In this document: positions 1 through 64,000 of the stretch, in pieces
Position numbering within the stretch: the first letter of the stretch is position 1
Layout: each line of letters begins with the position of its first letter
IMG/VR virus record: IMGVR_UViG_2821013286_000001
Span: 1 to 64,000 of that record
Reading direction: 5' to 3' (one strand)
Length of the DNA stretch: 64,000 nucleotides
Source of the DNA: a virus
Taxonomy: Duplodnaviria > Heunggongvirae > Uroviricota > Caudoviricetes
The notes under the pieces: model-generated
Databases searched by the model: none
The model's input: only the letters and a program-made list of their open reading frames with translations
What the model was told of the DNA's origin: nothing
Made by a program: the position numbers and the translations under genes

Positions 1-2
1 AG

Positions 3-311
3 GTGTCGCGACCGTTCGGCTCGGCTCAGTGGCGCTTCATGTATAATGCGGACGGCACCGGTCGTTTCGATTTTGAGCGCTCCACTGTCGATTATCTGGT
101 GCGTGAAGGTTGGCTCGAAAAGGCTTCTCGTCCTGGCTATGTCGTTTGGGACGGTAAACAGATGACCTTCGAGCAGCTGGCGCGCGACATCGAAAGCCGC
201 AACGCGATGGCTGAGCTGCATGCTCTGCTTCCTGCAAAGCATGATTATGAAGTCGTCGCAGAAGCAGCCCTTCTCACCGATGAGCAAGCCGAAAGCGCTT
301 CGGCAGCGTAA
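3..311 (+). CDS. hypothetical protein (5' end outside window)
   Basis: ORF open to the window edge; codirectional with the downstream operon; no recognisable motifs. Confidence 0.4.
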   Translation: MSRPFGSAQWRFMYNADGTGRFDFERSTVDYLVREGWLEKASRPGYVVWDGKQMTFEQLARDIESRNAMAELHALLPAKHDYEVVAEAALLTDEQAESASAA

Positions 312-380
312 TAAACCTTGCTATAGGTTTCTAGGTTCCCTTATATCTATGATTCTATAAAAATAGATACTGAGGTAATC

Positions 381-884
381 ATGAAGTGCATTTCCATCTG
401 GCAGCCCTTCGCCACACTCGCGGCGAAGGGCTATAAAGTATTCGAGACTCGCTCTTGGATGCCTCCGAAGAGCCTGATCGGTCAGCGCATTGGAATTGCA
501 TCCACTAAAATCATGCGTCCTGAGCAGCGTGCCTACATTGAGCGGGACGATTTCAAATTCTTCTATCAACGCACTGGCCTGCCCTCTTTGCAGGATTTGC
601 CTCATGGGTATCTTCTCGGCACAGCCATTCTGGATCGCGTCGAGTTTATTTCTGAGGAGTTCCTGGAAGAAATATCAGCCGAGGAATATCAATACGGCTG
701 GTATGAGCTTGGACATTATGCGTGGGCCTTGATCGATCCGATCGAGCTTGCGCGTCCAGTTCCGATCAGAGGCAAGCAGGGCATTTACGATTGGAATGGT
801 CCTCTTGAAGCTGAAATTGAACCTAGCGAAACGTTTACACAAGAAAGGCCGCAGGACATTAGGCGCCTACTTCGAGTTGTCTAG
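381..884 (+). CDS. ASCH (PUA-like) domain protein
   Basis: N-terminus ISIWQPFATLAAKGYKVFETRSW matches the ASCH signature (hmSIkqPWAeLI.sGkKtvE.R.w); AGG-type SD upstream. Confidence 0.55.
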   Translation: MKCISIWQPFATLAAKGYKVFETRSWMPPKSLIGQRIGIASTKIMRPEQRAYIERDDFKFFYQRTGLPSLQDLPHGYLLGTAILDRVEFISEEFLEEISAEEYQYGWYELGHYAWALIDPIELARPVPIRGKQGIYDWNGPLEAEIEPSETFTQERPQDIRRLLRVV

Positions 885-891
885 CGGCAAA

Positions 892-1203
892 TTGATCTAT
901 GCGGCGTTCCGCAAACATGGTGATCTGTATCGCGCAGGCGAGCGCACAATTTCAGGCGCGATACAGCAGGAAAAGTCAGGCTGGACGATGGATGAGGACA
1001 CTCTCCTTCGGCTGCGTACCGAAAAAGTCGAGCTAATCGCCATTGTCGTCAAAGAAACGAAGGATATTTTCGTCACGACGGCTGAATCATTTCGGGACAG
1101 AGAAAAAGCCAAATACGGCAACTACAGCGGCAGCGGCGGCACCGTCATTCGCTATCTCCCTCTTCAATATTTCACAAAGAAAAGCGGAACCGTAAAAATC
1201 TGA
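892..1203 (+). CDS. hypothetical protein (start uncertain; long ORF 748..1203 overlaps upstream gene)
   Basis: Open frame after the ASCH gene stop; possible TTG start at 892 or ATG at 988. Confidence 0.3.
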   Translation: MIYAAFRKHGDLYRAGERTISGAIQQEKSGWTMDEDTLLRLRTEKVELIAIVVKETKDIFVTTAESFRDREKAKYGNYSGSGGTVIRYLPLQYFTKKSGTVKI

Positions 1204-1225
1204 CTTGCATTCCAGTGTTAACCCT

Positions 1226-1245
1226 GTAGATAAATGTTTACACAT
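1226..1245. promoter_or_regulatory. palindromic intergenic element (TGTATAAAYRTTTATACA family)
   Basis: gtagaTAAATGTTTAcacat, 50 nt upstream of gene 1296. Confidence 0.5.
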
Positions 1246-1263
1246 AATAAGCGCACAAAGCGC

Positions 1264-1295
1264 AATAACAATTTGACACAAAAACAAGGTTGATC
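1264..1295 (+). promoter_or_regulatory. conserved 5' leader (AATAACA...CACAAAAACAAGGT) abutting the start codon
   Basis: aataacaatttgacacaaaaacaaggttgatc; same leader at 4084, 18001 and 22702. Confidence 0.4.
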
Positions 1296-2243
1296 ATGCC
1301 GAAACAAATTTTCACGTTTAAGCGTCCGGTCAAAAACGTCTCCGATCTGGAGACCGGTGTTGTGACCTTTTCCGCTACAGTTTCTTACGACCAGTTTGAT
1401 CTGATCGCACAGGCAACGACGCCGTTGCGCACCATAGCGTACCGTTCCTTGAAGCACATCGAACCCACTGCTGACGCTCTGGTCGTGAAAATCCTGCAGA
1501 TTCCCGGTCAGTGCTTCGTCCTCGACGGAATGGCGCGAGCGTCGATCTGGAAAAAGAACCAGAAGCTGCGCCCCGGCAAGCTAACTGCCGTTATTTATCA
1601 CGTCGAGGACCCAAACGCGGATGCGCTGGCGATCTATAACGAGATTTACAAGACAATCGACAGCCAGAAAGCCGCGCGAAAGGTGCAGCATTCTGTTGCC
1701 GGCGCTCTTGAGACAGCAATTGGAACGTCCATGAAAAGCTTTATGCGCTTCGGGGCTTTCAGTGGTGCAGTCAAAATGCTTGCGCGCCATTCGACTGCAT
1801 CGTCCGCTGACGCCAAGAATCCTCGCTCTGCTGCGCTTCACTTCGCGCCACAGATCCGCGAGCTGGACGACATCGCGCCGGTGAAAGAGAAGTTCCCTTC
1901 GGCGATGATCGCTGCGGCTCTGGCCGTTTTGCACGTCGATCCGACGAAGATGAAGGCTGCGATTGCTGCCTATAATTCCGGCGCGAACCGTATCACCAAG
2001 AGCGGTAAGTCCAATGCGTTCCAGATGATCGATGAGTATCTGGTCTCTGGCGTGGCGACAGCGAAGAACACGGACATTTACTACCACACGCGCTACCTGG
2101 CGGCATTGCTGCTTTTGGCCGAGGCAAAGCCTAACAGCTTGTTCTCCGTGACCGCGGTCCCTCCTCTTTCTGAAACGGTCTTCAAGTCGATGATCAATCC
2201 GCCGTCCACCAAGTCGGCCGGCAAGATCAAACAGGCTGCGTGA
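1296..2243 (+). CDS. hypothetical protein
   Basis: 317-aa ORF (ATG 1296; track uses TTG 1290) preceded by the conserved leader cacaaaaacaaggt; no confident family assignment. Confidence 0.5.
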   Translation: MPKQIFTFKRPVKNVSDLETGVVTFSATVSYDQFDLIAQATTPLRTIAYRSLKHIEPTADALVVKILQIPGQCFVLDGMARASIWKKNQKLRPGKLTAVIYHVEDPNADALAIYNEIYKTIDSQKAARKVQHSVAGALETAIGTSMKSFMRFGAFSGAVKMLARHSTASSADAKNPRSAALHFAPQIRELDDIAPVKEKFPSAMIAAALAVLHVDPTKMKAAIAAYNSGANRITKSGKSNAFQMIDEYLVSGVATAKNTDIYYHTRYLAALLLLAEAKPNSLFSVTAVPPLSETVFKSMINPPSTKSAGKIKQAA

Positions 2244-2929
2244 GGTCCGCAATGAAAGCGAACTCCATTCAGACGAGGCTCGCCAGGGCGAAGAAGCATA
2301 TGACGCTGTTCTATGCAGGCGAGCCGCTCTTCCCGATGAGCGAAATTGATTTCAGTGAGATTCTGGATGTTCCGGAATCTCACAATAAGGAATTCACGAA
2401 CTTTTTCTTGTCGTCGTTCCGCGAGCGATACGAGAATGCCTGCTATAAAGCTGAAAGTTTGGGTCTCACCTACCCTTACTTCATGCCGAACAAGCGCCGC
2501 GAAGATGGCTCCTACGAGTACTACGCGGCACGTGGCTTCTATATACGCCAGCCGTTCCTTCAGGAGCTGGCCGATATGTACCGGGACGCCAATAAGCGCA
2601 AGGCTGTGCTCCTCGCCTGGAGCCGTATCTCTGCTTTCTCAATCGCCAAGTCTGCAAGCGGTCGCCGTAGGTTCGAGAAGGAAACTGCAGCAATCATGCG
2701 TGAAGTTTTCAACGCTCTAGCCATCGGCGACGAAGCGGATGCGGTCAATAAGATCGTTCGATTGACGCCGGGGCGCGCGAAAGTTCAACCCATCACTGAG
2801 GCGCGTAAGGTTACGCAGAGCACCTTGTTCAAGGTGGATGATCTCGTCAATGAGCAAAGCGAATTGGAAGTCTCCGACGAGGAGATCAACGACGAGTTTT
2901 TTATGAATATTATCAAGAAAAGGGCATAG
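2240..2929 (+). CDS. hypothetical protein
   Basis: ATGA stop-start overlap with upstream gene; 229 aa. Confidence 0.5.
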   Translation: MRSAMKANSIQTRLARAKKHMTLFYAGEPLFPMSEIDFSEILDVPESHNKEFTNFFLSSFRERYENACYKAESLGLTYPYFMPNKRREDGSYEYYAARGFYIRQPFLQELADMYRDANKRKAVLLAWSRISAFSIAKSASGRRRFEKETAAIMREVFNALAIGDEADAVNKIVRLTPGRAKVQPITEARKVTQSTLFKVDDLVNEQSELEVSDEEINDEFFMNIIKKRA

Positions 2930-2931
2930 CC

Positions 2932-4050
2932 ATGAAGATCGGTATCGTGTCGGACCTCCATTGTCATATCTGGTCCACATTTGCCACGACGAACAGTGAA
3001 GGCATCAATTCTCGCCTCGCAACTATTCTGTCCGAGGTTGAGCGCGCAGCAGCCACTGTAAAGGCTGCCGGTGGCAATCTCTTGTTGCTCGGTGGTGATC
3101 TGTTCCACAAGCGCGGCACGATTGACCCTGAAGTGCTCAATCCGGTTCGTGAGACGTTCGGCAATATCCTTCGCATGGGCGTCTCGATTGCTGGAATTCC
3201 CGGCAATCACGATCTGAAGTCGCGTGACACGTCAGCCTTGTCGAGTGCAGTGCAGAACCTGGACGGTCTGAGCGATATCGATGGCGACATGGCTACACAG
3301 ACGGTCACGCTCTTCAACCAGCCAACCGTCAGCGATCTTGGCGGCGTATTTATCGCTTATGTTCCGTGGCGCGAAGATACCGGCTGGCTGCTGAAGGATA
3401 TCGAAGACCTGCTGGCTACATCCAAGGTAGATCCGGCACAGACCTATCTTCTCATTCACGCAGGCATCGACGGTGTTCTGGCTGGCATGCCTGACCATGG
3501 CCTGACGGCTGCCAAGCTCGGTGCATTCGGTTTCCGTGGCGTCTTCTCCGGTCACTACCACAATCACAAGGCGCTTGATCACAACGTGTATTCGATCGGT
3601 TCGCTCACGCACCAAACCTGGGGCGATATCGGAACGAAGGCAGGCTTTCTGCTACTCGACACTGACACGAACGAAGTCCAGTACAATGCAACCCACGCGC
3701 CGTTGTTTCTCGACGTGTCGGATCTCGATGAAGACGATCTCGCAATGGACTGCCCAGGTAATTACGTTCGGTTTCGTGGGCCGCATATGACGCAGGATCA
3801 GATCAACGAGCTGCGCGAGGAACTTATCGACTACGGCGCGGTAGGTGCGCTCATTCAGGTGGCGCGCTCAACTCCGTCCATGCGTCCCGCTGCTTCAGCA
3901 TCTGGCAAGGTCATGTCGCTGGATGATTCAGTGTCAGCGTTCGTTGATGGCCGCAAGGATATTCCGGTTGGCCTCGACGCAGAGGAAATCAAGCGCAGAT
4001 CGCAGATCATTCTCGACGAAGCCCGACTCGTCGATGCAGACGCCTCCTGA
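2932..4050 (+). CDS. sbcD: SbcD/Mre11-family nuclease (calcineurin-like phosphoesterase), T4 gp47-like
   Basis: Metallophosphatase motifs: IVSDLH (motif I), GGDLFH (II), GNHD (III), and later HAG and GH.H motifs. Confidence 0.8.
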   Translation: MKIGIVSDLHCHIWSTFATTNSEGINSRLATILSEVERAAATVKAAGGNLLLLGGDLFHKRGTIDPEVLNPVRETFGNILRMGVSIAGIPGNHDLKSRDTSALSSAVQNLDGLSDIDGDMATQTVTLFNQPTVSDLGGVFIAYVPWREDTGWLLKDIEDLLATSKVDPAQTYLLIHAGIDGVLAGMPDHGLTAAKLGAFGFRGVFSGHYHNHKALDHNVYSIGSLTHQTWGDIGTKAGFLLLDTDTNEVQYNATHAPLFLDVSDLDEDDLAMDCPGNYVRFRGPHMTQDQINELREELIDYGAVGALIQVARSTPSMRPAASASGKVMSLDDSVSAFVDGRKDIPVGLDAEEIKRRSQIILDEARLVDADAS

Positions 4051-4083
4051 CGTTACCCGTCACAAATCACGATAAAAATAAGA

Positions 4084-4111
4084 AATAACAAAGCACAAAA
4101 ACGAGGTAACG
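4084..4111 (+). promoter_or_regulatory. conserved 5' leader
   Basis: aataacaaagcacaaaaacgaggtaacg then ATG 4112. Confidence 0.4.
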
Positions 4112-4462
4112 ATGGAACTGTTTACGGTTCACTTCACCGAGAAGAAGATTATCGATGTCTATGGATCTTCCGGACGCGACAAGGGTAAGAAAATTCGCGA
4201 GTACGTGGAGGATATTCCACGTACTATTCACGCACTCCCACTCTCCACCGCTCTTCAATACAAGGATTGTGACAACTATCGCCGCGTGAAGTACGTGATT
4301 GGCGATGAAAAAGTCAGCTACAAGGCGCATAACGGTGCACGCAAGGCTACCAATAGCGGCTCTGTATCGTTTGCTGCCAAGTCGAAGGCGAAAGCTTCAA
4401 GTGCAATCAAGAATGCAGCAATGACTGGCGACATGTCGGCTGCGATCAACGCGGAGGTTTGA
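4112..4462 (+). CDS. hypothetical protein
   Basis: 116-aa ORF with the conserved leader cacaaaaacgaggtaacg immediately upstream of the ATG. Confidence 0.45.
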   Translation: MELFTVHFTEKKIIDVYGSSGRDKGKKIREYVEDIPRTIHALPLSTALQYKDCDNYRRVKYVIGDEKVSYKAHNGARKATNSGSVSFAAKSKAKASSAIKNAAMTGDMSAAINAEV

Positions 4463-4824
4463 CGATGGATAAGCCGCCAGTTGGAACAATTTGGCGTCAT
4501 AAGAGACGCCAGTCAGCATACAGGATTGCAGGCTACTATTACGGCTCTCTCGAAGAGAACGGTCATAAGGATGGTGAAAAGACATTTTACTGGCGTTGGA
4601 CCGACAATGGTCAATCATACGTCGATATCTCACCATTCCCGCCTTATCCTGATTATCCGTCGAGCGATTTCTGGATCGACCTGCAAATCGAAGTGACTGT
4701 CCAGACGAGCGATCCTGGTAGGGTCGGTGTCCTCGTTATCTATCAGAGCTGCGATGACGGCAAAATGTGGATACGTCCAATCGAGGAATTCATGGATGGC
4801 CGCTTCGAACAGGTGCACCCATGA
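4459..4824 (+). CDS. hypothetical protein
   Basis: ATGA overlap with upstream ORF; 121 aa. Confidence 0.45.
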   Translation: MTMDKPPVGTIWRHKRRQSAYRIAGYYYGSLEENGHKDGEKTFYWRWTDNGQSYVDISPFPPYPDYPSSDFWIDLQIEVTVQTSDPGRVGVLVIYQSCDDGKMWIRPIEEFMDGRFEQVHP

Positions 4825-5012
4825 AGCAGTTCGCTACAAAAGCTGTCACGAAGCTCGCAGAGGCTTACCGGGACTATGACCGCGCAAATCCTGATATCGG
4901 CATGGGTCCGAGCGCTGGATACTTCGTGGACATGGCAGCCAAGGCTCTCGATCTGCAAAAGCATGAATACGATGCCGTTGAGGCAGAAAAGACATTGAGG
5001 AACACACGATGA
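4821..5012 (+). CDS. hypothetical small protein
   Basis: ATGA overlap at both ends (4821 and 5009); 63 aa. Confidence 0.35.
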   Translation: MKQFATKAVTKLAEAYRDYDRANPDIGMGPSAGYFVDMAAKALDLQKHEYDAVEAEKTLRNTR

Positions 5013-6949
5013 AATTTCCATCGCTTAAAATTCATAATTTCCTTGCTCTCACCGAGGCAGACATTGGACTTGCCGACAAGGGGCTTGTTCTGATTTCCGG
5101 CAAGAACCACGCAGACACGTCGGCCAACTCCAACGGCGCCGGCAAATCCTCCATCGCTGATGCGCTTTGCTGGTGTTGGTTCGGAACGACCGCGCGCGGC
5201 GCGTCTGGCGATGACATAATCAACAAGATCGCCGGCAAGGACTGCTTCGTGGAATCGACTGTCATTGACGATGACGGCACGACATATACGGCGACGCGAT
5301 ATCGCAAGCACAAGACCTACAAGAACTCGTTCCGTATCTCGTCGTCTGACGGCTTCACAACGACCGATCTAACCAAGGGCACCGACAAGCTCACGCAGGA
5401 AGTGGCCGAAAAGATCCTCGGCTGTTCCTATGACGTATTCAAGGGCGCGATCTACGCCGGTCAGGAACAAATGCCGGACCTTCCTGCGATGACTGACAAG
5501 GCAATCAAGCTGCTGCTCGAAGAAGCCGCTGGCGTGACGATGCTTGAAGAAGCGCACAGACTGGCGCGCGAGAAGTCGGCGCTCTCTGGCGCTACCGTTA
5601 CGCTGCTGGAAAACGATATCAATAGTCTGACGTTGAAGCTTGATGGCTTCAGTACGACGCTGGCAGACGCAAAGACCGCAGAAACGGATTGGGTCGCGCA
5701 GCAAAAGGCGAAGATCGACGCAGCGGCGCTCAACGTCAAGAACCAGGACGAGACTTACCAGAAGTGCTCGGCTGACTTGCTGGCTTTCGATGCCGCGTCC
5801 GTCATCAACTCCATCAACGACTGCAACACGAAACTTTCCAGCATTCCAGCCAACCAGGCGAAGATCGCGGAGTACAATACCAAGATCAACAAGCTTCGGA
5901 CGATGGAAGCGTCGCTCTCGTCCGCGCGTCAGCTGAAAAAGAACATCCTTGGCAATATTGTCGAGGAAATAGCCGACGCGGATCATCAGGTCGGCTGCCC
6001 ATGTAAGGCTTGTGGACGTGAAATCACTGTCAACGAAATTGCCGATACCAAGAAGGCTCTCGAAGCTCGTCGTGAAGTGGCGGAAAAGGAACTGACAGAC
6101 CTTGAAGCAAATGTGGCGAAGGCATCAACGGCAATCTCAACGCTGACGGCTGAGAAAGAGTCCTTCGAAGCATCCCTGCCGGACCTATCCGAGCTGGTCG
6201 CAACTCGTGACGAATTGCAGAAACAGCATCAGTCCTATCAGACGGAAGAAAAGGCCGTTAGTGCATTAAAGGACGGACTCGCGCGGCTGATTGCAGAACG
6301 TGAGCGGCTTGAGGCTGAAACCAATCCTCACGCACCTATGGTCGAGAAGCTGACGACAAATATTGGCGATTTGCAAAAGCAGATCGATGCCAAGAAGGCG
6401 CTGCTTGTCGAGGCGCAGACTTCGCACAATTACGACCTGGAAGTGGTGAAGGTCTATTCGCCGTCTGGCGTTCGCGCTCACGTGATGGACGACATCACGC
6501 CGTTCCTGAACACACAGACCGCGAAATACCTTGGCGTCATGTCTGACGGCAATATCAACGCGACATGGACGACGCTCACAAAGACGGCGAAGGGCGAGCT
6601 GCGCGAGAAATTCTCCATCGATGTCGAGAACGCAACCGGTGGCGGCAATTTCAAGCTTCTGTCCGGTGGCGAGAAGCGCAAGGTTCGTATCTCCACCGCC
6701 CTCGCCTTGCAGGATCTGGTAGCGACGCGCGCCGTCAAGCCGATCGACCTGTTCATTGGCGATGAAATTGACGACGCGCTCGATGATGCCGGACTTGAGC
6801 GTCTGACCGTCATTCTCGAAGAAAAGGCCAAGGAGCGCGGTTCCGTCTTCGTTATCTCGCACAATGAGATTTCGGATTACGTGAAAAACGTTCTTCTGGT
6901 CGAGAAAAACACGGACGGCACAAGCACCATAACAGAAATGGCGGCGTGA
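5009..6949 (+). CDS. sbcC: SbcC/Rad50-family ATPase, T4 gp46-like
   Basis: N-terminal Walker A GKNHADTSANSNGAGKSS; long coiled coil with central CPCKACG zinc hook; ABC signature LSGGEKRKV; D-loop/Walker B LFIGDEIDDALD. Confidence 0.8.
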   Translation: MKFPSLKIHNFLALTEADIGLADKGLVLISGKNHADTSANSNGAGKSSIADALCWCWFGTTARGASGDDIINKIAGKDCFVESTVIDDDGTTYTATRYRKHKTYKNSFRISSSDGFTTTDLTKGTDKLTQEVAEKILGCSYDVFKGAIYAGQEQMPDLPAMTDKAIKLLLEEAAGVTMLEEAHRLAREKSALSGATVTLLENDINSLTLKLDGFSTTLADAKTAETDWVAQQKAKIDAAALNVKNQDETYQKCSADLLAFDAASVINSINDCNTKLSSIPANQAKIAEYNTKINKLRTMEASLSSARQLKKNILGNIVEEIADADHQVGCPCKACGREITVNEIADTKKALEARREVAEKELTDLEANVAKASTAISTLTAEKESFEASLPDLSELVATRDELQKQHQSYQTEEKAVSALKDGLARLIAERERLEAETNPHAPMVEKLTTNIGDLQKQIDAKKALLVEAQTSHNYDLEVVKVYSPSGVRAHVMDDITPFLNTQTAKYLGVMSDGNINATWTTLTKTAKGELREKFSIDVENATGGGNFKLLSGGEKRKVRISTALALQDLVATRAVKPIDLFIGDEIDDALDDAGLERLTVILEEKAKERGSVFVISHNEISDYVKNVLLVEKNTDGTSTITEMAA

Positions 6950-7005
6950 CAATTTCAGCGGGGTTCCAGAAACTCCGCTGTCATTCCGCTTTCTTTGCTG
7001 ATATT

Positions 7006-7028
7006 TATGGATAAACATTTACATACAG
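7006..7028. promoter_or_regulatory. palindromic intergenic element
   Basis: tatggATAAACATTTAcatacag, 5 nt before ATG 7033. Confidence 0.5.
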
Positions 7029-7032
7029 AAAG

Positions 7033-7581
7033 ATGGCCATGAGTGAAGAACCAAAAGTTGATGCACCCGCAATGATGTCGAACTCCGAACCTAAGCTCGA
7101 AACACTGAGTAAGGCGCTTTATGCCGCCTATCACAAAGTCCCGATGGATGATGTTGAGCGCCTGAACGACAAGATTATGGCTCCGCTGACCGACGCGGAA
7201 ACGACCGTCAACACGGACATGACGCGCAAGGTTACTGTGAAGATGACGGATGGCTCCGGCTACCGCGCCAAGGTGGTTGAAGCTGATGCGGAATACTTCC
7301 CAACCGACCTAATTTTTATGCGCTCCGGCATACTCGTGATGCGGTTTGAGCCGGTGGACACGCGTGAGTGGGATTACATCGAACTTGGCGCCACACAGGC
7401 CGATCAGCTCTTCCCTGAATTGGCGGCACAGATGCTGAAGGCACATGGCGTCAACAAAGAGCCGGCGTCCACGACGATCATTGAGGCGATACAGCTGATC
7501 CTAGAAGAGTTTGAGAACCAGAAGGACGCGGATCGTGTTCGCGAGGAGTATCAGGATAATCCGCTCTTCGGCATATTTTGA
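7033..7581 (+). CDS. hypothetical protein (C-terminal tail ...EYQDNPLFGIF)
   Basis: 182-aa ORF 5 nt after a palindromic element. Confidence 0.5.
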   Translation: MAMSEEPKVDAPAMMSNSEPKLETLSKALYAAYHKVPMDDVERLNDKIMAPLTDAETTVNTDMTRKVTVKMTDGSGYRAKVVEADAEYFPTDLIFMRSGILVMRFEPVDTREWDYIELGATQADQLFPELAAQMLKAHGVNKEPASTTIIEAIQLILEEFENQKDADRVREEYQDNPLFGIF

Positions 7582-7593
7582 TTGGAGAATAAA

Positions 7594-8349
7594 ATGGCTA
7601 CTGGAATTAGGCCAAGGTGGGGGTCCGCCACTGCGAAAATTTCATCGCTCGACCCTCTTTATCCGATAATCGAGCTTTATGATCGTCAGGACAAGCTTCG
7701 AACATCATGGGCGAAGCAGGTTGCAGCTCATATGCGAGCGAACATGCAAGCTATGCAAGCCAATGACGTTCTGGCGTCCAACGCTTGTCAGGAATATTTC
7801 GTCACAACGCATATGTCCCTGTGCATTCTGGACGATATTACCTTTTACGCCTTGGAGGGTGAAGTTCTCGATTATGAAGTCGTGCAGGCGGCGGTTCATA
7901 TTCAGAACGGCGACGGCTACTCCATGTTTAAACCGCACCTTTGCGCCTCAACATCTGACCTTGGCAATCCGGTGATCTCAATCAACGGCAAGCGCCTGAT
8001 CGTTCTTTCTAAGACCTTCATCAGCGAATGGAGAGAGTTCAAGAAGAAAGAGACCGGTATTCTTACGCGCGCTGGCATGACCGCAGAACAGCTTCAGATG
8101 ACTGAAGGTGAGAATGGCGACGCCTATGATGCGCTTCGTGACGAGCTTTACGAGCTGATCTTGAAATCGATCCACAACGCGGCAGCTGTAGATGAGGCAG
8201 CGCTTTACAAGTCTGGAGACGACATCAAGATGATTCTCAATAAAGCTGGATTCGGCAGATCTTTTCACCTGTCAGCAGAAGAAGAGAAGGAAGAGGAACA
8301 GGACTACCAAGAACTATATAAAGACAACGAACTTTACGGAATGTTCTGA
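7594..8349 (+). CDS. hypothetical protein (C-terminal tail ...LYKDNELYGMF)
   Basis: ATG 7594 with GGAG SD (track calls TTG 7582); shares a C-terminal motif with the upstream gene product. Confidence 0.5.
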   Translation: MATGIRPRWGSATAKISSLDPLYPIIELYDRQDKLRTSWAKQVAAHMRANMQAMQANDVLASNACQEYFVTTHMSLCILDDITFYALEGEVLDYEVVQAAVHIQNGDGYSMFKPHLCASTSDLGNPVISINGKRLIVLSKTFISEWREFKKKETGILTRAGMTAEQLQMTEGENGDAYDALRDELYELILKSIHNAAAVDEAALYKSGDDIKMILNKAGFGRSFHLSAEEEKEEEQDYQELYKDNELYGMF

Positions 8350-8370
8350 CCGTAAACCCACGAAAATAAT

Positions 8371-8395
8371 CATATATTTATATTTACTGAATATT
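8371..8395. promoter_or_regulatory. degenerate copy of the palindromic element
   Basis: catatatttatatttactgaatatt upstream of the RuvC-like gene. Confidence 0.25.
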
Positions 8396-8409
8396 ATCAG
8401 GAGTAACAA

Positions 8410-8997
8410 ATGTCTCGAAAAGTGCTTGTCGCTGGATTAGACGGATCACTTAGAAACTTCGGCGCAGTCAAGGTGTGGCTCGATATCGACACGCTCGAAC
8501 TGGATGTCGTCGCCATGGATCTGTTCAAGACCGAGAAGTCCCAAGTCAAGAAGGTGCGCGCATCGTCTGATAATCTGGAACGCGCTCAGTCGATTGCAAC
8601 GGAATTGCGCACCGCGCTCACTGACTGCAAGGTGGCGTTTCTAGAAGTTCCGTCAGGTGGCCAATCTTACAGCGCGGTTCTCGGCTTCGGCATCGTGATC
8701 GGCCTCTATGCATCGCTGACTGTTCCGGTATGTGAGGTTTCCCCATCCGAAACCAAGCTCGCAACGGTGGGAACGAAGACCGCTTCGAAGCAGGAAATGA
8801 TCGAATGGGGAATAACCAACTATCCTAATGCTCCGTGGCGTACGCGCAAGAGTAAAGGACAGATCGTGCCGACCAATGACAATGAACATCTGGCCGACGC
8901 TCTCGCGATCATTCATGCAGGTATCAAAACGCCAGCATTCCAAACCACCCTCTCCTTGTTGCGCACGATTTACGGTCCTGTCGCGGTCGCAGCCTAA
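8410..8997 (+). CDS. RuvC-like Holliday junction resolvase
   Basis: N-terminal VLVAGLDGSLRNFGAV (first catalytic Asp in a beta-strand) and C-terminal EHLADALAIIHAG (RuvC H..DA.A.A motif); AGGAG SD. Confidence 0.5.
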   Translation: MSRKVLVAGLDGSLRNFGAVKVWLDIDTLELDVVAMDLFKTEKSQVKKVRASSDNLERAQSIATELRTALTDCKVAFLEVPSGGQSYSAVLGFGIVIGLYASLTVPVCEVSPSETKLATVGTKTASKQEMIEWGITNYPNAPWRTRKSKGQIVPTNDNEHLADALAIIHAGIKTPAFQTTLSLLRTIYGPVAVAA

Positions 8998-9016
8998 CCT
9001 TTTTATTTGTCAAGAC

Positions 9017-9045
9017 TGTTATATAAACGTTTATTTATATACAGT
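9017..9045. promoter_or_regulatory. palindromic intergenic element
   Basis: ttaTATAAACGTTTATTTATATAcag upstream of nrdB. Confidence 0.5.
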
Positions 9046-9075
9046 CAGAGTCCTTTCAGAAAATTTTGGTGTAAT

Positions 9076-10065
9076 ATGTTATTCGAACGACAAACCACGC
9101 GTTATCCTGATCTCTATCCGTGGGCGCAGGATTATGTGAAGGCGATGCGTGACGGCTTCTGGACCGTCGATAAGTTCTCCTTTGAAGCTGACATTCAGGA
9201 CTTCTCGACCAAGCTGGCACCGGCTGAAAAGCAGCTTCTCATTCGTACGCTCGCGGCGATCGCCCAGATCGAGGTCAATGTTAAGACCTATTGGGCAAAC
9301 CTGCACCGTCACCTGCCGCATCCTGGCATGATGAGCCTTGGTATCACCATGGCGCATATCGAGGACATTCACGACAAGGCTTACGCACGCCTGATCGAAG
9401 TTCTCGGCCAGATGGAAATCTTCAAGAGCATCATTGACGTGCCTGTCATCCAGAAGCGCATGAAGTACCTCGCGAAGTACACGGATCGCGTCTACGACAA
9501 TGATCAGAAGCAATTCATCTACAGCCTGATCCTGTTCACGCTTTTCACCGAAAACGTCTCCCTGTTCACGCAGTTCTACATCGTCATGTTTCTGAACCGC
9601 GAAGACGGCGTGATGAAGGATGCGGCGCAACAGGTGAAGTACACGCGCAATGAGGAATTACTTCACGCTCAGGCTGGCATGCGCATCATTCAGGAGCTGA
9701 AGAAGGAATATCCGCACCTGTTCGACCAGGAGCTGGAAGACCGCATTCGCGAAGAATGTTTGGTTGCCTACGATGCAGAGCGCGAGCTTATCAAGTGGAT
9801 TCTTGATGGTTACGGTCGTGACGGCCTGAACTTCGACGCTTTGGATAATTTCATCAAGGATCGACTGAACAGCTCGCTTCAGGGCATTGGCTACAAGCCG
9901 CAGTTTGAGATCAACACAAATCTTTTGATGGACACAGATTGGATGGAACGCGGCGCTTACGCTCCGGTGAAGTTCGACTTCTTCCATGGCGAGAATACCG
10001 AATATCTCATGGAAGATATGCCACGCGACGACAATTTTGATGCGCGTCTGGCTCTCAATTTTTAA
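9076..10065 (+). CDS. nrdB: ribonucleotide reductase class I beta (small) subunit
   Basis: Ferritin-like di-iron motifs (EVNVKTYW..., IEDIHDKAYA), tyrosyl-radical region TQFYIVMF, second iron site NEELLHAQ; start chosen at ATG 9076 (track start 9007 lies inside a promoter element). Confidence 0.8.
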   Translation: MLFERQTTRYPDLYPWAQDYVKAMRDGFWTVDKFSFEADIQDFSTKLAPAEKQLLIRTLAAIAQIEVNVKTYWANLHRHLPHPGMMSLGITMAHIEDIHDKAYARLIEVLGQMEIFKSIIDVPVIQKRMKYLAKYTDRVYDNDQKQFIYSLILFTLFTENVSLFTQFYIVMFLNREDGVMKDAAQQVKYTRNEELLHAQAGMRIIQELKKEYPHLFDQELEDRIREECLVAYDAERELIKWILDGYGRDGLNFDALDNFIKDRLNSSLQGIGYKPQFEINTNLLMDTDWMERGAYAPVKFDFFHGENTEYLMEDMPRDDNFDARLALNF

Positions 10066-10091
10066 TCACGAATAAATAAGGAGGCTGCACC

Positions 10092-11828
10092 GTGCAGCGA
10101 GAAGACTTTTATTGGCTCAACGACGTTTCCCTGAAGACACTTTCGCGCGGTTATCTGCGCGAAGGTATCGAGCCGGAAAACCTGCGAGCGGAGGCGATCA
10201 AGCGCCTGGAGCAGATGGCGCAGCATTCGCACGATATGCTGATCAAGATGGGTCGTGAGCGCAAGGATCACGCCAAGAAGCTGATGGAAGGCTGGAAGCG
10301 CGGTTGGGCTTCGCTCTCGACGCCTGTGATGGGCAATTTCGGTACGCAGCGCGGTCTGCCGATCTCGTGCAACGGCTCGTTTGTGGCCGACACCACTGAA
10401 TCCATCCTCTACAATCTCTCTGAGATTGGCATGATGACGAAATTCGGTGCTGGCACGTCCTCTTATATGGGCGTTCGTCACAAAGGTGCAGCTATCACTG
10501 GTGGCGGTAAATCGAGCGGCGTAGTGCCGCTGATGGGGCTTTCTGCTGCAATGACCAGCACGATCAGCCAGGCAGGTTTGCGGCGTGGCAATTGGGCCGG
10601 TTACATCGATATTCGGTCGTCTGACATTCACGACTTCCTTCGCATCCGCGATCCGCTGCATCCCGTCCAGCACGTCAGTTTTGGCGTCTGTATCGATGAC
10701 GCGTGGATGGAAGAAATGCTCGCTGAGCCGAAGAACGGCGAAAAGCGCATGCTTTTGGTCGATATCATCCTGAAGCGCCGTCAGAGCGGCTTTCCTTATA
10801 TCTTCTTCACGGATGCTGCCAATCGTGACCGTCATCCGCGCTTGGTTGAGCTGGCTCGCAAGATCTGGGCTTCGAACCTGTGCACCGAAATCATGCTTCC
10901 GGCCAATGAGGAAGAAAGCTTCGTCTGCAATCTGTCCTCTGCCAATGCCGTTCACTATGACGAGTGGAAGGATACGGACTGGATCGAGACCATGATCTTT
11001 TTCCTCGATACGGTCATGGAAGAATACATCGAGAAGACCTACAGCATTCCATTTATGGATCGTGCAAATCGCTTTGCAACGCGGTGGCGCGCACTTGGTC
11101 TCGGTATTCTCGGCTACCACACTGCATTGCAGAACCGTTTGCTTCCGTTCGAAAGTGAAGGCGCTCGCGCATTCAACATTGAGATCCACAAGACGCTCAA
11201 GGAGCAGTCCTATGCTGCTTCGCGCAAGATGGCCGAAGAGTATGGCGAAGCGCCTGGCATGACCGGCACTGGACAGCGCCATTTGACGCTCAATGCAATT
11301 GCGCCAACCACCTCGTCCTCGATCATTCTCGGCCAGGTTTCGCAGTCGATTGAGCCATGGGAAGGCAATATCTTCGAGAACGACAACGCGAAGGGCGTCT
11401 TCACTCAGGTCAATCCGAACTTCATCGCGCTTCTGGACGAATACGAACAGAACACGCCGGAAGTCTGGAAAGACATTGCACGTCATGGCGGCTCGGTGCA
11501 GCACCTGGACTTCCTGTCTGATCTGGAGAAGAAGGTCTACAAGACTTTTGCGGAGATCGATCAGAAGGAAATTGTTCGTCAGGCCGCTGATCGTCAGAAA
11601 TACATCGATCAGGGGCAGTCATTGAACCTTATGGTTCCGAAAGCTGCAACGATGCAGGACAACGTGTCTCTGATCGTTGGAGCGTGGAAGCTCGGCCTGA
11701 AATCGCTCTACTACCACAAGAACAGCTCCGGCGCGACGCGTGAGCTTTTGCGCGCCACCGCTGCCAATTCCAATGCCTATGCGGTTGAAGCCGCTGATGA
11801 AGGAGATTGCCTCGCATGTCAGGCGTAA
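10092..11828 (+). CDS. nrdA: ribonucleotide reductase class I alpha (large) subunit, short form without ATP cone
   Basis: GTG start after AAGGAGG SD; active-site NLCTEI; C-terminal redox CLAC pair; only 578 aa. Confidence 0.8.
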   Translation: MQREDFYWLNDVSLKTLSRGYLREGIEPENLRAEAIKRLEQMAQHSHDMLIKMGRERKDHAKKLMEGWKRGWASLSTPVMGNFGTQRGLPISCNGSFVADTTESILYNLSEIGMMTKFGAGTSSYMGVRHKGAAITGGGKSSGVVPLMGLSAAMTSTISQAGLRRGNWAGYIDIRSSDIHDFLRIRDPLHPVQHVSFGVCIDDAWMEEMLAEPKNGEKRMLLVDIILKRRQSGFPYIFFTDAANRDRHPRLVELARKIWASNLCTEIMLPANEEESFVCNLSSANAVHYDEWKDTDWIETMIFFLDTVMEEYIEKTYSIPFMDRANRFATRWRALGLGILGYHTALQNRLLPFESEGARAFNIEIHKTLKEQSYAASRKMAEEYGEAPGMTGTGQRHLTLNAIAPTTSSSIILGQVSQSIEPWEGNIFENDNAKGVFTQVNPNFIALLDEYEQNTPEVWKDIARHGGSVQHLDFLSDLEKKVYKTFAEIDQKEIVRQAADRQKYIDQGQSLNLMVPKAATMQDNVSLIVGAWKLGLKSLYYHKNSSGATRELLRATAANSNAYAVEAADEGDCLACQA

Positions 11829-12040
11829 AGTTTCACATTCTTACCCGCGAGAATTGCGTCTATTGTTCTAGAGCAAAACGTTTATTGAAAGCTCGTGGTA
11901 TCGAATTCGAGGAGGAAAATCATGTAACCGAAGAGGAGATAGAGCGCTTCAAGGCTGCCGGACATCGCACGTTTCCAAGGATTTTCAAGGATGGCGAGCT
12001 GATTGGCGGTTACACCGAACTGGAAGCGCTGCTGTCTTAA
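11816..12040 (+). CDS. glutaredoxin (NrdH/Grx-like)
   Basis: CVYC active site, thioredoxin-fold length (74 aa), directly after nrdA; AGGAG SD 10 nt upstream. Confidence 0.75.
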   Translation: MSGVKFHILTRENCVYCSRAKRLLKARGIEFEEENHVTEEEIERFKAAGHRTFPRIFKDGELIGGYTELEALLS

Positions 12041-12049
12041 TTTACCCTG

Positions 12050-12077
12050 CAATGTAAATAAATATTTACATCCATAG
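12050..12077. promoter_or_regulatory. palindromic intergenic element
   Basis: caatgTAAATAAATATTTAcatcc upstream of thyX. Confidence 0.5.
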
Positions 12078-12092
12078 CGACTCACATTAATC

Positions 12093-12114
12093 GGGAGGCA
12101 AGAAATTGCCTCCC
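12093..12114 (+). promoter_or_regulatory. stem-loop GGGAGGC-aagaaatt-GCCTCCC upstream of thyX
   Basis: Perfect 7-bp stem containing an SD-like GGGAGG, 25 nt before ATG 12139. Confidence 0.35.
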
Positions 12115-12138
12115 AGAGCATCAACCAAGAGATTTTCC

Positions 12139-13125
12139 ATGAACATCACTATTGAAAATGGCGTCTACTCGCACAACGGCATGACCGTAGAGGTTATCCT
12201 TGCAAGCAAGCCCACCAACGGCGCGGCACCGATCATCACGATCCACGCACGCTATCCACGCATCATTCATTCCGAATTGATGACGCACCGCGTATTCAGC
12301 CGCAATGCTCGCTCATCGCGCGCCGTGCCGGTCAAGACGATGCTGGAAGAAGTATGGCGCACCCCTTTCGTGCCTTGGCATTGGGGTAAGAACCAGAGCG
12401 GTATGCAGGCTGGTGAAGAGTGCAACACGCGACCGGAAGTCAATTGGTTTCACGAAATTGATCCAAATGACGACGCCAAGGGCTATGAACTCGGCAAGAT
12501 TGAGCAGTCTCGCGAGGATACGTGGATTCATGCGCGCGATGCCGCACATGAAGTAGCAGAGGCTTACATGAAGGCCGGCTATCACAAACAGATCGCCAAT
12601 CGCCTGCTCGAACCCTTTATGTTCATCGACACGCTGATCACCTCGACCAGTTGGGCAAACTTCCTCCACCTGCGCGATCACAAGGATGCTGAGCCGCACA
12701 TTCGCGATCTGGCCGTTCTGATCAAGGAGGCGATTGCTGGCGCTAATTACGAGTCCCTGGAGCCAGGCCAGTGGCATCTACCCTACGTCCCCCATTGGGA
12801 GCGTGCTGATATTGTTAAGGCAGTCACCGGCAAGACGTGGGATCAAAAATGGGATGAAGCTGATCGCCTTGCATTGGCGAAAATATCAGTCGCTCGCTGC
12901 GCTCGTATCTCCTACAAGCCCTTCGACGGCGACGGCTCCATCGAGCGTGAACTGGAGCGTTACGAGCGACTCGTCGGCTCGACACCGCTTCACGCCTCGC
13001 CTGCTGAGCATCAGGCAACGCCTATGCGTCACCGCGTTCCTGGCAGCTTCAACGGCAATCTTGGTGAAGGCTGGATTCAGTTTCGAAAGAAGCTAGACGG
13101 CGAATACGTGGCGGACGCAGCATGA
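12139..13125 (+). CDS. thyX: flavin-dependent thymidylate synthase ThyX
   Basis: ThyX-type motif ELMTHRVFSRNARSSRAV (RHR...S.R) and overall size; start taken at ATG 12139. Confidence 0.6.
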   Translation: MNITIENGVYSHNGMTVEVILASKPTNGAAPIITIHARYPRIIHSELMTHRVFSRNARSSRAVPVKTMLEEVWRTPFVPWHWGKNQSGMQAGEECNTRPEVNWFHEIDPNDDAKGYELGKIEQSREDTWIHARDAAHEVAEAYMKAGYHKQIANRLLEPFMFIDTLITSTSWANFLHLRDHKDAEPHIRDLAVLIKEAIAGANYESLEPGQWHLPYVPHWERADIVKAVTGKTWDQKWDEADRLALAKISVARCARISYKPFDGDGSIERELERYERLVGSTPLHASPAEHQATPMRHRVPGSFNGNLGEGWIQFRKKLDGEYVADAA

Positions 13126-13376
13126 AGAAGCTCGCACTTATCCTCGCCTCGACCGCCCTTCTCGCGGGCTGCGGCGTCAATCCCAATGAAGCGACCGCCG
13201 CTCTTGAAGCTCAAGGGCTGACCAATGTGAAACTCGGCGGCTATTCGCTGTTCGGTTGCAGCAAGCAGGACACCTTTCGCTCGAAGTTTGAGGCTGTAGG
13301 CGCCAACGGCAAGCCTGTCAGTGGCGTTGTCTGCTCCGGGCTTCTGAAAGGCGTGACAGTCCGCTTCACGTTCTAA
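13122..13376 (+). CDS. small lipoprotein
   Basis: Signal peptide with lipobox LLAGC; 84 aa; ATGA overlap with thyX. Confidence 0.55.
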   Translation: MKKLALILASTALLAGCGVNPNEATAALEAQGLTNVKLGGYSLFGCSKQDTFRSKFEAVGANGKPVSGVVCSGLLKGVTVRFTF

Positions 13377-13388
13377 CCAACCCGTCGC

Positions 13389-13425
13389 GTGCTGCACTAA
13401 TCAAGCACGCGACACCGATTTAAAA
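13389..13425 (+). terminator. hairpin GTCGCGTGCT...AGCACGCGAC (weak U-tract)
   Basis: 10-bp stem after the lipoprotein gene. Confidence 0.35.
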
Positions 13426-13447
13426 TTCATACCTGGAGTACATTTTC

Positions 13448-14062
13448 ATGAGTTCCGATTTCGCCAATTTTGTTGACCTGACGAAGAACGTGGACAAGAC
13501 GATTTCCGACATCGTTGATCACCACACCGTTGGCGGCGCGCGCTTGATGCGCGACGAGGATCTAACCGCCGCTCACAGCAAGATGATCATCTTTTATGGC
13601 AAGCTGTTTGAAAGCCTGTTGAAGACACCAACCATCTTCATCGAACGTGAAGAAGGCGCACAGCTGCCGGAGTACGCCACGGATGGCGCCGCTGGCGCTG
13701 ACGTTCGCGCTCTTATCTCCGCGCCGGTCACGCTGCTGCCTGGCGAGCGCCTTCTTATTCCGACTGGTCTGAAGGCTGATATTCCTGCAGGCTACGAAAT
13801 TCAGGTTCGTCCTCGTTCCGGCCTGGCTCTCAAGAATGGCATCACCATTCTCAATTCGCCTGGCACCATCGACAGCGACTACAAAGGGCCGATTGGCGTG
13901 ATCCTCGCCAACTTCTCGGACGATCCTTTTGAAGTGAAGCCAGGCGATCGCATTGGGCAGCTCGTCGTCGCCAAGGTCGAGTCCGCTACCTTCCTTCGTA
14001 CTGAGAAGGTCGGAACGTCTGAGCGCGGTGAAGGTGGTTTCGGCAGCACAGGCGTACAATAA
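13448..14062 (+). CDS. dut: dUTP pyrophosphatase
   Basis: dUTPase motifs GAAGADVRA, RPRSGLALKNGI, GTIDSDYKGPI, GDRIGQLVV; about 50-aa N-terminal extension. Confidence 0.85.
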   Translation: MSSDFANFVDLTKNVDKTISDIVDHHTVGGARLMRDEDLTAAHSKMIIFYGKLFESLLKTPTIFIEREEGAQLPEYATDGAAGADVRALISAPVTLLPGERLLIPTGLKADIPAGYEIQVRPRSGLALKNGITILNSPGTIDSDYKGPIGVILANFSDDPFEVKPGDRIGQLVVAKVESATFLRTEKVGTSERGEGGFGSTGVQ

Positions 14063-14701
14063 ATGCTGATAGGCATTTCAGGCGCACACGGTTGCGGCAA
14101 GACCACACTTGCCAAGCAGTACGCAACGCAGTCGGGGCTGGAGTATATTCCAGCCTCAACGAACGAGATTGCCAAGCGTGCAGGCTATGCACATGGCAGC
14201 GTCGATCTGGACATCAATGAGCGGATAAAGTTGCAGTGGAGTATTCTTGAAGGCTTCAAGGGCTTCATCAGGGATTGTCCCGCAAATACGGTCACTGATC
14301 GCACGCCGCTCGATGTTGCAGCCTATACGATGGCTGAAATTGGTATGCATTCGACCAAGCTGGTAGATCCGGCAGTCCTGAAGACGGTTCCGGCTCTCGT
14401 CCGCGAGGCACAGGAATTGACCAAAAAGCGCTTTCAGCATGTTACATTGCTGCGACCGCTTCCGACATATGACGCCATCGACGGGAAACGACCGCCAGCG
14501 AACGAAGCATTCCAGATGCACTATCAGTTCCTGCTGGAAGGTCTCGCCTTTGCAACGCATATGAGCAAGACGTTCACGATTTCCCTTTGCATGACGAACT
14601 CGCTGGAAGCGCGACTTGAAATGCTTTCGGAAGATGTTGCAGACGTGATCGAGCGAAACGGAACACACCAAACACCGGCTGAGCACGTTTTCGTTCACTG
14701 A
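14063..14701 (+). CDS. P-loop nucleoside/nucleotide kinase-like protein
   Basis: Walker A ISGAHGCGKTTLAK at N-terminus; DRTPLDVAAY resembles dNK/dNMP-kinase lid region; between dut and HD nucleotidase. Confidence 0.5.
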   Translation: MLIGISGAHGCGKTTLAKQYATQSGLEYIPASTNEIAKRAGYAHGSVDLDINERIKLQWSILEGFKGFIRDCPANTVTDRTPLDVAAYTMAEIGMHSTKLVDPAVLKTVPALVREAQELTKKRFQHVTLLRPLPTYDAIDGKRPPANEAFQMHYQFLLEGLAFATHMSKTFTISLCMTNSLEARLEMLSEDVADVIERNGTHQTPAEHVFVH

Positions 14702-14744
14702 GCCGGTTCTTACCCACCACGAAAAGTCATATCTAGAATTATCA

Positions 14745-14766
14745 ATAGATATTTATACACACAGGA
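14745..14766. promoter_or_regulatory. palindromic intergenic element (half-site strong)
   Basis: aatagATATTTATACAcacagg before gene 14773. Confidence 0.4.
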
Positions 14767-14772
14767 GAATTT

Positions 14773-15318
14773 ATGTTTGATAAAGTGACAATCGGCCAGG
14801 TTCTGAGCGGCGAAGTTACACCGACCACCGTCGATACCTATCTGGACAATCTGAAGAAGGCGCAGGAACTGGCTGTCGATGTCAAGGAAGTCACTGAGCT
14901 TCGGTCACAGCTCCTGGATTATGTCGGCAAGATCAACACGGTTCTGAACGTTGTTCGCACAGTCTCCTCTGCCGCCCTCAACGTCTCTGACATCGAGGGC
15001 GCCAAGAGCCTTATCGATCGTGTGCGCGATGAGTTCCCGGAACAGATCGTAACGAGCTTCATTGGCGTCGAGGTCGTTGATGCCGACAAGCCGTATGATC
15101 ATCAGGACATGGTCGATGAAGTCGAAGCTGTGAAGGAAGTCGCAAAGGAATACCCGAAAGGCATTCCTGTGATCACGCTCAATCTCAGCGAAACAGATGG
15201 CAAGTCGTCGGAAAAGGTTCGTGAAGCCATTACCTCGCTGCTGAAGCAAGGCAACGTTCCACTGTTCGGTCACGCTGGCGGCATCGTTCGCGGTCCTGGC
15301 GCACGTCGGGTTATGTGA
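14773..15318 (+). CDS. hypothetical protein
   Basis: 181-aa ORF after a palindromic element; AGGAG SD. Confidence 0.5.
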   Translation: MFDKVTIGQVLSGEVTPTTVDTYLDNLKKAQELAVDVKEVTELRSQLLDYVGKINTVLNVVRTVSSAALNVSDIEGAKSLIDRVRDEFPEQIVTSFIGVEVVDADKPYDHQDMVDEVEAVKEVAKEYPKGIPVITLNLSETDGKSSEKVREAITSLLKQGNVPLFGHAGGIVRGPGARRVM

Positions 15319-15340
15319 TGCGCCGCATCGTCACTGAGGA

Positions 15341-15385
15341 AGGGCTATTCGCTATAGCCCTCCTCGTTTTCGTCCTGATTATAAT
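15341..15385 (+). terminator. intrinsic terminator-like hairpin AGGAAGGGCTAT..ATAGCCCTCCT + CGTTTTCG
   Basis: After gene 14773..15318. Confidence 0.45.
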
Positions 15386-15408
15386 AAAAGTCCTTTTTGG
15401 GGTCTGAA

Positions 15409-16008
15409 ATGACACGTATTGGTAATGCGATGCACACCGCTGCCGGTGGCATCTACTATCCGTTTGATCCACGCGTTGAAGAAGTGGATATCTACACAAT
15501 TGCCCATCACCTTGCGACGCGCGGTCGCTTTAACGGCGCAACGCAGCACAAGAAGCATCCAAGCCGCATCTTCTATTCTGTCGCGGAGCATTCCGTTTAC
15601 GTGGCTTGGTATGTCGAGCACATTCTGAAGCGACCGGACCTGGCACTGACTGCACTACTGCATGATGCGGCTGAAGCCTATAACGGCGATCTGATCCGGC
15701 CGCTGAAGTACAGCCCAGAATTCTCTGCGCCGTTCAAGGCTGTCGAAGAAATCAATGAGGCGGTGATTGCGAAGGCGTTCAATACGCCCTTCCCTATGCC
15801 GCATGAAGTGAAGCTTGCGGATGAGGCTGTCGGTCGTGCAGAGCTTCAGCAGATTGTGCCGAATCCGATTGATCGCGGACCAAACCACTTCGAAGGCGAT
15901 GCGGTCGCCAATATCGAAATCGAAATGTATGAGCCAATCTATGCGCGAAATATGTTTCTGATGGAGTTCAATCGGCTCGTCCCTGCCGAGCAACAGGTGG
16001 AGTGGTAG
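15409..16008 (+). CDS. HD-domain phosphohydrolase (YfbR-like 5'-deoxynucleotidase)
   Basis: HS...H ... LLHDAAEAYNGDL (H..HD motif) with downstream conserved D; ATG 15409 (track TTG 15397). Confidence 0.65.
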   Translation: MTRIGNAMHTAAGGIYYPFDPRVEEVDIYTIAHHLATRGRFNGATQHKKHPSRIFYSVAEHSVYVAWYVEHILKRPDLALTALLHDAAEAYNGDLIRPLKYSPEFSAPFKAVEEINEAVIAKAFNTPFPMPHEVKLADEAVGRAELQQIVPNPIDRGPNHFEGDAVANIEIEMYEPIYARNMFLMEFNRLVPAEQQVEW

Positions 16009-16040
16009 ACGCCACTTTGCACCCATTTATTTGTCTGCGA

Positions 16041-16066
16041 TTGTAGATGAATGTTTATACACTATT
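16041..16066. promoter_or_regulatory. palindromic intergenic element
   Basis: tgtagatgaATGTTTATACActatt before gene 16080. Confidence 0.45.
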
Positions 16067-16079
16067 TTCGGGGTAGGTA

Positions 16080-16322
16080 ATGTCTAATTGGCAAGACTTC
16101 ACCGGTGAGCTTGGTCGGAAGATGCTCGACCAGGCTCAGTTAGCGATCCAGCGGTTCGAGACAAAGGAAATCGGACTGCTGGAGCTGAAGCGAACGATTG
16201 GAGCCGTCTACGACACGGCTTCAGGGTTAGCGCCGCAAGAAGACCTTCAGGTTGTCGCGGCGATTTACGACAAAGTGGAGAAAGCGTGTGAGCGTCAACT
16301 TTCCAAAAGATGCGTGGATTAA
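16080..16322 (+). CDS. hypothetical protein
   Basis: 80-aa ORF following a palindromic element. Confidence 0.4.
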   Translation: MSNWQDFTGELGRKMLDQAQLAIQRFETKEIGLLELKRTIGAVYDTASGLAPQEDLQVVAAIYDKVEKACERQLSKRCVD

Positions 16323-16848
16323 GGATGCGATAGCCAAGCGCTATCTGATCGTTCACAAGAACGGCACCATTGAGCGCGCCAATAAGGCCACCAAGGAAGG
16401 TGTGGTTGACGTTAGCGCTGGCTATCACCTTGTGAAGTATCAGACCCACAAGAAGTCAGGACGCGTCTTTTTCAACATGACGTGGCGCGGTTTCAAGAAG
16501 TCCGTGCTCGTCAATCGTGTTGTCGCACTGCGCTACCTTCCAAATCCGCTCAATCTGCCGCAGGTGAACCATATCGACGGCGACAAGCAGAACAACGCGC
16601 TGGAGAACCCAGACGGAACACCACAGCTCGAATGGTCGTCCGGCTCGGACAACGAGAAACATGCGCATCAGAACGGCCTGAAGTCAGGTCGCGGTAGTCA
16701 AAACTCAAACGCCAAGCTCACCGCAGCCGATGTCGAAGCGATCCGCTCTTGCATTGGTTGTTCCGTCCGCGAGCTGGCCGACAAATACGGCGTCGGTCGC
16801 TCGACAATCACCAACATCATTTCAGGAAAGTCCTGGAACCACATTTAG
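16252..16848 (+). CDS. HNH homing endonuclease with C-terminal HTH (NUMOD-like)
   Basis: VNHIDGDKQNNALENL HNH core; C-terminal SVRELADKYGVGRSTITNI helix-turn-helix; 5' end overlaps upstream ORF (start may be GTG 16288). Confidence 0.7.
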   Translation: MSRRFTTKWRKRVSVNFPKDAWIKDAIAKRYLIVHKNGTIERANKATKEGVVDVSAGYHLVKYQTHKKSGRVFFNMTWRGFKKSVLVNRVVALRYLPNPLNLPQVNHIDGDKQNNALENPDGTPQLEWSSGSDNEKHAHQNGLKSGRGSQNSNAKLTAADVEAIRSCIGCSVRELADKYGVGRSTITNIISGKSWNHI

Positions 16849-16857
16849 GAGGCTTCC

Positions 16858-17028
16858 ATGAGCGTGCTTGGAGTTCTTCTGGCGATTATCGGCTGGTGTC
16901 TGATCTTCGTTATTCTGGTCGTGGTCATCCTGCTCGCGCTGATGGTTCTCTATCTCGTCTATCTACTGTTGGGGATCACCTACAATGCCATCTGGATCTA
17001 TCTCTATGAGCGAAATGCGCGTCGTTGA
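16858..17028 (+). CDS. small hydrophobic membrane protein (56 aa)
   Basis: Strong SD AGGAGG 7 nt upstream; almost entirely hydrophobic (LLAIIGWCLIFVILVVVILLALMVLYLVYLLLGI); below the 60-aa track cut-off. Confidence 0.4.
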   Translation: MSVLGVLLAIIGWCLIFVILVVVILLALMVLYLVYLLLGITYNAIWIYLYERNARR

Positions 17029-17176
17029 ATTCCTGCATGTTTGCGAGAACCGCCAGGTCACTCCCGTCGAGTTTGACCGTCTTTTAGGTCGTATCACTAG
17101 CAAGGTGCCGCTTTCCAAGCAGGACGCAGCCAGTGCTTACGACAAAGCAATTGAGAAATTTGGAATTACGAAATGA
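17006..17176 (+). CDS. hypothetical small protein
   Basis: In-frame ATG inside track ORF 16985..17176; overlaps end of upstream small ORF. Confidence 0.3.
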   Translation: MSEMRVVEFLHVCENRQVTPVEFDRLLGRITSKVPLSKQDAASAYDKAIEKFGITK

Positions 17177-17397
17177 TACCGGATGAATTCTTCAATGACG
17201 TAACAATTTCCGTTTGGCCGGAGCGACGCTCTCACGGCGGTCAGTATGTCGGCACTACCTGCTGCGGCGTGAAGATCGTTCACAACCCAACCGGCACAGA
17301 AGCTATCAGCGTCATGGCTCGTAGCCAGCATGTCAACAAGATGATCGCAATGGAAATGATCCATGCCGCGCTCACGCACCCAAAGGCTTCACTATGA
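17173..17397 (+). CDS. hypothetical protein
   Basis: ATGA overlaps at both ends; 74 aa. Confidence 0.4.
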   Translation: MIPDEFFNDVTISVWPERRSHGGQYVGTTCCGVKIVHNPTGTEAISVMARSQHVNKMIAMEMIHAALTHPKASL

Positions 17398-17960
17398 CCA
17401 TTTATGCAGGCTTCGATATTGAAACGACCGGACTATTAGAGCCGGATCACCGAATAATCGAAATTCATTTCGAGTTCCGTCATAACTACAAGAAGCTACT
17501 AACTTGGACGCAGCGCCTCGATCCGAAGCGCACGATCACGGCTGAGGCATTTCGTGTCCATGGGATTGATCTCGCGATGCTCGCTGGCAAACCCACTTTC
17601 GAAGACGTTGCAAAAACGATTGAAGGATTGATCCAGCGTGCCGACGTTCTCGTTGCGCACAATGGTGAGGACTTCGATGAACCTTTTCTGGAGAAGGAGT
17701 TCAAGCGCGTCGGTCTGCGACTACCGAAAAAGCCGATCTTCGACACCATGAAGAAAGGTCGTTGGGCTACTGCGGACGGCAAGAACCCAAATCTGGGTGA
17801 ACTGTGCTGGTCCACTGGCGTCGATTACGACAGTACAAAGGCTCACGCCGCTGACTATGACGTAAGCGTCATGCTGGACGCATTTGAGAGCGGCTACCGA
17901 ATGGGCTTTTTCAGTATGGACGGATTGTCGATCAACGAGCAGCAGAGCATTGCGGCTTGA
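17394..17960 (+). CDS. DnaQ-like DEDD 3'-5' exonuclease
   Basis: Exo I FDIETTG, Exo II VAHNGEDFDEPFL, Exo III HAADYDVSVM. Confidence 0.75.
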   Translation: MTIYAGFDIETTGLLEPDHRIIEIHFEFRHNYKKLLTWTQRLDPKRTITAEAFRVHGIDLAMLAGKPTFEDVAKTIEGLIQRADVLVAHNGEDFDEPFLEKEFKRVGLRLPKKPIFDTMKKGRWATADGKNPNLGELCWSTGVDYDSTKAHAADYDVSVMLDAFESGYRMGFFSMDGLSINEQQSIAA

Positions 17961-18000
17961 AGCGGCGCTCCAATGTCTCTCCGTAAGCGAACGCGTTAAA

Positions 18001-18042
18001 AATAAACATCAATAAAAACGCAAAAACACAAGGTAACGAACA
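18001..18042 (+). promoter_or_regulatory. conserved 5' leader
   Basis: aataaacatcaataaaaacgcaaaaacacaaggtaacgaaca then ATG 18043. Confidence 0.4.
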
Positions 18043-18891
18043 ATGGAAAATACGCAGATGACCCGCAAACCGGTTTTCAACGATGCTGTTCTGGACGACC
18101 TCGATCTGCTGATCGCAGACCGCGAGGGAGACGAGATCCTCGAAACTATCGAGGAGCAGCACTCCGACGAAATCATTGAGGAGCAGTTTGACGAACCGCC
18201 AGTCGAAACCGTCGAAGCGGCTGATGTCTCGGAAAAAGTGGAAGTCATTGAAGAGCTGGAACCACACAGCATCCTCAACGACCTCGACATGGAATCGCTC
18301 AACATGGATCTTGCCAAGCAGGAAGCCTATGAAGAGCAGTCGGCCGAAACCAATGTCACAATCTCCGATCCTGCAGATATCGCAGCCGCAAGCGCTGCAA
18401 AGCCCAAGCGAGCACGCAAAGCGGCTACTGCGCCTGCCAAGAAGCGCACTGTGCGGGATTTGAACTCCATTGAGGCTAAATACTTCGCAACCAATACCGA
18501 TCCTGAGACGGTCGATGAGGCGGCTTTGGCCACCTACAAGGACTCTTTCATCAAGGGAATGCCAGCTCAGGTGAAAGTTCGCGACAAGATCGAATTGGTG
18601 ATGTGCGGTATCGCTTCCGGCAATGCGCCCAATCGCTATGTTGAAATCCCTTTCCGGCTTCTCATTGAGAAGGGCACGATCACGCACAGCGATATTATGG
18701 CAGCGTATAAAGTCGCGACGACCAAGGACGGCGCCAAGAACCTGAATGCTGGAACGGCTGCCGCGCAGACGGGGCAAATTATGGTGCTGTTCCCATATCT
18801 TGGGATTGCTTCCTTGTCTGGGAAAAAGGAGCTGACGCTGTGCTCCGACAGTCGAGTAGCTGCGGAGCTGAAAACATTGTTCGCTATTTAA
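18043..18891 (+). CDS. highly acidic N-terminal protein with central Lys/Ala-rich linker
   Basis: First about 110 residues roughly 35% Asp/Glu; central KPKRARKAATAPAKKR; conserved leader upstream. Confidence 0.5.
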   Translation: MENTQMTRKPVFNDAVLDDLDLLIADREGDEILETIEEQHSDEIIEEQFDEPPVETVEAADVSEKVEVIEELEPHSILNDLDMESLNMDLAKQEAYEEQSAETNVTISDPADIAAASAAKPKRARKAATAPAKKRTVRDLNSIEAKYFATNTDPETVDEAALATYKDSFIKGMPAQVKVRDKIELVMCGIASGNAPNRYVEIPFRLLIEKGTITHSDIMAAYKVATTKDGAKNLNAGTAAAQTGQIMVLFPYLGIASLSGKKELTLCSDSRVAAELKTLFAI

Positions 18892-18895
18892 GCGG

Positions 18896-18936
18896 AAAAA
18901 CAGGAGCCAGAGGTTAACGGACCAGTTGGCTCCTGT
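18896..18936 (-). terminator. intrinsic terminator for the minus-strand small gene (possibly bidirectional)
   Basis: CAGGAGCCA...TGGCTCCTG 9-bp stem; T5 tract on the minus strand, A5 on the plus. Confidence 0.45.
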
Positions 18937-18947
18937 CCGGAGGCGAA

Positions 18948-19121
18948 TTAACCGATCCAGTTGTGATTGATCTGGAATAGCAGGATTTCATCAATACAGT
19001 CCTTCACTCGCTCCCGGAGTTTATCTTTATCAACGAGGATCAAATCTCTGGATTCAAGGAATGTGTGAATGTTGGACTCTACCTGGGTCACTAACTCGTC
19101 CCTGTTACTAGCGAATTTCAT
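18948..19121 (-). CDS. small hypothetical protein (57 aa), antisense island in a + region
   Basis: Reverse-complement reading gives MKFASNRDELVTQVESNIHTFLESRDLILVDKDKLRERVKDCIDEILLFQINHNWIG; followed by a hairpin plus U-tract on its own strand; not in track (<60 aa). Confidence 0.35.
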   Translation of the reverse strand: MKFASNRDELVTQVESNIHTFLESRDLILVDKDKLRERVKDCIDEILLFQINHNWIG

Positions 19122-19279
19122 TTTTGTTCCTTTTCCGTTCTTCCTTGCAGCGAGGAGCTATCATAGGATTTTTTTCCTGTCCAATAGATTTTTAACCTAA
19201 TGAACAGCGTTCTGAGTCCCTGTTGAACAAATGTTTCAGAATGTTTCCAAACGCGAGTCCGGGTACATCACTGAACGCC

Positions 19280-19303
19280 TTGTGTAAATAGATATTTATA
19301 AGG
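19280..19303. promoter_or_regulatory. palindromic intergenic element (divergent region)
   Basis: ttgtgTAAATAGATATTTATAagg between minus gene 18948..19121 and plus gene 19314. Confidence 0.45.
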
Positions 19304-19313
19304 TGCGGCACAT

Positions 19314-19565
19314 ATGCAACCAAAGTCCACCGCGATTAGCAGTTCACGCCTGCATTTCGCTACGTCACGCTTCATTATGGAAATGCGCCGACAGCAGTTA
19401 GCGCAAAATCCAAACGCGTTACCGTCCGTAAAGGACCTAGAATCCTATAATGATTCCCACAAATCGGCGCTTCTGAAGGCAATTCGGATAGCAATTCTTG
19501 CTGCATCACCCGAAGCCGACGCGAGTTACGAAAGGTGGATGAACGAGAAAAATCAGGAAAATTAA
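19314..19565 (+). CDS. hypothetical protein
   Basis: 83-aa ORF after a palindromic element. Confidence 0.4.
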   Translation: MQPKSTAISSSRLHFATSRFIMEMRRQQLAQNPNALPSVKDLESYNDSHKSALLKAIRIAILAASPEADASYERWMNEKNQEN

Positions 19566-19697
19566 TAGCTAACAATATAGTTAATCAATTATTAGAGGGC
19601 TATATTTCTCCTCTTCTAACCCTTTCTGTGCACATGAATATATATAAATATTCACTCAACGTAAGTTTAAAGATATATCAACAAGTTAGGTCAAGCC

Positions 19698-20015
19698 ATG
19701 GAAAATAGAGCTTCATACCCACCGGTACTCGACCGGCTCATACAGAATGCGTTCATCGAAGGCACTCTGACGATCCGTGAAACTCCAGGCGCATTTGAAT
19801 TAGCTGTTTATAGAAACGGCATCGTAAATGTGATCGCTCGAACGCCGCAGATAAGTTCAGGCGACTACCTGAGCCAGTATGAAAATGCGCTTGTGGAATC
19901 GTTCGGTGAGGCACGCGCTGCAAAGCAAGCCGCGACCGTAGAGGCGACTCCTAAACCGTCAGAGCGTGTCACTGATGCGCAGGCTCGTCGCGCAGCATTC
20001 AAGGTGGTGTCATGA
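19698..20015 (+). CDS. hypothetical protein
   Basis: 105 aa; long AT-rich leader. Confidence 0.45.
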   Translation: MENRASYPPVLDRLIQNAFIEGTLTIRETPGAFELAVYRNGIVNVIARTPQISSGDYLSQYENALVESFGEARAAKQAATVEATPKPSERVTDAQARRAAFKVVS

Positions 20016-20317
20016 ACGGGGAACGTCTCAGTAAGCTCCTATGCAGCGAGTTCGATATGCTGGCTCGCCTTGAGGGCGACCCTTCGTTTCCGCCTGTGAT
20101 CGCAACACTTCTTTTGCAGGGATCAGACGAACCACTCAGAATCAAATCAGCACGTCTGGAAGCAGGAATCCTGCGTTGTATCAGCCCAGACTCCTACGAA
20201 CTGAATTTCGATCCTTGTCGCCTCGCCTTCTATGCATTCCTCCTGACGGAACAGGATATGCAGAAGGCGCGCGAAGCGGCTGGAAAACTGAAAGCAATCG
20301 ATAATGACGATGAATAG
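20012..20317 (+). CDS. hypothetical protein
   Basis: ATGA overlap; 101 aa. Confidence 0.45.
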   Translation: MNGERLSKLLCSEFDMLARLEGDPSFPPVIATLLLQGSDEPLRIKSARLEAGILRCISPDSYELNFDPCRLAFYAFLLTEQDMQKAREAAGKLKAIDNDDE

Positions 20318-20933
20318 CGCAATTCCAACGGTGAGCTTCACCGTCAAGGGCTTAAACTATAATCCGGACTATGTTGCTCAATATGGTGCCGGTCCGCATG
20401 TGGCGACTGACGCTGTTTGCATTGCAATGGATGGCAGCGTTCTTATGGTGCGCCGCAACGACAACGGTAAATGGGCGCTACCGGGCGGCTTTTTGGATGC
20501 AGGTGAGTGTGACGAACAGGCTGCGTGCCGCGAAGTGCAAGAAGAAACAGGCTTTAACGCCATCGCCAATCAAATCGGTAAGGTCGGCGAATTCAACATG
20601 ACGCATCCTTGCCGGGACACGCGTGCGCACATTATTTCCATCGTGCATGTGTTTATTGTGAACAAGGACACCGATCTGACGCCACAACTGGCCGAAGTGA
20701 GTGATGCTCGCTGGATGATGCCTGCAGAAATCAAGGAAGCTAGACTGCACGCCGACCACAAGTTCATTATTGGCAGAGCCTTCGGCATGGCGACGAACTT
20801 CATATCGCAAGCGACGACGCCGCAGCCGACGCGTCCCGACAGGAAGGTTGCCTTCATTAAACTCGCCTTGATGAGTATCGGTGCGGCGTATGTTTTTCAG
20901 TTTTTGTGTGAGCGCCTACTCGGAGCCGCTTGA
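20304..20933 (+). CDS. NUDIX hydrolase
   Basis: Complete Nudix box GGFLDAGECDEQAACREVQEETGF (G.5E.7REU.EE.GU). Confidence 0.8.
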   Translation: MTMNSAIPTVSFTVKGLNYNPDYVAQYGAGPHVATDAVCIAMDGSVLMVRRNDNGKWALPGGFLDAGECDEQAACREVQEETGFNAIANQIGKVGEFNMTHPCRDTRAHIISIVHVFIVNKDTDLTPQLAEVSDARWMMPAEIKEARLHADHKFIIGRAFGMATNFISQATTPQPTRPDRKVAFIKLALMSIGAAYVFQFLCERLLGAA

Positions 20934-20943
20934 CTCTGGCTTT

Positions 20944-20972
20944 CATTATAAATAAACGTTTACACAACACGG
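20944..20972. promoter_or_regulatory. palindromic intergenic element
   Basis: cattaTAAATAAACGTTTACAcaacacgg after the NUDIX gene, before gene 21053. Confidence 0.5.
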
Positions 20973-21052
20973 AGCGACAAAGCTCCAGATTTCACCCTCT
21001 AACGAACTGATTTATATATATTTTATCAGTTTGAATGACACGAGGCATAAAA

Positions 21053-21547
21053 ATGAACGATAAAATCACGGAAACGGTCGCAGACATTAAGAGCACTGCC
21101 TTGAATGCTGCCGACGCGAAGACCACGGTTATTCGGAACGCCAATGATCAGCTTCGCAAGTTTCTTGGTGCCACCGCAAAGGCTGACGAAGACAACATCG
21201 CGGCAGTTACGGTCGAAGCGGACCTTATGCCATCCGGCTTTCGTGTAATCCTCGCCGGATCGCTCGGTGAATGTCTTCGCGGAAAGGAAGATGCCACAGC
21301 GGCAATCAACATCATTCGTGAAATCTACAAGCTACTCGCTGCCTATGACAACTTCGTGCCGGACAATGACCCACACGGTGAGCACGACTATGGCTGCTTC
21401 GACTTCGCCTTTGAAGGTGAGGATAAGCAGATCATGTGGAAGTTCGAATACTTCGCTAATGGCGACCTCGCGCATGGCGCAGAAGACCCCTCCGATCTCC
21501 AGAACTCCTACTACGTTCTGTCGATTTTCTTTTCCGAAGACTACTAA
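21053..21547 (+). CDS. hypothetical protein
   Basis: ATG 21053 inside track ORF 21035..21547; conserved-looking DPHGEHDYGCFDF segment. Confidence 0.45.
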   Translation: MNDKITETVADIKSTALNAADAKTTVIRNANDQLRKFLGATAKADEDNIAAVTVEADLMPSGFRVILAGSLGECLRGKEDATAAINIIREIYKLLAAYDNFVPDNDPHGEHDYGCFDFAFEGEDKQIMWKFEYFANGDLAHGAEDPSDLQNSYYVLSIFFSEDY

Positions 21548-21559
21548 GGAAGAACAAGA

Positions 21560-21676
21560 ATGATTGCACTCATGCTGCAATTCATCGGCGCAGTATTTGT
21601 CGCCGTAATGATTACCGTCGGCATTTATTCGTCGTTGGTTGAAACTCGCAATAATTCCAAAAGAAGGAAGAAATAA
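21560..21676 (+). CDS. small membrane protein (38 aa)
   Basis: MIALMLQFIGAVFVAVMITVGIYSSLVETRNNSKRRKK; single transmembrane helix; stop overlaps SPFH start; possible NfeD-like partner. Confidence 0.3.
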   Translation: MIALMLQFIGAVFVAVMITVGIYSSLVETRNNSKRRKK

Positions 21677-22563
21677 TGTATCGTGATACTGAAAGTCATT
21701 CCAACCCAATGCGATTTATCAAGATCGGCTTGTGTGCGCTTGCTGGCCTGATTTTTCTACTACTGCTCGGATCGAGCTTTTATTCCGTCGATGAAGGCGA
21801 GCGCGCCGTCGTCGTCAGTCAGGGTCGTGTCTCACACGTTGCCAGTCCAGGCTTTCACTTCAAGAAGCCCTTCGTTGACTCGGCTCACTACATCAGCACG
21901 CGAACCCAGGTTCTCGAATTTCCCGAAGAGCCTGTCTACACCGGAGACCAGCAGTCAGCGAATATCTCTTTCTCCGTCAATTATGCGGCAATCTCCGCTG
22001 ATGAAGAGATCACCAAGCTCTACCGGGACTACCAGACCTTGCGGGGACTGGAAACTCGAACTTTGGAACGGCAGGTGCGTGACGCCATCAAGAACGTTGT
22101 TGGCCGGTTCACAGCTGAAACCGTTATCCGTGAACGATCGCGGCTGAATACTGAAGTCCTTGCTGCAATCTCTGATATTGGCGACGACCTGATCCGCATC
22201 GAAGGCGTGAATATGGAGAATATCAATTTCTCCGATGCCGTCGAAAAGGCCGCCGAGGAACGCGCACGCACTGAAATGGGCGTTCGAACCAAGCGCCAGG
22301 AGCTGGAAAAGACCAAGGTCGAAAATCAGATCACAGTCGCCAATGCACAAGCGCAGGCTGACAGCGAGTTGGCGTCAGCACGAGCAAAGGCTGAGGCCGT
22401 TCGTCTCCAAGGTGAAGCTGAAGCCGCAGCTATCAAGGCAAAGTCCGATGCTCTCGCACAGTCGCCAAATCTGGTCGAGCTGACCAAGGCTGAACGATGG
22501 GACGGCAAGCTACCGCAGCAGTTCGTTCCTGGTTCAACGGTTCCGTTTCTAAGCATCAAGTAA
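21676..22563 (+). CDS. SPFH/band-7 (prohibitin/HflC-like) membrane protein
   Basis: N-terminal TM helix, SPFH core YSVDEGERAVVV..GRV, C-terminal Ala/Glu-rich coiled coil. Confidence 0.75.
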   Translation: MYRDTESHSNPMRFIKIGLCALAGLIFLLLLGSSFYSVDEGERAVVVSQGRVSHVASPGFHFKKPFVDSAHYISTRTQVLEFPEEPVYTGDQQSANISFSVNYAAISADEEITKLYRDYQTLRGLETRTLERQVRDAIKNVVGRFTAETVIRERSRLNTEVLAAISDIGDDLIRIEGVNMENINFSDAVEKAAEERARTEMGVRTKRQELEKTKVENQITVANAQAQADSELASARAKAEAVRLQGEAEAAAIKAKSDALAQSPNLVELTKAERWDGKLPQQFVPGSTVPFLSIK

Positions 22564-22701
22564 TCGAGGACTGATTATCCTCGTTCCGCGAGGTCGTGAA
22601 ACGCTTCGCTCAAAGAGGGCTTATCGCCCTCAAAGCGGAAGGTCGGTGATTGAACACCATCGACCGACCGCCCACTGACTACCCAAAAACTGCTGCGGTA
22701 C

Positions 22702-22750
22702 AAATAAACATCAAAAACAAGCAGTTAGACACAAAACAAGGTAACGATCC
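22702..22750 (+). promoter_or_regulatory. conserved 5' leader
   Basis: aaataaacatcaaaaacaagcagttagacacaaaacaaggtaacgatcc then ATG 22751 (rIIA). Confidence 0.4.
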
Positions 22751-25234
22751 ATGCAAGTTTCTCAGATTGCGTCCCTGGACACGCACGTGGTCCTGGGTGG
22801 CGAAAGTGCGCGCGCTTTTAGCATCTCTGATGCGCCTGAATTCTTCACTGTCCTTTCCGACACGCTCTATCAGCACAAAAAGCTCGCTGTTGTCCGCGAA
22901 GTCATCTGCAACGCCTACGATGCTCACATCGTGACGGGTAAGACGGATGTGCCAGTACAGGTCACGTTGACAGATAAGAACCTTGAGATCCGTGATTTCG
23001 GTCTCGGCATTCCCGACGACAAGATTGCGCCGATCTATTGCGTCTATGGGGCCTCTACAAAGGCTGCCGATGGAAAACAGACCGGTGGTTTTGGTCTCGG
23101 TTCGAAGGCGCCTTTCGCTTATTCCGACCACTTCACGGTCACGAGCTGCCATAACGGCGAGAAAACTGTCTATGCGATCTCTCGCGGTGGCGCTGAGACG
23201 GGCGGTCGTCCAGAGGTTCGCGCCGTCGTTCGCATGAAGACCGACGAAACAGGTCTGTCCGTTTCAATTCCGTTGCAGGAAAACGATCGCAATCAGTTTG
23301 AGATCCTGATCAGACGGGTCACGCAGCTCGGCGGAATGAATGTGTCGCTCAATGGCGTAGATATTCCAAAGATCGAATATGATCGCCCTGGCAATGCAGG
23401 CTTCGTCCTAATCCCCTCTTATTCGGACATAATGAGAAATCTGGACAATTACCGGACGACGGTTTTTGTGCGCTACGGAACTGTGGTCTATCCGGTCGAT
23501 GCTGGTCGAGGCGATAGTGAGCTGGACGAAGTGCTTCGTTCGATTGGCTTTGTGCTTGGTTCCAATAGAGCAATTATCGTTCAAGCGCCGGAACACTCCA
23601 TCGGTGTAACACCTTCACGTGAGTCCCTTTCTTACACCAAAAAGACGATGCAAACGCTCGTCCAGATATGTACGTCTGCATTCCATCACATAAAGCGCCA
23701 GATGTCTGTCAGCTTTGCCAACGACTTCGATCATGCGCTCGCTAAGAATAAGGAAAAAGGCGCAGATAAACGCGAAGTGATCTCGCTTATGCTCGGCTCG
23801 TTCGATGGGTCAAGGTTGGACTACAACAAGTCGAACCCTTCGTTGGTAGCGGCGGCCAATGACGGTTACATCAGCAGCCTTGACACAATTGGCTCTGAGC
23901 TTGCCGACAATTACCTGAGTTCGTTCGCTGCGTCCGCGCGTAAGACAGCCTCTCGTCTGGTAGGAAAGCATCATCCAGAGTTGGCGCGCTTGCTTCGCAG
24001 ATGGTCGCCATCTGGCAGTAAATATGACCTGAAACGCGACTACAACAAATTCATGTTGAAGCGCCTAAGCAAGATCAAGGCTTTGATCCAGCCGGTCAAG
24101 TCCGGCTATTTCGATGTGCGCACGAATAGCATCAAGAATGACAGGTTTGAGACCATTTTTGATAGCAGTCAGTTAGTGGCGGATCGAATTGTTGTAAGCC
24201 GAATTCTGCGCGATGCTTACGATGACACCGCCAAGCAGAAATTTGAGTATCATTGCGAATACCACACCGGCTATTACCGAAATTTTCCGGTTTTCACGAT
24301 CAAAAGTGACCTGCCGGAAGCGCGGATTAAGAAGATCACCAAACTCGCAAACAAGCTCGGCTTTCAAATCTCGTTCGCCGAGTACGTGAAGCCAGTTCGG
24401 AAGGCTCCTGCGCCGAAACCTAACTCTGGTTTTCTACGCGCATCGAGCTTCCATCGCTTCGATTATGATGGAAAGATTCAGCCGCGCAACACACTTGAGC
24501 AGGCCGAACTTGAGCGCGTTCCGACGGCGAAGTCCTTCATTCGTGTCACGAGGGCAAGAAACGCAAGACATCTATTCTGGCTTCAGGAAGAGCTGCGGCG
24601 CGATTTTAGCGCGTTCGCCACCCTTTATCCTGACACGGTTCTTGCTACCGATGCTGAAGAGGAAAAGAAGCTGATCAAGCTCGGTGCGCGTCCTGTCCTT
24701 GAGGTTGTTCATGAGGAGCTGAAGGAGGCAACAAAGTTGCAGTCCGCTGCACTTGCATTGGCTTTGCGTCTGCAATGGCACGCCGGGTTCGACGGAGATC
24801 GATACGGCTACGGCTCCAGGGTGAACGATATCGTGAAGCTTTGCTCTGTTTCAGCCGAGTTTGCCAAGTTGGTTCTCGGTGTGAGTGTCAAATACGACGA
24901 AAAGACGGAGCGAATTGCGAAGTTGGGCGATGCTGTTCGTACGGCGATTGGTGTCGCTGGCTTCTCAGAGCAGCGCCGCAACCCATTCACCCACCTGACC
25001 GAACTCTACAATAAACTGAAGGAGAAATATCCAAAGATAATCGGCAATACTGACGCTGTGAAAGAGGCGACAGATTTTATGAAAATAATTGATTCCAACT
25101 ACATCCGCGCAGCAAGCCACAATGATCCCGCTTGCGCTCGTGATGTAATAAATACTGCGAAATATCTTAAACAGAAATTTTCGAAAACTCTCAAGGCTGA
25201 ACAAGCCCAAGCTGTTGTTAAGGAGGCAGCGTAG
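22751..25234 (+). CDS. rIIA: rIIA-like protein (GHKL ATPase N-terminal domain)
   Basis: N-box AVVREVICNAYDAH, G1 IRDFGLGIP, G2 GGFGLGSKAPFAYSDHFTVTSCHNGEK; these track recalled T4 rIIA segments AVVRELITNMIDAH and GGFGLGSKSPFSYTD; 827 aa. Confidence 0.75.
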   Translation: MQVSQIASLDTHVVLGGESARAFSISDAPEFFTVLSDTLYQHKKLAVVREVICNAYDAHIVTGKTDVPVQVTLTDKNLEIRDFGLGIPDDKIAPIYCVYGASTKAADGKQTGGFGLGSKAPFAYSDHFTVTSCHNGEKTVYAISRGGAETGGRPEVRAVVRMKTDETGLSVSIPLQENDRNQFEILIRRVTQLGGMNVSLNGVDIPKIEYDRPGNAGFVLIPSYSDIMRNLDNYRTTVFVRYGTVVYPVDAGRGDSELDEVLRSIGFVLGSNRAIIVQAPEHSIGVTPSRESLSYTKKTMQTLVQICTSAFHHIKRQMSVSFANDFDHALAKNKEKGADKREVISLMLGSFDGSRLDYNKSNPSLVAAANDGYISSLDTIGSELADNYLSSFAASARKTASRLVGKHHPELARLLRRWSPSGSKYDLKRDYNKFMLKRLSKIKALIQPVKSGYFDVRTNSIKNDRFETIFDSSQLVADRIVVSRILRDAYDDTAKQKFEYHCEYHTGYYRNFPVFTIKSDLPEARIKKITKLANKLGFQISFAEYVKPVRKAPAPKPNSGFLRASSFHRFDYDGKIQPRNTLEQAELERVPTAKSFIRVTRARNARHLFWLQEELRRDFSAFATLYPDTVLATDAEEEKKLIKLGARPVLEVVHEELKEATKLQSAALALALRLQWHAGFDGDRYGYGSRVNDIVKLCSVSAEFAKLVLGVSVKYDEKTERIAKLGDAVRTAIGVAGFSEQRRNPFTHLTELYNKLKEKYPKIIGNTDAVKEATDFMKIIDSNYIRAASHNDPACARDVINTAKYLKQKFSKTLKAEQAQAVVKEAA

Positions 25235-25235
25235 A

Positions 25236-26654
25236 ATGAGAAAGGTAACAGTAGCCGCAGCGATCATCACCAAAACGGGCGTTATGCTCTATACGGCTGA
25301 TGGCAAGGAAGTACCGCTCGCGTCAGATGGCTGGCGCACTCAGGAAATTCTTAACCTCGTAACGCCGGTCATCGCGCGCCGCAAAACTATCGAAATCGAC
25401 TTGGACAGCTTCTCGCTGGAGCATGAGGTCGAGCGCAAGACCAACGGCTTTGTTCGCTTCTTCCGCAAGGTCGGTGCGAGCATCACCAGTCTCTTTGGCA
25501 CGAAGGACGGTCAGACAGAACTCGTCACTGACACGCTTACGGAGGCCACAACCGTCGCTGTTGTCAACGGCAAGGAAATTCCAGGAATGGAAAACCTTGA
25601 AAACCACATGATCCACGCCGTTGAAAACGATCAGACGGAAGGTCTCAAAAACTTCCTGGACCGTCTATCTCGCGTGATTGATGAGCGCGGACACTCGGTG
25701 CAGGAACTCCTCAACTTCATGAAGAAGGCTGACCTTCCGATTGCCAATGACGGCTCGATCATCGCCTACAAGACGCTCAACAAGAGCGAGGATCGGTTCG
25801 TTGACTGCCACACCGGCAATGTCAAGCAGCGCGTCGGCTCGCGTGTATCGATGCCGATTGGTTTGGTTGATAAGAACCGCCGCACACTCTGCTCGACTGG
25901 TCTGCACATTGCGCGTCTCCGCTATCTGCGTGGTTACAACGGTAATGTTCTGACACTGGTTAAGATCGCACCGGAAGACGTCGTGAGCGTTCCCTACAGC
26001 GAACCTGACAAGATGCGTGTGGCAGCTTACCACATCGTCAAGCTGCTTCCAGATGACGCTGCGCGTGCCGTTTTCAGCGGTGCATCGATCGCAGGGAACA
26101 AGGAAGCTGAAAAGATGCTTGCTGACGTGATTGCTGGAAAGCACATTCATGTCATCGAGGAAGTTCACATCAAAGGCTCGTACGGCACTGATATCGAAAC
26201 CACTGTCCTTGATGACAAATATAAGCCGGTCGAATCGATTGCCGATTTGTCAACGAAGCCTGTGAAGGTCGAGCTGGTCAAGGAAGGTGGTGGCGGTAAG
26301 CCCGTCGATATCGAGAAGATCCGCGAAACCGCAGACAAGGCGATCGCTGAAAAGGCGAGCGAGACAGAAGTCAAGAAACCTGAAGTCTCCAACGTTGTCG
26401 AGTTCGATGCGGCCAAGACGGTGAACAGTTCAAAGTCGAAGTCGAAGCCGAAGAAGAAAGCCGCCGCTGCGGTGAAGGCTGAGGTTGCGAAGGCTCGTCC
26501 ATCGGTCCCTGCCGCGCCTGACGGCATGAGCGAGCGTGACTTCCAGGTTCTGGCATTGCTCGACAAGGGTGTGTCCAAATCCCAGATCGAACGTGACATG
26601 AAGATTTGCCACAAGACGATCAATAAGATCCTGAAGAAGCATCGCGCTGCCTAA
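25236..26654 (+). CDS. rIIB: rIIB-like protein with C-terminal HTH
   Basis: Central CSTGLHIARLRYLRGY...PEDVVSVPYSEPDKMRVAAYHIV resembles recalled T4 rIIB core (CSRGLHVCS...DVVSIP...KMR); C-terminal LuxR/sigma-region-4-like helix-turn-helix (ERDFQVLALLDKGVSKSQIERDMKICHKTINKIL); AGGAGG SD. Confidence 0.55.
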   Translation: MRKVTVAAAIITKTGVMLYTADGKEVPLASDGWRTQEILNLVTPVIARRKTIEIDLDSFSLEHEVERKTNGFVRFFRKVGASITSLFGTKDGQTELVTDTLTEATTVAVVNGKEIPGMENLENHMIHAVENDQTEGLKNFLDRLSRVIDERGHSVQELLNFMKKADLPIANDGSIIAYKTLNKSEDRFVDCHTGNVKQRVGSRVSMPIGLVDKNRRTLCSTGLHIARLRYLRGYNGNVLTLVKIAPEDVVSVPYSEPDKMRVAAYHIVKLLPDDAARAVFSGASIAGNKEAEKMLADVIAGKHIHVIEEVHIKGSYGTDIETTVLDDKYKPVESIADLSTKPVKVELVKEGGGGKPVDIEKIRETADKAIAEKASETEVKKPEVSNVVEFDAAKTVNSSKSKSKPKKKAAAAVKAEVAKARPSVPAAPDGMSERDFQVLALLDKGVSKSQIERDMKICHKTINKILKKHRAA

Positions 26655-26683
26655 CATTATAGGTAAACGTTTATACAACATTT
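26655..26683. promoter_or_regulatory. palindromic intergenic element
   Basis: ataggTAAACGTTTATACAacattt between rIIB and the RNA ligase gene. Confidence 0.5.
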
Positions 26684-26738
26684 AGAGGCGCATTTCGGTG
26701 CGCTTCTATTCAAGCAATTGTTTTCATGGAGATTTTTT

Positions 26739-27326
26739 ATGCCTGTTACGATCCCTTCCATCCCGTTTCAATCATTCCAGAAGATTGCACGCGCAAACAA
26801 ATTCTCGCTTGGCTGCGTTATCACCGAAAAGATCGACGGTTCCAACGGCCAGATCATGATTGTTGACGGTCAGATCGTGGGTGTTGGCTCGCGCAATCGT
26901 TGGATCGCGCCAGGTAAGGCGAATGACAACTTCGGCTTCGCTGGCTGGATCGAGCGCAACGAGGAAGAAATCCTCAAGCTCGGTGACGGCACGCATTTTG
27001 GCGAGTGGTATGGTGCCGGTATCCAACGTGGCTATGGTCTGACCGGCAGCGACAAGCGTTTCGCTCTGTTTAATGCTGCACGCTGGAGCAACGGCGAGTC
27101 CCGTCCGGCTTGCTGCGGTGTTGTGCCTGTATTGTATGCTGGCGATTTCGATGCCGACATTCTCGATGAAGTCATGACGAACTTGGCGAAGAACGGTTCT
27201 CAGGCCGTCCCTGGCTACATGAAGCCGGAAGGTGTGATCGTCTACATCCCGTCCATCAAGACACTGTTGAAGGCGACATACGACAATCCAGACGGAAAGT
27301 GGCGTGAGCTGCAACTCGCCGCCTAA
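26739..27326 (+). CDS. ATP-dependent RNA ligase-like nucleotidyltransferase (Rnl2-like)
   Basis: Motif I EKIDGSN (KxDGxN), motif IV PEGVIVY, motif V K-rich; only about 196 aa (nucleotidyltransferase domain only). Confidence 0.5.
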   Translation: MPVTIPSIPFQSFQKIARANKFSLGCVITEKIDGSNGQIMIVDGQIVGVGSRNRWIAPGKANDNFGFAGWIERNEEEILKLGDGTHFGEWYGAGIQRGYGLTGSDKRFALFNAARWSNGESRPACCGVVPVLYAGDFDADILDEVMTNLAKNGSQAVPGYMKPEGVIVYIPSIKTLLKATYDNPDGKWRELQLAA

Positions 27327-27414
27327 CGAAAGGAGCGCTTTCGAGCGCTCCAATTTTTACCCTGCGCTCAACGCGCAATAATCAATTCATCAATAATTGC
27401 AGATGGTTAGTGAC

Positions 27415-27654
27415 ATGACGATGAAGTATGTGCGCGACCGCTATGGTGTGCCTGTGAGACGCGGCGGTCGCGTCATTTACACAGGTGAGAAGCATCCCCT
27501 TTTCGGCACCATTCGCAGCGCAACAGGTGGCCGAGTGAATATCGAACTGGACCACGTGCGAGGTGTAATGCCGTTTCATCCGACATGGGAGCTTCACTAT
27601 CTCGCACGCGGCACTGACGAATGTAAGTTGAGGGAAGCCAATGGCATACGGTGA
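27415..27654 (+). CDS. hypothetical protein
   Basis: ATG 27415 within track ORF 27397..27654. Confidence 0.35.
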   Translation: MTMKYVRDRYGVPVRRGGRVIYTGEKHPLFGTIRSATGGRVNIELDHVRGVMPFHPTWELHYLARGTDECKLREANGIR

Positions 27655-27901
27655 TTACAACGGACCAAACAAGCCCGACAAGGGTCAAGAGGACGGAAGC
27701 TGCAACCGCACACGCTGCCAAGCTTCTCCGGCCATCTGGTGGAACCACGGCTCACACAGTTGGTATTGCGCCGACTGCCGACAGGACATCGAGTTCGATA
27801 GCCTCAACTACCGCGACTGGCAGCAGAATTACCGCCCTCGCCTCAATCATCCCATGTTCGAAACGCGCCAGATGATGGACGAGCGAAAGGCTCAGTCATG
27901 A
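27641..27901 (+). CDS. Cys-rich small protein (putative zinc-binding)
   Basis: C..C...C / H.WYCADC pattern (CNRTRC, HSWYCADC). Confidence 0.4.
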   Translation: MAYGDYNGPNKPDKGQEDGSCNRTRCQASPAIWWNHGSHSWYCADCRQDIEFDSLNYRDWQQNYRPRLNHPMFETRQMMDERKAQS

Positions 27902-28668
27902 CCAATACAATCTCCGAAGACATGCTCATTGCCGGCTGCGAGGCATACGATCGCGTAGCGGCGACCAAACACGAGCTATCCTACTCAACCAGAATTGCCA
28001 TGCGTGCTGCATTGGGCGCGGCACTTACCGCCGCTTTCCGTAATCTGCCTGATGCCGAGAAGCTCATAACCGTTGGCGTGCAGCATCAACGCTCCGTGGA
28101 CGGTAAATGGCACTACGGTGAGGCAGCGTACGCCAATCAGCAAGAGCGCGAGCTGGTCACGCGTGAGAACGCACTCCATTGGGCTTGTAAGACGATCACC
28201 GAGCAAGTCCTTATGCAAGTTGAGCGTATTGATACGTTGGAGAAGTTTAAAGCCAATGCTGTTGATAGCCTTCGGCTGGATAACGAATATTTCGATAAGT
28301 CTCAGCAGCAGATCAAGGATCTGGAGGCCGAGGTTGCGACACTAAAGGCTGAAATCAAACGCATTTCGGAAACTGATATCGACTTTAACATCAATAACCA
28401 CGTCCGTGTGCGTCTTACAGATGACGGCAAGGCGATCCTGGCTGCGCAATATGAATCTCTGCGCACCAGTTTTCCGAAACTTCCGCCTCACGCTCCTAAG
28501 CAAGAGGACGAGGACGGTTATGCGTCCTTCCAGATGTGGGATCTGATGCAATCATTTGGCTCGCACATTCATCTTGGTAGCACTCGCCTGCCGTTCCAGA
28601 CTTCGATACGGTTCGAGAATCCTCTGCGCTCGACAGTTTCCAAGGGGGCTGACGATGCAGTTTCTTGA
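27898..28668 (+). CDS. hypothetical coiled-coil protein
   Basis: ATGA overlap; heptad-rich segment QQQIKDLEAEVATLKAEIKRI. Confidence 0.45.
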   Translation: MTNTISEDMLIAGCEAYDRVAATKHELSYSTRIAMRAALGAALTAAFRNLPDAEKLITVGVQHQRSVDGKWHYGEAAYANQQERELVTRENALHWACKTITEQVLMQVERIDTLEKFKANAVDSLRLDNEYFDKSQQQIKDLEAEVATLKAEIKRISETDIDFNINNHVRVRLTDDGKAILAAQYESLRTSFPKLPPHAPKQEDEDGYASFQMWDLMQSFGSHIHLGSTRLPFQTSIRFENPLRSTVSKGADDAVS

Positions 28669-28987
28669 GCTTTTCGGACTTCTCGTTTTCGGTCACATGC
28701 TGGCGGACTACCCATTGCAGGGTGACTTTCTCGCCAAGGCCAAGAACCGCTACATGCCGATTGCCGGAGTGCCTTGGTATCAGGCTCTCGGCGCACATTG
28801 CGTCATTCATGCCGGCTTCGTCGGCGTCATCACCGGCAGCATCGGTCTCGCAGCGTGCGAGTTCTTCGTTCACTGGATCATCGATGACGAGAAATGCGCC
28901 GGAAAGATTTCCTACAATCTGGATCAGGTTCTTCACGTGGCTTGGAAAGCAATTTGGGCCGTGATCATCTTGGGAGTGCTGTCATGA
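28655..28987 (+). CDS. hypothetical membrane protein
   Basis: ATG 28655 in track ORF 28556..28987; several hydrophobic helices. Confidence 0.4.
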   Translation: MQFLELFGLLVFGHMLADYPLQGDFLAKAKNRYMPIAGVPWYQALGAHCVIHAGFVGVITGSIGLAACEFFVHWIIDDEKCAGKISYNLDQVLHVAWKAIWAVIILGVLS

Positions 28988-29865
28988 CCGAACTCAAAAA
29001 CGCTGCATGGGTCCGACCTTCTGAATTACAAAACTTAGAAAGTTCTGGCTTTGGAACGATCTGGCCTACAGACATCGAAGGCTCGCATGGCACAACTGGT
29101 CATTACCTTCCGCTCGTCACACGCGAGAGTGCAGAAAAATACGCAGCCGACCAAGTGAGAGCCGCGCTTTCCCACCCCGCGCCTGCCGTCACAGATACAG
29201 GACTTGAACTTGATATCGATGCGACGGCTGAAAATATCGCCTGTCACTTGTCCAATTATAAGAATTCCGGACGAATTCATGTGCCGACCTATCAGGGGGC
29301 AAAAGCGGGTGCGCTTATGGCGCTTCAATGCGTAGCTCCGGTTACTCGCGAGTGCGGGGAGTTGGTGACGGTTCTAATACAAAAACGCTGCACAAAACTG
29401 GTGAACGGGCATTGGGGGAGTGCGTACCTGCCTGTTGACCAGCCTTTCGACTTAATCTCGACTGACGCGGAGACTGGTAAACAATACGAATATCGTGCCC
29501 TCGTCACCCGCCAGCAGGCTGTAGAGCTATTCGCGGCGGAACGAGCGGAGAAGGAAGAATGGCGCAAACGTTATCACGCCACTCATGAGCGCTTGCTTGA
29601 GACAGACGAAAAGCTTCACACCCTAGAAGCGCAACTCGCAACTGCAAACGCAGACGCTCAAGGCTACAAGTCCACAATCCAGCATCTGACGAAGCGCGCG
29701 GAAACTGCCGAGGCCACCATTGTCACACTTAGCGGACGCCTAACCGACATTTCCGGCAAGATCGGTGCATTTCATGATGCGGATAACGAAGACGCTGAAA
29801 TGCACATCCTGGATGACATTCAGACGATCATTCTGACAGCTACGGAGGAGAAAAACCGTGGCTAA
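28984..29865 (+). CDS. hypothetical protein with C-terminal coiled coil
   Basis: ATGA overlap; 293 aa. Confidence 0.45.
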   Translation: MTELKNAAWVRPSELQNLESSGFGTIWPTDIEGSHGTTGHYLPLVTRESAEKYAADQVRAALSHPAPAVTDTGLELDIDATAENIACHLSNYKNSGRIHVPTYQGAKAGALMALQCVAPVTRECGELVTVLIQKRCTKLVNGHWGSAYLPVDQPFDLISTDAETGKQYEYRALVTRQQAVELFAAERAEKEEWRKRYHATHERLLETDEKLHTLEAQLATANADAQGYKSTIQHLTKRAETAEATIVTLSGRLTDISGKIGAFHDADNEDAEMHILDDIQTIILTATEEKNRG

Positions 29866-30154
29866 ACTGGACCACACGTACATCATCACCGGCAAGGTCG
29901 CCGCAGGTAAGCACGCTGGCGAAACCGTTGCCATTTATCATTCACCAGAAGGCGGCGGTTGGTGGCAGTGGGGTCCGATTGGTTGGGCAACGCCTTTCGT
30001 CATCGATGGAAAATCCACGAACGAAGAATTTAAGGACGCGATCAACTGCGCGCTCGGAAATACGTGGTGTGGCGGCTGCGGTCCTTACTACTACGCCGTC
30101 GATCTCCTCTCAGTTCAGCTCTCCAAGGAAAGAATAACGCGAATATGCACGTGA
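29858..30154 (+). CDS. hypothetical protein
   Basis: GTG start overlapping upstream stop; Cys-Gly-rich (CGGCGPYYY). Confidence 0.4.
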   Translation: MAKLDHTYIITGKVAAGKHAGETVAIYHSPEGGGWWQWGPIGWATPFVIDGKSTNEEFKDAINCALGNTWCGGCGPYYYAVDLLSVQLSKERITRICT

Positions 30155-30333
30155 ACCTAAAGATTGCTCAAATTGCCGTCGAACTACCTGACGGCTCCTT
30201 TGGTGTGGTGGCGCTCGATCCCGACCGGACTGCCCTGCTTCTGCCAATGATTGAAGCGCTGTCGGAAGGACCGATCAAGATTCTCCCAATTCCAGGCATG
30301 AGATATGTGCCCGTAAAGGAGGCGCTCGAATGA
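30145..30333 (+). CDS. hypothetical small protein
   Basis: In-frame ATG of track ORF 30064..30333. Confidence 0.35.
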   Translation: MHVNLKIAQIAVELPDGSFGVVALDPDRTALLLPMIEALSEGPIKILPIPGMRYVPVKEALE

Positions 30334-30611
30334 ATTTCACCGCTGAAATTTGCGAGACGCTGGAGCAAAAGGCTCGCAACTGTCGAGACAATGCTCGTGC
30401 TGAACGCGCCGTTTACGACGCCTTTATTGACGAGTATCACCGAGGAATTACCGGACATCCAGACGCTTCGCCTGAAACTCACAAGCGCTCAATGGAGCTT
30501 TATGACTTCACCATGAAAGGACAGCACCGTGAGCGCGATTTCACGCGGGATGCGGAGCTATTCGAAACACTCGCCGCCATTGGACGCGAAGCACTGGAGA
30601 AACATTCATGA
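30330..30611 (+). CDS. hypothetical protein
   Basis: ATGA overlap; 93 aa. Confidence 0.4.
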   Translation: MNFTAEICETLEQKARNCRDNARAERAVYDAFIDEYHRGITGHPDASPETHKRSMELYDFTMKGQHRERDFTRDAELFETLAAIGREALEKHS

Positions 30612-30684
30612 GCGATGCCGAAGTCAACCTTCTCCTGCTCGTATTCGGCTTCATTGTAGGAACAATTCTCTGGAGACTACCAAG

Positions 30685-30888
30685 ATGAACTTCCTAGAAA
30701 TATCAGGCGCAATCGCTATCTGGTTGGTTGGAACTTACGTGATATGCAGCGCTATCGTGTTCGCGTCGAACATCATCTTCCGAAAATACGAGATTGGCGC
30801 GTTATTCATTGGCGTCAAATTGGCTCTTATCTTTGCCGTGATGTCAGTTGTGGTGGGTCTCATCATGTTAGGTCGCGTTATGGCGTAG
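30685..30888 (+). CDS. small membrane protein
   Basis: Two predicted TM helices; preceded by a 26-aa hydrophobic mini-ORF (30608..30688). Confidence 0.4.
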   Translation: MNFLEISGAIAIWLVGTYVICSAIVFASNIIFRKYEIGALFIGVKLALIFAVMSVVVGLIMLGRVMA

Positions 30889-30906
30889 GCATCTTATTTT
30901 TGTTGT

Positions 30907-30937
30907 CTGTTATGTAAATAAACGTTGATACATAATG
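30907..30937. promoter_or_regulatory. palindromic intergenic element (tandem copy 1)
   Basis: tatgTAAATAAACGTTGATACAtaatg. Confidence 0.5.
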
Positions 30938-30986
30938 AGAATCGGTGCATAAGCCGGTTCTCACCCAACGAGGTGCAGTTTAAAAA

Positions 30987-31015
30987 CAATTATAAATAAA
31001 CATTCACACAAAATC
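30987..31015. promoter_or_regulatory. palindromic intergenic element (tandem copy 2)
   Basis: aattaTAAATAAACATTCACAcaaaatc, 13 nt before ATG 31028. Confidence 0.45.
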
Positions 31016-31027
31016 TTAGGTAACATC

Positions 31028-31246
31028 ATGATCCGAGTTATCCTGCCAGATTACAAGATCGAGGATTTTACATCCGCAAACGATGCGGTGAAGACCATAT
31101 CAGCCAGATATGGTCATTTCTTTTGCGCCCATTCACCGAAGTTTGACATCACAGTCAGTCACGTAATCGAAAGCCTTGAGAAAATCGGCTCTGCTTATGT
31201 CGGTTACGGCTTCAGCTCGATCAGCTTCACCAAGCAGGAGGGCTAA
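31028..31246 (+). CDS. hypothetical protein
   Basis: First gene after two tandem palindromic elements. Confidence 0.4.
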   Translation: MIRVILPDYKIEDFTSANDAVKTISARYGHFFCAHSPKFDITVSHVIESLEKIGSAYVGYGFSSISFTKQEG

Positions 31247-31250
31247 GCAA

Positions 31251-31652
31251 ATGGCTGCATTTCTAGTTGTTAAGAGTGTGGATGCTTACGTCAAATACTC
31301 CACAGTAATCGAGGCTGAAACCGCTCAGGACGCTATCGACGAGGCGCAGCGCTTCGACGTTGAGCATGATTGGCTCCGCGAACGTGAAGTCGAGTTCGAT
31401 GATGCCGACTATCTTCTTGAGGAAGTCGAGGAGCTGACGCCTGAAGAGGTTGAGGAAGAGAAAAGCCGCGAGCCGACCGATCAGTACGATCTGACGGACG
31501 CCGAGCGCGACATGATTATCGCGGCTCTTCGTTTTTGGCAGGCCGGAGACTTCTCTCCCGCAGAGCTTGTCGAAATCGCCAAGAACGGTCGCAGTGATTT
31601 CATGGACGACAATTCCATTGATGATCTGATCGAGGGAAAACTCAATGTTTAA
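31251..31652 (+). CDS. hypothetical acidic protein
   Basis: ATG 31251 within track ORF 31176..31652. Confidence 0.4.
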   Translation: MAAFLVVKSVDAYVKYSTVIEAETAQDAIDEAQRFDVEHDWLREREVEFDDADYLLEEVEELTPEEVEEEKSREPTDQYDLTDAERDMIIAALRFWQAGDFSPAELVEIAKNGRSDFMDDNSIDDLIEGKLNV

Positions 31653-31947
31653 TCGTCTCACCAAAGCCACCTACGGCTTTTTCGCACGCCTGCGCCTGGC
31701 TCTTGCTGCATTCGAGTATGGACACTCTGGCGCAGTGTTCTTCGCCGTCGTCTATGACAGCTACGAAGGACTTGATCGCTCCAAGGACGATCCGCGCGAG
31801 GAATACTACGAGCTTTTCGAGACGCCTGAAGAGGCTGCTTTCATGTTTCGCGATGCATATCCCATTGAGCGAAACATGGCAGACAATCCGCGCCTGGTGA
31901 TGGTCTTTGGCGGCATTGATCGGTACAGGAGCGCCCCAAATGGCTAA
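31645..31947 (+). CDS. hypothetical protein
   Basis: Overlapping start; 100 aa. Confidence 0.4.
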   Translation: MFNRLTKATYGFFARLRLALAAFEYGHSGAVFFAVVYDSYEGLDRSKDDPREEYYELFETPEEAAFMFRDAYPIERNMADNPRLVMVFGGIDRYRSAPNG

Positions 31948-32176
31948 CGTAGTCACCAATACGCAGCGCGCCGGTTGGGCAGCAAAAGCATTGACGGCCT
32001 ATCTCTGCTCGCATGAATGCGACGACGACCCAGAAACAGTCATTCAGGATCTGATCTGCGATCTGCTCCACCTGGCACGCCAACAGTGCGGTACGAGCGA
32101 CAATGGGCTAGTCGCCTTAGCGATGCGAGCTGCTCACGGCAACCAAATCGAAATGTCTGAAGATCCGGAGGTATAA
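31940..32176 (+). CDS. hypothetical protein
   Basis: In-frame ATG in track ORF 31907..32176. Confidence 0.35.
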   Translation: MANVVTNTQRAGWAAKALTAYLCSHECDDDPETVIQDLICDLLHLARQQCGTSDNGLVALAMRAAHGNQIEMSEDPEV

Positions 32177-32177
32177 A

Positions 32178-32405
32178 ATGGACCTCGCGAAAACGCAGTT
32201 CCTAGTCGAAGACCACATCACCCACACGAACATCGTTTCGTACAGACGGCGCAGAAAAGGCATGCTCTTCAAGGGTGGCGAGCCGATGCGTCTGATGGAA
32301 TGGGAGGAATGGTGTCCTTTCAAAGAGAAGTGGCCCGAAGAAATCGCCAAGGACAATGTTACCTGGGAAACGGTCTGGGTGTTGGAGCAGGCGGCATCGA
32401 AATGA
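32178..32405 (+). CDS. hypothetical protein
   Basis: 75 aa; tight spacing. Confidence 0.35.
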   Translation: MDLAKTQFLVEDHITHTNIVSYRRRRKGMLFKGGEPMRLMEWEEWCPFKEKWPEEIAKDNVTWETVWVLEQAASK

Positions 32406-32608
32406 ATGAGACGCCTGAGAAGGATCTTTCCATCACGGAAATGCTCTTAATGATGATGTCCATCGTGCCTTCACTCGCCTGTGTTGGCATCGCCGGTCTG
32501 CTTGTGCTCCGCAACTTAGACGGATGGGGATGGTTTCTGTTTGTCGCCATCTGCTTATTTCCGAGAATTCGCACAGGCAAAGCTGCATTGGAGAAGAATG
32601 ATGACTGA
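32402..32608 (+). CDS. small membrane protein
   Basis: ATGA overlap; two hydrophobic helices. Confidence 0.35.
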   Translation: MNETPEKDLSITEMLLMMMSIVPSLACVGIAGLLVLRNLDGWGWFLFVAICLFPRIRTGKAALEKNDD

Positions 32609-32954
32609 TATATTCGTATTCGGAAGCAATCTCGCCGGTCGTCACGGCGCCGGTGCCGCCAAACACGCACTCATGCATCACGGCGCTATTCTGCTCCAGG
32701 GCGTCGGCTTGCAGGGACGTAGTTACGCAATCCCAACGAAAGACGCTCGCATTCTGACGTTGCCGTTAGAGCGCATCCGTCCATACGTCGAGGAATTCAA
32801 GGAATTCGCTCGCGAGCATCCAGAGCTGACATTCTATGTCACGCCGATCGGCTGCGGCCTCGCAGGCTATAAGCGCTCACAGATCGAGCCGATGTTTGAA
32901 GGCATGCCGGATAACTGCCGGTTTGCTGAAACATGGGAGGATCACGTGGGATGA
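32598..32954 (+). CDS. conserved Gly-loop protein (FGSNLAGRHGAGAA; possible nucleotide/ADP-ribose-binding Rossmann-like fold)
   Basis: FVFGSNLAGRHGAGAAKHA and PIGCGLAGY loosely resemble macro-domain NAAN..GGGV and ISTGIYGYP loops, but the protein is only about 118 aa. Confidence 0.4.
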   Translation: MMTDIFVFGSNLAGRHGAGAAKHALMHHGAILLQGVGLQGRSYAIPTKDARILTLPLERIRPYVEEFKEFAREHPELTFYVTPIGCGLAGYKRSQIEPMFEGMPDNCRFAETWEDHVG

Positions 32955-33127
32955 GTGATAAAATAGCCAAGCTCGACGCTATCGCGAACGCTATGATGGA
33001 TAGCCGTCCCGACCTCGCACCTATGAGCCTTGATGAATGGCTTTTGGAGCATTCCAGCAAACTATCCATTCGCGAACGCAAGGCTTGCGTTGCAATACTC
33101 GAACTTTATCCAGAGTACGGCGGCTGA
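32951..33127 (+). CDS. hypothetical small protein
   Basis: ATGA overlap; 58 aa. Confidence 0.3.
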   Translation: MSDKIAKLDAIANAMMDSRPDLAPMSLDEWLLEHSSKLSIRERKACVAILELYPEYGG

Positions 33128-33309
33128 TGCTCCGCAAACTGCTCTGCAAAATTGGTTTTCATTCGTGGTCCGTCATTGAGTTTGAGACGAGCAGAGTTGG
33201 CGGTCCCTATGTTTGGATGTGCACGTACGAGCCGGAGAGGGTCTGCCGGCACTGCAACAGGCTCAAATATCAAGCCAATTCAGACCCAATGAATTTTCAG
33301 CGAAAGTAG
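33127..33309 (+). CDS. zinc-ribbon-like small protein
   Basis: H..S....C...C..C pattern (HSW...WMCTYEPERVCRHC); TGATG overlap. Confidence 0.35.
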   Translation: MLRKLLCKIGFHSWSVIEFETSRVGGPYVWMCTYEPERVCRHCNRLKYQANSDPMNFQRK

Positions 33310-33322
33310 AAGCATAGAGCGA

Positions 33323-33580
33323 ATGAGCGCTCTGTGTAATGGAAATAATTTGTTTGGTGACGCTATGAGCGACATGGAATGCTGGATCACTCTGCGCTTT
33401 AAAGGCTCAATCGACACCGAGGCTGATCCCGATCAGGTGGCGCAAAATCTTCTGATCTATCTCGAAAATCAAGTTCGTATGGGCAACCAGGATCACGGAT
33501 TCATGGTTGAGCAAAACGGTGATGTGATGGAAGTCGAGACCGAGGATCAGATTTATGAAACTGAAGGACAATTGGAATGA
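33323..33580 (+). CDS. hypothetical acidic protein
   Basis: 85 aa. Confidence 0.4.
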   Translation: MSALCNGNNLFGDAMSDMECWITLRFKGSIDTEADPDQVAQNLLIYLENQVRMGNQDHGFMVEQNGDVMEVETEDQIYETEGQLE

Positions 33581-33711
33581 CGAAGGTCTTCCCCTCAATC
33601 ATGATCCTCATGTCGATCGGAGCGGCAGCCGCATATCTCTACGATGGTGACTGGCGTCGAACGACATATTGGATTGCCGCTTCAATTCTTACCGCCACGG
33701 TGACATTTTAA
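33578..33711 (+). CDS. small membrane protein (44 aa)
   Basis: MTKVFPSIMILMSIGAAAAYLYDGDWRRTTYWIAASILTATVTF; not in track. Confidence 0.3.
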
Positions 33712-33720
33712 GGACCAAAG

Positions 33721-35121
33721 ATGAATATTACAGGGCATACTCTTATCGAATGGGGCTTTAAGCCTGGTCCGATGTTTAAGCAGATGATTGCGGCTGCAAA
33801 CGAAATGCGCGCCAACTGCGTTCTGGACACGGACATTATCGCTCAACTGCACGATCTGGAGCCGGTTGTCGCGCCAACCATTCCGCTGCGCACAAATTCG
33901 ATCCCTTTCGGCCAGTTCATCGAGCCGGAAACTGCTGATGAAATTGAGAACACGGAAGCTGTTATTCGTCACATGGACGCGCTCATGCGCGTCCCAACGA
34001 TCAAGGCTGGCGCAATCATGCCTGACGCCTGTCCTTCCGGCTCCGCGCTTGGAACAATCCCGGTCGGTGGTGTCGTTGCATGCGAGAACGCCATTCATCC
34101 AGGCTTCCATTCTGCCGACATCTGTTGCTCGATGGCTATTTCGATCCTCAATCGCCGTGACGATGTTGGAAAGGTTCTGGACGCGGCGATGAAGTCCACG
34201 CATTTCGGCCCAGGTAAGCGCGCAGCGAGCGAAGTGCGTCAGAATAAGGAAGTTGTTCATCTGATCGAGAAATTCGCTCAGAACCCGTTCCTTGACGGTT
34301 TGGAGAGCTATGGCACGCACCACTTCATGACGCAGGGCGACGGTAATCATTTCCTCTACGTTGGTGAGCTGGAATCGAGCGGCCAGATGGTCATCGTAAC
34401 CCATCACGGTTCTCGCGGCCTGGGAGCGCAGCTCTACAAGCGTGGCAAGCGTGTGGCCGAGAAACACACCAAGATCGTGGCTCCGCGCGTCCCGTTACAC
34501 AACGCCTGGATTGAGGCCAGCTCCATTGATGGTGAAAACTACTGGCAGGCGCTTCAGACGGTTCGCCAGTGGACGAAGATGAACCATTTCGCCATCCACG
34601 ACCTGATTGCTCGGCGTTTGGGCGTTCGCGTGAACGACCGTTTCTGGAACGAGCATAATTTCGTGTTCCAGAAGTCTGACGGCCTTTTCTATCACGCCAA
34701 AGGCGCAACACCTGCTTATGACGGCTTCAGTGCTGATGACAGCGGCTACACGCTCATTCCCCTGAATATGTCTCAGCCGATCCTGATTGCCGGCCACACC
34801 AACTATGATCACGCGCTTGGCTTCGCGCCGCATGGTGCCGGTCGGAATATGTCGCGTACGCAGCATATCAAGCGCCTCGCAGCCGAGTTCGGCGATGACC
34901 GTGGTCTTGGTCCAAAAGCGATTGAGGCAATCATGGCGCGTGAGACGAAAGGTCTGGACGTTCGGTTCTACACGGGCGCGCCGGACGTGTCTGAGCTGCC
35001 TACTGCCTATAAGAACGCCGCACAGGTGCAGGAACAGATTCGAAAGCACAGACTGGCGACGATCGCGGATCGCGTGATGCCGCTTGGTTCAATCATGGCA
35101 GGTGAAGTGCACTGGAAATAA
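33721..35121 (+). CDS. rtcB: RtcB RNA 3'-phosphate ligase
   Basis: RtcB motifs MPDACPSGSALG, GDGNHFLYVGE...VTHHGSRGLGAQ, YHAKGATP, APHGAGRNMSR. Confidence 0.8.
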   Translation: MNITGHTLIEWGFKPGPMFKQMIAAANEMRANCVLDTDIIAQLHDLEPVVAPTIPLRTNSIPFGQFIEPETADEIENTEAVIRHMDALMRVPTIKAGAIMPDACPSGSALGTIPVGGVVACENAIHPGFHSADICCSMAISILNRRDDVGKVLDAAMKSTHFGPGKRAASEVRQNKEVVHLIEKFAQNPFLDGLESYGTHHFMTQGDGNHFLYVGELESSGQMVIVTHHGSRGLGAQLYKRGKRVAEKHTKIVAPRVPLHNAWIEASSIDGENYWQALQTVRQWTKMNHFAIHDLIARRLGVRVNDRFWNEHNFVFQKSDGLFYHAKGATPAYDGFSADDSGYTLIPLNMSQPILIAGHTNYDHALGFAPHGAGRNMSRTQHIKRLAAEFGDDRGLGPKAIEAIMARETKGLDVRFYTGAPDVSELPTAYKNAAQVQEQIRKHRLATIADRVMPLGSIMAGEVHWK

Positions 35122-35149
35122 CAGCGCGCCACTGCTTCTCCACCGTCAA

Positions 35150-35180
35150 ACATTCTACAATTCTAGAAAAGTAACTTTCT
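35150..35180 (+). promoter_or_regulatory. TTCTAGAAAAG-taa-CTTTCTAGGA inverted repeat overlapping the RBS of gene 35195
   Basis: Two TTCTAG half-sites in an imperfect palindrome; the same half-site occurs in the hub palindrome. Confidence 0.35.
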
Positions 35181-35194
35181 AGGAGGGATACATT

Positions 35195-35890
35195 ATGGGA
35201 ATTCGCATTCATCGCGCCATGGGTTGGGGCATGTCCATCGACAAGTTGGCGCTGCATTACAAAGGACCGCTCGACGCGCATTCCAAAGGGCTTCATGCAG
35301 TAACGAACGGACTTTTTAGCCTGTTTGACGATGCAGACGTGAATAGCGAAGCGTTCAATGTTCCGAAAGAGGTATGTCAGCATTCCTTCCTAAACAAAGC
35401 GAATGAAGATGGTATGGCTTCGTGCTGGATCTCCGAGCCGCACATTCTCGCGAAGCAGAGCACTGATTTCGGCAGGCTTCCTTTTGAGCCAGATCCGGCA
35501 TCTTACCTCTTCGATCTCATTGGCTATGACGACTACACGGATATCGTTTTCTATCCCGACCTGCACACTCGCTCTTCATGGCATCGCTACAATGATGACA
35601 TGGATTACTATTTCGAGCAGTGGCGTGGCGACGACGTGAGCCGCGATGCGGATCCAGAGACACGCGATTTCGTCAAATACATCCCGTACAACCCCTGCCC
35701 TTATGGCAACAACCTGATGAATGAGGCTGGTGGTCATGAGGATTGGCAAATGTTTACGGAGCTGCGCAAGCGACCGGACCTTGTGCCTGCCGTGCACTCG
35801 TCGATCCGTTGGTATCTGACGAAACTCGGCGTCATGGACAACGAAGGTGTCAATCAGCTTCGTCCTGTCATTGCACAGTGGTGGTCGTGA
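35195..35890 (+). CDS. hypothetical protein
   Basis: 231 aa immediately after rtcB; AGGAGGG SD embedded in a TTCTAG inverted repeat. Confidence 0.5.
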   Translation: MGIRIHRAMGWGMSIDKLALHYKGPLDAHSKGLHAVTNGLFSLFDDADVNSEAFNVPKEVCQHSFLNKANEDGMASCWISEPHILAKQSTDFGRLPFEPDPASYLFDLIGYDDYTDIVFYPDLHTRSSWHRYNDDMDYYFEQWRGDDVSRDADPETRDFVKYIPYNPCPYGNNLMNEAGGHEDWQMFTELRKRPDLVPAVHSSIRWYLTKLGVMDNEGVNQLRPVIAQWWS

Positions 35891-36183
35891 TGCGGACGAC
35901 AAAACAGCGAATTGAAGACGCAAAGCAGGCAGCTTCCGAGACGCAAAAGTCCTGGAAACACCGGTGTCATGCCATTCTTAGCGCGCTCGGTCTCGATTTC
36001 GGCGATCCTGACTTCGAAATTCCGTCTGTTCACGAGCGCAAACTGAATGCCCTCACCAGGATCGTTGACGCTTACGACGCCGCGAATCCCTTTCGAACCG
36101 CAGATATGCACTCGTCGGACTGTGAGTGTTTGCGTTGTGCCGTGGATGAGGCCCGCGCGATTGTCGAGGAATCAAGTTATTGA
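35890..36183 (+). CDS. hypothetical protein
   Basis: TGATG overlap; 97 aa. Confidence 0.4.
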   Translation: MRTTKQRIEDAKQAASETQKSWKHRCHAILSALGLDFGDPDFEIPSVHERKLNALTRIVDAYDAANPFRTADMHSSDCECLRCAVDEARAIVEESSY

Positions 36184-36369
36184 TTTCTATTCCATTTTCG
36201 CAGTGTCCCAAACCTATCTAGCCGTTAGGTTAAGTCACTGTGACGCTTTTTCAGAATAATGCTGACATCTGATAACTAAAGATTATCGATGGTTATCGGA
36301 AATGCCGCATTGCCTCGAATTTGCAGCCGCTTTAAAGCGGCTTTTCCATTATCTGACCGGAACTCGACA

Positions 36370-36783
36370 ATGAAAAAGCTACTCGTATTGGCCTCACTCC
36401 TGGCGGCCACATCCACAGCTTATAGCGAAGAGCCATCTATTGGCGTCCAAATTGCCTGTTCTTCCTTCGAAGGAATGGCCGACAAAATTATACGCATGCG
36501 CATGGATGGAGCAAAACGCGAGGACGTTGAAGCCGTATATACACGGAGCAGCCCATCTAACCCGACGGATCTTTTCTTCCGCGATGCCTCGCTCGAAATT
36601 ATCCGAAGCGCTTTTAAAGGTGACGTGCCGGACAGGGACGCACTCTACACAATCAGGAAAGAAACCAGCCTCGCTTTCTCGAAAGGCTGGCGTGCCGTCT
36701 GTGAGTACCGTTTTGAAAACATGACTTATGATAAGTCCATCTTCAAGATCAAGGACGGCAACGGTAATACTATTGAGCCGTAA
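36370..36783 (+). CDS. secreted protein (signal peptide)
   Basis: MKKLLVLASLLAATSTAYS signal peptide; ATG 36370 in track ORF 36289..36783. Confidence 0.45.
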   Translation: MKKLLVLASLLAATSTAYSEEPSIGVQIACSSFEGMADKIIRMRMDGAKREDVEAVYTRSSPSNPTDLFFRDASLEIIRSAFKGDVPDRDALYTIRKETSLAFSKGWRAVCEYRFENMTYDKSIFKIKDGNGNTIEP

Positions 36784-36855
36784 TTACTTCCAATTCTTAC
36801 CCTCAAACGCGTTTGCTAACTTCTAAACATCAAGAGAATTTAAAGAGGTACACAA

Positions 36856-37278
36856 ATGCGCAGCGTCATCGAGCAAAACATCAAGACAGCCGGACAGCAC
36901 ATTATCGGCGTCTTCGATCCTGAGCAGAAGCGAGACAGCTTCGCATACACTGTCGGCAATGCACCGCAAGGTTTCCCAGAACTCCTTCTGATCGGCAGCT
37001 TTCCACCAAATGTCATGATGATGATGCTGAATGCCGTTGGCACTCATATGCGCAACGCGGAATCGCCGCTCGAAGAAGGTATGCTCGATATCGACTGGAC
37101 CTTCCCTTTCAAGATCCGCAAGACTGGTGAGCGCGCCAAGGCCGACTTCACCGTCCAGGCAGGGCAGTATCTCGGCCGCGAGGACTACGAAGTCCTTCAG
37201 GTCATGATTTGCGACAAGCACGGCAAATATCCCGGTGATGCGGGGGTCGCCGAAGGTTTCGATGTAGAACAGCCATAA
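36856..37278 (+). CDS. hypothetical protein
   Basis: 140 aa; AAGAGG SD. Confidence 0.45.
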   Translation: MRSVIEQNIKTAGQHIIGVFDPEQKRDSFAYTVGNAPQGFPELLLIGSFPPNVMMMMLNAVGTHMRNAESPLEEGMLDIDWTFPFKIRKTGERAKADFTVQAGQYLGREDYEVLQVMICDKHGKYPGDAGVAEGFDVEQP

Positions 37279-37681
37279 TTGACGAGCTGGAGCAGCACAA
37301 ATGACCTGGAAGATAGTGTGAGGGTGGCTCCCTCCGTGAAATGAAGCCCCGGCTGAAAGAAATGTACCGGTTATCACATATTCAGACCCTCTTCGCCGAC
37401 GAGCGCTAGAGTGACATGCCGAGGCAATTTGAAGGCCGCTGTCAGAGAGGGAATGAACTGTCACCGCACCCGTCAGGGCAGTCTTGGTGAGAATAATCAA
37501 TCCGTAGAACTCGCCATGCTGGACGACCGCCAGCGCAAAGCGTTTGAACGGGGTAATCGCTTGATTGCTCACGATCCGCACTTCACCCTCCTCGAAGACG
37601 CATTCCTACATGGTGCTGACGTACGAGGGGCTGTGCTGATCAATGAACAATCGAGACAGAGCCTGTTGCTTTTCGTGACAT

Positions 37682-37711
37682 GCTATGTAAATGAATGTTT
37701 ATACACATAGG
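37682..37711. promoter_or_regulatory. palindromic intergenic element
   Basis: ctatgTAAATGAATGTTTATACAcatagg before the small-peptide gene and the alarmone hydrolase gene. Confidence 0.5.
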
Positions 37712-37718
37712 AATCACA

Positions 37719-37811
37719 TGACACGTCTCTTTCTTATTTCCGTAGGTGTTTATGCGCTGTTCGTGGCCGCCAGCTATGTCAGTCCGTCCGCCAACCTGAT
37801 CCAGTGGTGAA
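37719..37811 (+). CDS. small membrane peptide (30 aa)
   Basis: MTRLFLISVGVYALFVAASYVSPSANLIQW; AGGAAT SD; directly after a palindromic element and before the hydrolase gene. Confidence 0.25.
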
Positions 37812-37814
37812 ACA

Positions 37815-38396
37815 ATGAAGCTCGATCCAATAACGCAGCCCCTCGCCTTCCGTGCACGCATCTACGCCGCTGGCGCACACGCAGCCATTGATCAGCGCCG
37901 CAAATACTCGACAGAGCCATACATCGTTCATCCGATTTCTGTTGCCTGCATTCTGAGTAACTACGGCTATGAGGATGACATTGTCCTGGCTGCGGCGCTG
38001 CTACACGACGTCATCGAGGACACGAAAATTACGGCCGAGGAGCTGCGCAGCGAGTTCAAGCATATTCCTGGCGCCAAGAAGATGATCAAGGCTGTCGTTG
38101 AGCTTACGAACGTCGATCGCTCATTTGGAAATCGAGCGACACGTAAGGCTGAGGACCGTCGTCGCCTGTCTCTCGCAAGCAAAACGGCTCATCTGGTGAA
38201 ATGCGCGGACATTCTGGACAACATCACCGGCATTTCGCAGCGCGATCCAAAATTCGGAGAAGTGTATGCGTCCGAAGCGCTCCAGACGCTCAATGTGCTG
38301 ACGCTGGCAGATGACGAAATGCTCACGCTCGCCAAACATCGAGCAGACAAAGAACTGCATCAATGCAGCCTTATTAATTCAAAAACAAAGCAATAA
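37815..38396 (+). CDS. small alarmone hydrolase (RelA/SpoT-family HD-domain (p)ppGpp hydrolase)
   Basis: PYIVHPISVACIL...IVLAAALLHDVIEDT matches the SpoT hydrolase core (PYI.HPL.VA.IL....AALLHDVIEDT); 193 aa, no synthetase domain. Confidence 0.75.
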   Translation: MKLDPITQPLAFRARIYAAGAHAAIDQRRKYSTEPYIVHPISVACILSNYGYEDDIVLAAALLHDVIEDTKITAEELRSEFKHIPGAKKMIKAVVELTNVDRSFGNRATRKAEDRRRLSLASKTAHLVKCADILDNITGISQRDPKFGEVYASEALQTLNVLTLADDEMLTLAKHRADKELHQCSLINSKTKQ

Positions 38397-38413
38397 TCGT
38401 CCGCTGTCTACCC

Positions 38414-38438
38414 ATTTGTATAAATGTTTATATTAATC
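38414..38438. promoter_or_regulatory. palindromic intergenic element
   Basis: tttgTATAAATGTTTATATtaatc after the alarmone hydrolase gene. Confidence 0.5.
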
Positions 38439-38568
38439 ATGAGCAACGAATAAGAAACAAGAGATTTTTAGAGAAGCATTTTGGTTTCCTCATGTTGCAA
38501 TACATGAGGTTTCCCGAACGCTTACCACAACAATACTCGGAACGTTCGATTTTGAAGATCACAAAAGC

Positions 38569-38862
38569 ATGAAAGGAAATATTATGCGCAATTTCAAGTA
38601 CGTTCTTCTTGCAGCAGGCGCCATCGTTGTCGGTGGTTTCGCATACGCAAACTATGCCGAGGCGGCTCCACTCACGAGCGAACAGCACCAGGGCGCCAGC
38701 CGCTCCGAACGCTCCGATCGCGGCGACAGCGAAAGCGGCAAGGGTGAAAATGGCGGCAAGGGCAACGCAGGCAATTCTGGCTCCGAAGGCTCCGCATCGT
38801 CTGGCGGTGATACCTCCGGTGGCGAAGGCGGTGAAGGTTCCGGCAATAGCGCATCGAAGTAA
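38569..38862 (+). CDS. secreted/membrane-anchored Gly/Ser-rich low-complexity protein
   Basis: N-terminal hydrophobic segment then GDSESGKGENGGKGNAGNSGSEGSASSGGDTSGGEGGEGSGNS. Confidence 0.4.
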   Translation: MKGNIMRNFKYVLLAAGAIVVGGFAYANYAEAAPLTSEQHQGASRSERSDRGDSESGKGENGGKGNAGNSGSEGSASSGGDTSGGEGGEGSGNSASK

Positions 38863-38882
38863 CGCGTAAAAGGTGCGCTTAA

Positions 38883-38915
38883 AGTCCCGTCAGTTGCTCC
38901 CGACTGACGGGATTA
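38883..38915 (+). terminator. hairpin TCCCGTCAGT-tgctcccg-ACTGACGGGA
   Basis: 10-bp stem after the Gly/Ser-rich gene; weak T run. Confidence 0.35.
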
Positions 38916-38936
38916 TTAAACGCAAGGAAACAAAAC

Positions 38937-39137
38937 ATGGATTCTCTCAAGCTCATTTGGGAAACACCAGCTGACAAGCCTGAAGGCTGGCATCGTCTCG
39001 TAATCTGCGAGTGGAATGGTCGCTGCTATGAGATCCTCGACATTATCGAGAGCAACGATCCGGCATTTCTCGAACGCAAACTGATTGAGCGAACAACTCC
39101 ATGGAAGGGACGAGCTGCGCTCGCCAAAGCAGCATAA
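38937..39137 (+). CDS. hypothetical protein
   Basis: 66 aa after a hairpin. Confidence 0.35.
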   Translation: MDSLKLIWETPADKPEGWHRLVICEWNGRCYEILDIIESNDPAFLERKLIERTTPWKGRAALAKAA

Positions 39138-39175
39138 TAACTTTATAACTGCGGGATCAATCAGGAGCCTGCAGA

Positions 39176-39408
39176 TGACGACAAAGAATGATGTTTACAA
39201 TCATATCGGCGAAGCCCTTCAAGATCATTTACCAGAAGATGGCTCCGCTGAGATCGGTATGGATCACAACAAGCTCTTTTTGAGAATGGGTGGTCAGGTA
39301 TTCGCCATTTCAGTCGAAGAGAAACAGCAATTTCGGAGCGTTGATAAGCCAATCGAGGCGGCTAGAAATTTTATGGCTACCCTGCCCTACTGGCCTTGGC
39401 GACGTTAA
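39176..39408 (+). CDS. hypothetical protein
   Basis: In-frame ATG in track ORF 39085..39408. Confidence 0.35.
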
Positions 39409-39507
39409 GTGCATAATCAGCGGCTATTTTCAGTGCCGTGTAGAATAATTATTGAACGCCATTTAATTCATTCCTATTGACTGAATTTCATCACGAAAGG
39501 GGCTTTT

Positions 39508-39915
39508 ATGATCCGCTATATTCTTCCACTCGCCTTGCTGGCACTCACCGGCTGTCAAACTGCCGGAAACGTCAACGACAATATGCTTGCCGGCCAGAAG
39601 CCAGCGACTGCAGCCGACCGCCGCAGTATCGCAGAGCATGCGCGTGTTCACATGAAAGACCCCTACTCCATCCGTGATGCGGAAATTTCATACACGATGC
39701 CGAACGGCAAGCGGAACGGTCAGGACGTTCGCTTCGTATGCTTCCGTGCAAATGCCAAGAATTCCTATGGAGCCTACACCGGGATTCAGTCCCACTCGGC
39801 TGGTCTTTATCCAGATGGTTCGCTTACGGATGTCAGCTCAAATGTCCATTGGTGCAATAAGCCTGGCATGAAGTGGCAGCGCTTCTCGGAGTTAGAAAAC
39901 ATTAGAAGTCTCTAA
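39508..39915 (+). CDS. lipoprotein
   Basis: Signal peptide with lipobox LALTGC; followed by an intrinsic terminator. Confidence 0.5.
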   Translation: MIRYILPLALLALTGCQTAGNVNDNMLAGQKPATAADRRSIAEHARVHMKDPYSIRDAEISYTMPNGKRNGQDVRFVCFRANAKNSYGAYTGIQSHSAGLYPDGSLTDVSSNVHWCNKPGMKWQRFSELENIRSL

Positions 39916-39931
39916 TGTGTGCCAATCAAAA

Positions 39932-39958
39932 GGGGAGCTTCGCAGCTCCTCTTTTTTA
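39932..39958 (+). terminator. rho-independent terminator
   Basis: GGGGAGCT-tcgc-AGCTCCTC followed by TTTTTT; after the lipoprotein gene. Confidence 0.65.
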
Positions 39959-40364
39959 TATCTACTGTCCTATCGATACCCTGAAATCAATTTGTTAAAA
40001 AGAATAATCAGAACAAACATTTACAAGGTAGTTGCTGTTAGAATCCCAGAACTCAAGTTTTGAATTTTTCTAGACATATAGAATTATAGGTTTATAGTTA
40101 TAGAGAATTAGTCATTGCGGTTTTTCTGTCTTTTTCCCGCAATGACATGACGCGCAGCCGAAGGTCGTGTCAGTCATGAAACAACATCGGCAGCCAGAGC
40201 ATGGGTTCCTCCATTCTTTCATGTGATCTGGCCGTGTATCGCACGAACAGCGAGAGCCGTGTATTTGCCAATGCGCGCACCAAAAACAGGAGAGAAGCCA
40301 TGTCACCGGTTTCTCTCCTGTTTCGTTTTATGCTAAGCGGAATCAAATCAATGAAGAGCCTCTT

Positions 40365-40640
40365 ATGCAGATCAATCTCGGAAAAACTCAGCTAGAAGAA
40401 TTCGCCGAGCGTGAGGCGGAGCTGGAAAGACAGATCGCCGCCAAGCGAGCATATGATGCAAGTGTCGCCGGACAGCTTAGCGTAGGCATTCTCGCCAGTG
40501 GCGTGCTCAGTCTTGTTATTGGCATAATGGTGAATAACAATGAAAACGTGGATAGCACGTTCGTTCTGTCCCTGATTTGCGTAGCGGTCGCATTCGTCTT
40601 ATATTTGGGTGGTAAACGCCTAGCCGCAGGAGCGGATTAA
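40365..40640 (+). CDS. small membrane protein
   Basis: Coiled N-terminus then two hydrophobic helices. Confidence 0.35.
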   Translation: MQINLGKTQLEEFAEREAELERQIAAKRAYDASVAGQLSVGILASGVLSLVIGIMVNNNENVDSTFVLSLICVAVAFVLYLGGKRLAAGAD

Positions 40641-40641
40641 A

Positions 40642-41085
40642 ATGACACCGATGTTATATGTCCTGAGTTTTATGAGCATCGTAATAGCAGCCATCGCTGT
40701 TGGCGGCTTTATGTCATGGCGAGACCGTGCACGCATGCAGTCGGAGCTGAAATTTGTTCGGACCGAGCGTCAGCGTCTTCAAGAGGAAGAAGCCACGAAA
40801 GCCGCCGAGACTGTCTCCCAAGATGAGACGAGCGTCGAGTTGTCCGACAAACTCAGCTGGATTGTGAAGTCGCCACAGAATGTCGCAAAGTATGACTACG
40901 AAGCCGACCTGATCGAGCGGCTCACGCGGCGAAAAGAAGTTCAGGGAAAGATCCGCAACATCGTAGCCAGACACGCTGCTGAGAATAAAAAACCCAGTTT
41001 CGTGTTCGTGAGAAATGCGATCTTTGAAACCGAACAGCCTCTGCGCAGCGTGCGGCACCACCTGAAGGGCACCACTGCTCGCTAA
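40642..41085 (+). CDS. membrane-anchored protein
   Basis: N-terminal TM helix then charged coiled region. Confidence 0.45.
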   Translation: MTPMLYVLSFMSIVIAAIAVGGFMSWRDRARMQSELKFVRTERQRLQEEEATKAAETVSQDETSVELSDKLSWIVKSPQNVAKYDYEADLIERLTRRKEVQGKIRNIVARHAAENKKPSFVFVRNAIFETEQPLRSVRHHLKGTTAR

Positions 41086-41303
41086 TCACTCCCTACTCTC
41101 TTCTGAGGCGCCGGACTGTGTTCTCGTAACACTCTGGCGCCTTGTCGTAAGGTGATGTTCCTGTGAGGCCGCAGCTCAACCACTTTGTCGTAGGCAGACA
41201 CAGCGACATCGAAATTAGCCAAAGCTCCGAGTACCTCGGTAATCCCCCTCCAGTCATGATGCCACTCGTCAATACGAAACCGTAGCTCCGGATGTATGTT
41301 CAT
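41082..41303 (-). CDS. hypothetical protein (convergent with upstream + gene)
   Basis: 73-aa ORF with GGAGTG SD on the minus strand. Confidence 0.35.
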   Translation of the reverse strand: MNIHPELRFRIDEWHHDWRGITEVLGALANFDVAVSAYDKVVELRPHRNITLRQGARVLREHSPAPQKRVGSD

Positions 41304-41659
41304 GTCTCGTCACTCCAATAAGAACAGAACGAGAACATACACCCAAAGCGAAAACTGAATCCACCGCTTTCTAGACGCACATTCTGACAAGTCAGCTTTA
41401 CGTATAGAGACCGAGAGTTGACCGTCCTCACCTACCGAGATTGAAAATACCAAGAGAACGCAACCCCTCGAATTTTGGTTCTCCTTTACGTCAGCTTAGC
41501 GCGAGCTTGGCACGCAGTTGACAGAAACTGCCCAAAACGACCTTTTTGGACGTCAACCTCGGAAACCTCATAGAAGCTCACTGACGAGCGTTTTTAAATT
41601 TCAGGTCACATCATAAGCGAAAACATGAGAACGCTTCTCAGCGCTCAAATCTGACAGCT

Positions 41660-41675
41660 TTCTAGATATCTAGAA
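41660..41675. repeat. perfect 16-bp palindrome TTCTAGATATCTAGAA
   Basis: Read directly from the non-coding hub; TTCTAG half-sites recur elsewhere in intergenic DNA. Confidence 0.55.
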
Positions 41676-41889
41676 CAGTAGAGAACTAGCTATCTTCAAT
41701 TACCGGAACATAGAAGTGAACAACGCTCGAAATCCATAAAGCTAGGCTTCTAGAAACCTACTCACCTATTTCCGATCCGGTAGACCAAAACAGAGAACTC
41801 ACCACGACCGGAACCGGCACCAAATTTCCATATACAGAACGCACCCACTGGAAACGCTGAATTCCCAATGGAAACGGTAGAGAAAAGAA

Positions 41890-42240
41890 CCTCGGAGAAT
41901 TCTCACCTCATAGAAAGACAGAAACCTAGAAAGATAGGCATATAGAGAGAAAGCCTCATAGAAACCTACAGAGACAGATCCATAGAAAGAGAACTACCTG
42001 CGGATATAGAATTCTAGAATTACAGAAAGAAAGGCTCATAGAGAGAAACAGCTAAGAGCATATGCGTAGGAGTGAGAACTGTAGAGAGGTGGCTACGTGA
42101 ATGAGAGAAGTGGCGAGAGAGTAGACGTATGAGTGGAGAGTAGGCTGTGAGAAATAGCGAGAGGTAGAGGGTAGGTGTAGATGAGTGGATAGCGTGAGAA
42201 GGGAGAGGTGGAGAGAAACGTAACGAAGGATGGTGGAGCG
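41890..42240 (+). repeat. purine-rich (GA-rich) low-complexity block on the + strand
   Basis: 42060-42240 is roughly 78% A+G with about 7% C; contains repeated CATAGAAA / TAGAGAG / GAGTGGAGAG words; no credible ORF. Confidence 0.6.
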
Positions 42241-42244
42241 GCGC

Positions 42245-42400
42245 CAGCCAGGCCCTCTTCCTGCCAACCGCCCCGCTCCCCTCCTTCCAGATCCGCAGCC
42301 TAATCCACTCTGGACCAGCCACCGGAACCGCCGCACCCATTCCCGCGAGCCTCTCATGTCCGCAGTTTCCTAGATTCCTGCATTCCTTTAATTCTAGGAA
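42245..42400 (+). repeat. pyrimidine-rich (C-rich) block immediately abutting the purine block
   Basis: ccagccaggccctcttcctgccaaccgccccgctcccctccttcc...; abrupt strand-composition switch at about 42240. Confidence 0.55.
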
Positions 42401-42443
42401 CCGCAACATTTGGAAGCCAAGTTCCGTACATTTATATAAATCT

Positions 42444-42510
42444 ACATTCCTAGATATATATTATATATACATCGCACGGCTTCCAAACACGTCGGGAATG
42501 TGTCCAACTC
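42444..42510 (+). repeat. 55-bp element copy A (alternating TA run + ACATCGCACGGC + AAACACG..AATGTGTC)
   Basis: atatatattatatatacatcgcacggcttccaaacacgtcgggaatgtgtccaactc; about 160 nt upstream of gene 42670. Confidence 0.55.
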
Positions 42511-42669
42511 CTTGAATCTCGCGGCTATCGATGGGTTTCGGTTCCGCATTGTTTGTCTTGCGGTCCGCATCGCCGCGCTTCTAGGAACAAGCTCACCTTT
42601 GCTAAAACGGTAGTCAGAAACAACGAAAGACCGCCACGAAGCGGTCACTCACAAAGCAAGGGTAATGAC

Positions 42670-43491
42670 ATGGCAAACATTTTCAATCTTACCGCCGCTG
42701 ACGCCCACGACCTCGACGCTCTGATTGCGGACGCGCTCATTCAGGAAGAAGCAGAGAAGGCGAAGCTCGATGCTTATGCCGACCAGGCCAAGGAGATCAT
42801 TCAGGCCGAGGCTGTTCGACAGGAGCAGCTGAACGTTCCGGTCATCGAGCGGATCTATATCGACGGCAATCTCAAAGTTACGGCTGACGCCATCGAGATA
42901 GAGCAGGTGGAAGCGTTCTGCGAGCGCATTCGAGCCGAGTTTGTGACACGTGCGGTTTACGAGAAGGAGAAGAATGAGGCGAACGACCGCATTCAGAAGA
43001 CCCTTCACGGCTGTGCAAGCATTCTTGCCTCGATCCGAGGTGCACGCGGTATGCTCGCCTGTGACGTTGATCCGAGCTTCATCAATCGCCATCACCGCGA
43101 TAATCAGCGCTTCAACGTCTACGCCATCGAGAAGGTGGGTAAATTCGTGCAGCAGATGGATTTTGGTGCGATCGGAAACGCCATCAACAATGCCGTGTTC
43201 AAGACCATGTGGAATTTCATGAACGCTGGCGACGAATTCACCATGGACGCAGCCAAGTGTGCAGCGAGTGCTGATATCCGTCTGAAGGACGAGCAGAAGC
43301 GCTGGCACAAGCACCTTGTGCGCCACACAGTCAAATCGACGGTGGCGAGCACGCAGTCATCCTCTACTCTCAACGCCATGGCAGTTCTGGGAATTGCCAA
43401 GCAGACCGGTATGAAGAACGGCGTTGAAGTTTGGCAGATGATCGACGGACCGCAGACACGTCGGATTGCGGATGTTTTGAAGCTGGTCTGA
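42670..43491 (+). CDS. hypothetical protein (first gene downstream of the non-coding hub)
   Basis: MANIFNLTAADAHDLD... (274 aa) starts at an in-frame ATG of track ORF 42553..43491. Confidence 0.5.
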   Translation: MANIFNLTAADAHDLDALIADALIQEEAEKAKLDAYADQAKEIIQAEAVRQEQLNVPVIERIYIDGNLKVTADAIEIEQVEAFCERIRAEFVTRAVYEKEKNEANDRIQKTLHGCASILASIRGARGMLACDVDPSFINRHHRDNQRFNVYAIEKVGKFVQQMDFGAIGNAINNAVFKTMWNFMNAGDEFTMDAAKCAASADIRLKDEQKRWHKHLVRHTVKSTVASTQSSSTLNAMAVLGIAKQTGMKNGVEVWQMIDGPQTRRIADVLKLV

Positions 43492-43707
43492 CGCCGCTAA
43501 GCGCCTACTCTACGGAATAGCCAGGTTCGCGCCTGGCTTTCTCCGTTTCCGGGAACGGCGGTTATTTCTCATAAGGCAAACAGGACCAGGAAGCGGCGCT
43601 GGCGGTCGTGAGAAATCCATAGGAAGAGCCATAGGCGCGTCCGGTGGCTCATTGAGCACAATTCCACCAGTTGGCAACACGGAACGCGTCAGCGCCTCAA
43701 TTTCAGC

Positions 43708-43750
43708 GTTTTAGGCGTATCTATCTTTCTATAAATCTATGTTCATAGAA
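43708..43750 (+). repeat. promoter-like cassette copy 1 (TTTTAGGCGTATCT..TTTCTATAAATCTA..TTCATAGAA)
   Basis: gttttaggcgtatctatctttctataaatctatgttcatagaa; 35 nt upstream of ATG 43785. Confidence 0.6.
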
Positions 43751-43784
43751 ATGCAGAACGCTAAATCGTTAGAAAGATAGAGAA

Positions 43785-44009
43785 ATGGCAGAACATACCT
43801 ACCTGCGAGCGCTTGAGACCAAGTTAGCGCGGTCTGTCGCCACTGACCTGGCCGATAAGCTCTGCGATCAGACGCATGAGGAGTTCCAGGAGCTGGTCGC
43901 CGCTAAGCGCCGCAGTCTGCCAAAGGTGGTTTGGGAAGACGTGATCGACTTCTTCGCCGATCTGACGACCAAGAGCCACATCCAAGCCGCTTATATGCTG
44001 GAGGCATGA
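43785..44009 (+). CDS. hypothetical small protein (cassette gene 1)
   Basis: Preceded 35 nt upstream by a repeated promoter-like cassette. Confidence 0.45.
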   Translation: MAEHTYLRALETKLARSVATDLADKLCDQTHEEFQELVAAKRRSLPKVVWEDVIDFFADLTTKSHIQAAYMLEA

Positions 44010-44293
44010 CCATGCTGACAAACGGAACAACTGATGGCGTGACGCTCGAAGAGGAAGAGCAGATCAGACGGCTGCTTCCGGAACGTCTCAAGCGCTTTGT
44101 GCTGGAATTCATCAATGAGCCTATTCCGTGGCGTTGGCTATGGAACGCTTACCTGACGCGCGGAGAAGATGACCTCATGAAGCTTTTGGAAGTCGCCAAC
44201 GTCAAAATGCATGCAAATGCGATGGGTGAGGACTTCTACCGGTACGTCAGCCCTTATCGAGACCTCGAAAGACCCGCAACATCGCGCTTTTAG
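44006..44293 (+). CDS. hypothetical protein
   Basis: ATGA overlap; 95 aa. Confidence 0.4.
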   Translation: MTMLTNGTTDGVTLEEEEQIRRLLPERLKRFVLEFINEPIPWRWLWNAYLTRGEDDLMKLLEVANVKMHANAMGEDFYRYVSPYRDLERPATSRF

Positions 44294-44329
44294 GCGTAAC
44301 TGCATTTCTATAAATCTAGCTTCATAGAA
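44287..44329 (+). repeat. promoter-like cassette copy 2
   Basis: cttttaggcgtaactgcatttctataaatctagcttcatagaa; 20 nt upstream of ATG 44349; about 85% identical to copy 1. Confidence 0.6.
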
Positions 44330-44348
44330 CGCTAGAAAGGTAAATACT

Positions 44349-44633
44349 ATGTCCATGAGCTATTCCGCTACCCTGAACAGCTACGATCCAGCGTCCAATT
44401 CGATGACGGTAGATGTTCGTCGCTTAGAAGAGCCGAACGAGACGTTTCTGGTCGAAGCCTATATCGACTCGCGTATCTTCGGAATTCGCGATACCACCGA
44501 CCACACAGGTGATGCGGAAGACGATTATGCAGCCGAGGTTCTCTATCATTTCCTCAAGGCGCATAAACATGCTGTAGCCGCCCACCGACCTACCGTCATA
44601 GATGGCGTATTTCTGTTTTCCATAAACGTCTGA
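44349..44633 (+). CDS. hypothetical small protein (cassette gene 2)
   Basis: Preceded by cassette copy 2; followed by an intrinsic terminator. Confidence 0.45.
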   Translation: MSMSYSATLNSYDPASNSMTVDVRRLEEPNETFLVEAYIDSRIFGIRDTTDHTGDAEDDYAAEVLYHFLKAHKHAVAAHRPTVIDGVFLFSINV

Positions 44634-44637
44634 TCTA

Positions 44638-44662
44638 AAGCGCCCATGTGGCGCTTTTTCTT
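44638..44662 (+). terminator. rho-independent terminator
   Basis: AGCGCC-catgtg-GCGCT followed by TTTTTCTTT; after cassette gene 2. Confidence 0.6.
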
Positions 44663-44788
44663 TACCAGGCTATGCGGACCAGGCCGAGGCTGTGGCGGCT
44701 GATCCCGTTCCCTGTCCCAACGCCGAGCAGCTCACCAGGTTTCACCCATCTGAACCCGCTACAAATGTTTCTAGATCCGCAACGTTCT

Positions 44789-44835
44789 GTTTTTAGGCTT
44801 ATCTAGCTTTCTATAAAACTAGATTCATAGAGAGC
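44789..44835 (+). repeat. promoter-like cassette copy 3
   Basis: gtttttaggcttatctagctttctataaaactagattcatagaga; 41 nt upstream of ATG 44876. Confidence 0.6.
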
Positions 44836-44875
44836 AACAAATGAATAGCTCTAGAAAAACAGAAGGATAGGTAAC

Positions 44876-45250
44876 ATGAACAACGCCACTCAGATCGCAG
44901 ACAAGATTGCCAATGAACTCGTTCACGTCTCCGAAATGATGAATGCCGTTGCGACTGCCGATATCACCAATCTCACACGTCAACCTGTCTCCAAGCGCGA
45001 GACCTCGCCGGTCCGCAAGCTTCAGATCCTCAAAGAAATGCAGCAGGAAGTGTATGCGCGTAACAAAGCAGCCGTCGAGAAGGTTCTGACAAGCCGCACC
45101 TCGTTCGGTGATGACTTCCCTGACATGGTGCAAGACCGCTTCAAGGACATCGATCGCTCGCGTCGTGCAGAGCGTATGTTCCACGCAAAGCGCAAGCGTG
45201 AGCGTGCCGAGCTGATCGCCGCTGCAAAGCTCGCACGTGAGGAGCGATAA
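44876..45250 (+). CDS. hypothetical protein with basic C-terminus (cassette gene 3)
   Basis: Preceded by cassette copy 3; C-terminal FHAKRKRERAELIAAAKLAREER. Confidence 0.45.
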   Translation: MNNATQIADKIANELVHVSEMMNAVATADITNLTRQPVSKRETSPVRKLQILKEMQQEVYARNKAAVEKVLTSRTSFGDDFPDMVQDRFKDIDRSRRAERMFHAKRKRERAELIAAAKLAREER

Positions 45251-45419
45251 GAGAGTAGGCGCTTAGGCGCCTTTCCACCGCGGTAACATTGGACCTGGAA
45301 CTGGACGTGGCCGACGTACACAGAGCCGAACCTGGTGAGCTGTGCGTGAAACCCGCTAGAACCCTTCAATTCTTCATATCTAGGATTCTACAGCTCTAGG
45401 AATGGGATTGGCTAGAAAT

Positions 45420-45620
45420 ATAGGTCGCGGCTTAGGAAACCGGCATCCGTACGGGATCGACGGGCTGGCGCTTCGGCTGCGGGGCTGGCTGTCGTCTCAC
45501 AGGCGCGCGGGATCGACGGATAGGAACCAGGCCAGTGGCTTTTCCGTACAGGCCGTCCACCGGATGATCCTATGGATTTGCCCAGACAGCGAGAAGGACC
45601 GCTCATCACGAGCAGCCCTC
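45420..45620. other. GC-rich anomalous island with internal direct repeats (GGGATCGACGG x2, GGGCTGGC x2)
   Basis: Local GC clearly above the rest of the window; repeats at 45453/45509 and 45462/45482; no convincing ORF. Confidence 0.4.
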
Positions 45621-45625
45621 ACCCT

Positions 45626-45814
45626 TTAAACCAGACCCAACCGGTTCAGCTCCCGCAGACTTTCGAATTTCACACCTGTCTGATTACGGTATGGTCGGCC
45701 AAACATTTGGTCGATCCGCTGAAAGCTGCGTTTGTCAGATTCAATCAGCTTGTCCGTGAGTGACTTTTTCTTTTTGGACTGCTTGTACCAGAGCTTCGGA
45801 GAGACATCGCTCAT
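45626..45814 (-). CDS. hypothetical small basic protein
   Basis: 62-aa minus-strand ORF with GGAGAG SD; abuts a GC-rich island. Confidence 0.3.
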   Translation of the reverse strand: MSDVSPKLWYKQSKKKKSLTDKLIESDKRSFQRIDQMFGRPYRNQTGVKFESLRELNRLGLV

Positions 45815-45815
45815 A

Positions 45816-46013
45816 TCAGCTCTCCGACGTGCATGCGAAAGTGGTCGAGACGCGAATGCCGTTCTGATCGACCGGTACAGCGCTTTGACGCGCTGCGGAC
45901 TGTGCAGAGACGCAATCCTCGTAGGTCAGACCATAATCAACCACATAGTCATGCGTTGATACGTCTTGCGGCGTTTGCGTCATGACGATTGCGAGCAGAA
46001 TGAAGGTTTTCAT
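45816..46013 (-). CDS. small secreted protein
   Basis: N-terminal signal-like MKTFILLAIVMTQTPQ; minus strand, immediately upstream of 45626..45814. Confidence 0.3.
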   Translation of the reverse strand: MKTFILLAIVMTQTPQDVSTHDYVVDYGLTYEDCVSAQSAARQSAVPVDQNGIRVSTTFACTSES

Positions 46014-46378
46014 ATGTGTTACCTATTTATCTGTTTTTGTATGATTATAGATACCTAGATTTCTATATTCCTTCAAAGCGAACGTTGCGGCATTGCTAGA
46101 TGTCGAGAAGGGGAGAATTGCAGAAAACTAGGAAGGTAGAAGCCTAGGAAGCAAGAATTCCATGTCCGCAGCCTTGCAGGAATCTAGAAGGACAGGATTG
46201 CAGGCGACCAGGAGCCGAGCCACCGGATAATCCAGTAGGGGAGGCGGCACGAAATAGGATCGGCGGAAAATGGCGTTCGGCTCACAGGGGAATGGAGAGC
46301 ATTGCCCATAAGGAAAGGGGAGCGGGACGCGGCGCTGGACCGCTGATTATCGGACTGCTGATAGTGCGCTTGCAACAT

Positions 46379-46428
46379 ATGTTTCACAACAATGTTTCAC
46401 GCAAAGGTCAAAAAGCGTCAAATTTGAC
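46379..46428. repeat. direct repeat ATGTTTCAC x2 and 12-bp palindrome GTCAAATTTGAC
   Basis: atgtttcacaacaatgtttcac ... gcgtcaaatttgacc, 3' of the low-GC minus-strand gene. Confidence 0.45.
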
Positions 46429-46508
46429 CGCTGACACGCGTTTTGATTTTTGCGCAAAATGATACGCGCGCTATTGCTAACGCGCGTCTGTGACTCGATT
46501 TGAGCGAA

Positions 46509-46534
46509 CCGCGCTAGATATTTCACTAGCGCGG
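46509..46534. repeat. inverted repeat CCGCGCTAG-atatttca-CTAGCGCGG
   Basis: 9-bp arms 11 nt past the stop of gene 46545..47177(-); no U-tract. Confidence 0.4.
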
Positions 46535-46544
46535 TAGGTTACGA

Positions 46545-47177
46545 TTAGAGCTTTGCAAGTACCGCTTTCAGCATAGCGTTTTCGGTATTGATCTTATGCG
46601 TTTTGAAACGACCGCTAAACGTTGCACGCTCTTCAGCGCTCAAAAGGTTCAAAATGTTGAGACCTTCAAGAACAACGCTATTGCTCGACGATTGCGTGTC
46701 GCACGTTGCAGCGTCGCAATTCGTCTTACCACGCTTGATTGCATACATACCGCTTTCGCTCTTGTCAGTAATGTAGTCATGCGAGAACGACTTGCGACTA
46801 TCAAGTGAGGTGAAAATTTCACGCTCATTCACGATGAAAAGCTTGATAGTCTTCATTGCAGGTTCAAGAAATGCGTCAAGCGTTGCTTTACCGCTTTCAT
46901 CGATAAGAAACTTCAACATGCTTTGCAGCTTCTTGAGCGCATACATATTTTGCGTGAAAACACCGACATTGCATTGAACGCTATCAAGCAATTCTTCAAC
47001 CTGCTTTACACCGAGCAAAAGAGAAATGTTGTGAAGCATTTTCAGGTTCGGTGCGCTGATAGTACCTTTCTTCACTTCTGCGTCGATACGCGTTGCGAGC
47101 GCAAGCACATACTTGTTTTGAGCTGGTGCATTGTTCGTTGCGTTCTGCTTCTTTGCTACATTCTTAGTCATTGTCAT
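46545..47177 (-). CDS. hypothetical protein in a lower-GC segment
   Basis: 210-aa minus-strand ORF; GC visibly lower (about 44%) than surrounding genes; palindromic element at its 5' side (47186-47212). Confidence 0.5.
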   Translation of the reverse strand: MTMTKNVAKKQNATNNAPAQNKYVLALATRIDAEVKKGTISAPNLKMLHNISLLLGVKQVEELLDSVQCNVGVFTQNMYALKKLQSMLKFLIDESGKATLDAFLEPAMKTIKLFIVNEREIFTSLDSRKSFSHDYITDKSESGMYAIKRGKTNCDAATCDTQSSSNSVVLEGLNILNLLSAEERATFSGRFKTHKINTENAMLKAVLAKL

Positions 47178-47185
47178 TACCTCAT

Positions 47186-47212
47186 GTTGTGTGAACGTTT
47201 ATACATATTTGT
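47186..47212. promoter_or_regulatory. palindromic intergenic element (upstream of minus-strand gene)
   Basis: gtgtgAACGTTTATACAtatttg, 9 nt from the start of gene 46545..47177(-). Confidence 0.45.
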
Positions 47213-47467
47213 TTTTGTGCATCGTTGCGAGACTTGCTTGCTCGCTTTCGATGATTTGAATTTATCAGCTTTCACGTTTTATGCAACGCGGGATGCACCG
47301 AAGTCTTAGAGATATCAACAGGTTAGCTAGGGGATGCCTTCATTGTGCGCCACGATTTTTGAACCGTTCCTCCGGTCCGCTGCACCTTCTAAAATCCCCA
47401 CAATCCCTTATTCGCTATCCTCCGGTTCCTATACCCAACCGCCAACAGACAGGCGTTCGTTCCTCCG

Positions 47468-47497
47468 GTTTGTAAATAAACGTTGATTTATATTTCT
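47468..47497. promoter_or_regulatory. palindromic intergenic element
   Basis: tttgTAAATAAACGTTGATTTATAtttc before gene 47552. Confidence 0.5.
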
Positions 47498-47551
47498 GCG
47501 GTGCATATGTTCGGATCATTGATTTGCTAATCCTTTTCCGAAAGACCCTTT

Positions 47552-47782
47552 ATGTCTCAATCCGTTTCAAGCACGTCTGACGAACGCACCGTCAACAACA
47601 CCATGCGCCATGCCTACCGTGTTCTCTCCGATGAGGAGAAGGCGAACATGGGCAAGGTTAAGGATATGGGCCTCGAATTCCATAGTCTTGTCGATGGCCT
47701 TGGCGCCAGCCGCGAACTCTCCATCGCAAAAACCAAAATCGAAGAAGCCGTCATGTGGGCAGTCAAGCATCTGACTGCCTAA
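47552..47782 (+). CDS. hypothetical protein
   Basis: First gene of a + operon after the palindromic element at 47468. Confidence 0.45.
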   Translation: MSQSVSSTSDERTVNNTMRHAYRVLSDEEKANMGKVKDMGLEFHSLVDGLGASRELSIAKTKIEEAVMWAVKHLTA

Positions 47783-47806
47783 TTTCGTTTCAAGGACACT
47801 TTTCCA

Positions 47807-48082
47807 ATGAGCAAGATGAAACTTACCCCAACTCTGCTTTCAGGCATTCACCCCATTTATGGCGACGTGACCTGCGCCAGCTTTGACGGCACCGAAGAAA
47901 GCGCCATGTGCTGCGCATCGCTCGATCCGAACATCATCGCGTATGAGAGCGCCGAGCTTGGCCGCTGGAGCATTGAGGTGCCGACCATTGCAGGCGAATT
48001 CGCCTCTCTTGAGCCAGGTGATTACGTTGGCCTGACAGACAACGATCGCGTTGTGCCAATTCTGGCTGCCGAGGTCGAGTAA
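47807..48082 (+). CDS. hypothetical protein
   Basis: 91 aa. Confidence 0.4.
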   Translation: MSKMKLTPTLLSGIHPIYGDVTCASFDGTEESAMCCASLDPNIIAYESAELGRWSIEVPTIAGEFASLEPGDYVGLTDNDRVVPILAAEVE

Positions 48083-48372
48083 TGGCCAATCTCTACCGTA
48101 CCAAGGGTGAGAGGGTTAAGGCGCAGATCGTAGATTTCAACGCGATCAGCGCCATAATCGCTTTTCTGCAGGAGCGGAAAGTCGCCTTCGAACTTAAAGT
48201 CGTCAGCGAGAATGGTGAGCGTCCTCGCGTTTATGTGTCGTTCGTTTCTCCGCTACCAGAAGGCAGCGTTACGCTGCACGCCAATCCTGCCGACATGATA
48301 GTTCTCAAGGACGATCGGCTATCTGTCTGGAAGCAGGACGTGTTCTACAGGGAATACGAGGTAATCCGATGA
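48082..48372 (+). CDS. hypothetical protein
   Basis: TAATG overlap; 96 aa. Confidence 0.4.
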   Translation: MANLYRTKGERVKAQIVDFNAISAIIAFLQERKVAFELKVVSENGERPRVYVSFVSPLPEGSVTLHANPADMIVLKDDRLSVWKQDVFYREYEVIR

Positions 48373-48872
48373 GTGTGATTGCCTATCGTGACGGCGTGAT
48401 GTGCGCCGATACTCGTGCCTGGAGCGGCTCTCATCGACCAATCGGCGCTAAGCGCAAGATTCATGCATTGGAAGATGGAACGCTCGTTGGCGTCGTTTCC
48501 ACGATCGTCGGCTTTGGTGAGCGCCTGGCTGAGTGGGGGAGGGGAGGCTTCAAGGAAGAAGAGTTTCCAGATCCTGAATGCGAGATCGATTTCGCAATGC
48601 TCGTCGTGAAGCCGGATGGATCTGTTCTCTACTACGACAATTGCCGCTTTCCAACCGGACCACTCGAAGCCCCTTACTTCGCGTTTGGCAGTGGCGGTTC
48701 ATACGCCTTGGGAGCCATGCATGCCGGAGCGTCTGCCGAAGATGCCATTCATGCGGCCATCAAATTCGATACAGTCTGCGATTACCCCCTTCAGAAGATC
48801 GAGCGCGCTGTCGATGGACCGGTTCACTCTTCCGTCTATCACCACGTAAGGGGGTCCTATTATGTGCGGTGA
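48369..48872 (+). CDS. HslV/proteasome-beta-like Ntn-hydrolase peptidase
   Basis: Aligns along its length to HslV by eye: N-terminal S1 nucleophile position (MSVIAYRDG ~ TTIVSVRRNG), conserved Lys (GAKRKIHAL ~ GNVKKVRRL), VGFGERLAEW ~ AGFAGGTADAF, FGSGGSYALGAMHA ~ IGSGGPYAQAAARA. Confidence 0.5.
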   Translation: MSVIAYRDGVMCADTRAWSGSHRPIGAKRKIHALEDGTLVGVVSTIVGFGERLAEWGRGGFKEEEFPDPECEIDFAMLVVKPDGSVLYYDNCRFPTGPLEAPYFAFGSGGSYALGAMHAGASAEDAIHAAIKFDTVCDYPLQKIERAVDGPVHSSVYHHVRGSYYVR

Positions 48873-49056
48873 TATCGTGCACGTGTCGCTGAAGCGCCGG
48901 ATCGTCAAATACGCTGACGGCTCAACCGTTCGCATCGAGAGCCTTCTGGATATTTACGGCTTTGACGCTCGCACCAGTCGCGAAGTAGTGTCCTTCGTGA
49001 CTGAAGAGGGTGAAAGCTTCCACCTTTCTGAAGTGGAGGACTGCCTTGTTGGATGA
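48862..49056 (+). CDS. hypothetical small protein
   Basis: Overlaps end of HslV-like gene; 64 aa. Confidence 0.35.
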   Translation: MCGDIVHVSLKRRIVKYADGSTVRIESLLDIYGFDARTSREVVSFVTEEGESFHLSEVEDCLVG

Positions 49057-49069
49057 AGCGACGAAATTC

Positions 49070-49201
49070 ATGATCCGAATGATCATCCTGTTTCTCTTCG
49101 CAGCCTTCACGCTCTGGGTAATTCAGTATCAGCCGCCAACACGCGAAAAAGATCCCGTCGTCACCCAAAAAGAGCTTGAATATAAAGGTGAATCTGTATA
49201 A
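49070..49201 (+). CDS. small membrane protein
   Basis: MIRMIILFLFAAFTLWVIQY... single TM helix. Confidence 0.3.
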   Translation: MIRMIILFLFAAFTLWVIQYQPPTREKDPVVTQKELEYKGESV

Positions 49202-49219
49202 ACATTTATTTACATTTTC
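49192..49219. promoter_or_regulatory. palindromic intergenic element
   Basis: ctgTATAAACATTTATTTACAtttt at the end of the + operon. Confidence 0.45.
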
Positions 49220-49243
49220 AGCACGAAAGAATTTTCAGTCAAA

Positions 49244-49277
49244 AGGGCGGTTGTCATGTATGTGACCCGCCCTTTTT
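49244..49277. terminator. bidirectional terminator between convergent + operon and ParG-like gene
   Basis: AAAAGGGCGG...CCGCCCTTTTT (A-tract / hairpin / T-tract). Confidence 0.55.
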
Positions 49278-49282
49278 CGTTG

Positions 49283-49546
49283 TCAGCCCTTGGAATTTTC
49301 CTTGTACCAAAGGTCCACTGCCTCATAGATCACCTGGGTCAATGTCTTATCGACCGCGACAGCTGCGCCCTTCAGCTTACGATGCCACTCACGATCCACG
49401 ATCACATTGAGCTGTGAGGTGGTTTTGGCGCGCATGTTATCCGCTGGCTTGATGTTGGTATCAAGCGACGTGGCAAAATACGAGCGCTGTGCGGTGCGCG
49501 GTGCCTTCTTTGGCGTGTAGTCTTCTTCATCGTCTGCCATCTTCAC
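49283..49546 (-). CDS. ParG-like ribbon-helix-helix partition protein
   Basis: 87 aa, basic N-terminus, C-terminal RHH-like segment LNVIVDREWHRKLKGAAVAVDKTLTQVIYEAV; 4-nt overlap with the upstream ParA gene. Confidence 0.45.
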   Translation of the reverse strand: MKMADDEEDYTPKKAPRTAQRSYFATSLDTNIKPADNMRAKTTSQLNVIVDREWHRKLKGAAVAVDKTLTQVIYEAVDLWYKENSKG

Positions 49547-50184
49547 ACTCCTGTCCGCTCATCAACCAGTTTATAAATTTCTGTCAGAAGACGCTTGGCG
49601 TCACGCTTGAGCGTGGCAACCTTGACTTCCTGCACCGCTAGTCCTGTCGAGTTCGCAAACGCGTAGGTCGGTCGGAACTTGATCTCGGTCTTGGCGATCT
49701 TGAAACCGCCGCCGCTAATCAATTCGCGCGTCTCCTTGACGGCAATCGCGCTATCGACGGATTTGCTGATGACGAACAGGATATCATCTTTTTTGGCACC
49801 TTTATCGACCAGCTCCAGCGCGAACGCGAGCTGCGGCTCCACATCGTCTGCGATCGGCGCGGTCGGAATAAGGATCAGACGAGAGGCGAGGGCGATATCG
49901 AGCGAGGTATCGTGACTGTCTGGCTTGCCATCGGCCACAACCAGATCGACGCGCTCTTTGCTAAGCATGGACGGCTTGGCATAAGGCTTTGCATCAATCG
50001 CAGGCTCGTATTGGGCCGCCTTGCGTTTCTCATTCCATTTGAAGGAGGTTAGCTGTGTGGTGTTGAAGTCGGCAATCTTCACAGACCAATCATTGCTCGC
50101 ATAGCCAACCGCAATCATGCGCGACAATGTGGATTTTCCGACGCCGCCCTTCTGGCTGAGACAGGAAATAATGACCGGTTCCAT
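49543..50184 (-). CDS. parA: ParA/ParF-type partition ATPase (small type Ib)
   Basis: Deviant Walker A SQKGGVGKST; 213 aa; followed by a small RHH gene. Confidence 0.75.
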   Translation of the reverse strand: MEPVIISCLSQKGGVGKSTLSRMIAVGYASNDWSVKIADFNTTQLTSFKWNEKRKAAQYEPAIDAKPYAKPSMLSKERVDLVVADGKPDSHDTSLDIALASRLILIPTAPIADDVEPQLAFALELVDKGAKKDDILFVISKSVDSAIAVKETRELISGGGFKIAKTEIKFRPTYAFANSTGLAVQEVKVATLKRDAKRLLTEIYKLVDERTGV

Positions 50185-50223
50185 AGGAATCCTCGTGGCA
50201 AATCAATGTTTGATTTACCTTAT

Positions 50224-50259
50224 AATCTAGGTTCCTAACAACCTATTAAACCTAGAATT
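50224..50259. promoter_or_regulatory. imperfect inverted repeat AATCTAGGTT-N15-AACCTAGAATT in the parA upstream region
   Basis: Candidate operator or centromere-like site for the ParG-like protein; flanked by direct repeats TGATTTACCT at 50211 and 50341. Confidence 0.4.
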
Positions 50260-50274
50260 ATATAAATCTATGAA

Positions 50275-50300
50275 AATATAAATAAATGTTTACACAACCT
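50275..50300. promoter_or_regulatory. palindromic intergenic element (ParA upstream region)
   Basis: aatataaaTAAATGTTTACAcaacc, about 90 nt upstream of parA on the minus strand. Confidence 0.5.
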
Positions 50301-50322
50301 TAACTTTTAGGTATAGACAAAC

Positions 50323-50343
50323 TCATGACGTTCCACGTCATGA
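50323..50343. promoter_or_regulatory. inverted repeat TCATGACG-ttcca-CGTCATGA in the parA upstream region
   Basis: Arms of 8 bp, 5-nt spacer. Confidence 0.4.
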
Positions 50344-50379
50344 TTTACCTTGTGTCATTTTCTTGTTTTGTTCAGGAAA

Positions 50380-50414
50380 CCCCTGCTCTTTCATAGAGCA
50401 GGGGTCTTTTTTTT
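50380..50414. terminator. GC hairpin + T8 tract at the 3' end of the helicase gene region
   Basis: ACCCCTGCTCT-ttcat-AGAGCAGGGGT TTTTTTTT; the T-tract is on the + strand although the neighbouring gene is on the minus strand. Confidence 0.45.
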
Positions 50415-51990
50415 AGGCTGCTTTCTTGAACTCCTGAAAGATTTCCCAAGGCAGCTGTTCGACAATACCTTCTGCAAAGCCAGGCGTGCTGCGCACGATA
50501 TTCTCACGCTGGCGCGCATGATCGCGGAGCACGTCCGGAGCGTTGGACGAGTAGTCGATGAAAAATGCAAAGTTCGGCATGCCTTTCTTGGCGCGCAATC
50601 CACGACCGATCTGTTGCCGAAGTTGTACTTCCGCCTTCATACCGCCCAGGCGCTGCACAAGACCAATAGCTGGAACATCTACACCTACGTCCAGAATAGT
50701 CGTGCCGATAACGCCATCCAGTTCACCATCTTTCAACTTACGCAGCGTCTCGCGACGTTCACCCATCTTGTCTTCGCCCTGCAAAAACGCAAACTTCAGA
50801 CCGGCAGCCTTGTATTTCTCCAGAATGACCTGTCCGTGGCGCTTGCGAGCAATCAGTGCCAATACCGGCAGGGAGTAGCTTCTGGCTAACAGGGCATCTT
50901 CCAGTGCCTGTTCATGCATATTGGTGTTGTCGATATAGCCAAGCGTGTAGGCGCGCTCATATGGCGTCGATTTATAGAGCTTCACTGCTGCTGGAACGTC
51001 TCGGAACAGGAAGTATGGCTTTGCCAGAATGCCGCGATTAATTAACTCCTCTTCGGAAATGTCGATGAGAATGCGTCCGAACGCCGCCATGAGGCGCATA
51101 TTGTCTTCGGCAGACGAGCGCATGAACGGTGTGGCGGTCAGTGCGACGCGGATCTGAGCATTTTTGCAATACTGCAGGATCTTGAAGTAGCTTTCGCCGC
51201 CTGCTTCGTGCGCTTCCTCACCAATTACGACCTCGACCAGAGACAGAAACTTCTCAATGGCCATCTTCCGGCGCTTTTTGCGGTCATAATTATCCTGCGC
51301 GAGCTTATCGATCTCTTCATTGGGCATATTCGGATTCTTGCCCTTGCTGAGATTGATTGATTGAATGATGGCTCGACGTTCTGCGCGAAAATCCGGCTCT
51401 TCCAGTGATTGAACAAGAGTTTGAACCATGCCGAGGTTCACACCCTTGACGAAACTCATTTCTCCGTCGCCGATCTGACCGGTGCTCATGCCTATATCTT
51501 CGAGCTGGCTCTTCATCTGGTAGAGTAGGATGCCGCGCGTCGTGATAAAAAGCGTGATCCGCTTGAAGCGAGCGGCAATCAGTTTGGCGATCTTTGACTT
51601 ACCGCCGCCAGTCGCCACACGAATGATGCCGTTCTGATGCTTCTCGACCTGACGAAGCGCCTTCAACTGGTAATCGTATTTTGGATCATCATTGCCGAAC
51701 TCGTCTACAATCGGAGATTCCGGACCAAGCGGTAGCATTGGCGGTTTCTTGATGTGATGCACATTGAAGCCAGCACGCGTCAGTTCCTCACGCACGACCT
51801 CTGCGAAGCCTGCCGGAAAGGTATGATTGGAGACATTGTAGAAGCTCGACTTGCCATCCCAGGAAAGAGATCCGAAGCCAGTATTCGAGTGCTCATAGGA
51901 CAGAAGGTTATTTACGAGGTTCACAACCTGCTTGGTTGGGTCGATCAGCTTCGCGATGACGGCGTTCGACGCCAGTTTGACAGTAATCAT
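50413..51990 (-). CDS. SF2 DEAH-box helicase
   Basis: Motif I GGGKSKIA, motif II VIGEEAHEAGG (DEAH-type), motif III TATPFM, motif VI QQIGRGLR. Confidence 0.7.
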   Translation of the reverse strand: MITVKLASNAVIAKLIDPTKQVVNLVNNLLSYEHSNTGFGSLSWDGKSSFYNVSNHTFPAGFAEVVREELTRAGFNVHHIKKPPMLPLGPESPIVDEFGNDDPKYDYQLKALRQVEKHQNGIIRVATGGGKSKIAKLIAARFKRITLFITTRGILLYQMKSQLEDIGMSTGQIGDGEMSFVKGVNLGMVQTLVQSLEEPDFRAERRAIIQSINLSKGKNPNMPNEEIDKLAQDNYDRKKRRKMAIEKFLSLVEVVIGEEAHEAGGESYFKILQYCKNAQIRVALTATPFMRSSAEDNMRLMAAFGRILIDISEEELINRGILAKPYFLFRDVPAAVKLYKSTPYERAYTLGYIDNTNMHEQALEDALLARSYSLPVLALIARKRHGQVILEKYKAAGLKFAFLQGEDKMGERRETLRKLKDGELDGVIGTTILDVGVDVPAIGLVQRLGGMKAEVQLRQQIGRGLRAKKGMPNFAFFIDYSSNAPDVLRDHARQRENIVRSTPGFAEGIVEQLPWEIFQEFKKAA

Positions 51991-52026
51991 GGTTTCCTAC
52001 GGCTTGCAAAAGCGGTTGTTTGGCCT

Positions 52027-52054
52027 ATTATGTGGATAAATATTTATACAAATC
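52027..52054. promoter_or_regulatory. palindromic intergenic element (divergent helicase / ParB-like region)
   Basis: atgtggaTAAATATTTATACAaatc. Confidence 0.5.
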
Positions 52055-52072
52055 TATTTTGAGTACGTCCAC

Positions 52073-52831
52073 ATGATAAACCCCGAATATCTAACGGTTT
52101 CGGCATCGACACTTCGCAAGAACCCCTGGAACACGAACATCGTGTCTGCGGACAATGAAGCGAAGATACGAGAGTCGATCACGCGAAACGGTCTTTTCAA
52201 ACCGATCATAGTCAGAGAGGTAGCGGGTATTGCCGGCTACGAGATCATCGGCGGTGAGCACCGTTGGGAACAGGCGATTGAGCTTGGACATACAGACGTT
52301 CCGATCGTCAATCTCGGCCAGATCGATGACCGTCATGCCAAAGAGATCGGCATCATCGACAATGCGCGGTACGGCGCTGACGATACGGTTGGCCTCGGCG
52401 ATATTCTGAAGGAACTTGGCAATCTCGATGAGATCCAGTCATTCCTTCCCTACGGCGACACTGATCTGAAGCTGCTTTTTACGGCAGGCGAGATCGATCT
52501 CGATGCACTCGGCGATGAGGCTACCGATGCTGAGACAGCCGAAGCTGAAGGCGTTGAGGAAGAAGTTGCCGCGAAGCCGGTCAAAACCCACACGGTTGTG
52601 CGCTTCAAAATCTCCCTTTCAGATGCAGAACGCGTAACCGCACTTGTTGCCAAGACACAGAAAACGCACGGCTACACGACGGAAGATGAGCTGACCAATG
52701 CCGGTGACGCTCTAATCCACATTCTCTCGCAGTTTTTCCCGCAAGCCGCATCCAAGAGCGAAAGCGACGACGATTTCGGCTCGGAAATGAACATTCTCGA
52801 TGAACTTGATTACGCCCTGGAGGCAAAATGA
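52073..52831 (+). CDS. ParB-like nuclease-domain protein 1
   Basis: ParB N-terminal domain pattern KPIIVREVAG...YEIIGGEHRWEQAIELG...VPIVNL; acidic C-terminus. Confidence 0.6.
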   Translation: MINPEYLTVSASTLRKNPWNTNIVSADNEAKIRESITRNGLFKPIIVREVAGIAGYEIIGGEHRWEQAIELGHTDVPIVNLGQIDDRHAKEIGIIDNARYGADDTVGLGDILKELGNLDEIQSFLPYGDTDLKLLFTAGEIDLDALGDEATDAETAEAEGVEEEVAAKPVKTHTVVRFKISLSDAERVTALVAKTQKTHGYTTEDELTNAGDALIHILSQFFPQAASKSESDDDFGSEMNILDELDYALEAK

Positions 52832-53496
52832 TTCATACCGTAGAACTTTGGGACGTTGAAAAGCTCGTTCCTTACGAACTCAACGCCAAAAAGCATCCTG
52901 ATTTCCAGATCGAGAAGCTTGCACGCTCGATCAAGAAGTTCGGCTTTTCCAGCCCGATTGTCGTCTGGGGCAATGGCGAGATCATCGCCGGCCACGGTCG
53001 CCGCCTGGCTTCAATCAAACTTGGACTGACGAAGGTTCCGGTTGTCGTGCGCGCGGATCTCTCGAAGGCCGAAGCTGACGCGATGCGGCTTGCTGACAAC
53101 CGCGTGGCCTCGACTGAATATGATCAGGAAATGGTGCAGGAAGAGCTGCGCCGTCTCAATGAGCTGATCATGACCGAAGACATCGATCTGGACCTGTCAC
53201 TGACTGGCTATGACGAAAAGGAACTCAATTTCACGCTGGCCGATATGGGCGAAATGAGCTTCGACCACTTCGTTGATGACGTTGGCGCTGCTCTCGAAGA
53301 GCAGAAACAGGAAACGGCCAAGGTTATTGCCGACACCGACGACACGGCAGCGCCTGTGGTGGATGCCCTCGGCTTCAAACGCCTTCCCATTGCACAGTCG
53401 CGCCAGCTGCGCGAGTTCATGCGGCAGATTGAAACCCAGACCGGCCTGAAAGGTGCTGACGCTCTCATGCAGTTCCTCACGGCTTCTTTGGCCTAA
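52828..53496 (+). CDS. ParB-like nuclease-domain protein 2
   Basis: SPIVVWGNGEIIAGHGRRLASIKLGL.KVPVVV; ATGA overlap with paralogue 1. Confidence 0.6.
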   Translation: MIHTVELWDVEKLVPYELNAKKHPDFQIEKLARSIKKFGFSSPIVVWGNGEIIAGHGRRLASIKLGLTKVPVVVRADLSKAEADAMRLADNRVASTEYDQEMVQEELRRLNELIMTEDIDLDLSLTGYDEKELNFTLADMGEMSFDHFVDDVGAALEEQKQETAKVIADTDDTAAPVVDALGFKRLPIAQSRQLREFMRQIETQTGLKGADALMQFLTASLA

Positions 53497-53530
53497 TTTT
53501 CTAGATTTATATAAAAATAGGATTGTTGCC

Positions 53531-53953
53531 ATGAATAGCGACGAGAACACGGAGAGCAACGTAATCGACATGCGTAAATTTCGGGAAACCGGAAAGCGCG
53601 TGTCGCTCGACGCTATTCAGGAAACCAAGACCGAGAAAAAGGAAGTCGCGCTTGATGAAGTGAAAGGCCGGATAGCCGAGTATCTCGCCAACCTGACTAA
53701 GCTGGCAGAGCAGGGGAGGCTGGAAAGTATCGTCATTGTTGCCAGCTCCACTGACGGTCCCTTTCACATGAACACGATCATCGATCCACGATGCTCGAAC
53801 ATGACGCAGGCTTACACCATGGCTGGCGCGCTCGATTCAGCACGTCTGCAAATGCTCGATATGAGCGCATGGGCACCTGAGCTTCTCGAAGATGGCAGCA
53901 CATTTGAGCAGGACGATTTTAGCACCGAATTTATTGAGGAAGATGATGAGTGA
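53531..53953 (+). CDS. hypothetical protein
   Basis: ATG 53531 within track ORF 53453..53953. Confidence 0.4.
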   Translation: MNSDENTESNVIDMRKFRETGKRVSLDAIQETKTEKKEVALDEVKGRIAEYLANLTKLAEQGRLESIVIVASSTDGPFHMNTIIDPRCSNMTQAYTMAGALDSARLQMLDMSAWAPELLEDGSTFEQDDFSTEFIEEDDE

Positions 53954-54611
53954 GTACGTAATTGATCGTGCTTTCACGACATCCGTGGACCGCACACCGC
54001 GCGTTCTGGAAGTCGCTGAAGCATTTGGCCTGGGTCTGTCGGACAAGAAATTCGTGATTTACGACAATCTGGCGCTAGAAGTTTCGCCAGGCGATGTCGT
54101 TTATATCACTGGACAGTCAGGCTCCGGCAAATCACTCCTGCTGCGCGACCTGTCACAGAAAATGCGCGAAAGCGGTCTGAAGGTAGCGGATCTCAACGAG
54201 GTCGAGCTTCCGGATGTTCCGGTCATCGAATCTCTGGGAGAAAGCACTCTCGAAGCGACGGAATTGCTGGCGAAGGCCGGCATTTCGGACGCCTACATTT
54301 ATATTCGCAAACCAGGCGAGCTGTCGGACGGCCAAAGATACCGCCTGAAGCTGGCAAAAGTCATGGAACAGGACGCGGATGTGTGGATTGCCGACGAATT
54401 CGGCGCCATCCTGGACCGCGTGACCGCCAAGGCTGTTGCATTCAACATGGCAAAAGTTGCGCGCCGCCTCGGCAAGATCTTCATGGTCGCCACGACGCAC
54501 ACGGATCTTGTGTCCGAGCTGGCGCCGAACCTTTTCATCGACAAGCGTTTCCGTGAGAAAGTGAATATCGAGCGCACGGACATTGTGGAGGCTCTCAATG
54601 TCGCTGCTTGA
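53950..54611 (+). CDS. P-loop ATPase
   Basis: Walker A GQSGSGKS, Walker B VWIADEFGAILD; ATGA overlap. Confidence 0.55.
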
Positions 54612-54855
54612 CAAAATGGCTCTGTTTTTTGCCGAAGCAAACTATTTTCTGATGATTGCAACAAAGGGCTACCAGCTTGAAGGCATTTTTATCGTCGCTG
54701 CGATCCTGATTGTCGCGCTGGCCTTGATTGTCGGCCTTGTCTGGCTTGTTTTTGACGTGTTCTGGTCGCTGTTCAAGCATATCAGCGCGAAGCTGTTCAA
54801 AAACAGGTCAGAAACCGACACAGAAGCTCAGGGGAGCGATCCGAATGCATCCTGA
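54598..54855 (+). CDS. small membrane protein
   Basis: Two TM helices (IFIVAAILIVALALIVGLVWLVF). Confidence 0.35.
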   Translation: MSLLDKMALFFAEANYFLMIATKGYQLEGIFIVAAILIVALALIVGLVWLVFDVFWSLFKHISAKLFKNRSETDTEAQGSDPNAS

Positions 54856-55717
54856 GTACGAGACGATCTTAAAATACGAACGCTCGCCAGTGCAGCGTTT
54901 TGAGCTTTTGGATGAAATGATGGTGGAGCCTGGCTCCGTCGAAGATTGGGATCTTCTGCACGACCTTCACTACAAGGCCGAGAAGCTGCCTATTGGTCCG
55001 CATTTCTTCAAGCTCACGCTGCGCGGCGATACAATTGGCGTCCTCGTAACTGGCGTTGCAAAGGGCATGGTGCGTGAGCGCAACATGGTCTTTCCGAACC
55101 TGAAGCCAGGCGCAGGCGAGACCAAGCTGACCAACACGAACCGTTACCACTACATCAACCGGAATTTCCGCGTTGTGTCGCGCTTTGTCGTGGACACGAT
55201 GTACCGCGGTATCGGCTGCGGCTACCGGATGATGAATCTGGTCTCGCGTATGGAAGGCATGCAGTTCATCGAAATCCAGTCGTCTATGTCGAAGTTCAAT
55301 TACTTCGGCCAGAAGGCAGGCTTCCATTTCGTCAAGCCAATGAACGCCAACAATCACGAGAAGGTCATGCGCTTCTTCCGCAAGAACTTCAAATCCAACC
55401 CGCAGGATTTCGAGGCTCTTGTGCAGGAGGCTGAAGCTATGTCCGCCGAGCACCAGGAAGAGCTTCTTGTCGTTCTGAAGGAATTCTACGGCGGCAGCTC
55501 TGCATTGGAGAACACGACGCGCGGCGGCGTGCAGGCCGAAGGTCGTATTGCGCGCATGACGATCCGCGATTGCATCAAGGGCATTCAGCAGATTGGTCTG
55601 GCTTCACCGATGTACGGCATCTGGCGCAATCCGGATTTCAAGCGCGACATTCCGAAGATCCTGCCGCTGTCGGCATTCGACAATCAAAAGCCCACCGAAA
55701 AACTGGTGCTGCCATGA
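54845..55717 (+). CDS. GNAT-like acetyltransferase-fold protein
   Basis: RFVVDTMYRGIGCGYRMMN resembles GNAT motif A (V...YRG.GIG..L). Confidence 0.4.
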   Translation: MHPEYETILKYERSPVQRFELLDEMMVEPGSVEDWDLLHDLHYKAEKLPIGPHFFKLTLRGDTIGVLVTGVAKGMVRERNMVFPNLKPGAGETKLTNTNRYHYINRNFRVVSRFVVDTMYRGIGCGYRMMNLVSRMEGMQFIEIQSSMSKFNYFGQKAGFHFVKPMNANNHEKVMRFFRKNFKSNPQDFEALVQEAEAMSAEHQEELLVVLKEFYGGSSALENTTRGGVQAEGRIARMTIRDCIKGIQQIGLASPMYGIWRNPDFKRDIPKILPLSAFDNQKPTEKLVLP

Positions 55718-55968
55718 GAATTCCGGTCCAGCGATCCAAGAAGCAGAAAGAGATCATGAGCTACATCCTGAAAGGGATGGATGCCGGCACACCGGAGACA
55801 TACGAGTCTCTGGCCGCCAAGCTGTCATATGGTCCAAGCTACGATGCGCTCCGCGTCTCAATCGCTTTCCTGAAGAAGCACAGCATGGTTGAGGTCCGCA
55901 GGGTAGGTCACGTTGCGGAACTGCTTCCGACCTCCGAGAGCTACTACTATTTCCGCAAGCTGACGTGA
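55717..55968 (+). CDS. small putative DNA-binding protein
   Basis: 83 aa, basic N-terminus, helix-rich; immediately upstream of the terminase small-subunit candidate. Confidence 0.35.
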   Translation, partial: RIPVQRSKKQKEIMSYILKGMDAGTPETYESLAAKLSYGPSYDALRVSIAFLKKHSMVEVRRVGHVAELLPTSESYYYFRKLT

Positions 55969-56060
55969 AAGCGTCCCGCAGAGTTTCAGATTTTAGGATC
56001 AGGACGCAGCGTTTCAAAAATCCGCGCGATGTAAATTAAGATAAATATATAAGAGTTAGT

Positions 56061-56118
56061 ATTATATTATATATATACATCGCACGGCATTGAAACACGG
56101 CTAAAATGTGTCGAGACG
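56061..56118 (+). repeat. 55-bp element copy B
   Basis: attatattatatatatacatcgcacggcattgaaacacggctaaaatgtgtcgagacg; about 80 nt upstream of the terminase small-subunit gene; about 80% identical to copy A. Confidence 0.55.
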
Positions 56119-56163
56119 TAACCATAGGTTGCGGAATTGACATCTGTTCCTGAAATCATCATA

Positions 56164-56187
56164 CTGTATAAATATTTATACAATTTT
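56164..56187. promoter_or_regulatory. palindromic intergenic element (contains TATAAATA)
   Basis: ctgTATAAATATTTATACAatttt, 13 nt before the terminase small-subunit ATG. Confidence 0.5.
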
Positions 56188-56199
56188 TGAGCCGTTTTT

Positions 56200-56850
56200 A
56201 TGAGTGATTTTGAGGAAGCTGCGGATAGCGCAGATGATGCTTCCAAGCCGATTAGAAAGCTGACGGACGCGGATTTCGCAGAGGCCGTCAATCTGTATGA
56301 GTTGGGCAAGGCTGGCATCACCGAGCTTGCGGCCAGGTACGGCTGTTCGCGTCAGAATCTCTCCGATCGCTTCAAACGTGCCGGCGTCAAGAAATCCTCC
56401 CGCGTTCATGAGCTGACTGATGCCGCTGCGGCAGCAAGCCGAAAGGAAGCTGAAGCAGCGGCAGCCGCAGCGCAGCGTTTCGCCAACCGCCGCGCCGACA
56501 TGATCGAAGAAGTTCGAATGTCTGGGCTGAATGCGCTCAAGCAAGCGCGAATGCTCGCCCAGAAATCAGTTGTCGATGCGGTGAAGTCAGGAAGACCGGT
56601 TGCAGTCGCGGAAGACGACCTGAAGTCTCTACAGCGCTTTAACAAGCTATTGGTCGATAACATCGAAAGCTCTTTGCGCATTCTCAAAGCCGACGACCAC
56701 GTGGACGACACTGATCTGCCAAATCTCGTGATCGCAAATCTAACGGATGAAGAAATTCTGGCTCATCACAAATCCACCGGCGCTTTGCCGGAGGACGCAA
56801 CGCTTGATGACCTCAATCTTCAGGATTCGATCGGGCTTGAGGACGAATAA
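56200..56850 (+). CDS. terminase small subunit (putative)
   Basis: N-terminal HTH (ELAARYGCSRQNLSDRFKRAG), central Ala-rich coiled region, acidic C-terminus; directly upstream of the large terminase. Confidence 0.5.
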   Translation: MSDFEEAADSADDASKPIRKLTDADFAEAVNLYELGKAGITELAARYGCSRQNLSDRFKRAGVKKSSRVHELTDAAAAASRKEAEAAAAAAQRFANRRADMIEEVRMSGLNALKQARMLAQKSVVDAVKSGRPVAVAEDDLKSLQRFNKLLVDNIESSLRILKADDHVDDTDLPNLVIANLTDEEILAHHKSTGALPEDATLDDLNLQDSIGLEDE

Positions 56851-56853
56851 TCC

Positions 56854-58125
56854 GTGGCCGATCTTAATCAGTACGTCAAACTTCATCGCGGTCAGGCTCT
56901 CGTTATGCGGGACCGTCGGCGTTTTCGCGTTGTTGTAGCTGGCCGCCGTTGGGGAAAGACACGCCTTTCCCAGACCTGTTTGATTACGGCAGCTGGTAAT
57001 CCAAAAAGTCTCGTCTGGTACGTTGCGCCGACCTATCAGATGGCGCGAGACATTATGTGGGATGAGCTGAAAGCAGCCGTTCCGCAAGCTTGGATGGCTC
57101 GGCCGCCAAACGAAACACGCATGATCATCTATCTGCTGAACGGCGCACGCATTCAGCTGAAGGGTGCGGATAAACCGGACACGCTGCGCGGCGTCGGCCT
57201 GACATTTGTTGTGATCGATGAGGCGCAGGATATTCGTGAGACGACCTGGCAGGAAGTTCTACTGCCGACGCTCGCCTCTACCAATGGCCGTGCACTGATC
57301 ATCGGCACGCCAAAAGCCTATAACTGGCTCTATGACAAATACGTTCTCGGTCAGCGCGGCGACACCTACAAGGACGAAAAAGGAAACATCGTCGCCAATG
57401 AATGGCGCTCGTGGCAGTTTCCGACCATCACGTCGCCATTTATTCCGCGTGCAGAAATCGAAGCGCGTCGCGCCGATATGGACCCTCGCTCGTTCCGCCA
57501 GGAGTTCGAGGCATCGTTCGAAACCATGTCTGGCCGCGTTTACTACGCCTTCGACCGCAACTTGCATGTTGATGACCTGGCAATCGACAAGACATTGCCG
57601 CTCTATATCGGCATGGACTTCAATATCGATCCGATGTCGGCTGTTGTCTTGCAGGAGCAGAAGAACGGCGAGATATGGGCGATTGATGAGATCGTACTTT
57701 ACGGCTCGAATGCCGAAGAGACAGGCGACGAAATCATGTCGCGCTATTTCAAATACGCCAACAGCATGTCGCTCTATCCAGATCCGGCCGGCAACAACCG
57801 CAACCACGATCGCGGCGAGTCCTCTATCGACATTCTGCGCGAGCAGGGCTTCAAGCATATCTATTTCAAGCGCAAGCACCCTGCCGTTCAGGACCGCGTG
57901 GCCTCTGTGAATCGCCTGCTGATGTCGGCTGACGGTCAGGTTCGGCTGCGCGTGGACCGGAAGTGCAAAAAGCTGATCGATAGTCTTGAACAGACCATCT
58001 ACAAGCCAGGCACCAAGGAAGTTGACAAGTCGCTAGGCGTCGAGCACGTGACCGATGCTTTGGGCTACTTTACCGATTATCGTCATCCTGTTCGCAAGGC
58101 TCGTATTCTGGGTGTCGAACTTTGA
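56854..58125 (+). CDS. terminase large subunit
   Basis: Walker A VVAGRRWGKT, Walker B FVVIDEAQD, C-terminal RNase-H-like nuclease region (IGMDFNIDPMSAVVLQE); GTG start. Confidence 0.8.
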   Translation: MADLNQYVKLHRGQALVMRDRRRFRVVVAGRRWGKTRLSQTCLITAAGNPKSLVWYVAPTYQMARDIMWDELKAAVPQAWMARPPNETRMIIYLLNGARIQLKGADKPDTLRGVGLTFVVIDEAQDIRETTWQEVLLPTLASTNGRALIIGTPKAYNWLYDKYVLGQRGDTYKDEKGNIVANEWRSWQFPTITSPFIPRAEIEARRADMDPRSFRQEFEASFETMSGRVYYAFDRNLHVDDLAIDKTLPLYIGMDFNIDPMSAVVLQEQKNGEIWAIDEIVLYGSNAEETGDEIMSRYFKYANSMSLYPDPAGNNRNHDRGESSIDILREQGFKHIYFKRKHPAVQDRVASVNRLLMSADGQVRLRVDRKCKKLIDSLEQTIYKPGTKEVDKSLGVEHVTDALGYFTDYRHPVRKARILGVEL

Positions 58126-58128
58126 CCT

Positions 58129-58160
58129 TGTATATGGATAAACGTTTATATACACTATAG
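58129..58160. promoter_or_regulatory. palindromic intergenic element
   Basis: tatggaTAAACGTTTATATACActatagg between terminase large subunit and portal. Confidence 0.5.
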
Positions 58161-58192
58161 GCATATTTTATTCGTTCATTTGAGAGATTGCC

Positions 58193-59806
58193 TTGTCTGA
58201 ATCATTGGAAATGCTGTCTGAGTTTTACTTCAGACGGCACCCAGAATACGACCAGAAGCTGGATCACTGGCGCTTTTGCCGTGCTACCTACAAAGGTGGC
58301 CGCGAGTGGTTTGCTGGCAACATCTTCAAATACTACAAGGAAGGCACTCGCGAATACCGCAAGCGCATCGAGCGCGCCTACCGCTTCAATCACACCAAGG
58401 AAGTCGTTGAGCTTGTCCAGAAATATCTGTTCAAGGCTCCGGTTCAGCGTTCGCCTGACGCTCATGACCTCATCAAGAAGTTCTGGGCAAAGGCCACTCT
58501 TGCAGGCGGCGATATCGACACGCTCGTGCGCGCCGGTTCAACGTCCAACTCGCTGACCGGCATTTGCGCGGTCGTGGTGGACAACAATGCACCGCTCGAT
58601 GACAAGGCCGCGATCTCGATCAAGGATGCGGAGGATATCAGTATCTATGCCTATATCGTGGACGCAGAAGACGTTCTCGATTGGGCCTACGATGAAGATG
58701 GCGACGGTCAGCTTCTTTGGGTAAAGATCCGCGAATTCGTTCGCGATGACGCCGACTATCTGAATTCTACTGGCGATCTGGTTGAGCGTGTCCGCGTATG
58801 GACACGCAAAGAGTGGATCTTGTACGAGCCGCGCTCCACGAAGGCGCTACCTGGCGTCGGACGCACGGCCAATCAGAAGCGTACTGGCATTTCTGTCATC
58901 GAGACGAAGCGCGGCACGCATGACCTTGGTTTCGTTCCTGTCGAGCTGTTCCGTCACACTCCGACTGAGGAGCCTTACGCGTGTTCGTCGCTGATTGACG
59001 AGATTTCCTATCTCGACCGCACGGTCGCCAACTACCTTTCGAACCTCGACGCCATTATTCAGGACCAGACGTTCTCGCAGCTTGCCATTCCGGCTCAGTC
59101 GGTATCGAGCGCTGACGACGACAACAAGAAAGTCCTGGAAATGTCGACGAAGCGCGTCTTCACCTATGACGGTGGCGCCGGTTCGCATTCAAAACCTGAA
59201 TTCATTTCGCCTGATCCCAAACAGGCAGGCGTTATTCTCGATGTGATCAATAAGATCATCAGCGAAATTTACCACACGATCGGCCTTGCTGGTGAGCGCA
59301 CCAAAGAGGACAACTCGGTCGGTATCGATAACAGCTCCGGTGTCGCTAAGGCATATGACTTCGAGCGCGTGAACGCACTGCTGCGTTCCAAAGCTCTCAT
59401 GTGCGAGAAGCTGGAGAACTGGCTTGTCAAATGCGTTCTCGCTTATGCTGGAGAAGAGACCGCAGTTGACGAAAAGCTTGTCACTTATCCGTCCACGTTC
59501 GACGTAATGCGGCTGGCGGATGAGCTGACAACTGCGGAGGCACTTCAGAAGATCTCGGCACCTGATGAAGTCCGTCAACTCCAAATGAAAAACCTGACCA
59601 AGAAGCTGTTTCCGCAGATCGACAAGAAAGCGGAACAGAAGATTGGCAAGTCTATTGACGATTGGAAGCCTTCCGAAGTGGCGAAAACAGCAGCGCCATT
59701 TGGGAACGATCCAGCCGCCAAGGGCAAACAACCGTCTGATAAGGACAAGTCCGTAGCGCAGCCGAAGCGTCAGGGACAGGTCACGAAGGACACCCCATCT
59801 AAGTAA
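58193..59806 (+). CDS. portal protein (putative)
   Basis: 537 aa, immediately downstream of the large terminase in canonical order; start ambiguous (TTG 58193 or ATG 58211). Confidence 0.5.
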   Translation: MSESLEMLSEFYFRRHPEYDQKLDHWRFCRATYKGGREWFAGNIFKYYKEGTREYRKRIERAYRFNHTKEVVELVQKYLFKAPVQRSPDAHDLIKKFWAKATLAGGDIDTLVRAGSTSNSLTGICAVVVDNNAPLDDKAAISIKDAEDISIYAYIVDAEDVLDWAYDEDGDGQLLWVKIREFVRDDADYLNSTGDLVERVRVWTRKEWILYEPRSTKALPGVGRTANQKRTGISVIETKRGTHDLGFVPVELFRHTPTEEPYACSSLIDEISYLDRTVANYLSNLDAIIQDQTFSQLAIPAQSVSSADDDNKKVLEMSTKRVFTYDGGAGSHSKPEFISPDPKQAGVILDVINKIISEIYHTIGLAGERTKEDNSVGIDNSSGVAKAYDFERVNALLRSKALMCEKLENWLVKCVLAYAGEETAVDEKLVTYPSTFDVMRLADELTTAEALQKISAPDEVRQLQMKNLTKKLFPQIDKKAEQKIGKSIDDWKPSEVAKTAAPFGNDPAAKGKQPSDKDKSVAQPKRQGQVTKDTPSK

Positions 59807-59905
59807 TTGGCGAGAGACTGTCCAATTGCTGCATCAATTTTCAACAGAAGGCCAAGAGACCGGCCACTCTAGCGATCCGAGAGACTGGATCAGGAGATTT
59901 TTAAA

Positions 59906-60802
59906 ATGCATATTTTGATGAATAAATACCTCGCACGCATGCCGCTTTGGGAGCCGGAAGGTAAAAGCGGCGGTGGCGGTGATGGCAAGGACGGCCAGGA
60001 TGGCAATGAACCTGCCAAGACCACAGACGAAGACAAGGGCGGTGATCGCAAGTCCGGCGACGATGACGAGGGAAAGGGTGACGGCGAAGGCGGCGACGAT
60101 GAGGTTGTTGAACTTCGCAAGAAGCTGAAGGAGCGCGACGACGAGAATGCGCGCCTGCTCCGCGAAAGCATGAAGCGCAAGGACGAACTGAAGAAGTTCG
60201 CTGGCATCGATCCTGCGCGCTACAATGAGCTTGTCAGTCAGGAAGACCAGGCGCGTCAGGCCAAGGAAGACGCTGACCGCACCGCTGCCGAAAAGGCTGG
60301 CGATTTTGAGCGCGTCAAGCAGATGATGGCTGACAGCCACAAGAAGGAAACCGACAAGCTTCAGGAGCAGATCGACGCGCTGACGGCACAGATCGGCGAT
60401 AAGGACAAGACGATTGAAGAGCTGTCGCTCGGCAATTCATTCTCATCCAGCTCGTTCATTGGTGAAAACCTGATCCTGTCGCCTGCCAAGGCTCGCAAGC
60501 TCTACGGCTCGCATTTCGAAATCGAAGACGGCAAGGTCATCGGTTACGACAAGCCTGCTGGCGCAAAGGACCGCACAAAGCTCGTCAATGGCGCAGGAGT
60601 TGCGCTCGGCTTCGAAGCTGCAATCGCTGCAATCGTGGACGCTGACAGCGATAAGAACACGATCATGAAGTCGAAGATGAAGCCTGGCTCTGGATCTCGC
60701 ACCAATTCAGGCGGCGACAAAGAGCCTGCCAAGAAGGGTGACGGTCTCACCGGAATTGCTCGAATGCGTGCTTCTGCCAGTAATTTCGTAGGCGGCAAGT
60801 AA
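59906..60802 (+). CDS. scaffolding protein (putative)
   Basis: Gly/Asp/Lys-rich low-complexity N-terminus, long charged coiled coil, positioned between portal and major capsid; terminator downstream. Confidence 0.45.
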   Translation: MHILMNKYLARMPLWEPEGKSGGGGDGKDGQDGNEPAKTTDEDKGGDRKSGDDDEGKGDGEGGDDEVVELRKKLKERDDENARLLRESMKRKDELKKFAGIDPARYNELVSQEDQARQAKEDADRTAAEKAGDFERVKQMMADSHKKETDKLQEQIDALTAQIGDKDKTIEELSLGNSFSSSSFIGENLILSPAKARKLYGSHFEIEDGKVIGYDKPAGAKDRTKLVNGAGVALGFEAAIAAIVDADSDKNTIMKSKMKPGSGSRTNSGGDKEPAKKGDGLTGIARMRASASNFVGGK

Positions 60803-60825
60803 CAATCCAGATCACTGAAAAGATA

Positions 60826-60858
60826 AGGCGCGGTATAGCTCACCGCGCCTTTCGTTTT
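60826..60858 (+). terminator. rho-independent terminator after the scaffold gene
   Basis: AAGGCGCGGT-atagctc-ACCGCGCCTT TCGTTTTG. Confidence 0.6.
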
Positions 60859-60873
60859 GCAGCGCTTAGGCTG

Positions 60874-60902
60874 CAATATAAATAAATGTTTACATATATA
60901 GG
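60874..60902. promoter_or_regulatory. palindromic intergenic element (contains TATAAATA)
   Basis: caataTAAATAAATGTTTACAtatatagg upstream of the major capsid gene. Confidence 0.5.
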
Positions 60903-61000
60903 ATGATCGCTTACAATGCCATCCCAGGTTAAGGCGTTTATACCGACGTCTATACAACCGAGACATTTTTTATGAATTTTTAATTTGGAGTTTTTCGAAA

Positions 61001-61900
61001 ATGCCACTGCTGTTGTCTGAAGCATCCAAGCTGAGTCGTGATGACTTTCAGCGGGGTGTGGTAGAAGAAATCGTAACCGAGGACGCTCTTTATTCGCTGC
61101 TTCCTTTTGTCGGTACTGAAAACCGCGTTTACTCGTACACCCGCGAAGGCGTGAATGCTGAAGGTGCATGGGTTGAAGCCTACGAAGAGCTTGAAGAAAG
61201 CGCCTCGACCTTCGTGGAAGTCGACACTCGCATCAAGGCGCTCATTGGTCAGGTGGATATGGATAACCTCACGGTTATTTCCGAATCCAACATCAATGAT
61301 CAGGTCGCTTTGCAGGTCGCCGCGAAGGCAAAGGGCATGTCCCGCCAGTTCCGCTCGGCACTCATCAATGGTAGCGCGACTACCAATAACAAGCAGTTCG
61401 ATGGCATCAAGAACCTCATCGTTCCGACGCAGACGCTCGATGCAGAAGGTTCTGCCGTTACGCTAGCTATGCTGGACGAGCTGAAGGACAAGGTTCCGCT
61501 CGGCGCCGACTTCTTCATGATGCGTCGCGGCACCTGGCGCGCTATCAAGGGTCTTCTGCGTGCAATGGGCGGCAACACCGCTGAACACGTCATGCTGGAA
61601 AATTTCGGCCAGCCGGTTCCTGTCTACGACGGCATCCCGGTTCTGTTCTCGGAATTCATCGGCACCGACAAGGGCGCTGCTGAAGGCGATCCGGAAACCA
61701 CTTCGATCTACGCGATCCGCGCAAACGAAGTTGACGGCGTCCATGGCATCTTCGTTGGCGGCAATGCCGGTCTCGAAGTCAAGGCTATGGGCGACCTCGA
61801 AGATTTTGACGCTCAGCGTTATCGTCTTCGTTGGTATGCCGGTCTCGCTCTGAAGGCCACTCATTCCTGCGCTCGCATTAAGGGTCTCACCAACCTTTAA
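61001..61900 (+). CDS. major capsid protein (HK97-fold size class)
   Basis: 299 aa; bracketed by intrinsic terminators and a strong promoter-like element; position after scaffold. Confidence 0.6.
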   Translation: MPLLLSEASKLSRDDFQRGVVEEIVTEDALYSLLPFVGTENRVYSYTREGVNAEGAWVEAYEELEESASTFVEVDTRIKALIGQVDMDNLTVISESNINDQVALQVAAKAKGMSRQFRSALINGSATTNNKQFDGIKNLIVPTQTLDAEGSAVTLAMLDELKDKVPLGADFFMMRRGTWRAIKGLLRAMGGNTAEHVMLENFGQPVPVYDGIPVLFSEFIGTDKGAAEGDPETTSIYAIRANEVDGVHGIFVGGNAGLEVKAMGDLEDFDAQRYRLRWYAGLALKATHSCARIKGLTNL

Positions 61901-61904
61901 TCTT

Positions 61905-61934
61905 GAGTATGGATAAACATTTATCTACAATTGG
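61905..61934. promoter_or_regulatory. palindromic intergenic element
   Basis: gagtatggaTAAACATTTATCTACAattgg after the major capsid gene. Confidence 0.5.
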
Positions 61935-61961
61935 GGCAGGATTACCTGCCCCTTTTGTTTT
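61933..61961 (+). terminator. rho-independent terminator after the major capsid gene
   Basis: GGGGCAGG-atta-CCTGCCCC TTTTGTTTT. Confidence 0.65.
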
Positions 61962-61974
61962 GAGGATATTTTAA

Positions 61975-62760
61975 ATGGACGATTTTAAGCGCATTCGCAT
62001 CATCGAGCCTGCTTATGCCAAGTATAGCGGCGAACTCGGCATCGTGATTTTCAAGGACGGTCTCTCGGTAGAGAAGTGGCCGCCGCATGTTCGTAACCGC
62101 CTTGCAGCTGCCATGCGCGTTGCCGAGGTCGATGAGGACGGTACGATCACCGCTGCCGGCGCAGCTGAGGAAATGCTCCGCAACCGATTGTCCCAGGCAG
62201 TTGTTGCCAAGCCGTTGCGTGTGCAGACGCATGCAGAGAAACTTGCCGAGCTGATCGAGACGGCTACCGGTGAGAAGCAGCCGGCTCCTTTCTATACAGA
62301 AGATGAGCTGGAAGAAGTTGCTCGCGAGAAGAAGCGGCAGGGATTGATCGAGATCGCTGCGAAATGGCGCATTCGCGCGACCAACATTCCGGCCCTCATC
62401 AATGGCATCCTTGACGCGCAGGAGAAGTACAAGGAACGCACCGAAGGCAAGGCCAGCTCCGTTCGTGCTCGTTACGAGGCAGAAAATGGCGCGGCTCTCA
62501 AAAAGGAAACCGAAGCGACCGCCGACACCAAGGCCGCAGAAGTCATTGAGTCTGCAAAGACTGAAGAGCCGAAGAAGCGTGGCCGCCCTGCAAAACAGGC
62601 AGGTACGAAGCAAAAAGCAACCGTCAAGGCCGCGAAGGTGCCGGACCCTGAGTTTGTCGGTTACACGCCTGTCAAGCCCGTCGTGGTTGTTGACAAGGAT
62701 GCAGTGAAGGCCGCAGCCATCACTGGCGATCTCTCTGCAGCTTTGAACAACGGAGAGTAA
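61975..62760 (+). CDS. head-associated protein with Lys/Ala-rich C-terminus
   Basis: 261 aa; C-terminal KKRGRPAKQAGTKQKATVKAAK. Confidence 0.4.
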   Translation: MDDFKRIRIIEPAYAKYSGELGIVIFKDGLSVEKWPPHVRNRLAAAMRVAEVDEDGTITAAGAAEEMLRNRLSQAVVAKPLRVQTHAEKLAELIETATGEKQPAPFYTEDELEEVAREKKRQGLIEIAAKWRIRATNIPALINGILDAQEKYKERTEGKASSVRARYEAENGAALKKETEATADTKAAEVIESAKTEEPKKRGRPAKQAGTKQKATVKAAKVPDPEFVGYTPVKPVVVVDKDAVKAAAITGDLSAALNNGE

Positions 62761-62762
62761 TC

Positions 62763-63572
62763 ATGGATATCCACCCGCAGAACACTGACATCAAACTGGC
62801 TGTTCCGGCTGTCGAGGATAACGGCTCCCAGATCCTTAATCTGCTGGACGTGAAAGTTACCGTGCGTGACGAAAAACAGGAGCTGATTGGAACATTCAGT
62901 GCTCCGCTGCCAGAAGGCGCTGCGGTGGATTATTCAGTGACGATACCAAAGGCCATGAACGTGCTCTCAGAAGGCGTTCGCGGTCTGCGGTACGTCACGG
63001 TCGAATTTCTTATTGGGCCGCACACAAACGCTATTGAAAGGACCGTCGTACACTCAATCCGCTACATGATTGGTGAGCCAGTTAGTCTTGTCGTTATGGA
63101 CAATTCCTTTGCGCTCTTTGGTCGCTTTCTACTGGACGCGCCATCGCTACTGAATGCTGCCGGTTGGTCTAATGCAACCGAACAGCGTCAAATCGCGGCT
63201 CTCATTCAGGCATACCGCAACATTACGCGCATGTCGTTGGAATATACGCCGCTCGACAAGGACGGTCAGTATGAGATCGGCCAAGAAGAAATTCTGGAGC
63301 ACCTGGACTGGCACCAGATGCGCGCTGCCGAATTTGAGGAGCTGCCTTCTGACTTCCGTGAGGCGCTTATCCGCGCTCAGCTGCTGGAGGCCAATGAGCT
63401 TCTGCAGGGCAACGTCTATGATGATCGCGTCCGCTCTGGTGTGCGCTCCGAGACGATTGGCGAGAGTTCAGTCACATTCAACACATCTGTCCGTCAGTTT
63501 TCAGTCAGTCGCTCGGCTCTTCAGGTTCTCGGACCGTACATCGTGCGCAGCGTCCGCTTGGCGAGGGCATAA
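62763..63572 (+). CDS. hypothetical structural protein
   Basis: 269 aa, tight spacing in the head module. Confidence 0.4.
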   Translation: MDIHPQNTDIKLAVPAVEDNGSQILNLLDVKVTVRDEKQELIGTFSAPLPEGAAVDYSVTIPKAMNVLSEGVRGLRYVTVEFLIGPHTNAIERTVVHSIRYMIGEPVSLVVMDNSFALFGRFLLDAPSLLNAAGWSNATEQRQIAALIQAYRNITRMSLEYTPLDKDGQYEIGQEEILEHLDWHQMRAAEFEELPSDFREALIRAQLLEANELLQGNVYDDRVRSGVRSETIGESSVTFNTSVRQFSVSRSALQVLGPYIVRSVRLARA

Positions 63573-63919
63573 TGTTTACCCCAAACCTTAAAGGCTGGAT
63601 GCAGTCGAGCACTGGCTATGATGTGAACGCCGAGAAGATCTACGGCGCTCAACGTGAATGTCCTTACGCGACGGTCTCGATGAAGATTGACCTTCAAAAG
63701 ACCTCCGTACGTGCCGACAGTTCCGCTTCGCGTGGTGCTGCTGACGAGATCGCAACTACGCGCACCAAGATCCTTGTGCCGACATATGTGACTGCCAGCT
63801 TTGGTGATCGCTTCGTCAGTGTTGAGGGCTACCGGTTCTTGGTTCAGTCGGTTCATCCGCGATACTCGGTCGGCGGTCGCCTTGACCATTATGAGATCGA
63901 CCTGGAGATCGTACAGTGA
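63572..63919 (+). CDS. hypothetical structural protein (head-tail connector region)
   Basis: ATG overlapping upstream stop; 115 aa. Confidence 0.4.
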   Translation: MFTPNLKGWMQSSTGYDVNAEKIYGAQRECPYATVSMKIDLQKTSVRADSSASRGAADEIATTRTKILVPTYVTASFGDRFVSVEGYRFLVQSVHPRYSVGGRLDHYEIDLEIVQ

Positions 63920-64000
63920 AGATCTCCTTTTCGTTCAATAAGGGCAAGGTTCTGACCTCGCTGCGCGCCTTGAATGAACGTCTGACGCAGGAGGCGCACG
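63916..64000 (+). CDS. hypothetical protein (3' end outside window)
   Basis: GTG overlapping upstream stop; open to the window edge. Confidence 0.3.
   Translation, partial: MKISFSFNKGKVLTSLRALNERLTQEAH

Follow-up and report, generated by a model that had tools for sequence, protein, structure and literature searches.

The genome of this siphovirus, a member of the RHEph10/SSU5 phage-plasmid group, carries a repeated palindrome that, judging from its sequence and distribution, is on balance probably the operator of one phage-encoded dimeric repressor, with an XRE protein as the candidate binder, and is dispersed over core promoters. The element itself is real. It follows the dyad-symmetric consensus TRNATAAA-YR-TTTAYAYA, with 22 copies in the window, i.e. 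the whole 64,000-nt stretch analysed, and 28 in 82 kb of the source contig. There, PWM scores are bimodal and set the 28 sites (score ≥ 18) cleanly apart from the background, in which the best match reaches 12.9. The core TAAAYRTTTA occurs 14 times as an exact match against 0.05 expected (0.08 when shuffled intergenic sequence alone serves as background), and the 18-mer with up to three mismatches 17 times against 0.01. The first-pass annotation, which had reported at least 22 copies of a palindromic element, was thus right about the number and the dyad. The symmetry, however, spans 22 bp, as T at −1 (25 of 28 sites) mirrors A at +20 (20 of 28), and single copies are imperfect palindromes with 4–9 of 9 pairs complementary. 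The two halves are equally conserved across the 22 bp, with Y followed by R as the central step in every copy.

All 22 sites in the window are intergenic in our gene call, as had been claimed before; given that intergenic DNA makes up 14.5% of the window, the chance probability of this is ~3e-19. In the first third of the window, TAGATAAATGTTTACACA (1227–1244; score 25.3) precedes the gene 1296–2243 (+) by 51 nt, TGGATAAACATTTACATA (7008–7025; 25.3) precedes the ATG at 7033 by 7 nt, TATATAAACGTTTATTTA (9020–9037; 28.4) lies upstream of the RNR small subunit, and TAAATAAATATTTACATC (12055–12072; 21.0) lies upstream of ThyX and is followed by a hairpin with a 9-bp stem. The degenerate copy TCAATAGATATTTATACA (14742–14759; 18.7) has the RBS AGGAG starting 3 nt downstream, TAGATGAATGTTTATACA (16044–16061; 24.1) the ATG at 16080 after 18 nt, and TATATAAATATTCACTCA (19641–19658; 22.5) the gene at 19698 after 39 nt, while TAAATAAACGTTTACACA (20949–20966; 26.2) has a NUDIX gene on one side and a DUF3768 gene on the other. 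Further along, TAGGTAAACGTTTATACA (26660–26677; 25.6) lies 5 nt past the stop codon of the rIIB-like gene, with a hairpin behind it and the RNA ligase gene downstream. The tandem copies noted earlier at 30.9–31.0 kb were recovered by the PWM scan as TAAATAAACGTTGATACA (30915–30932; 24.2) and TAAATAAACATTCACACA (30993–31010; 22.8), the latter 17 nt before the ATG at 31028. TAAATGAATGTTTATACA (37688–37705; 24.7) lies upstream of an HD_4 (alarmone hydrolase-like) gene and is followed by TGTATAAATGTTTATATT (38417–38434; 24.0), TGTGTGAACGTTTATACA (47188–47205; 23.8), which precedes the minus-strand gene 46545–47171 by 16 nt, and TAAATAAACGTTGATTTA (47473–47490; 23.5), 61 nt before the gene at 47552 (+).

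The remaining copies surround the partition and virion genes. TGTATAAACATTTATTTA (49195–49212; 27.9) is placed between convergent genes, at 70 nt from the downstream end of the parA-parG-like operon and before a bidirectional hairpin; TAAATAAATGTTTACACA (50279–50296; 25.9) precedes the minus-strand ParA gene by 94 nt. TGGATAAATATTTATACA (52033–52050; 26.7) lies between the divergently oriented helicase (−) and ParB-like (+) genes, and a TTGCAA-16-TATTAT match stops 2 nt short of it. Base 1 of the perfect palindrome TGTATAAATATTTATACA (56165–56182; 28.3), located upstream of the small-terminase-like gene, is also the last base of a TTGACA-17-CATACT match. TGGATAAACGTTTATATA (58135–58152; 27.5) occupies the TerL/portal gap, TAAATAAATGTTTACATA (60879–60896; 26.1) lies past the terminator 60825–60851, with the major capsid gene following after 104 nt, and TGGATAAACATTTATCTA (61910–61927; 25.7) lies 9 nt past the MCP stop codon, directly before the intrinsic terminator 61933–61952. 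The order MCP stop, palindrome, terminator is kept in X66, RHEph10, pJN2-26 and SSU5. Neither this order nor site 49195 is explained by a simple promoter-operator model, and the description of the copies as lying upstream of first genes does not simply fit 49195 and 61910. Likewise, it was an overstatement that the element marks nearly every transcription unit, since 20 of the 42 intergenic gaps of at least 70 nt hold one.

The promoter geometry around the palindrome is ambiguous. The A/T-rich left flank together with the first T of the palindrome may form the −10 hexamer, with transcription starting near the central YR step; with both overlapping the palindrome, a bound dimer would occlude RNA polymerase. 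A start codon or RBS follows 7–22 nt downstream of 7 of the 28 sites, so that transcription must start inside or upstream of the palindrome there. In Cyrano, the last base of the repressor promoter (TTTACA-16-TAATAT) is palindrome base 1. The mean −10 score of enteric phages has a peak at −4 to +1; the right flank (positions 17–22) scores even better as a −10 in these phages. X66 has an alpha-proteobacterial −10-like motif, GCGCTATAA, 0–12 nt before its palindromes, and its XRE gene and several replication genes have a CTCGCTATAAG-type promoter without an abutting palindrome. A non-mirrored TTGACC-like block at −13 to −7, on the other hand, would put the −10 in the right half of the palindrome. 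Canonical sigma-70 matches show no enrichment either (8 found, 11.4 expected). The earlier view that the element is no ordinary sigma-70 promoter motif is supported.

Every related phage-plasmid, from those of Rhizobium to those of Klebsiella and Salmonella, carries a version of its own in 25–45 copies, and at least five specificities can be told apart: TAAGTAAK-NN-MTTACTTA in X66, TCAGTMAAT-ATTGAYTGA in RHEph10, TAACTAAT-NN-ATTAGTKA in L010, AGTCAGTAA-TTACTGACT in L020, TAAGTMAG-NGC-TKACTTA in L032, and TARGTAAGTACTTACYTA in pJN2-26, with the same type in SSU5. These versions share one architecture and occupy orthologous positions. At the RNR promoter, for example, the upstream flank AACCTTTTTATTTGTCAAG of site 9020 is conserved in X66, whereas the palindrome itself has been swapped. 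Such lineage-specific versions support the proposal of the first-pass annotation that a single dedicated factor reads the element. The phage nickie has no palindrome family.

That annotation saw no obvious regulator because it read the window alone; a ParG-like protein is encoded within it, a sigma factor 7.6 kb upstream, and an XRE protein in the relatives. The rIIB-like protein with a C-terminal LuxR-type HTH, which it had named as a speculative candidate, is not supported: its GerE match is below threshold (E 0.005, 16.9 bits vs a cutoff of 23.5). The most probable binder would be a conserved Cro/CI-type (XRE) HTH protein of ~130 aa, the sole dimer-type DNA-binding protein that we found to track the palindrome, in Rhizobium, Klebsiella and Escherichia members. 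An XRE-type HTH protein lies by the replication module in 16 of 16 relatives with this region available, full-length homologs occur in Klebsiella and Escherichia phage-plasmids, and nickie has none. In Cyrano, the protein adjoins the integrase and is annotated "putative repressor". In the relatives, the gene shortly precedes the CobT-CobS(-sigma)-PolIII-alpha operon; by synteny, that of the source phage should occupy the corresponding position by the replication module, outside the window. The recognition helix x-N-M-I/V-T/S-M-L/I-K is conserved, parallel to the common T-A-A core of the half-sites, and the turn K/S-N pairs with TAAG-type sites, T-Q/T-S/K-T/A-Q with TCAG-type sites. However, the XRE and sigma trees both follow the phage phylogeny, and this covariation is therefore not independent evidence. 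Nor is the tracking complete: SSU5 lacks the integrase+XRE block, yet keeps 26 sites. As SSU5 is called virulent (PMC5427195), this argues for a dispensable repressor and against an activator; alternatively, another protein could bind these sites, or they could be needed as promoter parts.

There is a small chance that the palindromes are instead dispersed centromere/operator sites of the ParG-like ribbon-helix-helix (RHH) protein, the centromere-binding component of the partition system, which would double as a global transcriptional regulator in the manner of KorB of RK2 (at OB sites) and omega of pSM19035. Inside the window, this 85-aa protein (49283–49540, minus strand; PF09274, E 9.8e-5, 22.9 bits vs a cutoff of 21.4) was the sole dimer-type DNA-binding protein to be found; its gene stands together with that of its partner, a 213-aa ParA-type ATPase (49543–50184, minus strand). 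The par operon is flanked by site 50279 upstream and by 49195 just downstream, where genes converge and no promoter is expected. Every palindrome-positive genome tested furthermore encodes ParA, which nickie lacks, and the palindromes are built of direct and inverted 4-bp boxes, e.g. (TAAG)(TAAG)NN(CTTA)(CTTA), reminiscent of RHH-protein sites. Against this, the ParA proteins of the Rhizobium and SSU5 branches are only ~25% identical, and their small partners show no detectable mutual similarity and no Pfam match in pJN2-26 or SSU5, yet the palindromes of X66 and pJN2-26 are nearly identical. The X66 par operon has no palindrome downstream, and 25–45 promoter-proximal sites exceed by far any known type Ib centromere.

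It is unlikely that the palindrome is the core promoter for RNA polymerase with a phage-encoded sigma, following the logic of T4 gp55 and phiEco32 gp36 with their extended −10 motif. The gene for this sigma (216 aa) follows CobS in the source contig and in all Rhizobium-branch relatives, its products are only ~30% identical between phages with different palindromes, the motif is A/T-rich, and X66 has sites before tRNA genes and protein genes alike. The T4 late −10 core TATAAATA, said to be contained in many copies, is present on one or the other strand in 9 of the 22 window sites. The analogy to T4 late promoters is nevertheless not supported, and the palindrome is independent of the sigma gene: this gene is confined to the Rhizobium branch, while pJN2-26 and SSU5, with the gene order CobT-CobS-PolIII and no sigma between, carry 24–26 closely similar palindromes without a sigma homolog. 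As profile matches of the sigma cover region 2 of SigA/RpoS, the 3.2 linker and region 4.1 (a region-4-like segment), the protein is of the −35/−10 type and should read separate elements rather than a dyad; a monomeric sigma also leaves the equal conservation of both halves unexplained, and the sigma operon itself carries palindrome sites, which poses a bootstrapping problem.

It is improbable that the palindrome serves most phage genes as an obligatory activator site in place of the −35 element, in the way of P1 late promoters, where Lpa activates via an inverted repeat at about −22. Such a role would fit the lack of a conserved −35 at the proper upstream distance, the right flank of enteric phages (17–22), which reads TAYTAT with the best mean −10 score, the TTGAGT-17-TACAAT at 61903–61931 with the palindrome in its spacer, and the TG plus weak −10 at a fixed distance past the pJN2-26 palindromes (T25 in 15 and G26 in 14 of 24 sites). 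This TG is not reproduced in SSU5 (3 of 26 sites), however, and a start 11–20 nt downstream is impossible at the seven sites where the start codon comes so close, with the RBS in between, and likewise at two sites of pJN2-26, the portal site and 74984. Moreover, the −10-like GCTATAA of X66 precedes the palindrome by a variable distance, and no conserved candidate activator is common to all palindrome-positive genomes. Finally, action as RNA, be it as a 5'/3' hairpin (an earlier suggestion), an RNase processing site or a REP-like extragenic palindrome, is very improbable: although the copies are intergenic in transcribed positions, with a clean GC-rich stem-loop ≤ 30 nt downstream of ~8 of 28 and two directly before intrinsic terminators, they are conserved in sequence and not in pairing, with a mean RNA MFE of the 22-mers of −1.2 kcal/mol (−0.35 for shuffles), mostly non-complementary outer pairs without compensatory change (pair 2/17, Fisher p 0.43, wrong direction), no covariation at pairs 2/17, 4/15 and 9/10 or at the variable K/M positions of X66 (T..C in 8 of 15), and no Rfam matches.

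We therefore return to a global repressor. The palindrome would be an 18–22 bp dyad-symmetric operator, the target of a single phage-encoded dimeric regulator, on or next to the core promoter or the 5' end in roughly half of the transcription units, including early and late units and the partition operon. Its function may be to keep lytic genes globally repressed as long as the genome persists as a plasmid prophage. The site at the partition operon counts against this, since the plasmid state depends on that operon. Site and protein would co-evolve into distinct specificities, like immunity types. As dispersed operators of a global repressor, the palindromes are comparable to the C1 operators of P1, the CIRs of phiC31 and the KorA/KorB sites of RK2.

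The palindrome TRNATAAA-YR-TTTAYAYA is a real motif and occurs far above chance. The motif search proposed in the first-pass annotation was carried out on 82,277 bp of the source contig (Logan SRR10127684_59, 107,825 bp), that is, on the window together with its flanks, 8.7 kb on the upstream and 9.6 kb on the downstream side. Here, a symmetrised position weight matrix set the sites sharply apart from the background: 28 sites score at least 18, while all remaining matches score at most 12.9, and 22 of the 28 lie inside the window. The core TAAAYRTTTA is found in 14 copies, with 0.05 expected (0.08 in mononucleotide-shuffled intergenic DNA alone), and the 18-mer TGTATAAAYRTTTATACA, allowing up to three mismatches, in 17 copies, with 0.01 expected. 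The searchable literature yielded no description of the palindrome, full-text searches on the motif strings included, and an exact-motif scan of IMG/VR returned only single matches at chance level.

When the 28 sites are aligned, a dyad becomes apparent over 22 bp (T R T R N A T A A A Y / R T T T A Y A Y A n A), in which both halves are equally conserved and the central step is a pyrimidine followed by a purine throughout. Symmetry of this extent is what would be expected of an operator in Cro/CI-type systems, where dyad-symmetric sites span about 14–22 bp. The initial description of the element as palindromic therefore holds for the family, but individual copies match in only 4–9 of the 9 palindromic pairs. 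Since a weaker, T-rich TTGACC-like block at positions -13 to -7 is not mirrored downstream, the element also has a directional component.

As the first-pass annotation had stated, no copy lies in a coding region. By a codon-usage-based gene call, all 22 window sites are intergenic, for which the chance probability is about 3e-19, given that intergenic DNA makes up 14.5% of the window. The accompanying claim that nearly every transcription unit is marked went too far, as sites occupy only 20 of the 42 gaps of at least 70 nt. Likewise, the placement upstream of first genes does not extend to site 49195, which lies between convergent genes, or to site 61910, which lies between the stop codon of the major capsid protein (MCP) gene and a terminator. 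In this region, a terminator (60825–60851) and a palindrome (60879) precede the MCP gene (61001–61900), which is followed by the palindrome at 61910 and a second terminator (61933–61952). The order of MCP stop, palindrome and intrinsic terminator is kept in the Rhizobium phages RHph_X66 (X66) and RHEph10, in Klebsiella pJN2-26 and in Salmonella SSU5. In their position, 49195 and the sites after MCP appear closer to L5 stoperators or partition sites than to promoter operators.

At 7 of the 28 sites, a start codon follows after 7–22 nt with a ribosome-binding site in between, so that transcription has to start inside or upstream of the palindrome. In this phage, a consensus nAWTRT is seen at positions -4 to +1; at site 56165, the arrangement TTGACA-17-CATACT ends on palindrome base 1, as does TTTACA-16-TAATAT in the repressor promoter of the related phage-plasmid Cyrano, and in pJN2-26 and SSU5 it is at -4 to +1 that the mean -10 score is highest. 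Together, these observations would agree with a -10 hexamer ending on base 1 and a transcription start at the central YR. A canonical sigma-70 scan gave no enrichment at the sites and inconsistent offsets, and in the enteric phages the right flank (positions 17–22) also scores as a -10 element. In X66, many palindromes follow 0–12 nt after GCGCTATAA, an alpha-proteobacterial -10-like motif. Several X66 replication genes and the gene for a Cro/CI-type protein discussed below have promoters of the CTCGCTATAAG type that no palindrome abuts, as would be expected of genes that stay active under repression. Before the X66 SSB gene (20477–20520 of locus L004; record 70477), the repeat that comes after a GCTATAA promoter-like motif is of another kind, TAGATAGCTAAATAGCTAGATAGCTAGG; L017, L026 and L028 have comparable AGCTA-rich repeats.

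By Pfam and PHROG matches, the phage encodes a Mre11/Rad50-like nuclease, RNR, ThyX and dUTPase, rIIA-like and rIIB-like proteins, RNA ligase and RtcB, an HD_4 hydrolase and a helicase, two ParB_N proteins, ParA with a ParG-like ribbon-helix-helix (RHH) protein, and terminase, an SPP1-type portal and an HK97-type capsid protein. Its portal is 54–56% identical to those of the Rhizobium siphophages RHph_X66, B1VFA, V1VFA-S and RHEph10; with the portals of SSU5-type phage-plasmids (from Klebsiella, Escherichia and Salmonella) and of the Pseudomonas phage nickie, identity is about 46%. A phage-plasmid-like nature has been reported for B1VFA and V1VFA-S (PMC12509600). The part of the contig that directly precedes the window has genes for CobS, a 216-aa sigma factor, PolIII-alpha, a gp32-like SSB and RecA, a block that is syntenic with X66 and RHEph10. 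A portal-based search of viral contigs gave no match, and sigma-based locus searches of genome and metagenome collections returned no closer relative. No tRNA or Rfam matches were found in the window. One stretch of 1.58 kb (41086–42669) is without any ORF of at least 40 aa and rich in CTAGA/TCTAGA words. The ORF-poor region at 40–46.5 kb, from which the main palindromes are absent, contains a second, distinct repeat family, CTTTCTATAAA(T/A)CTA(G/T)nTTCATAGA or CTTTCTATAAATCTAnnTTCATAGA (43727–43750, 44306–44330 and 44809–44832, i.e. 43.7–44.8 kb), with partial copies near 353, 42432 and 50258. It may represent another promoter class, for instance a target of the phage sigma factor.

The relatives carry palindromes of the same kind, with 25–45 copies per genome. 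X66 has about 45 copies of TAAGTAAK-NN-MTTACTTA and RHEph10 about 35 per 100 kb of TCAGTMAAT-ATTGAYTGA; further versions are TAACTAAT-NN-ATTAGTKA (locus L010), AGTCAGTAA-TTACTGACT (L020) and TAAGTMAG-NGC-TKACTTA (L032). Among 20 IMG/VR loci found with a sigma profile, the X66, RHEph10, L010 and L020 types are represented, along with others. Klebsiella pJN2-26 has at least 24 copies of TARGTAAGTACTTACYTA, which is almost the X66 type, and Salmonella SSU5 has 26 copies. All versions are composed of 4-bp boxes, first direct and then inverted; when half-sites are aligned on the dyad, T at -5 and A at -3 are common to all, while the other positions differ, and no fewer than five diverged specificities are seen among the relatives. 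At the RNR promoter, which is orthologous in this phage and X66, both have AACCTTTTTATTTGTCAAG as the upstream flank, but the palindrome has been exchanged. Since the version differs between phages of a single host species, whatever reads the site should be phage-encoded and co-evolve with it. Pseudomonas phage nickie has no such palindrome family, its best palindrome cluster being at the level of shuffled sequence.

The most plausible reading is that the palindrome belongs to a family of operators, dispersed and dyad-symmetric, to which a phage-encoded dimeric regulator would bind, most likely a conserved XRE-type candidate repressor. In the relatives, the gene for this protein of about 130 aa, with a Cro/CI-type helix-turn-helix (HTH), precedes the sigma gene by about 4.5 kb. 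The first-pass annotation had suggested looking for a protein that covaries with the motif, and the XRE protein does so in part: it is present in all 16 relatives for which the region is available and absent from nickie, but SSU5 has kept its sites without a homolog. Full-length homologs with 34% identity to the X66 protein occur in five Klebsiella and four Escherichia phage-plasmids, where the gene adjoins an integrase and is divergent from the CobT operon, with a palindrome between them; in Cyrano, the homolog is annotated as ‘putative repressor’. Representatives of the XRE protein are QWY83032 (X66), gp041 (RHEph10), pJN226_0108 (pJN2-26) and CYRAN_45 (Cyrano). The recognition helix is conserved, and a turn residue separates TAAG-type from TCAG-type phages, grouping the distant Klebsiella protein with the former; this pattern is only suggestive, since it also follows phylogeny. 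For the phage studied here, the gene is predicted outside the window, roughly 4–5 kb upstream of the sigma gene and between a RepC-type gene and CobT, and about 10 further palindromes are expected in the remainder of the contig. None of its proteins was among the best 120 matches of an XRE-profile search, a CobS-fragment search did not return its own protein, and a search with the L010 protein retrieved L010-like proteins only. No similar palindromes were found near the XRE-family members of two unrelated integrative elements (L033 and L034).

In SSU5, the integrase and XRE block is missing as a whole, and SSU5 is called virulent in one report (PMC5427195). If the XRE protein is the binder, a virulent phage that keeps the sites without it would imply that the protein is dispensable for lytic growth and hence a repressor. 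Sites at the XRE locus itself deviate from the consensus. In RHEph10-type phages, the half-sites upstream of the gene are parted by a 4-bp insertion, AATCAAT-CGGT-ATTGACT (RHEph10, L006 35047–35064; L024 5210–5235), and the equivalent site of X66-type phages has TTGACT as its right half; both would be variant operators at the regulator's own locus.

The main rival for the role of binder is the small partner of ParA. The window encodes a type Ib partition module (49283–50184, minus strand), consisting of ParA (213 aa) and an 85-aa ParG-like RHH protein, which could bind the palindrome in the manner of KorB at OB, omega, or ParG at parH. Palindromes lie both upstream (50279) and downstream (49195) of the par operon, and in a blastp phyletic screen ParA was, with the HD_4 hydrolase and the RNR-beta type, one of only three proteins that all palindrome-positive genomes share and nickie lacks. 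The near-identical palindromes of the Rhizobium and SSU5 branches, however, contrast with par modules that are barely related and not detectably orthologous.

A different role for the site itself seems rather improbable to us, namely that it confers specificity on a phage-private class of promoters, at which host RNA polymerase would need a dimeric factor (XRE-type in most lineages, or another) for most phage genes of all temporal classes. If so, the fast divergence of sites and factors would result in mutually insulated transcription among co-infecting phage-plasmids, comparable to the promoter specificities of T7, T3 and SP6, but by means of a DNA-binding dimer and the host enzyme.

A T4-late-like promoter read by the phage sigma factor was rejected. 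The sites share with the T4 late promoter TATAAATA, recognized via gp55, their A/T-rich composition and, probably, a location near the transcription start. The first-pass annotation had noted TATAAATA in many copies, which narrows to 9 of the 22 window sites with both strands counted. Unlike an invariant, asymmetric TATAAATA, however, the element is NATAAAYR with a mirrored right half, symmetric over 22 bp and variable at position 3 and in the central YR. The sigma factor (216 aa, L002 453–1103, 7.6 kb upstream of the window start and directly after CobT/CobS-like genes) matches SigA/RpoS in region 2, the 3.2 linker and the start of region 4; in contrast to gp55, it thus has a region-4-like part and is probably an ordinary two-element sigma factor rather than a dyad reader. 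Moreover, a gp55-type promoter requires that sigma and palindrome co-occur, yet tblastn found sigma homologs in ten Rhizobium phages only; pJN2-26, with the gene order CobT-CobS-PolIII, has palindromes but no sigma gene, and likewise SSU5. Covariation with motif type does not discriminate between the sigma factor and the XRE protein, because both follow phage phylogeny.

A P1 Lpa-type promoter, with a -10 element about 12 bp and a start about 20 nt downstream of the dyad, is excluded as a general rule because start codons lie too near the palindrome; a TG at +25/26 in pJN2-26 is not reproduced in SSU5. The rIIB-like protein (25236–26654), put forward earlier for a C-terminal LuxR-type HTH, drops out as regulator, since its GerE match is below the Pfam threshold (E 0.005, 16.9 vs 23.5 bits). 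A site for a host transcription factor is ruled out by the different palindromes of phages that infect one and the same Rhizobium species. Finally, an RNA hairpin, also considered initially, or a processing or REP-like element is discounted by the weak folding of the 22-mers as RNA (mean MFE -1.2 kcal/mol), in which no compensatory changes and no Rfam match were found. In a crude MFE test, hairpins 3' of the sites were not above random windows, with eight clean stem-loops present; the tandem palindromes at 30915–31010 flank a perfect 10-bp GC-rich hairpin, GAGAATCGGT...GCCGGTTCTC.

Under the operator reading, the sites in RHEph10/SSU5-type phage-plasmids would overlap with core promoters at many transcription units of lytic, partition and tRNA genes, with the -10 hexamer ending on palindrome base 1 and transcription starting at the central YR. 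SSU5-type phage-plasmids are widespread in clinical Enterobacteriaceae, where they carry resistance genes, and RHEph10-type relatives infect rhizobia; to our knowledge, lysis/lysogeny control in both is essentially uncharacterised. One palindrome family and one candidate repressor family, spanning alpha- to gamma-proteobacterial hosts, offer a testable regulatory map, in which the diverged specificities may define immunity groups and the virulent phage SSU5 would be a natural ‘repressor-less’ member. Dispersed operators would explain how a lytic programme of about 110 kb is silenced in the plasmid state, and they would provide a handle for inducing or locking these elements.

In kind, the predicted operators resemble P1 C1 operators, phiC31 CIRs, L5 stoperators and RK2 KorA/KorB sites, each of which differs in symmetry, binder family or copy number. 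RK2 KorA/KorB and pSM19035 omega are dimeric repressors that bind palindromes or box arrays at most operons, and KorB and omega double as partition proteins, which recalls the ParA/ParG-like pair flanked by sites in the window. Their regulons, however, comprise 7–12 sites as opposed to the 25–45 found here, and neither the KorB OB site TTTAGCSGCTAAA nor the omega heptads are related in sequence to the palindrome. In L5 and other cluster A phages, dozens of stoperators silence the prophage from short intergenic spaces in early and late operons, at non-promoter positions too; similarly, the 22 intergenic copies in the window include sites between TerL and portal, between MCP and its terminator, and between convergent genes. 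Stoperators are asymmetric 13–14-mers oriented with transcription, whereas the palindrome is dyad-symmetric with only a mild left/right asymmetry that follows gene direction. The CIRs of phiC31, inverted repeats of about 17 bp in at least about 18 copies, are mostly intergenic, promoter-proximal and bound by the c repressor, and the palindromes match them in number, genome-wide spread and location. Unlike the palindrome-bearing phage-plasmids, phiC31 infects Streptomyces and integrates, with no plasmid prophage; repressor family and host phylum differ, and a set of diverged specificities is particular to the relatives described here. In P1, a phage of about 100 kb that is kept as a plasmid, the single repressor C1 acts on many scattered operators that overlap the promoters of different operons, much as predicted here for the phage-plasmids. 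Its operators are asymmetric 17-mers, C1 is not of the XRE type, and late genes are controlled indirectly via Lpa, whereas the phages studied here combine a symmetric site with an XRE-type candidate binder and carry the site directly at their structural genes.

Follow-up and report, generated by a model that had tools for sequence, protein, structure and literature searches.

Both ligase genes predicted in the window (the whole 64,000-nucleotide stretch of phage DNA that was analysed) are confirmed as genuine, one encoding an RtcB and the other a 195-aa ligase-type enzyme (Table 1), and we regard it as probable that they represent two independent end-joining enzymes in the early accessory region of the phage. 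RtcB likely serves as a counter to tRNA or rRNA cleavage for which the second ligase would not be needed, and nicked RNA-containing duplexes are the most likely target of the small ligase, which would not serve as a second arm of the RtcB pathway. The original prediction, which had described a paired RNA-repair toolkit, is thereby partly supported. The window derives from a large siphovirus-type phage (~108 kb) with a Rhizobiales (Ochrobactrum-like) host, and the protein p231 encoded downstream of RtcB is 100% identical to a protein on a 107.9-kb contig of Ochrobactrum sp. P20RRXII. The gene types of both ligases are already annotated in related phages, and the combination of RtcB with an ATP-dependent RNA ligase is ordinary, as such phages have already been described. 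What remains most interesting is the minimal ligase family, which is as yet without characterisation.

Table 1. Features of the window that are discussed in the text.
Feature	Position	Strand	Basis
Promoter-/operator-like motif ATTATAGGTAAACGTTTATACAACA	26656..26680	+	one of 13 core copies
GC-rich hairpin AGGCGCA-tttcgg-TGCGCTT, between motif and ligase ribosome-binding site	26686..26705	+	sequence inspection
Stand-alone adenylyltransferase-domain ligase (small ligase), 195 aa, PF09414	26739..27326	+	family matches, invariant motifs, T4 Rnl2 alignment, AlphaFold2 model
Terminator-like hairpin GGAGCGCTTTCGAGCGCTCC, then AATTTTT	27332..27351	+	8 pairs, 6 G-C
A1S_2505-family protein (N4 gp14-like)	32604..32954	+	NCBIfam NF049995, E 1.2e-45
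RtcB, 3'-phosphate/5'-OH RNA ligase (predicted), 466 aa	33721..35121	+	family matches, solved-structure matches, conserved catalytic residues
Inverted repeat CTAGAAA-agtaac-TTTCTAG (7 bp, N6 loop), abuts AGGAGGG of p231	35163..35182	+	sequence, shuffles
Orphan protein p231, 231 aa, without recognisable family or structural relative	35195..35890	+	
HD_4 small-alarmone-hydrolase-like protein	37815..38396	+	Pfam HD_4, E 2.7e-14; TIGR00691, E 4.1e-23

RtcB and the ends of cleaved RNA

The RtcB ORF matches Pfam RtcB PF01139 (E 2.3e-28, 100 bits with a cut-off of 27) and, over its full length, PHROG 1075 'tRNA splicing ligase' (E 4.7e-93). Alignment with canonical RtcBs identified the invariant residues D102, D133, C136 (ADICC), N209-H210 (GNHF), H228 (HHGSRG), H312-N313 and H371 (PHGAGR). 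A profile score above the curated cut-off, the metal-binding Asp, Cys and His residues and the His nucleophile of the HGAGR motif are all present, and the catalytic site is intact, which bears out the assignment of an RtcB with all its signature motifs. The protein is 64-70% identical to annotated RtcBs of 115-122 kb Rhizobium phages, resembles those annotated in RHph_X66 (X66), B1VFA and V1VFA-S, and shares the metal ligands and the His nucleophile with the E. coli and Pyrococcus horikoshii enzymes. It nevertheless belongs to a divergent phage clade: by sequence it scores only ~30 bits against solved RtcBs, its identity to E. coli-like phage RtcBs is only 24-27%, it has MPDAC where canonical RtcBs align with MPDxH, and it carries an N-terminal segment of ~75 aa that canonical RtcBs lack. 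This segment resembles a CCA-adding-enzyme domain (PF13735), but below the threshold (E 0.015).

By the established RtcB mechanism, His371 would be guanylylated by GTP with Mn2+, the GMP would be passed to an RNA 3'-phosphate, a 2',3'-cyclic phosphate being opened first, and the RNA 5'-OH would then attack to reseal the break. Anticodon nucleases produce ends with a 2',3'-cyclic phosphate and a 5'-OH, and RtcB alone seals such ends. As its chemistry would by itself heal and seal the ends made by anticodon nucleases and metal-independent RNases, RtcB is the enzyme with which this phage likely answers such cleavage. An ATP-dependent ligase, in contrast, needs a kinase-phosphatase before such ends can be joined, and Pfam scans of all larger ORFs of the window found no polynucleotide kinase-phosphatase. 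The role against anticodon nucleases that the original prediction had extended to the small ligase is therefore not upheld. The only P-loop kinase-like protein is an AAA_28 protein (14063-14701) that lies beside dUTPase and 5'-deoxynucleotidase. Archease (PF01951) was not found by Pfam in any scanned ORF, ARAGORN found no tRNA in the window and 20 kb of flanking contig, and no Rfam RNA match was obtained; the window had already been described as having neither tRNA nor Pnkp genes, and the ARAGORN and Pfam scans agree. The system resembles the T4 Pnkp-Rnl1 response to the PrrC anticodon nuclease in that broken RNA is rejoined by a phage-encoded activity. It differs in that the window encodes neither a kinase-phosphatase nor an Rnl1-type ligase with a tRNA-binding domain, and in that RtcB replaces the whole pathway with a different chemistry.

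A minimal ligase with a complete motif set

The small ligase matches Pfam RNA_ligase PF09414 (E 1.3e-13, 51.9 bits with a cut-off of 27) and PHROG 548 'RNA ligase' (E 1.1e-27). Motif I (E30-K31-I-D33-G34-S-N36), motif Ia (S51-R52), motif III (E89), motif IIIa (F111-N112), motif IV (P163-E164-G165 in PEGVIVY) and motif V (K178) do not vary among 30 homologues, so that the second ligase proposed from KIDGSN, PEGVIVY and motif V is well founded. The ~190-aa length of the family is kept across >5,700 clusters. The covalent nucleotidyltransferase motifs are all present in the protein, whose fold is of the RNA-ligase type and has no flanking domain. K31, the predicted AMP-accepting lysine (codon at 26829-26831), would be adenylylated by ATP, and the enzyme would seal 3'-OH/5'-phosphate nicks.

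Among solved structures, none matches the small ligase better by sequence profile than T4 Rnl2/trypanosome REL1 (E 0.0035). The alignment with Rnl2 is residue by residue in motifs I, Ia, III and IIIa, and a profile search together with hhalign places K31, R52 and E89 on K35, R55 and E99 of T4 Rnl2; the lysine-adenylate motif, on whose loss the original prediction was to fall, thus survives careful alignment. The Thr/Ser-Asn of motif I is retained, with KIDG in the small ligase and KIHG in Rnl2. The small ligase lacks, however, the C-terminal domain on which full nick sealing by Rnl2 depends: it ends 17 residues past motif V (K178 of 195 aa), and its model has no more than a single short helix at the terminus, whereas T4 Rnl2 has a C-terminal helical domain for substrate specificity at approximately residues 244-329 (domain limits: PMC4599027).

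The AlphaFold2 model (pLDDT 87) finds its best PDB matches in NgrRnl (Rnl5), T4 Rnl2 and Rnl3. The top Foldseek matches are to the Naegleria gruberi Rnl5 (E 2e-5 to 2e-4), the best of them with a TM of ~0.57 over the query. A KxDG motif I is common to the small ligase and the Rnl5 ligases NgrRnl and Deinococcus radiodurans DraRnl, and the 14-residue spacing between the Glu of motif IV and the Lys of motif V equals that of E312-K326 in NgrRnl (numbers according to PDB entry titles). Unlike Rnl5, the small ligase has no N-terminal OB-like module, as only ~24 residues precede the first nucleotidyltransferase strand in the model; DraRnl requires its N-terminal OB-like domain for adenylylation and nick sealing (PMC1807946). 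Against TIGR02306, the small ligase scores 15 bits (cut-off 151). The label "Rnl2-like" is therefore apt only in a loose sense: it holds for the motif alignment, but not for the missing C-terminal domain, and in fold the protein is no further from Rnl5 than from Rnl2. Nearly the same size is found in the 203-aa 'deviant RNA ligase 2' DpRNL of Diplonema papillatum, also a PF09414 member, which has a shortened nucleotidyltransferase domain and an almost absent C-terminal domain; this likeness is drawn from its description, and DpRNL is eukaryotic, mitochondrial and studied by modelling alone (PMC4599027). The small ligase does not have the make-up of a T7 gp1.3-type ATP-dependent DNA ligase, as there is no OB domain and motif I reads KIDGSN, not KxDGxR. 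The fold search with the model also places RNA ligases ahead of DNA ligases.

Two genes with separate histories

The two ligase genes are 6.4 kb apart, with ~20 unrelated small ORFs between them, and they appear to lie in different transcription units. The promoter-like motif sits just past the rIIB stop codon, 59 nt ahead of the small-ligase ATG, and its 18-nt core TAAATAAACGTTTACACA occurs in 13 copies at ≤3 mismatches versus 0.02 expected by chance; hairpins comparable to the one that follows it are found 3' of several other copies. The terminator-like hairpin begins 6 nt past the small-ligase stop codon. These promoter and terminator calls are pattern matches only.

RtcB and the small ligase are inherited independently. 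Six related Rhizobium phages (RHph_N1_15, N2_6, N1_10, RHEph10, Y2_11 and Y2_17_1) have RtcB without the small ligase, the T7-like RHEph21 has the small ligase without RtcB, and of 80 viral loci, only 2 place an RtcB gene at a distance of 10 kb or less from the small ligase. The pairing that the original prediction had assumed is not supported, in view of this separate inheritance, the distance and the signals of the small ligase's own. It is unlikely, in our judgement, that the two form a coordinated toolkit in which RtcB would seal 2',3'-cyclic phosphate/5'-OH breaks and the small ligase 3'-OH/5'-phosphate breaks of the same damaged RNAs, typically tRNAs, and thus cover both end chemistries made by host ribonucleases. 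Both enzymes are intact, and the window shares with X66, V1VFA-S and B1VFA, which form one subclade with it, the order in which both genes follow rIIA-rIIB, but beyond this subclade there is no linkage. Physical separation as such is compatible with cooperation, as the T4 RNA-repair genes pnk and rnlA are likewise non-adjacent. Motif I and the fold of the small ligase are RNA-ligase-like and not DNA-ligase-like, which agrees with a shared RNA target, but the kinase-phosphatase is missing and the family-wide neighbours of the small ligase are replication genes. Arguments for a toolkit further include the non-redundancy of multiple phage RNA ligases proposed in the literature (PMC7824862) and the HD_4 hydrolase gene 2.7 kb downstream of RtcB, as repair of pyrophosphorylated tRNA 3' ends is an activity of some members of its class (bioRxiv 10.1101/2021.04.30.441581).

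In most phages, the small ligase is embedded among genes of DNA replication and dNTP synthesis, not of RNA repair. Its neighbour families are DNA_pol_A, which is the commonest, 5'-3' exonuclease, T7-type primase/helicase, dNMP kinase and ThyX. In a T7-like Mesorhizobium prophage, RNA polymerase and three small genes are followed by the small ligase, then by SSB, endonuclease I, primase/helicase and DNA polymerase; on the T7 map, the place taken here by the small ligase is that of gene 1.3 (DNA ligase). In RHEph21, the gene is located between primase/helicase and DNA polymerase, and a DNA ligase is not annotated; in Mycobacterium, Caulobacter and Vibrio phages it adjoins DNA polymerase, ThyX or ribonucleotide reductase. 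No homologue of the ATP-dependent DNA ligase of X66 was found in 83 kb of the window's phage. All this speaks for a minimal nick-sealing ligase of the replication/recombination apparatus that might stand in for or supplement a DNA ligase, sealing for instance ribonucleotide-containing nicks or junctions between RNA and DNA. A nucleic-acid-binding domain might be provided in trans, in the way that KREPA2 serves trypanosome REL1. We consider this a possible, though doubtful, reading as a whole. X66 carries a canonical ATP-dependent DNA ligase in addition to the small ligase, which is therefore not a simple replacement, and both the lack of an OB domain and the structural matches argue against a DNA ligase role. 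Moreover, the neighbourhood argument discriminates only weakly, because replication genes are commonly located close to early phage genes of any kind. An RNA substrate stays plausible, because motif I has the Thr/Ser-Asn and not the Arg typical of DNA ligases, and because RNA ligases are the best structural matches. In the reading that we prefer, the nicked, RNA-containing duplexes sealed by the small ligase would belong to the phage's own nucleic-acid metabolism.

Genes in the vicinity of RtcB

The p231 gene starts with an ATG at 35195, preceded by an AGGAGGG ribosome-binding site, and had been proposed as a partner or regulator of RtcB on account of its position and of a TTCTAG inverted repeat at this site. 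The repeat is real and unique in the window, but statistically unremarkable (a match with ≤2 mismatches turns up at least once in 10 of 100 shuffles; local fold z = -1.58). An archease-like role of p231 as RtcB accessory factor or regulator, with its translation tuned by a hairpin overlapping the ribosome-binding site, is weakly hinted at by gene contexts and appears quite improbable to us. p231 adjoins RtcB in 3 of ~17 contexts; in the two besides the window (L094/L095 and L096), the genes are within 1 kb of each other and both gene orders occur, and the RtcBs concerned are only 24-27% identical to that of the window, which together with the invariant acidic and aromatic residues of the p231 family and the absence of archease would fit a partner. 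In ~13 other contexts, however, RtcB was not found within the fetched flank of 5-6 kb (less at contig ends), one of these contexts being a relative with a 91% identical p231; nor does p231 adjoin RtcB in the closest relative examined. In RHph_N1_10, 20 kb lie between the two genes. The hairpin is weak, there is no clue from fold or family, and p231 stands beside the A1S_2505 gene at least as often as beside RtcB (L099/L116, L106, L120).

The A1S_2505-family gene is the best-conserved small gene upstream of RtcB, and its product is 78% identical to a homologue near RtcB in RHph_X66 and B1VFA. The family is not RtcB-specific, as it is widespread in phages outside the organism groups with most RtcB matches. 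The HD_4 protein scores 53.6 bits against PF13328 (cut-off 27.2) and matches only model positions 5-138 of TIGR00691 (RelA/SpoT hydrolase region), the synthetase domain being absent. Its homologue is 2.6 kb from RtcB in RHph_N1_15 and directly abuts RtcB in Bradyrhizobium phage BDU-MI-1.

The two ligases

Both enzymes belong to the families to which they had been assigned, as the RtcB and RNA_ligase (PF09414) profiles of Pfam match with 100 and 51.9 bits, respectively, each against a cut-off of 27; in addition, PHROG 1075 covers full-length RtcB (E 4.7e-93) and PHROG 548 'RNA ligase' matches the small ligase (E 1.1e-27). RtcB represents a divergent clade, since it is only weakly related by sequence to solved RtcBs (~30 bits) and scores far under the cut-offs of the NCBIfam RtcB models. 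The active site is intact: in an alignment of the window RtcB with four members of its clade and three canonical RtcBs, D102, D133, C136, N209, H210, H228, H312, N313 and the motif H371-G-A-G-R375, which carries the nucleophile, are invariant, and the original prediction that all signature motifs are present was thus borne out. The clade reads MPDAC where canonical RtcBs have MPDxH. An N-terminal extension of ~75 residues, which is conserved among five phage RtcBs and which the canonical ones lack, contains a conserved WG-x-x-PG-x-W/F-K motif and has a sub-threshold match to the CCA-adding-enzyme domain tRNA_NucTran2_2 (PF13735, E 0.015). By analogy with the family, His371 would be guanylylated, the GMP would be transferred to an RNA 3'-phosphate, and the activated end would be attacked by a 5'-OH; this chemistry alone would be expected to suffice for RNA ends that anticodon nucleases leave. 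The phage contig L094 encodes an E. coli-like RtcB of 404 aa that does not belong to the divergent 466-aa clade. As the downstream gene content of that contig resembles that of the window (RtcB, p231, NadM/Nudix, NAMPT), RtcB seems to have undergone non-orthologous replacement in a similar accessory region.

The small ligase has homologues in more than 5,700 clusters (90% identity), and its size is a family trait and not a truncation, because the best 120 of these clusters span 175–217 aa. Among 30 diverse members, the invariant residues are E30, K31, D33, G34 and N36 (motif I), S51 and R52 (Ia), E89 (III), F111 and N112 (IIIa), E164 and G165 (IV), and K178 (V). T4 Rnl2 is the best solved-structure sequence for the family profile (E 0.0035), and hhalign aligned both proteins with 92.7% probability, pairing K31 with K35, R52 with R55 and E89 with E99, so that the lysine-adenylate motif is retained on careful alignment. 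The AlphaFold2 model (pLDDT 87.3) has Naegleria gruberi RNA ligase, Rnl5, as its top PDB match (E 2e-5, TM ~0.57 over the query), followed by T4 Rnl2 and archaeal Rnl3, with DNA ligases lower. Motifs and predicted fold thus describe a bare nucleotidyltransferase domain that lacks the C-terminal domain of Rnl2 as well as the N-terminal OB-like module of Rnl5. The designation 'Rnl2-like' therefore holds only loosely, in the sense of the PF09414 superfamily, as the C-terminal domain is missing and the closest fold is that of Rnl5. In the reaction expected of such an enzyme, K31 would be adenylylated and a 3'-OH/5'-phosphate nick then sealed.

To our knowledge, none of the characterised RNA ligase families, Rnl1 to Rnl5, manages with the nucleotidyltransferase core alone, each requiring an adjoining domain. 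In its behaviour, the N-terminal domain of Rnl2, taken in isolation, resembles DraRnl without its flanking module. For DraRnl, the published study describes this N-terminal module as important for adenylylation and nick sealing; the last step, phosphodiester formation at a nick already adenylylated, can do without it (PMC1807946). Because the flanking domain matters in DraRnl and Rnl2, the domain-less enzyme may need a partner or a special substrate. A 203-aa 'deviant' Rnl2 of Diplonema is a precedent for the small size, and the OB-fold partner of trypanosome REL1 acts in trans (PMC4599027). A literature search found no characterisation of any ~190-aa PF09414 ligase.

Features of the window and of further contigs (L091–L098; L123 is the window's own contig, upstream of the window)
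Feature	Position	Strand	Remark
AAA_28 protein	14063-14701		between dUTPase and 5'-deoxynucleotidase
HD phosphohydrolase homologue	15397-16008		with HNH and DnaQ genes
rIIA	22751-25234		PHROG match E 2e-124
rIIB	25215-26654		PHROG match E 1e-110
25-nt motif of small ligase	26656-26680		
5' hairpin of small ligase	26686-26705		
Small ligase	26739-27326	+	195 aa
DUF3307 membrane protein	28556-28987		E 5.8e-7
A1S_2505-family protein	32604-32954		N4 gp14-like
RtcB	33721-35121	+	466 aa
RtcB N-terminal extension	33721-33945		
Inverted repeat	35163-35182		CTAGAAA-N6-TTTCTAG
p231	35195-35890	+	231 aa
Minus-strand ORF	36823-37581	-	252 aa, probably spurious
DUF4262 protein	36856-37278		E 2.4e-23
HD_4 protein	37815-38396		
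Block absent from L098	22751-35121		rIIA to RtcB, 12.4 kb
Motif copies	824, 1227, 20949, 26660, 30915, 30993, 37688, 50279, 60879		
Motif copies	9020, 47188, 49195, 58135	-	
HD_4-like homologues	L091:3442-3996; L093:8021-8578		small-alarmone-hydrolase-like
E. coli-like RtcB	L094:2983-4197		404 aa
p231 homologue	L094:5001-5717		downstream of RtcB
p231 homologue	L096:5001-5684		upstream of RtcB
Unrelated sequence	L098:2916-6000		~3 kb, in place of block
Sigma-70 region-2 protein	L123:1368-2018		
DnaE-type polymerase	L123:2713-6075		1,120 aa

Separate organisation and inheritance

The proposal that the two ligases act as one repair system is argued against by their distance, their separate signals, their separate inheritance, their neighbourhoods and the variability of the block in which they lie. 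A stretch of 6,395 nt with ~20 small ORFs, most of them not conserved, separates the genes. Signals of its own accompany the small ligase gene, namely a copy of a repeated 25-nt motif, a 5' hairpin and, 6 nt after the stop codon, the terminator-like hairpin GGAGCGCTTTCGAGCGCTCC with a T-run, and RtcB belongs to a gene run that follows a different motif copy, at 30993. Related rhizobiophages with RtcB (64–66% identity among the matches listed) are RHph_N1_15, N2_6, N1_10, RHEph10, Y2_11 and Y2_17_1. Only six records of Rhizobium phages include the small ligase, and none of these phages is among them; conversely, T7-like RHEph21 encodes the small ligase, and RtcB is absent among its 52 annotated features. 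RtcB was found at most 10 kb from the small ligase in only two of 80 viral contigs, one of them a close relative. One relative (L098), whose DNA is ~85% identical around p231, lacks the entire rIIA-to-RtcB block and has unrelated sequence instead between a Band_7 gene and p231.

Components that could complete a repair pathway were also looked for. In agreement with the original prediction, a tRNA search of the window plus 20 kb of contig flanks found no tRNA gene, and Pfam scans of the larger ORFs and the small ORFs between the ligases found no kinase-phosphatase; no Rfam family matched in the window and contig flanks. Archease, Pnkp, CCA-adding enzyme and RlaP were not detected by Pfam among all larger window ORFs and the small inter-ligase ORFs. 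The only kinase-like protein, of the AAA_28 family, looks like an enzyme of nucleotide metabolism. An HD phosphohydrolase that lies beside the small ligase in phages X66 and B1VFA was rejected as end-healing partner, as this adjacency is not conserved: its homologue in the window is encoded 11 kb upstream with HNH and DnaQ genes, in a part that holds a YfbR-like 5'-deoxynucleotidase Pfam match. The observation of two ligases is confirmed and its interpretation partly supported, and the combination of RtcB with an ATP-dependent ligase in one phage is already catalogued.

Genomic neighbours and possible role of the small ligase

The commonest families in a sample of 150 ORFs (≥180 aa) encoded no more than 4 kb from the small ligase in viral loci are DNA_pol_A (10), AAA_24, 5'-3' exonuclease and Helicase_C (4 each), and T7-type primase/helicase, DNA methylases, PD-(D/E)XK nucleases and dNMP kinase (3 each), with ThyX being one of several families with two members; the top 25 families include no RNA-repair family. 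According to the annotations, the gene is flanked by primase/helicase and DNA polymerase in RHEph21, by ribonucleotide reductase and ThyX in Mycobacterium phage Tucker, and by DNA polymerase I and a Dda-like helicase in Caulobacter phage CcrBL9; a Vibrio N4-like phage has it directly 3' of DNA polymerase. In a T7-like Mesorhizobium prophage, the small ligase is preceded by RNA polymerase and three small genes and followed, in this order, by SSB, endonuclease I, primase/helicase and DNA polymerase, and we take this slot, by the T7 map, to be the position of gene 1.3 (DNA ligase). These neighbours argue for a function in the nucleic-acid metabolism of the phage itself, bearing in mind that early genes generally have such neighbours. 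A 'nucleotidyltransferase' beside the ligase in CcrBL9 had no Pfam match and so gives no indication of a link to RlaP.

Two further reservations apply to such a role: X66 encodes a canonical ATP-dependent DNA ligase besides the small ligase, and modelled fold and motif I make the small ligase look more like an RNA ligase than a DNA ligase. No homologue of the X66 DNA ligase was found in 83 kb of the phage described here. A bolder reading, which we consider unlikely, is that the ~190-aa adenylyltransferase seals polynucleotides unaided, as the smallest ligase known to do so, or with a protein that completes it in trans, and that in many phages it serves a replication module at the place of the T7 DNA ligase and not RNA repair. 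If the 195-aa enzyme did ligate alone or by completion in trans, the view of a minimal ligase would change, and the enzyme could serve as a useful reagent. The domain-less PF09414 ligases may constitute a very abundant, biochemically uncharacterised family, and their neighbours suggest that the label 'RNA ligase' on thousands of phage genes may misstate function.

Candidate companions of RtcB

The next gene 3' of RtcB encodes the orphan protein p231 and had been suggested as a partner or regulator, with its ribosome-binding site embedded in a TTCTAG inverted repeat. A 7-bp repeat indeed abuts the AGGAGGG ribosome-binding site and is unique in the window, yet 10 of 100 shuffles match at the tolerance used, and the local fold is unexceptional (z = -1.58). 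The p231 family comprises 17 clusters with invariant N-terminal MGIRIHRAMGWGM and C-terminal LRPxIAQWW motifs, and the confident predicted model has no structural relative. Homologues are encoded 0.8 kb downstream of RtcB in contigs L094/L095 and directly upstream of RtcB, overlapping it, in L096. The RtcBs concerned are E. coli-like and only 24–27% identical to that of the window, and this association with another clade hints at a functional link. No RtcB was found in ~13 other contexts, for which flanks of 5–6 kb, or shorter ones at contig ends, were covered; 20 kb separate the two genes in RHph_N1_10, and in three contexts p231 is next to the A1S_2505 gene, at least as often as beside RtcB. 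A dedicated partnership with RtcB seems to us distinctly improbable; as an orphan without known fold, p231 is a candidate accessory or anti-defence gene.

Of the small proteins encoded in the region, the A1S_2505-family protein is conserved best, with 78% identity to X66 and B1VFA. It was rejected as an RtcB-specific partner, as the family occurs in 339 phage records that are largely N4-like and outside the groups with most RtcB matches. Some records annotate homologues as ADP-ribosylglycohydrolase, and the motifs FGSN..G.HG.GAA and IGCGLAGY looked macro-domain-like.

A gene 2.7 kb 3' of RtcB encodes the HD_4 protein, which is similar to the hydrolase half of RelA/SpoT. Its homologue directly abuts RtcB in Bradyrhizobium phage BDU-MI-1 and is 2.6 kb away in RHph_N1_15. 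Some small alarmone hydrolases strip the pyrophosphate put on tRNA 3' ends by toxic alarmone synthetases, according to a preprint (bioRxiv 10.1101/2021.04.30.441581). Since some such hydrolases restore tRNA 3' ends, the HD_4 protein may function in tRNA 3'-end repair or against toxSAS, and may be a more relevant tRNA-protecting companion of RtcB than the small ligase. A DUF4262 protein is encoded between p231 and HD_4, overlapped by the minus-strand ORF.

Phage, host and repeated motif

Almost all genes of the window are on the plus strand. Besides rIIA and rIIB, they include genes for ribonucleotide reductase, dUTPase, ThyX, SbcCD-like proteins, DnaQ, ParA/ParB, a UvsW-like helicase, terminase, portal and capsid. 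A DNA-level search of the phage collection found no close phage, and the nearest relatives by protein are Rhizobium phages of 115–122 kb (RHph_X66, V1VFA-S, B1VFA, RHph_N1_15, RHEph10). A 107,890-bp contig of Ochrobactrum sp. P20RRXII encodes a hypothetical protein with 100% identity to p231, and the flanks on a matching 107,825-bp contig encode a DnaE-type polymerase, gp32-like SSB, RecA, a sigma factor and lambda-like tail proteins. The element is therefore a ~108 kb phage of a Rhizobiales host. The sigma-70 region-2 protein is encoded ~8 kb 5' of the window on the same contig, and the DnaE-type DNA polymerase III alpha subunit has an extra uracil-DNA-glycosylase (PF03167) match.

The intergenic motif of ~25 nt, ATTATAAATAAACGTTTACACAACA, has the palindromic core TAAACGTTTA; its 18-nt core occurs in 13 copies in the window versus 0.02 expected, and several copies are followed by a GC-rich hairpin within ~10 nt on the 3' side. 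The motif probably serves as a promoter or operator specific to the phage. Gene calls around the DUF3307 gene are uncertain, as two longer ORFs, read in other frames, have ends that overlap it.

Follow-up and report, generated by a model that had tools for sequence, protein, structure and literature searches.

A gene for a 193-residue HD-domain protein lies on the phage DNA analysed here, a stretch of 64,000 nucleotides (positions 1 to 64,000 of IMG/VR record IMGVR_UViG_2821013286_000001; Caudoviricetes) that we refer to as the window. An earlier note on this DNA had read the gene as a phage-encoded small alarmone hydrolase (SAH). The locus raises two questions: does the gene encode an intact enzyme of this kind, and what would such an enzyme do for the phage? 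The features that bear on the answer are collected in Table 1.

Table 1. Positions of the hydrolase gene and of other features of the window
Feature	Position	Strand	Basis or remark
rIIA	22751-25234		
rIIB	25215-26654		
RtcB ligase	33721-35121		
DUF4262 gene	36856-37278		
Conserved structured RNA, about 360 nt	37296-37657	+	Covariation, covariance model, homologous copies; boundaries approximate
Listed 99-aa ORF (85-aa gene in the Logan annotation)	37411-37710		Overlapped by the RNA; probably spurious
Near-palindromic promoter- or operator-like motif, consensus about TRNATAAAYRTTTAYACA	37683-37710	.	Upstream of mini-ORF and hydrolase
Hydrophobic mini-ORF of 30 aa, MTRLFLISVGVYALFVAASYVSPSANLIQW	37718-37810	+	Gene callers; conservation in L007; one predicted transmembrane stretch
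Small alarmone hydrolase (SAH) gene	37815-38396	+	193-aa ORF; single RSH-type HD domain; judged PaSpo-like
Second motif copy	38414-38437	.	Directly downstream of the hydrolase gene
Acb2/Tad1 hairpin-domain protein, 76 aa	47552-47782		E=2.4e-18
Large terminase	56854-58125		
Portal protein	58193-59806		

Identity of the hydrolase gene

The reading frame begins with ATG and holds the core PYIVHPISVACIL...AALLHDVIEDT. Its product matches two Pfam families only, HD_4 (PF13328; E=2.7e-14, 53.6 bits against a gathering cut-off of 27.2) and HD (PF01966; E=5.8e-6). Residues 18-156 correspond to positions 5-138 of the 687-position NCBIfam model spoT_relA (TIGR00691); the match is confined to the N-terminal hydrolase part of the model, which indicates that the protein contains the hydrolase domain alone. 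The protein also matches PHROG 990, “metal-dependent phosphohydrolase” (E=4.5e-32). The solved structures nearest to it by sequence, as found by HMMER in the PDB, are the hydrolase domains of Rel and SpoT together with MESH1 (E about 1e-12).

The residues expected at the active site are all present. In an HMMER alignment with human MESH1 (3nr1), H39, H64-D65 and D132 align with MESH1 H35, H61-D62 and D122, and R29, E68-D69 and N136 align with R24, E65-D66 and N126. The columns of all eight residues also agree in B. subtilis Rel and A. baumannii SpoT. On the basis of established knowledge of the family, we take the aligned residues of MESH1 and Rel to be the Mn2+ ligands and catalytic residues. 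Across 81 homologues, H22, R29, Y36, H39, P40, H64, D65, E68, D69, T70, G105, R107, R110, K129, D132, N136 and E154 are invariant, as they are in a 55-sequence alignment that includes the proteins of phages SSU5, phiKM1, RHph_X66, RHEph10 and ORM_20. The earlier note had named loss of the HD metal ligands as the observation that would speak against an alarmone hydrolase. Such loss was looked for in the alignment of 81 homologues; H39, H64-D65 and D132 are all kept and invariant, and the reading as an alarmone hydrolase therefore survives this check. Judged from its residues, the active site is intact.

The predicted fold agrees with this assignment. An AlphaFold2 model made from the 81-sequence alignment (pLDDT 97.7, pTM 0.93) is all-helical, with 11 helical segments. 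When it was compared with the PDB using Foldseek, the best 46 matches were all RSH hydrolases. MESH1 ranked first (TM 0.76/0.83, rmsd 2.0 A, 31% identity); next came C. glutamicum RelH, the SAHs of L. levettii and P. aeruginosa, Aph1, and the hydrolase domains of Rel and SpoT. The proposal that the core of the protein is close to the hydrolase HD domain of RelA/SpoT and Mesh1 is thus upheld by the reading frame, the HD_4 match above cut-off, the match to the spoT_relA N-terminus and the MESH1 fold.

The protein combines a match above a curated threshold, the metal ligands and catalytic residues, and an all-alpha HD fold, as do members of the RelA/SpoT-homologue (RSH) superfamily. Its architecture is that of an SAH, namely one hydrolase domain unaccompanied by synthetase, TGS or ACT domains. 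On these grounds it is almost certain that the gene is a genuine, intact phage SAH gene of this superfamily. It was also correctly described as a SpoT-type HD protein that stands alone without a synthetase: there is no synthetase domain in the 193 residues, and none is on record (Pfam RelA_SpoT) for the genes within +-10 kb. As no synthetase (toxSAS) gene lies in that range, the hydrolase is not part of a toxin-antitoxin module. A role as the type IV antitoxin of a toxSAS module was rejected for this reason; the neighbours are the mini-ORF, the RNA element and the DUF4262 gene.

While its identity as an SAH is confirmed, the special standing that the gene had been given did not hold. Phages often carry enzymes of this class, experiments on close relatives have been published, and the exact protein is present in NCBI as NIH77384.1 / WP_166943483.1, “HD domain-containing protein [Ochrobactrum sp. 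P20RRXII]”. A tblastn search of GenBank phages returned homologues in 211 records, all below 60% identity, with the best match in Komagataeibacter phage phiKM1 (44.7%). SAHs are annotated routinely in recent phage genome papers. The gene is an ordinary representative of a known and already tested family, and its product is at most 41% identical to any characterised enzyme.

Phage context and the elements around the gene

The window derives from a phage, as seen from the presence of rIIA, rIIB, large terminase, portal and RtcB genes, as well as genes for both subunits of a ribonucleotide reductase and for the SbcC- and SbcD-like subunits of a nuclease. Neither tRNA nor tmRNA genes were detected in the window by ARAGORN. 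About 10 kb downstream of the hydrolase gene, the window encodes an Acb2/Tad1-like protein, a member of a family of sponges for CBASS/Thoeris signalling nucleotides. A megablast search with the region from 30 to 46 kb found no match among GenBank phages; hence there is no close sequenced relative, and relatives were traced through proteins. In its portal protein, the phage shares 54-56% identity with Rhizobium phages RHph_X66, B1VFA, V1VFA-S and RHEph10 (115-122 kb), and an SAH gene is present in RHph_X66 and RHEph10 too. The identical hydrolase protein is encoded on a 107,890-bp contig of Ochrobactrum sp. P20RRXII and on a 107,825-bp Logan contig. In the closest relative, a 2-kb Logan contig (L007), the hydrolase is 74-75% identical.

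The mini-ORF ends 4 nt before the ATG of the hydrolase gene. Gene calling on the Logan contig includes it, and in L007 it is kept in frame with 21 of 30 residues identical and with replacements that are mostly hydrophobic for hydrophobic. Gene calls and in-frame conservation show that the 30-aa membrane mini-ORF proposed earlier is real. No such ORF occurs upstream of the SAH genes of two homologous loci whose hydrolases are 59-62% identical (L008, L009), or of those of SSU5, RHph_X66 and RHEph10, and a role as a general companion of SAHs was rejected on this account. From this distribution, the mini-ORF is a lineage-specific companion of the hydrolase. Their positions suggest that the two genes are probably co-transcribed and perhaps translationally coupled.

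The palindrome upstream of the mini-ORF also exists (arms 37683-37695 and 37698-37710), but it is not the hydrolase gene’s own element, as had been supposed; it is one of about 21 copies found phage-wide. With up to 1 mismatch, the motif core AATGTTTATA occurs 19 times in the window compared with 1.96 expected occurrences. A looser pattern, AAYRTTTAYA, retrieves 21 copies in the window, the flanks of which are conserved as well (about TRNATAAAYRTTTAYACA). These copies typically lie 15-60 nt upstream of + strand genes, among them the portal gene, the gene that follows rIIB and the ORF preceding the terminase (start 56200). The motif is found in L007 and in L010; the copy upstream of the mini-ORF is 93% conserved in L007, and the copy behind the hydrolase gene is also conserved there. 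The loci retrieved from the Rhizobium-phage relatives lack it, and a scan for sigma-70 promoters and terminators around the hydrolase gene gave nothing above shuffled expectation. Based on its recurrence and position, we read the motif as a lineage-specific, phage-wide promoter or operator. By position, the two copies appear to bracket the mini-ORF and the hydrolase gene as a two-gene unit, and the downstream copy probably serves the next transcription unit.

Further upstream, the listed 99-aa ORF was rejected as a real gene. The block 37366-37682 is 83% identical to L007, compared with 69% for the 3' end of the DUF4262 gene and 76% for the mini-ORF, and contains five indels of 1 or 2 nt, all of which shift the frame. 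In addition, no gene is called at this stretch in L007, the ORF has no Pfam match, and the pattern of covariation is of the RNA type. Copies of the RNA were searched for by IMG/VR scans with two invariant blocks, one metagenome scan and an nhmmer profile. These searches recovered copies in 15 other viral contigs, mostly of 101-120 kb and with one copy each (including L010, L011, L012, L014, L030, L032, L022, L020, L028, L029 and L034). One of these copies lies in GenBank phage RHph_X66, inside an unannotated gap of 518 nt (L004:11553-11891), and a 115,042-bp contig has a partial copy that is broken off at the edge of the locus.

The structure of this RNA is supported by compensatory change. 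RNAalifold, applied to 14 sequences, predicted 53 pairs, and compensatory changes occur in 25 of these; beside an invariant GATCC, for example, the paired segments vary as GCAC/GTGC, TCTC/GAGA, ACTC/GAGT, GCTC/GAGC, AGCC/GGCT and CCTC/GAGG. With a covariance model built for the 3' domain, 16 copies were detected at E values of 2e-9 to 4e-55, and its only match in the window is at 37457-37657 (147 bits). In the model-based alignment, the share of paired cells is 92% compared with 82.9% in shuffles, both partners change in 13 of 30 pairs compared with 7.6, and none of 500 shuffles reaches the observed value on any measure, a test that overstates significance because the alignment is fitted to the model structure and the sequences are related. 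A slide control, in which partners were moved by 1-3 columns, left only 27-45% of cells paired; the case for covariation is better made by this control and by how many different pair types occur. Invariant G-U pairs assign the RNA to the + strand. No Rfam family matched it in cmscan at gathering score or at E<=1, and a permissive scan of five copies gave scattered chance matches only. Resemblances to RNase P and to cobalamin riboswitches, seen by eye, were dropped for want of cmscan support. A “distant” blastn search with the RNA against GenBank phages returned nothing, and its single-sequence folding energy is not unusual (z=0.42).

What follows the RNA varies between phages. Its 3' end reads ...GATCAATGAACAATCG, and in other phages a ribosome-binding site of the GGAGAT type comes within the next 5-40 nt, together with a small ORF whose identity varies with the phage. 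In the window and in L007, the next element is a short hairpin that has a U-run; after it come the promoter-like motif, mini-ORF and hydrolase gene. As the gene 3' of the RNA differs among phages, the RNA can be regarded as an independent conserved element before a variable gene position; judged by this arrangement, the hydrolase cassette is the occupant of that position in the window lineage. A broader proposal holds that the cassette is interchangeable cargo behind an undescribed RNA common to RHEph10-like phages of Rhizobiaceae and Brucellaceae. The RNA would be a cis leader or processing signal for the accessory or anti-defence gene that follows, and SAH and RtcB would form a counter-defence pair for tRNA repair, the former taking 3'-pyrophosphate off CCA ends and the latter resealing cleaved tRNAs. 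The RtcB gene lies 2.7 kb upstream of the hydrolase gene in the window and 2.6 kb upstream of the SAH gene in RHEph10, and with this similar spacing the arrangement is partly conserved. In the relatives, however, no link was found between the RNA and SAH or RtcB: the RNA of RHph_X66 is about 5 kb downstream of its SAH gene, and the SAH gene of RHEph10 has no copy closer than 6 kb. We consider this broader proposal rather unlikely.

These results call for corrections to the annotation of the locus. The palindrome is a genome-wide motif, and 37411-37710 is probably no gene; the region instead holds a structured RNA that is absent from Rfam and unannotated in RHph_X66. The RNA and the motif, not the hydrolase, are the more interesting items at this locus.

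Probable substrates and possible benefit to the phage

Taken as a whole, the data are best explained by a catalytically intact, stand-alone, PaSpo-like SAH that keeps the infected cell out of alarmone- or toxSAS-induced arrest, a reading to which we give a probability of roughly 0.78. By analogy with the chemistry of the family, Mn2+ held by H39, H64, D65 and D132 would activate a water molecule and the 3'-pyrophosphate would leave (p)ppGpp, with the base and ribose held by R29-K30-S32 and N136. (p)ppApp is very probably also a substrate, and tRNA pyrophosphorylated at its 3' CCA end is a plausible one. The hydrolase would probably be expressed together with the mini-ORF from the phage’s promoter-like motif. 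As a result of its activity, growth arrest imposed by alarmones or by toxSAS would be averted, and translation and nucleotide supply would go on for the phage. The main benefit may quite conceivably be the clearance of the host’s own stringent-response alarmones; that it is the countering of toxSAS-type defence is a possibility we hold somewhat more tentatively. The two roles are mutually compatible.

Published experiments on homologues agree with the earlier note’s suggestion, worded as a proposal, that phage hydrolases strip host alarmones or counter toxic alarmone synthetases (PMC7229694; 10.1101/2021.04.30.441581; 10.1101/2024.07.05.602228). In the co-expression experiments of Jimmy et al. 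(2020), two stand-alone SAHs, from Salmonella phages PVP-SE1 (PbcSpo) and SSU5 (PaSpo), neutralised all five toxSAS tried, i.e. CapRel, PhRel, PhRel2, FaRel and FaRel2; the authors proposed that phages bypass alarmone-based defence by means of SAHs (PMC7229694). As Kurata et al. showed, tRNA that FaRel2 has pyrophosphorylated can be aminoacylated again through the action of MESH1 or ATfaRel (bioRxiv 10.1101/2021.04.30.441581). Likewise, PaSpo-SSU5 is reported to take off the tRNA modification made by FaRel2 (10.1101/2024.07.05.602228), and is in routine use for detoxifying CapRel-SJ46 and FaRel2. The hydrolase region of the window looks like an accessory or anti-defence region, which fits a counter-defence role of the enzyme.

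The gene could alternatively be a moron, the hydrolase of which benefits a lysogen or carrier cell (possibly of a phage-plasmid) rather than lytic growth, either against the (p)ppApp-synthetase toxins of competitors (Tas1-like T6SS effectors, MuF) or by retuning the stringent response. The phage forms a separate contig of about 108 kb in the assembly of a bacterial isolate, Ochrobactrum sp. P20RRXII, and many SAH homologues are found on megabase-sized bacterial contigs; the nearest relatives by portal, however, are phages isolated on Rhizobium. The best GenBank phage match, phiKM1, is temperate and carries its SAH gene beside an integrase gene and HicAB, whereas no integrase was seen in the window, which has lytic-style genes such as rIIA/B, ribonucleotide reductase and the SbcCD-like nuclease. 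SSU5, the carrier of the closest tested homologue, we take to be a phage-plasmid. The window does encode a ParA/CbiA-like ATPase and two ParB_N proteins, but the ParA match is weak (E=1e-6) and ParB_N domains are common in lytic phages. A moron is in our judgement an unlikely account of the gene.

Substrate preference can be approached through the residues that contact the base. In T. thermophilus Rel (TtRel), R43-R44-S45 touch the guanine base; the (p)ppApp-specific hydrolase Aph1 has D24-K25-A26 there, and its D24R/R119A double mutant acquires ppGpp activity (PMC10083569). The corresponding stretch of the window protein, R29-K30-(Y31)-S32, is a (p)ppGpp-capable configuration in which R29 is equivalent to TtRel R43. 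A (p)ppApp-specific hydrolase of the Aph1 type was rejected, as the protein has Arg (R29) where Aph1 has Asp (D24), the one position compared of the six in the Aph1 signature (D24/R96/D116/R119/K133/Y134). Seven enzymes are listed as shown (p)ppApp hydrolysers, six of which lie outside the Aph1 family, namely MESH1 from two species, PaSAH, XccSAH, ATfaRel and SAHMex (PMC10083569). For this reason, dual specificity for (p)ppGpp and (p)ppApp is the default expectation for the window hydrolase.

SAHs are promiscuous, MESH1 also acting on NADPH, and the physiological substrate is therefore not readable from sequence. The enzyme might instead be a metabolic phosphatase that acts on another 2'- or 3'-phosphorylated nucleotide and tunes the redox or nucleotide pools of the host, as MESH1 may do through NADPH or the promiscuous Xanthomonas SAH through its substrates. 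SAH promiscuity is documented (PMC9765508; bioRxiv 10.1101/2021.04.30.441581), MESH1 is the best structural match and has been solved in complexes with NADPH and PAPS (5vxa, 9chy), and the ribonucleotide reductase represents an investment of the phage in nucleotide metabolism. Yet the alarmone-contacting R29-K30, N136 and E68-D69 are all kept and invariant, the closest tested enzyme (PaSpo of SSU5) acts on toxSAS products, and alarmones are an abundant substrate in bacteria; a metabolic phosphatase seems to us very improbable. A degenerate HD protein that binds nucleotides or proteins without hydrolysis has nothing specific in its favour and is scarcely credible, given that no metal ligand or catalytic residue is missing or varies within the family and that the very confident model superposes on active enzymes.

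An active alarmone hydrolase that serves infection is also in keeping with the distribution of the gene. The known spread of PaSpo-like phage SAHs now includes a phage from an Ochrobactrum assembly and its Rhizobium-phage relatives, and the retention of the SAH across the clade related to RHEph10 and RHph_X66 fits a useful role in infection. Literature searches found no infection-level evidence for any phage SAH as a counter-defence. As a result, this clade, with its conserved SAH and RtcB and its culturable Rhizobium hosts, would make a reasonable system in which to test counter-defence.

Comparison with characterised hydrolases

Several characterised hydrolases can be set beside the window protein. 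Aph1 (7smg) shares the HD fold and the superfamily (TM 0.58/0.76), but it is only about 145 aa long, lacks helices found in (p)ppGpp hydrolases and matches in sequence at an E value of only 1e-4. The hydrolase domains of the long RSH enzymes SpoT and Rel (7qpr, 8acu, 1vj7, 6s2t) are its best PDB matches by sequence, with E about 1e-12 and conserved HD1-HD6-type motifs. In contrast to the window protein, these enzymes carry synthetase, TGS and ACT domains. Without such domains, the window protein cannot be allosterically regulated by the state of a ribosome or synthetase, and its activity is presumably constitutive.

MESH1 of human and Drosophila (HDDC3; 3nr1, 5vxa, 3nqw) resembles the window protein in its structure, its identical active-site residues, its similar size and its single domain. 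It differs in being metazoan and in having a physiological role that includes NADPH phosphatase activity. The window protein is also set apart from MESH1 by an extra residue (Y31) within its base-binding loop and by the GNRxxR motif typical of the bacterial and phage clade. ATfaRel, the FaRel antitoxin of Cellulomonas marina (PbcSpo), and the SAH of PVP-SE1 belong to the same superfamily and share its chemistry; each of the two neutralises every toxSAS against which it was tried (PMC7229694). However, ATfaRel is paired with the toxSAS FaRel, whereas the window gene has no adjacent toxSAS partner, and the PVP-SE1 enzyme (gp220, a PbcSpo SAH) is 39% identical over only 70 aa (43.5 bits), which indicates a different subfamily.

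The closest tested relative is the PaSpo SAH of SSU5 (SSU5_099, AFL47026.1). At 213 aa it is longer, with an extended C-terminus, and the two phages are of unrelated types, with a Salmonella host for SSU5 and Ochrobactrum for the window phage. In addition, the SSU5 locus has neither a mini-ORF nor a promoter-like motif upstream of the SAH gene. The proteins themselves are 41% identical over 153 aa (102 bits), and the difference between this score and the 43.5 bits for the PbcSpo enzyme is why we call the window SAH PaSpo-like, a label drawn from pairwise comparison alone and accompanied by a weak phmmer match (E 0.008-0.03) to the SAH of P. aeruginosa (6yvc, 6z3n, 6z3o). Both are stand-alone, single-domain phage SAHs that have all catalytic residues and the family-specific GNRxxR motif in common.

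Structured RNA upstream of the hydrolase

The near-palindromic motif, the 30-aa mini-ORF and the small alarmone hydrolase (SAH) gene are closely preceded by a structured, conserved RNA that is about 320-360 nt long. It is present in a single copy per phage contig among RHEph10-like phages, and a variable small gene is located directly 3' of it in each phage. Compensatory changes were identified with RNAalifold at 25 of its 53 pairs. In the alignment, the share of paired cells is 92%, compared with 83% in shuffles, none of the 500 shuffles scoring as high. Two blocks, CGCTTGATTGCTCACGATCC and GATCAATGAACAATCG, show little or no variation, and a covariance model of the 3' domain matched 16 copies. 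No family in Rfam was matched. A 99-aa ORF (annotated as an 85-aa gene in Logan) is probably spurious, given that it overlaps both the RNA and the motif, is disrupted by five frameshifting indels in the homologous stretch of L007, the closest relative (a 2-kb Logan contig), and has no Pfam match.

Coordinates of the features discussed (window positions unless a locus or accession is named)
Feature	Location	Strand	Support
Structured RNA	37296-37657	+	conservation, covariation
RNA, Rhizobium phage RHph_X66	L004:11553-11891 (MW960030, about 116345-116683)		
RNA, closest relative	L007:66-420		
RNA, other loci	L010:2099-2418		
	L011:388-735		
	L012:1183-1527	-	
	L014:7127-7438		
RNA, further copies	L030, L032, L022, L020, L028, L029, L034, L018		
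Probably spurious 99-aa ORF	37411-37710	+	
Motif sites (examples)	1233, 7014, 9022, 12061, 16050, 20955, 26666, 37694, 38423, 47194, 49197, 50285, 52039, 56171, 58141, 60885		
RtcB-type RNA ligase	33721-35121	+	Pfam RtcB, E=2.3e-28; PHROG 1075 'tRNA splicing ligase'
DUF4262 protein	36856-37278	+	PF14081, E=2.4e-23
Small ORFs	36289-36783, 38584-38862, 39508-39915	+	
76-aa Acb2/Tad1 hairpin-domain protein	47552-47782	+	PF24729, E=2.4e-18, above cut-off
ParA/CbiA-like ATPase and two ParB_N-domain proteins	49543-50184, 52073-52831, 52828-53496	-, +, +	
SAH homologue region, phage phiKM1	L002 (LC644974):3286-4465		

A repeated near-palindromic motif

The motif, approximately TRNATAAAYRTTTAYACA, occurs at 21 sites across the window, and its core is strongly over-represented (19 observed vs 1.96 expected). 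Most sites fall within short gaps between genes, ahead of a + strand gene, and the genes concerned are of both replication and structural type. The motif also occurs in L007 and in locus L010, and is absent from the loci of the Rhizobium-phage relatives. Its probable role is that of a phage promoter or operator specific to this lineage.

Neighbouring genes and possible carrier state

The DUF4262 gene is immediately upstream of the RNA. As the start of L007 carries the 3' end of this gene, the closest relative keeps the order DUF4262, RNA, motif, mini-ORF and SAH. Small ORFs up- and downstream of the hydrolase have signal-peptide-like or lipobox-like N-termini, for example a Gly/Ser-rich 92-aa protein and a 135-aa ORF with ...LALLALTGCQ; none of the three listed has a Pfam match. 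These flanking ORFs may encode secreted or envelope proteins.

Further downstream, the 76-aa protein may be a sponge for the signalling nucleotides of CBASS or Thoeris, and its gene is hence a candidate anti-defence gene. The phage possibly lives in a carrier state or as a phage-plasmid, as suggested by its ParA/CbiA-like (a weak match, E=1e-6) and ParB_N genes and by its recovery as a separate contig of about 108 kb, both in an Ochrobactrum isolate assembly and in a Logan assembly of run SRR10127684.

Hydrolase contexts in related and distant phages

An RtcB-type ligase gene is located 2.7 kb upstream of the hydrolase, and the related Rhizobium phage RHEph10 has the same RtcB and SAH order with similar spacing. 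Speculatively, the two genes may form a tRNA-repair pairing. The best GenBank phage match to the hydrolase is in Komagataeibacter phage phiKM1, where the last part of a HicA/HicB toxin-antitoxin pair overlaps the homologue, with an integrase and a tRNA-Ser nearby. This is a temperate-phage context, quite unlike the setting of the hydrolase in the window.
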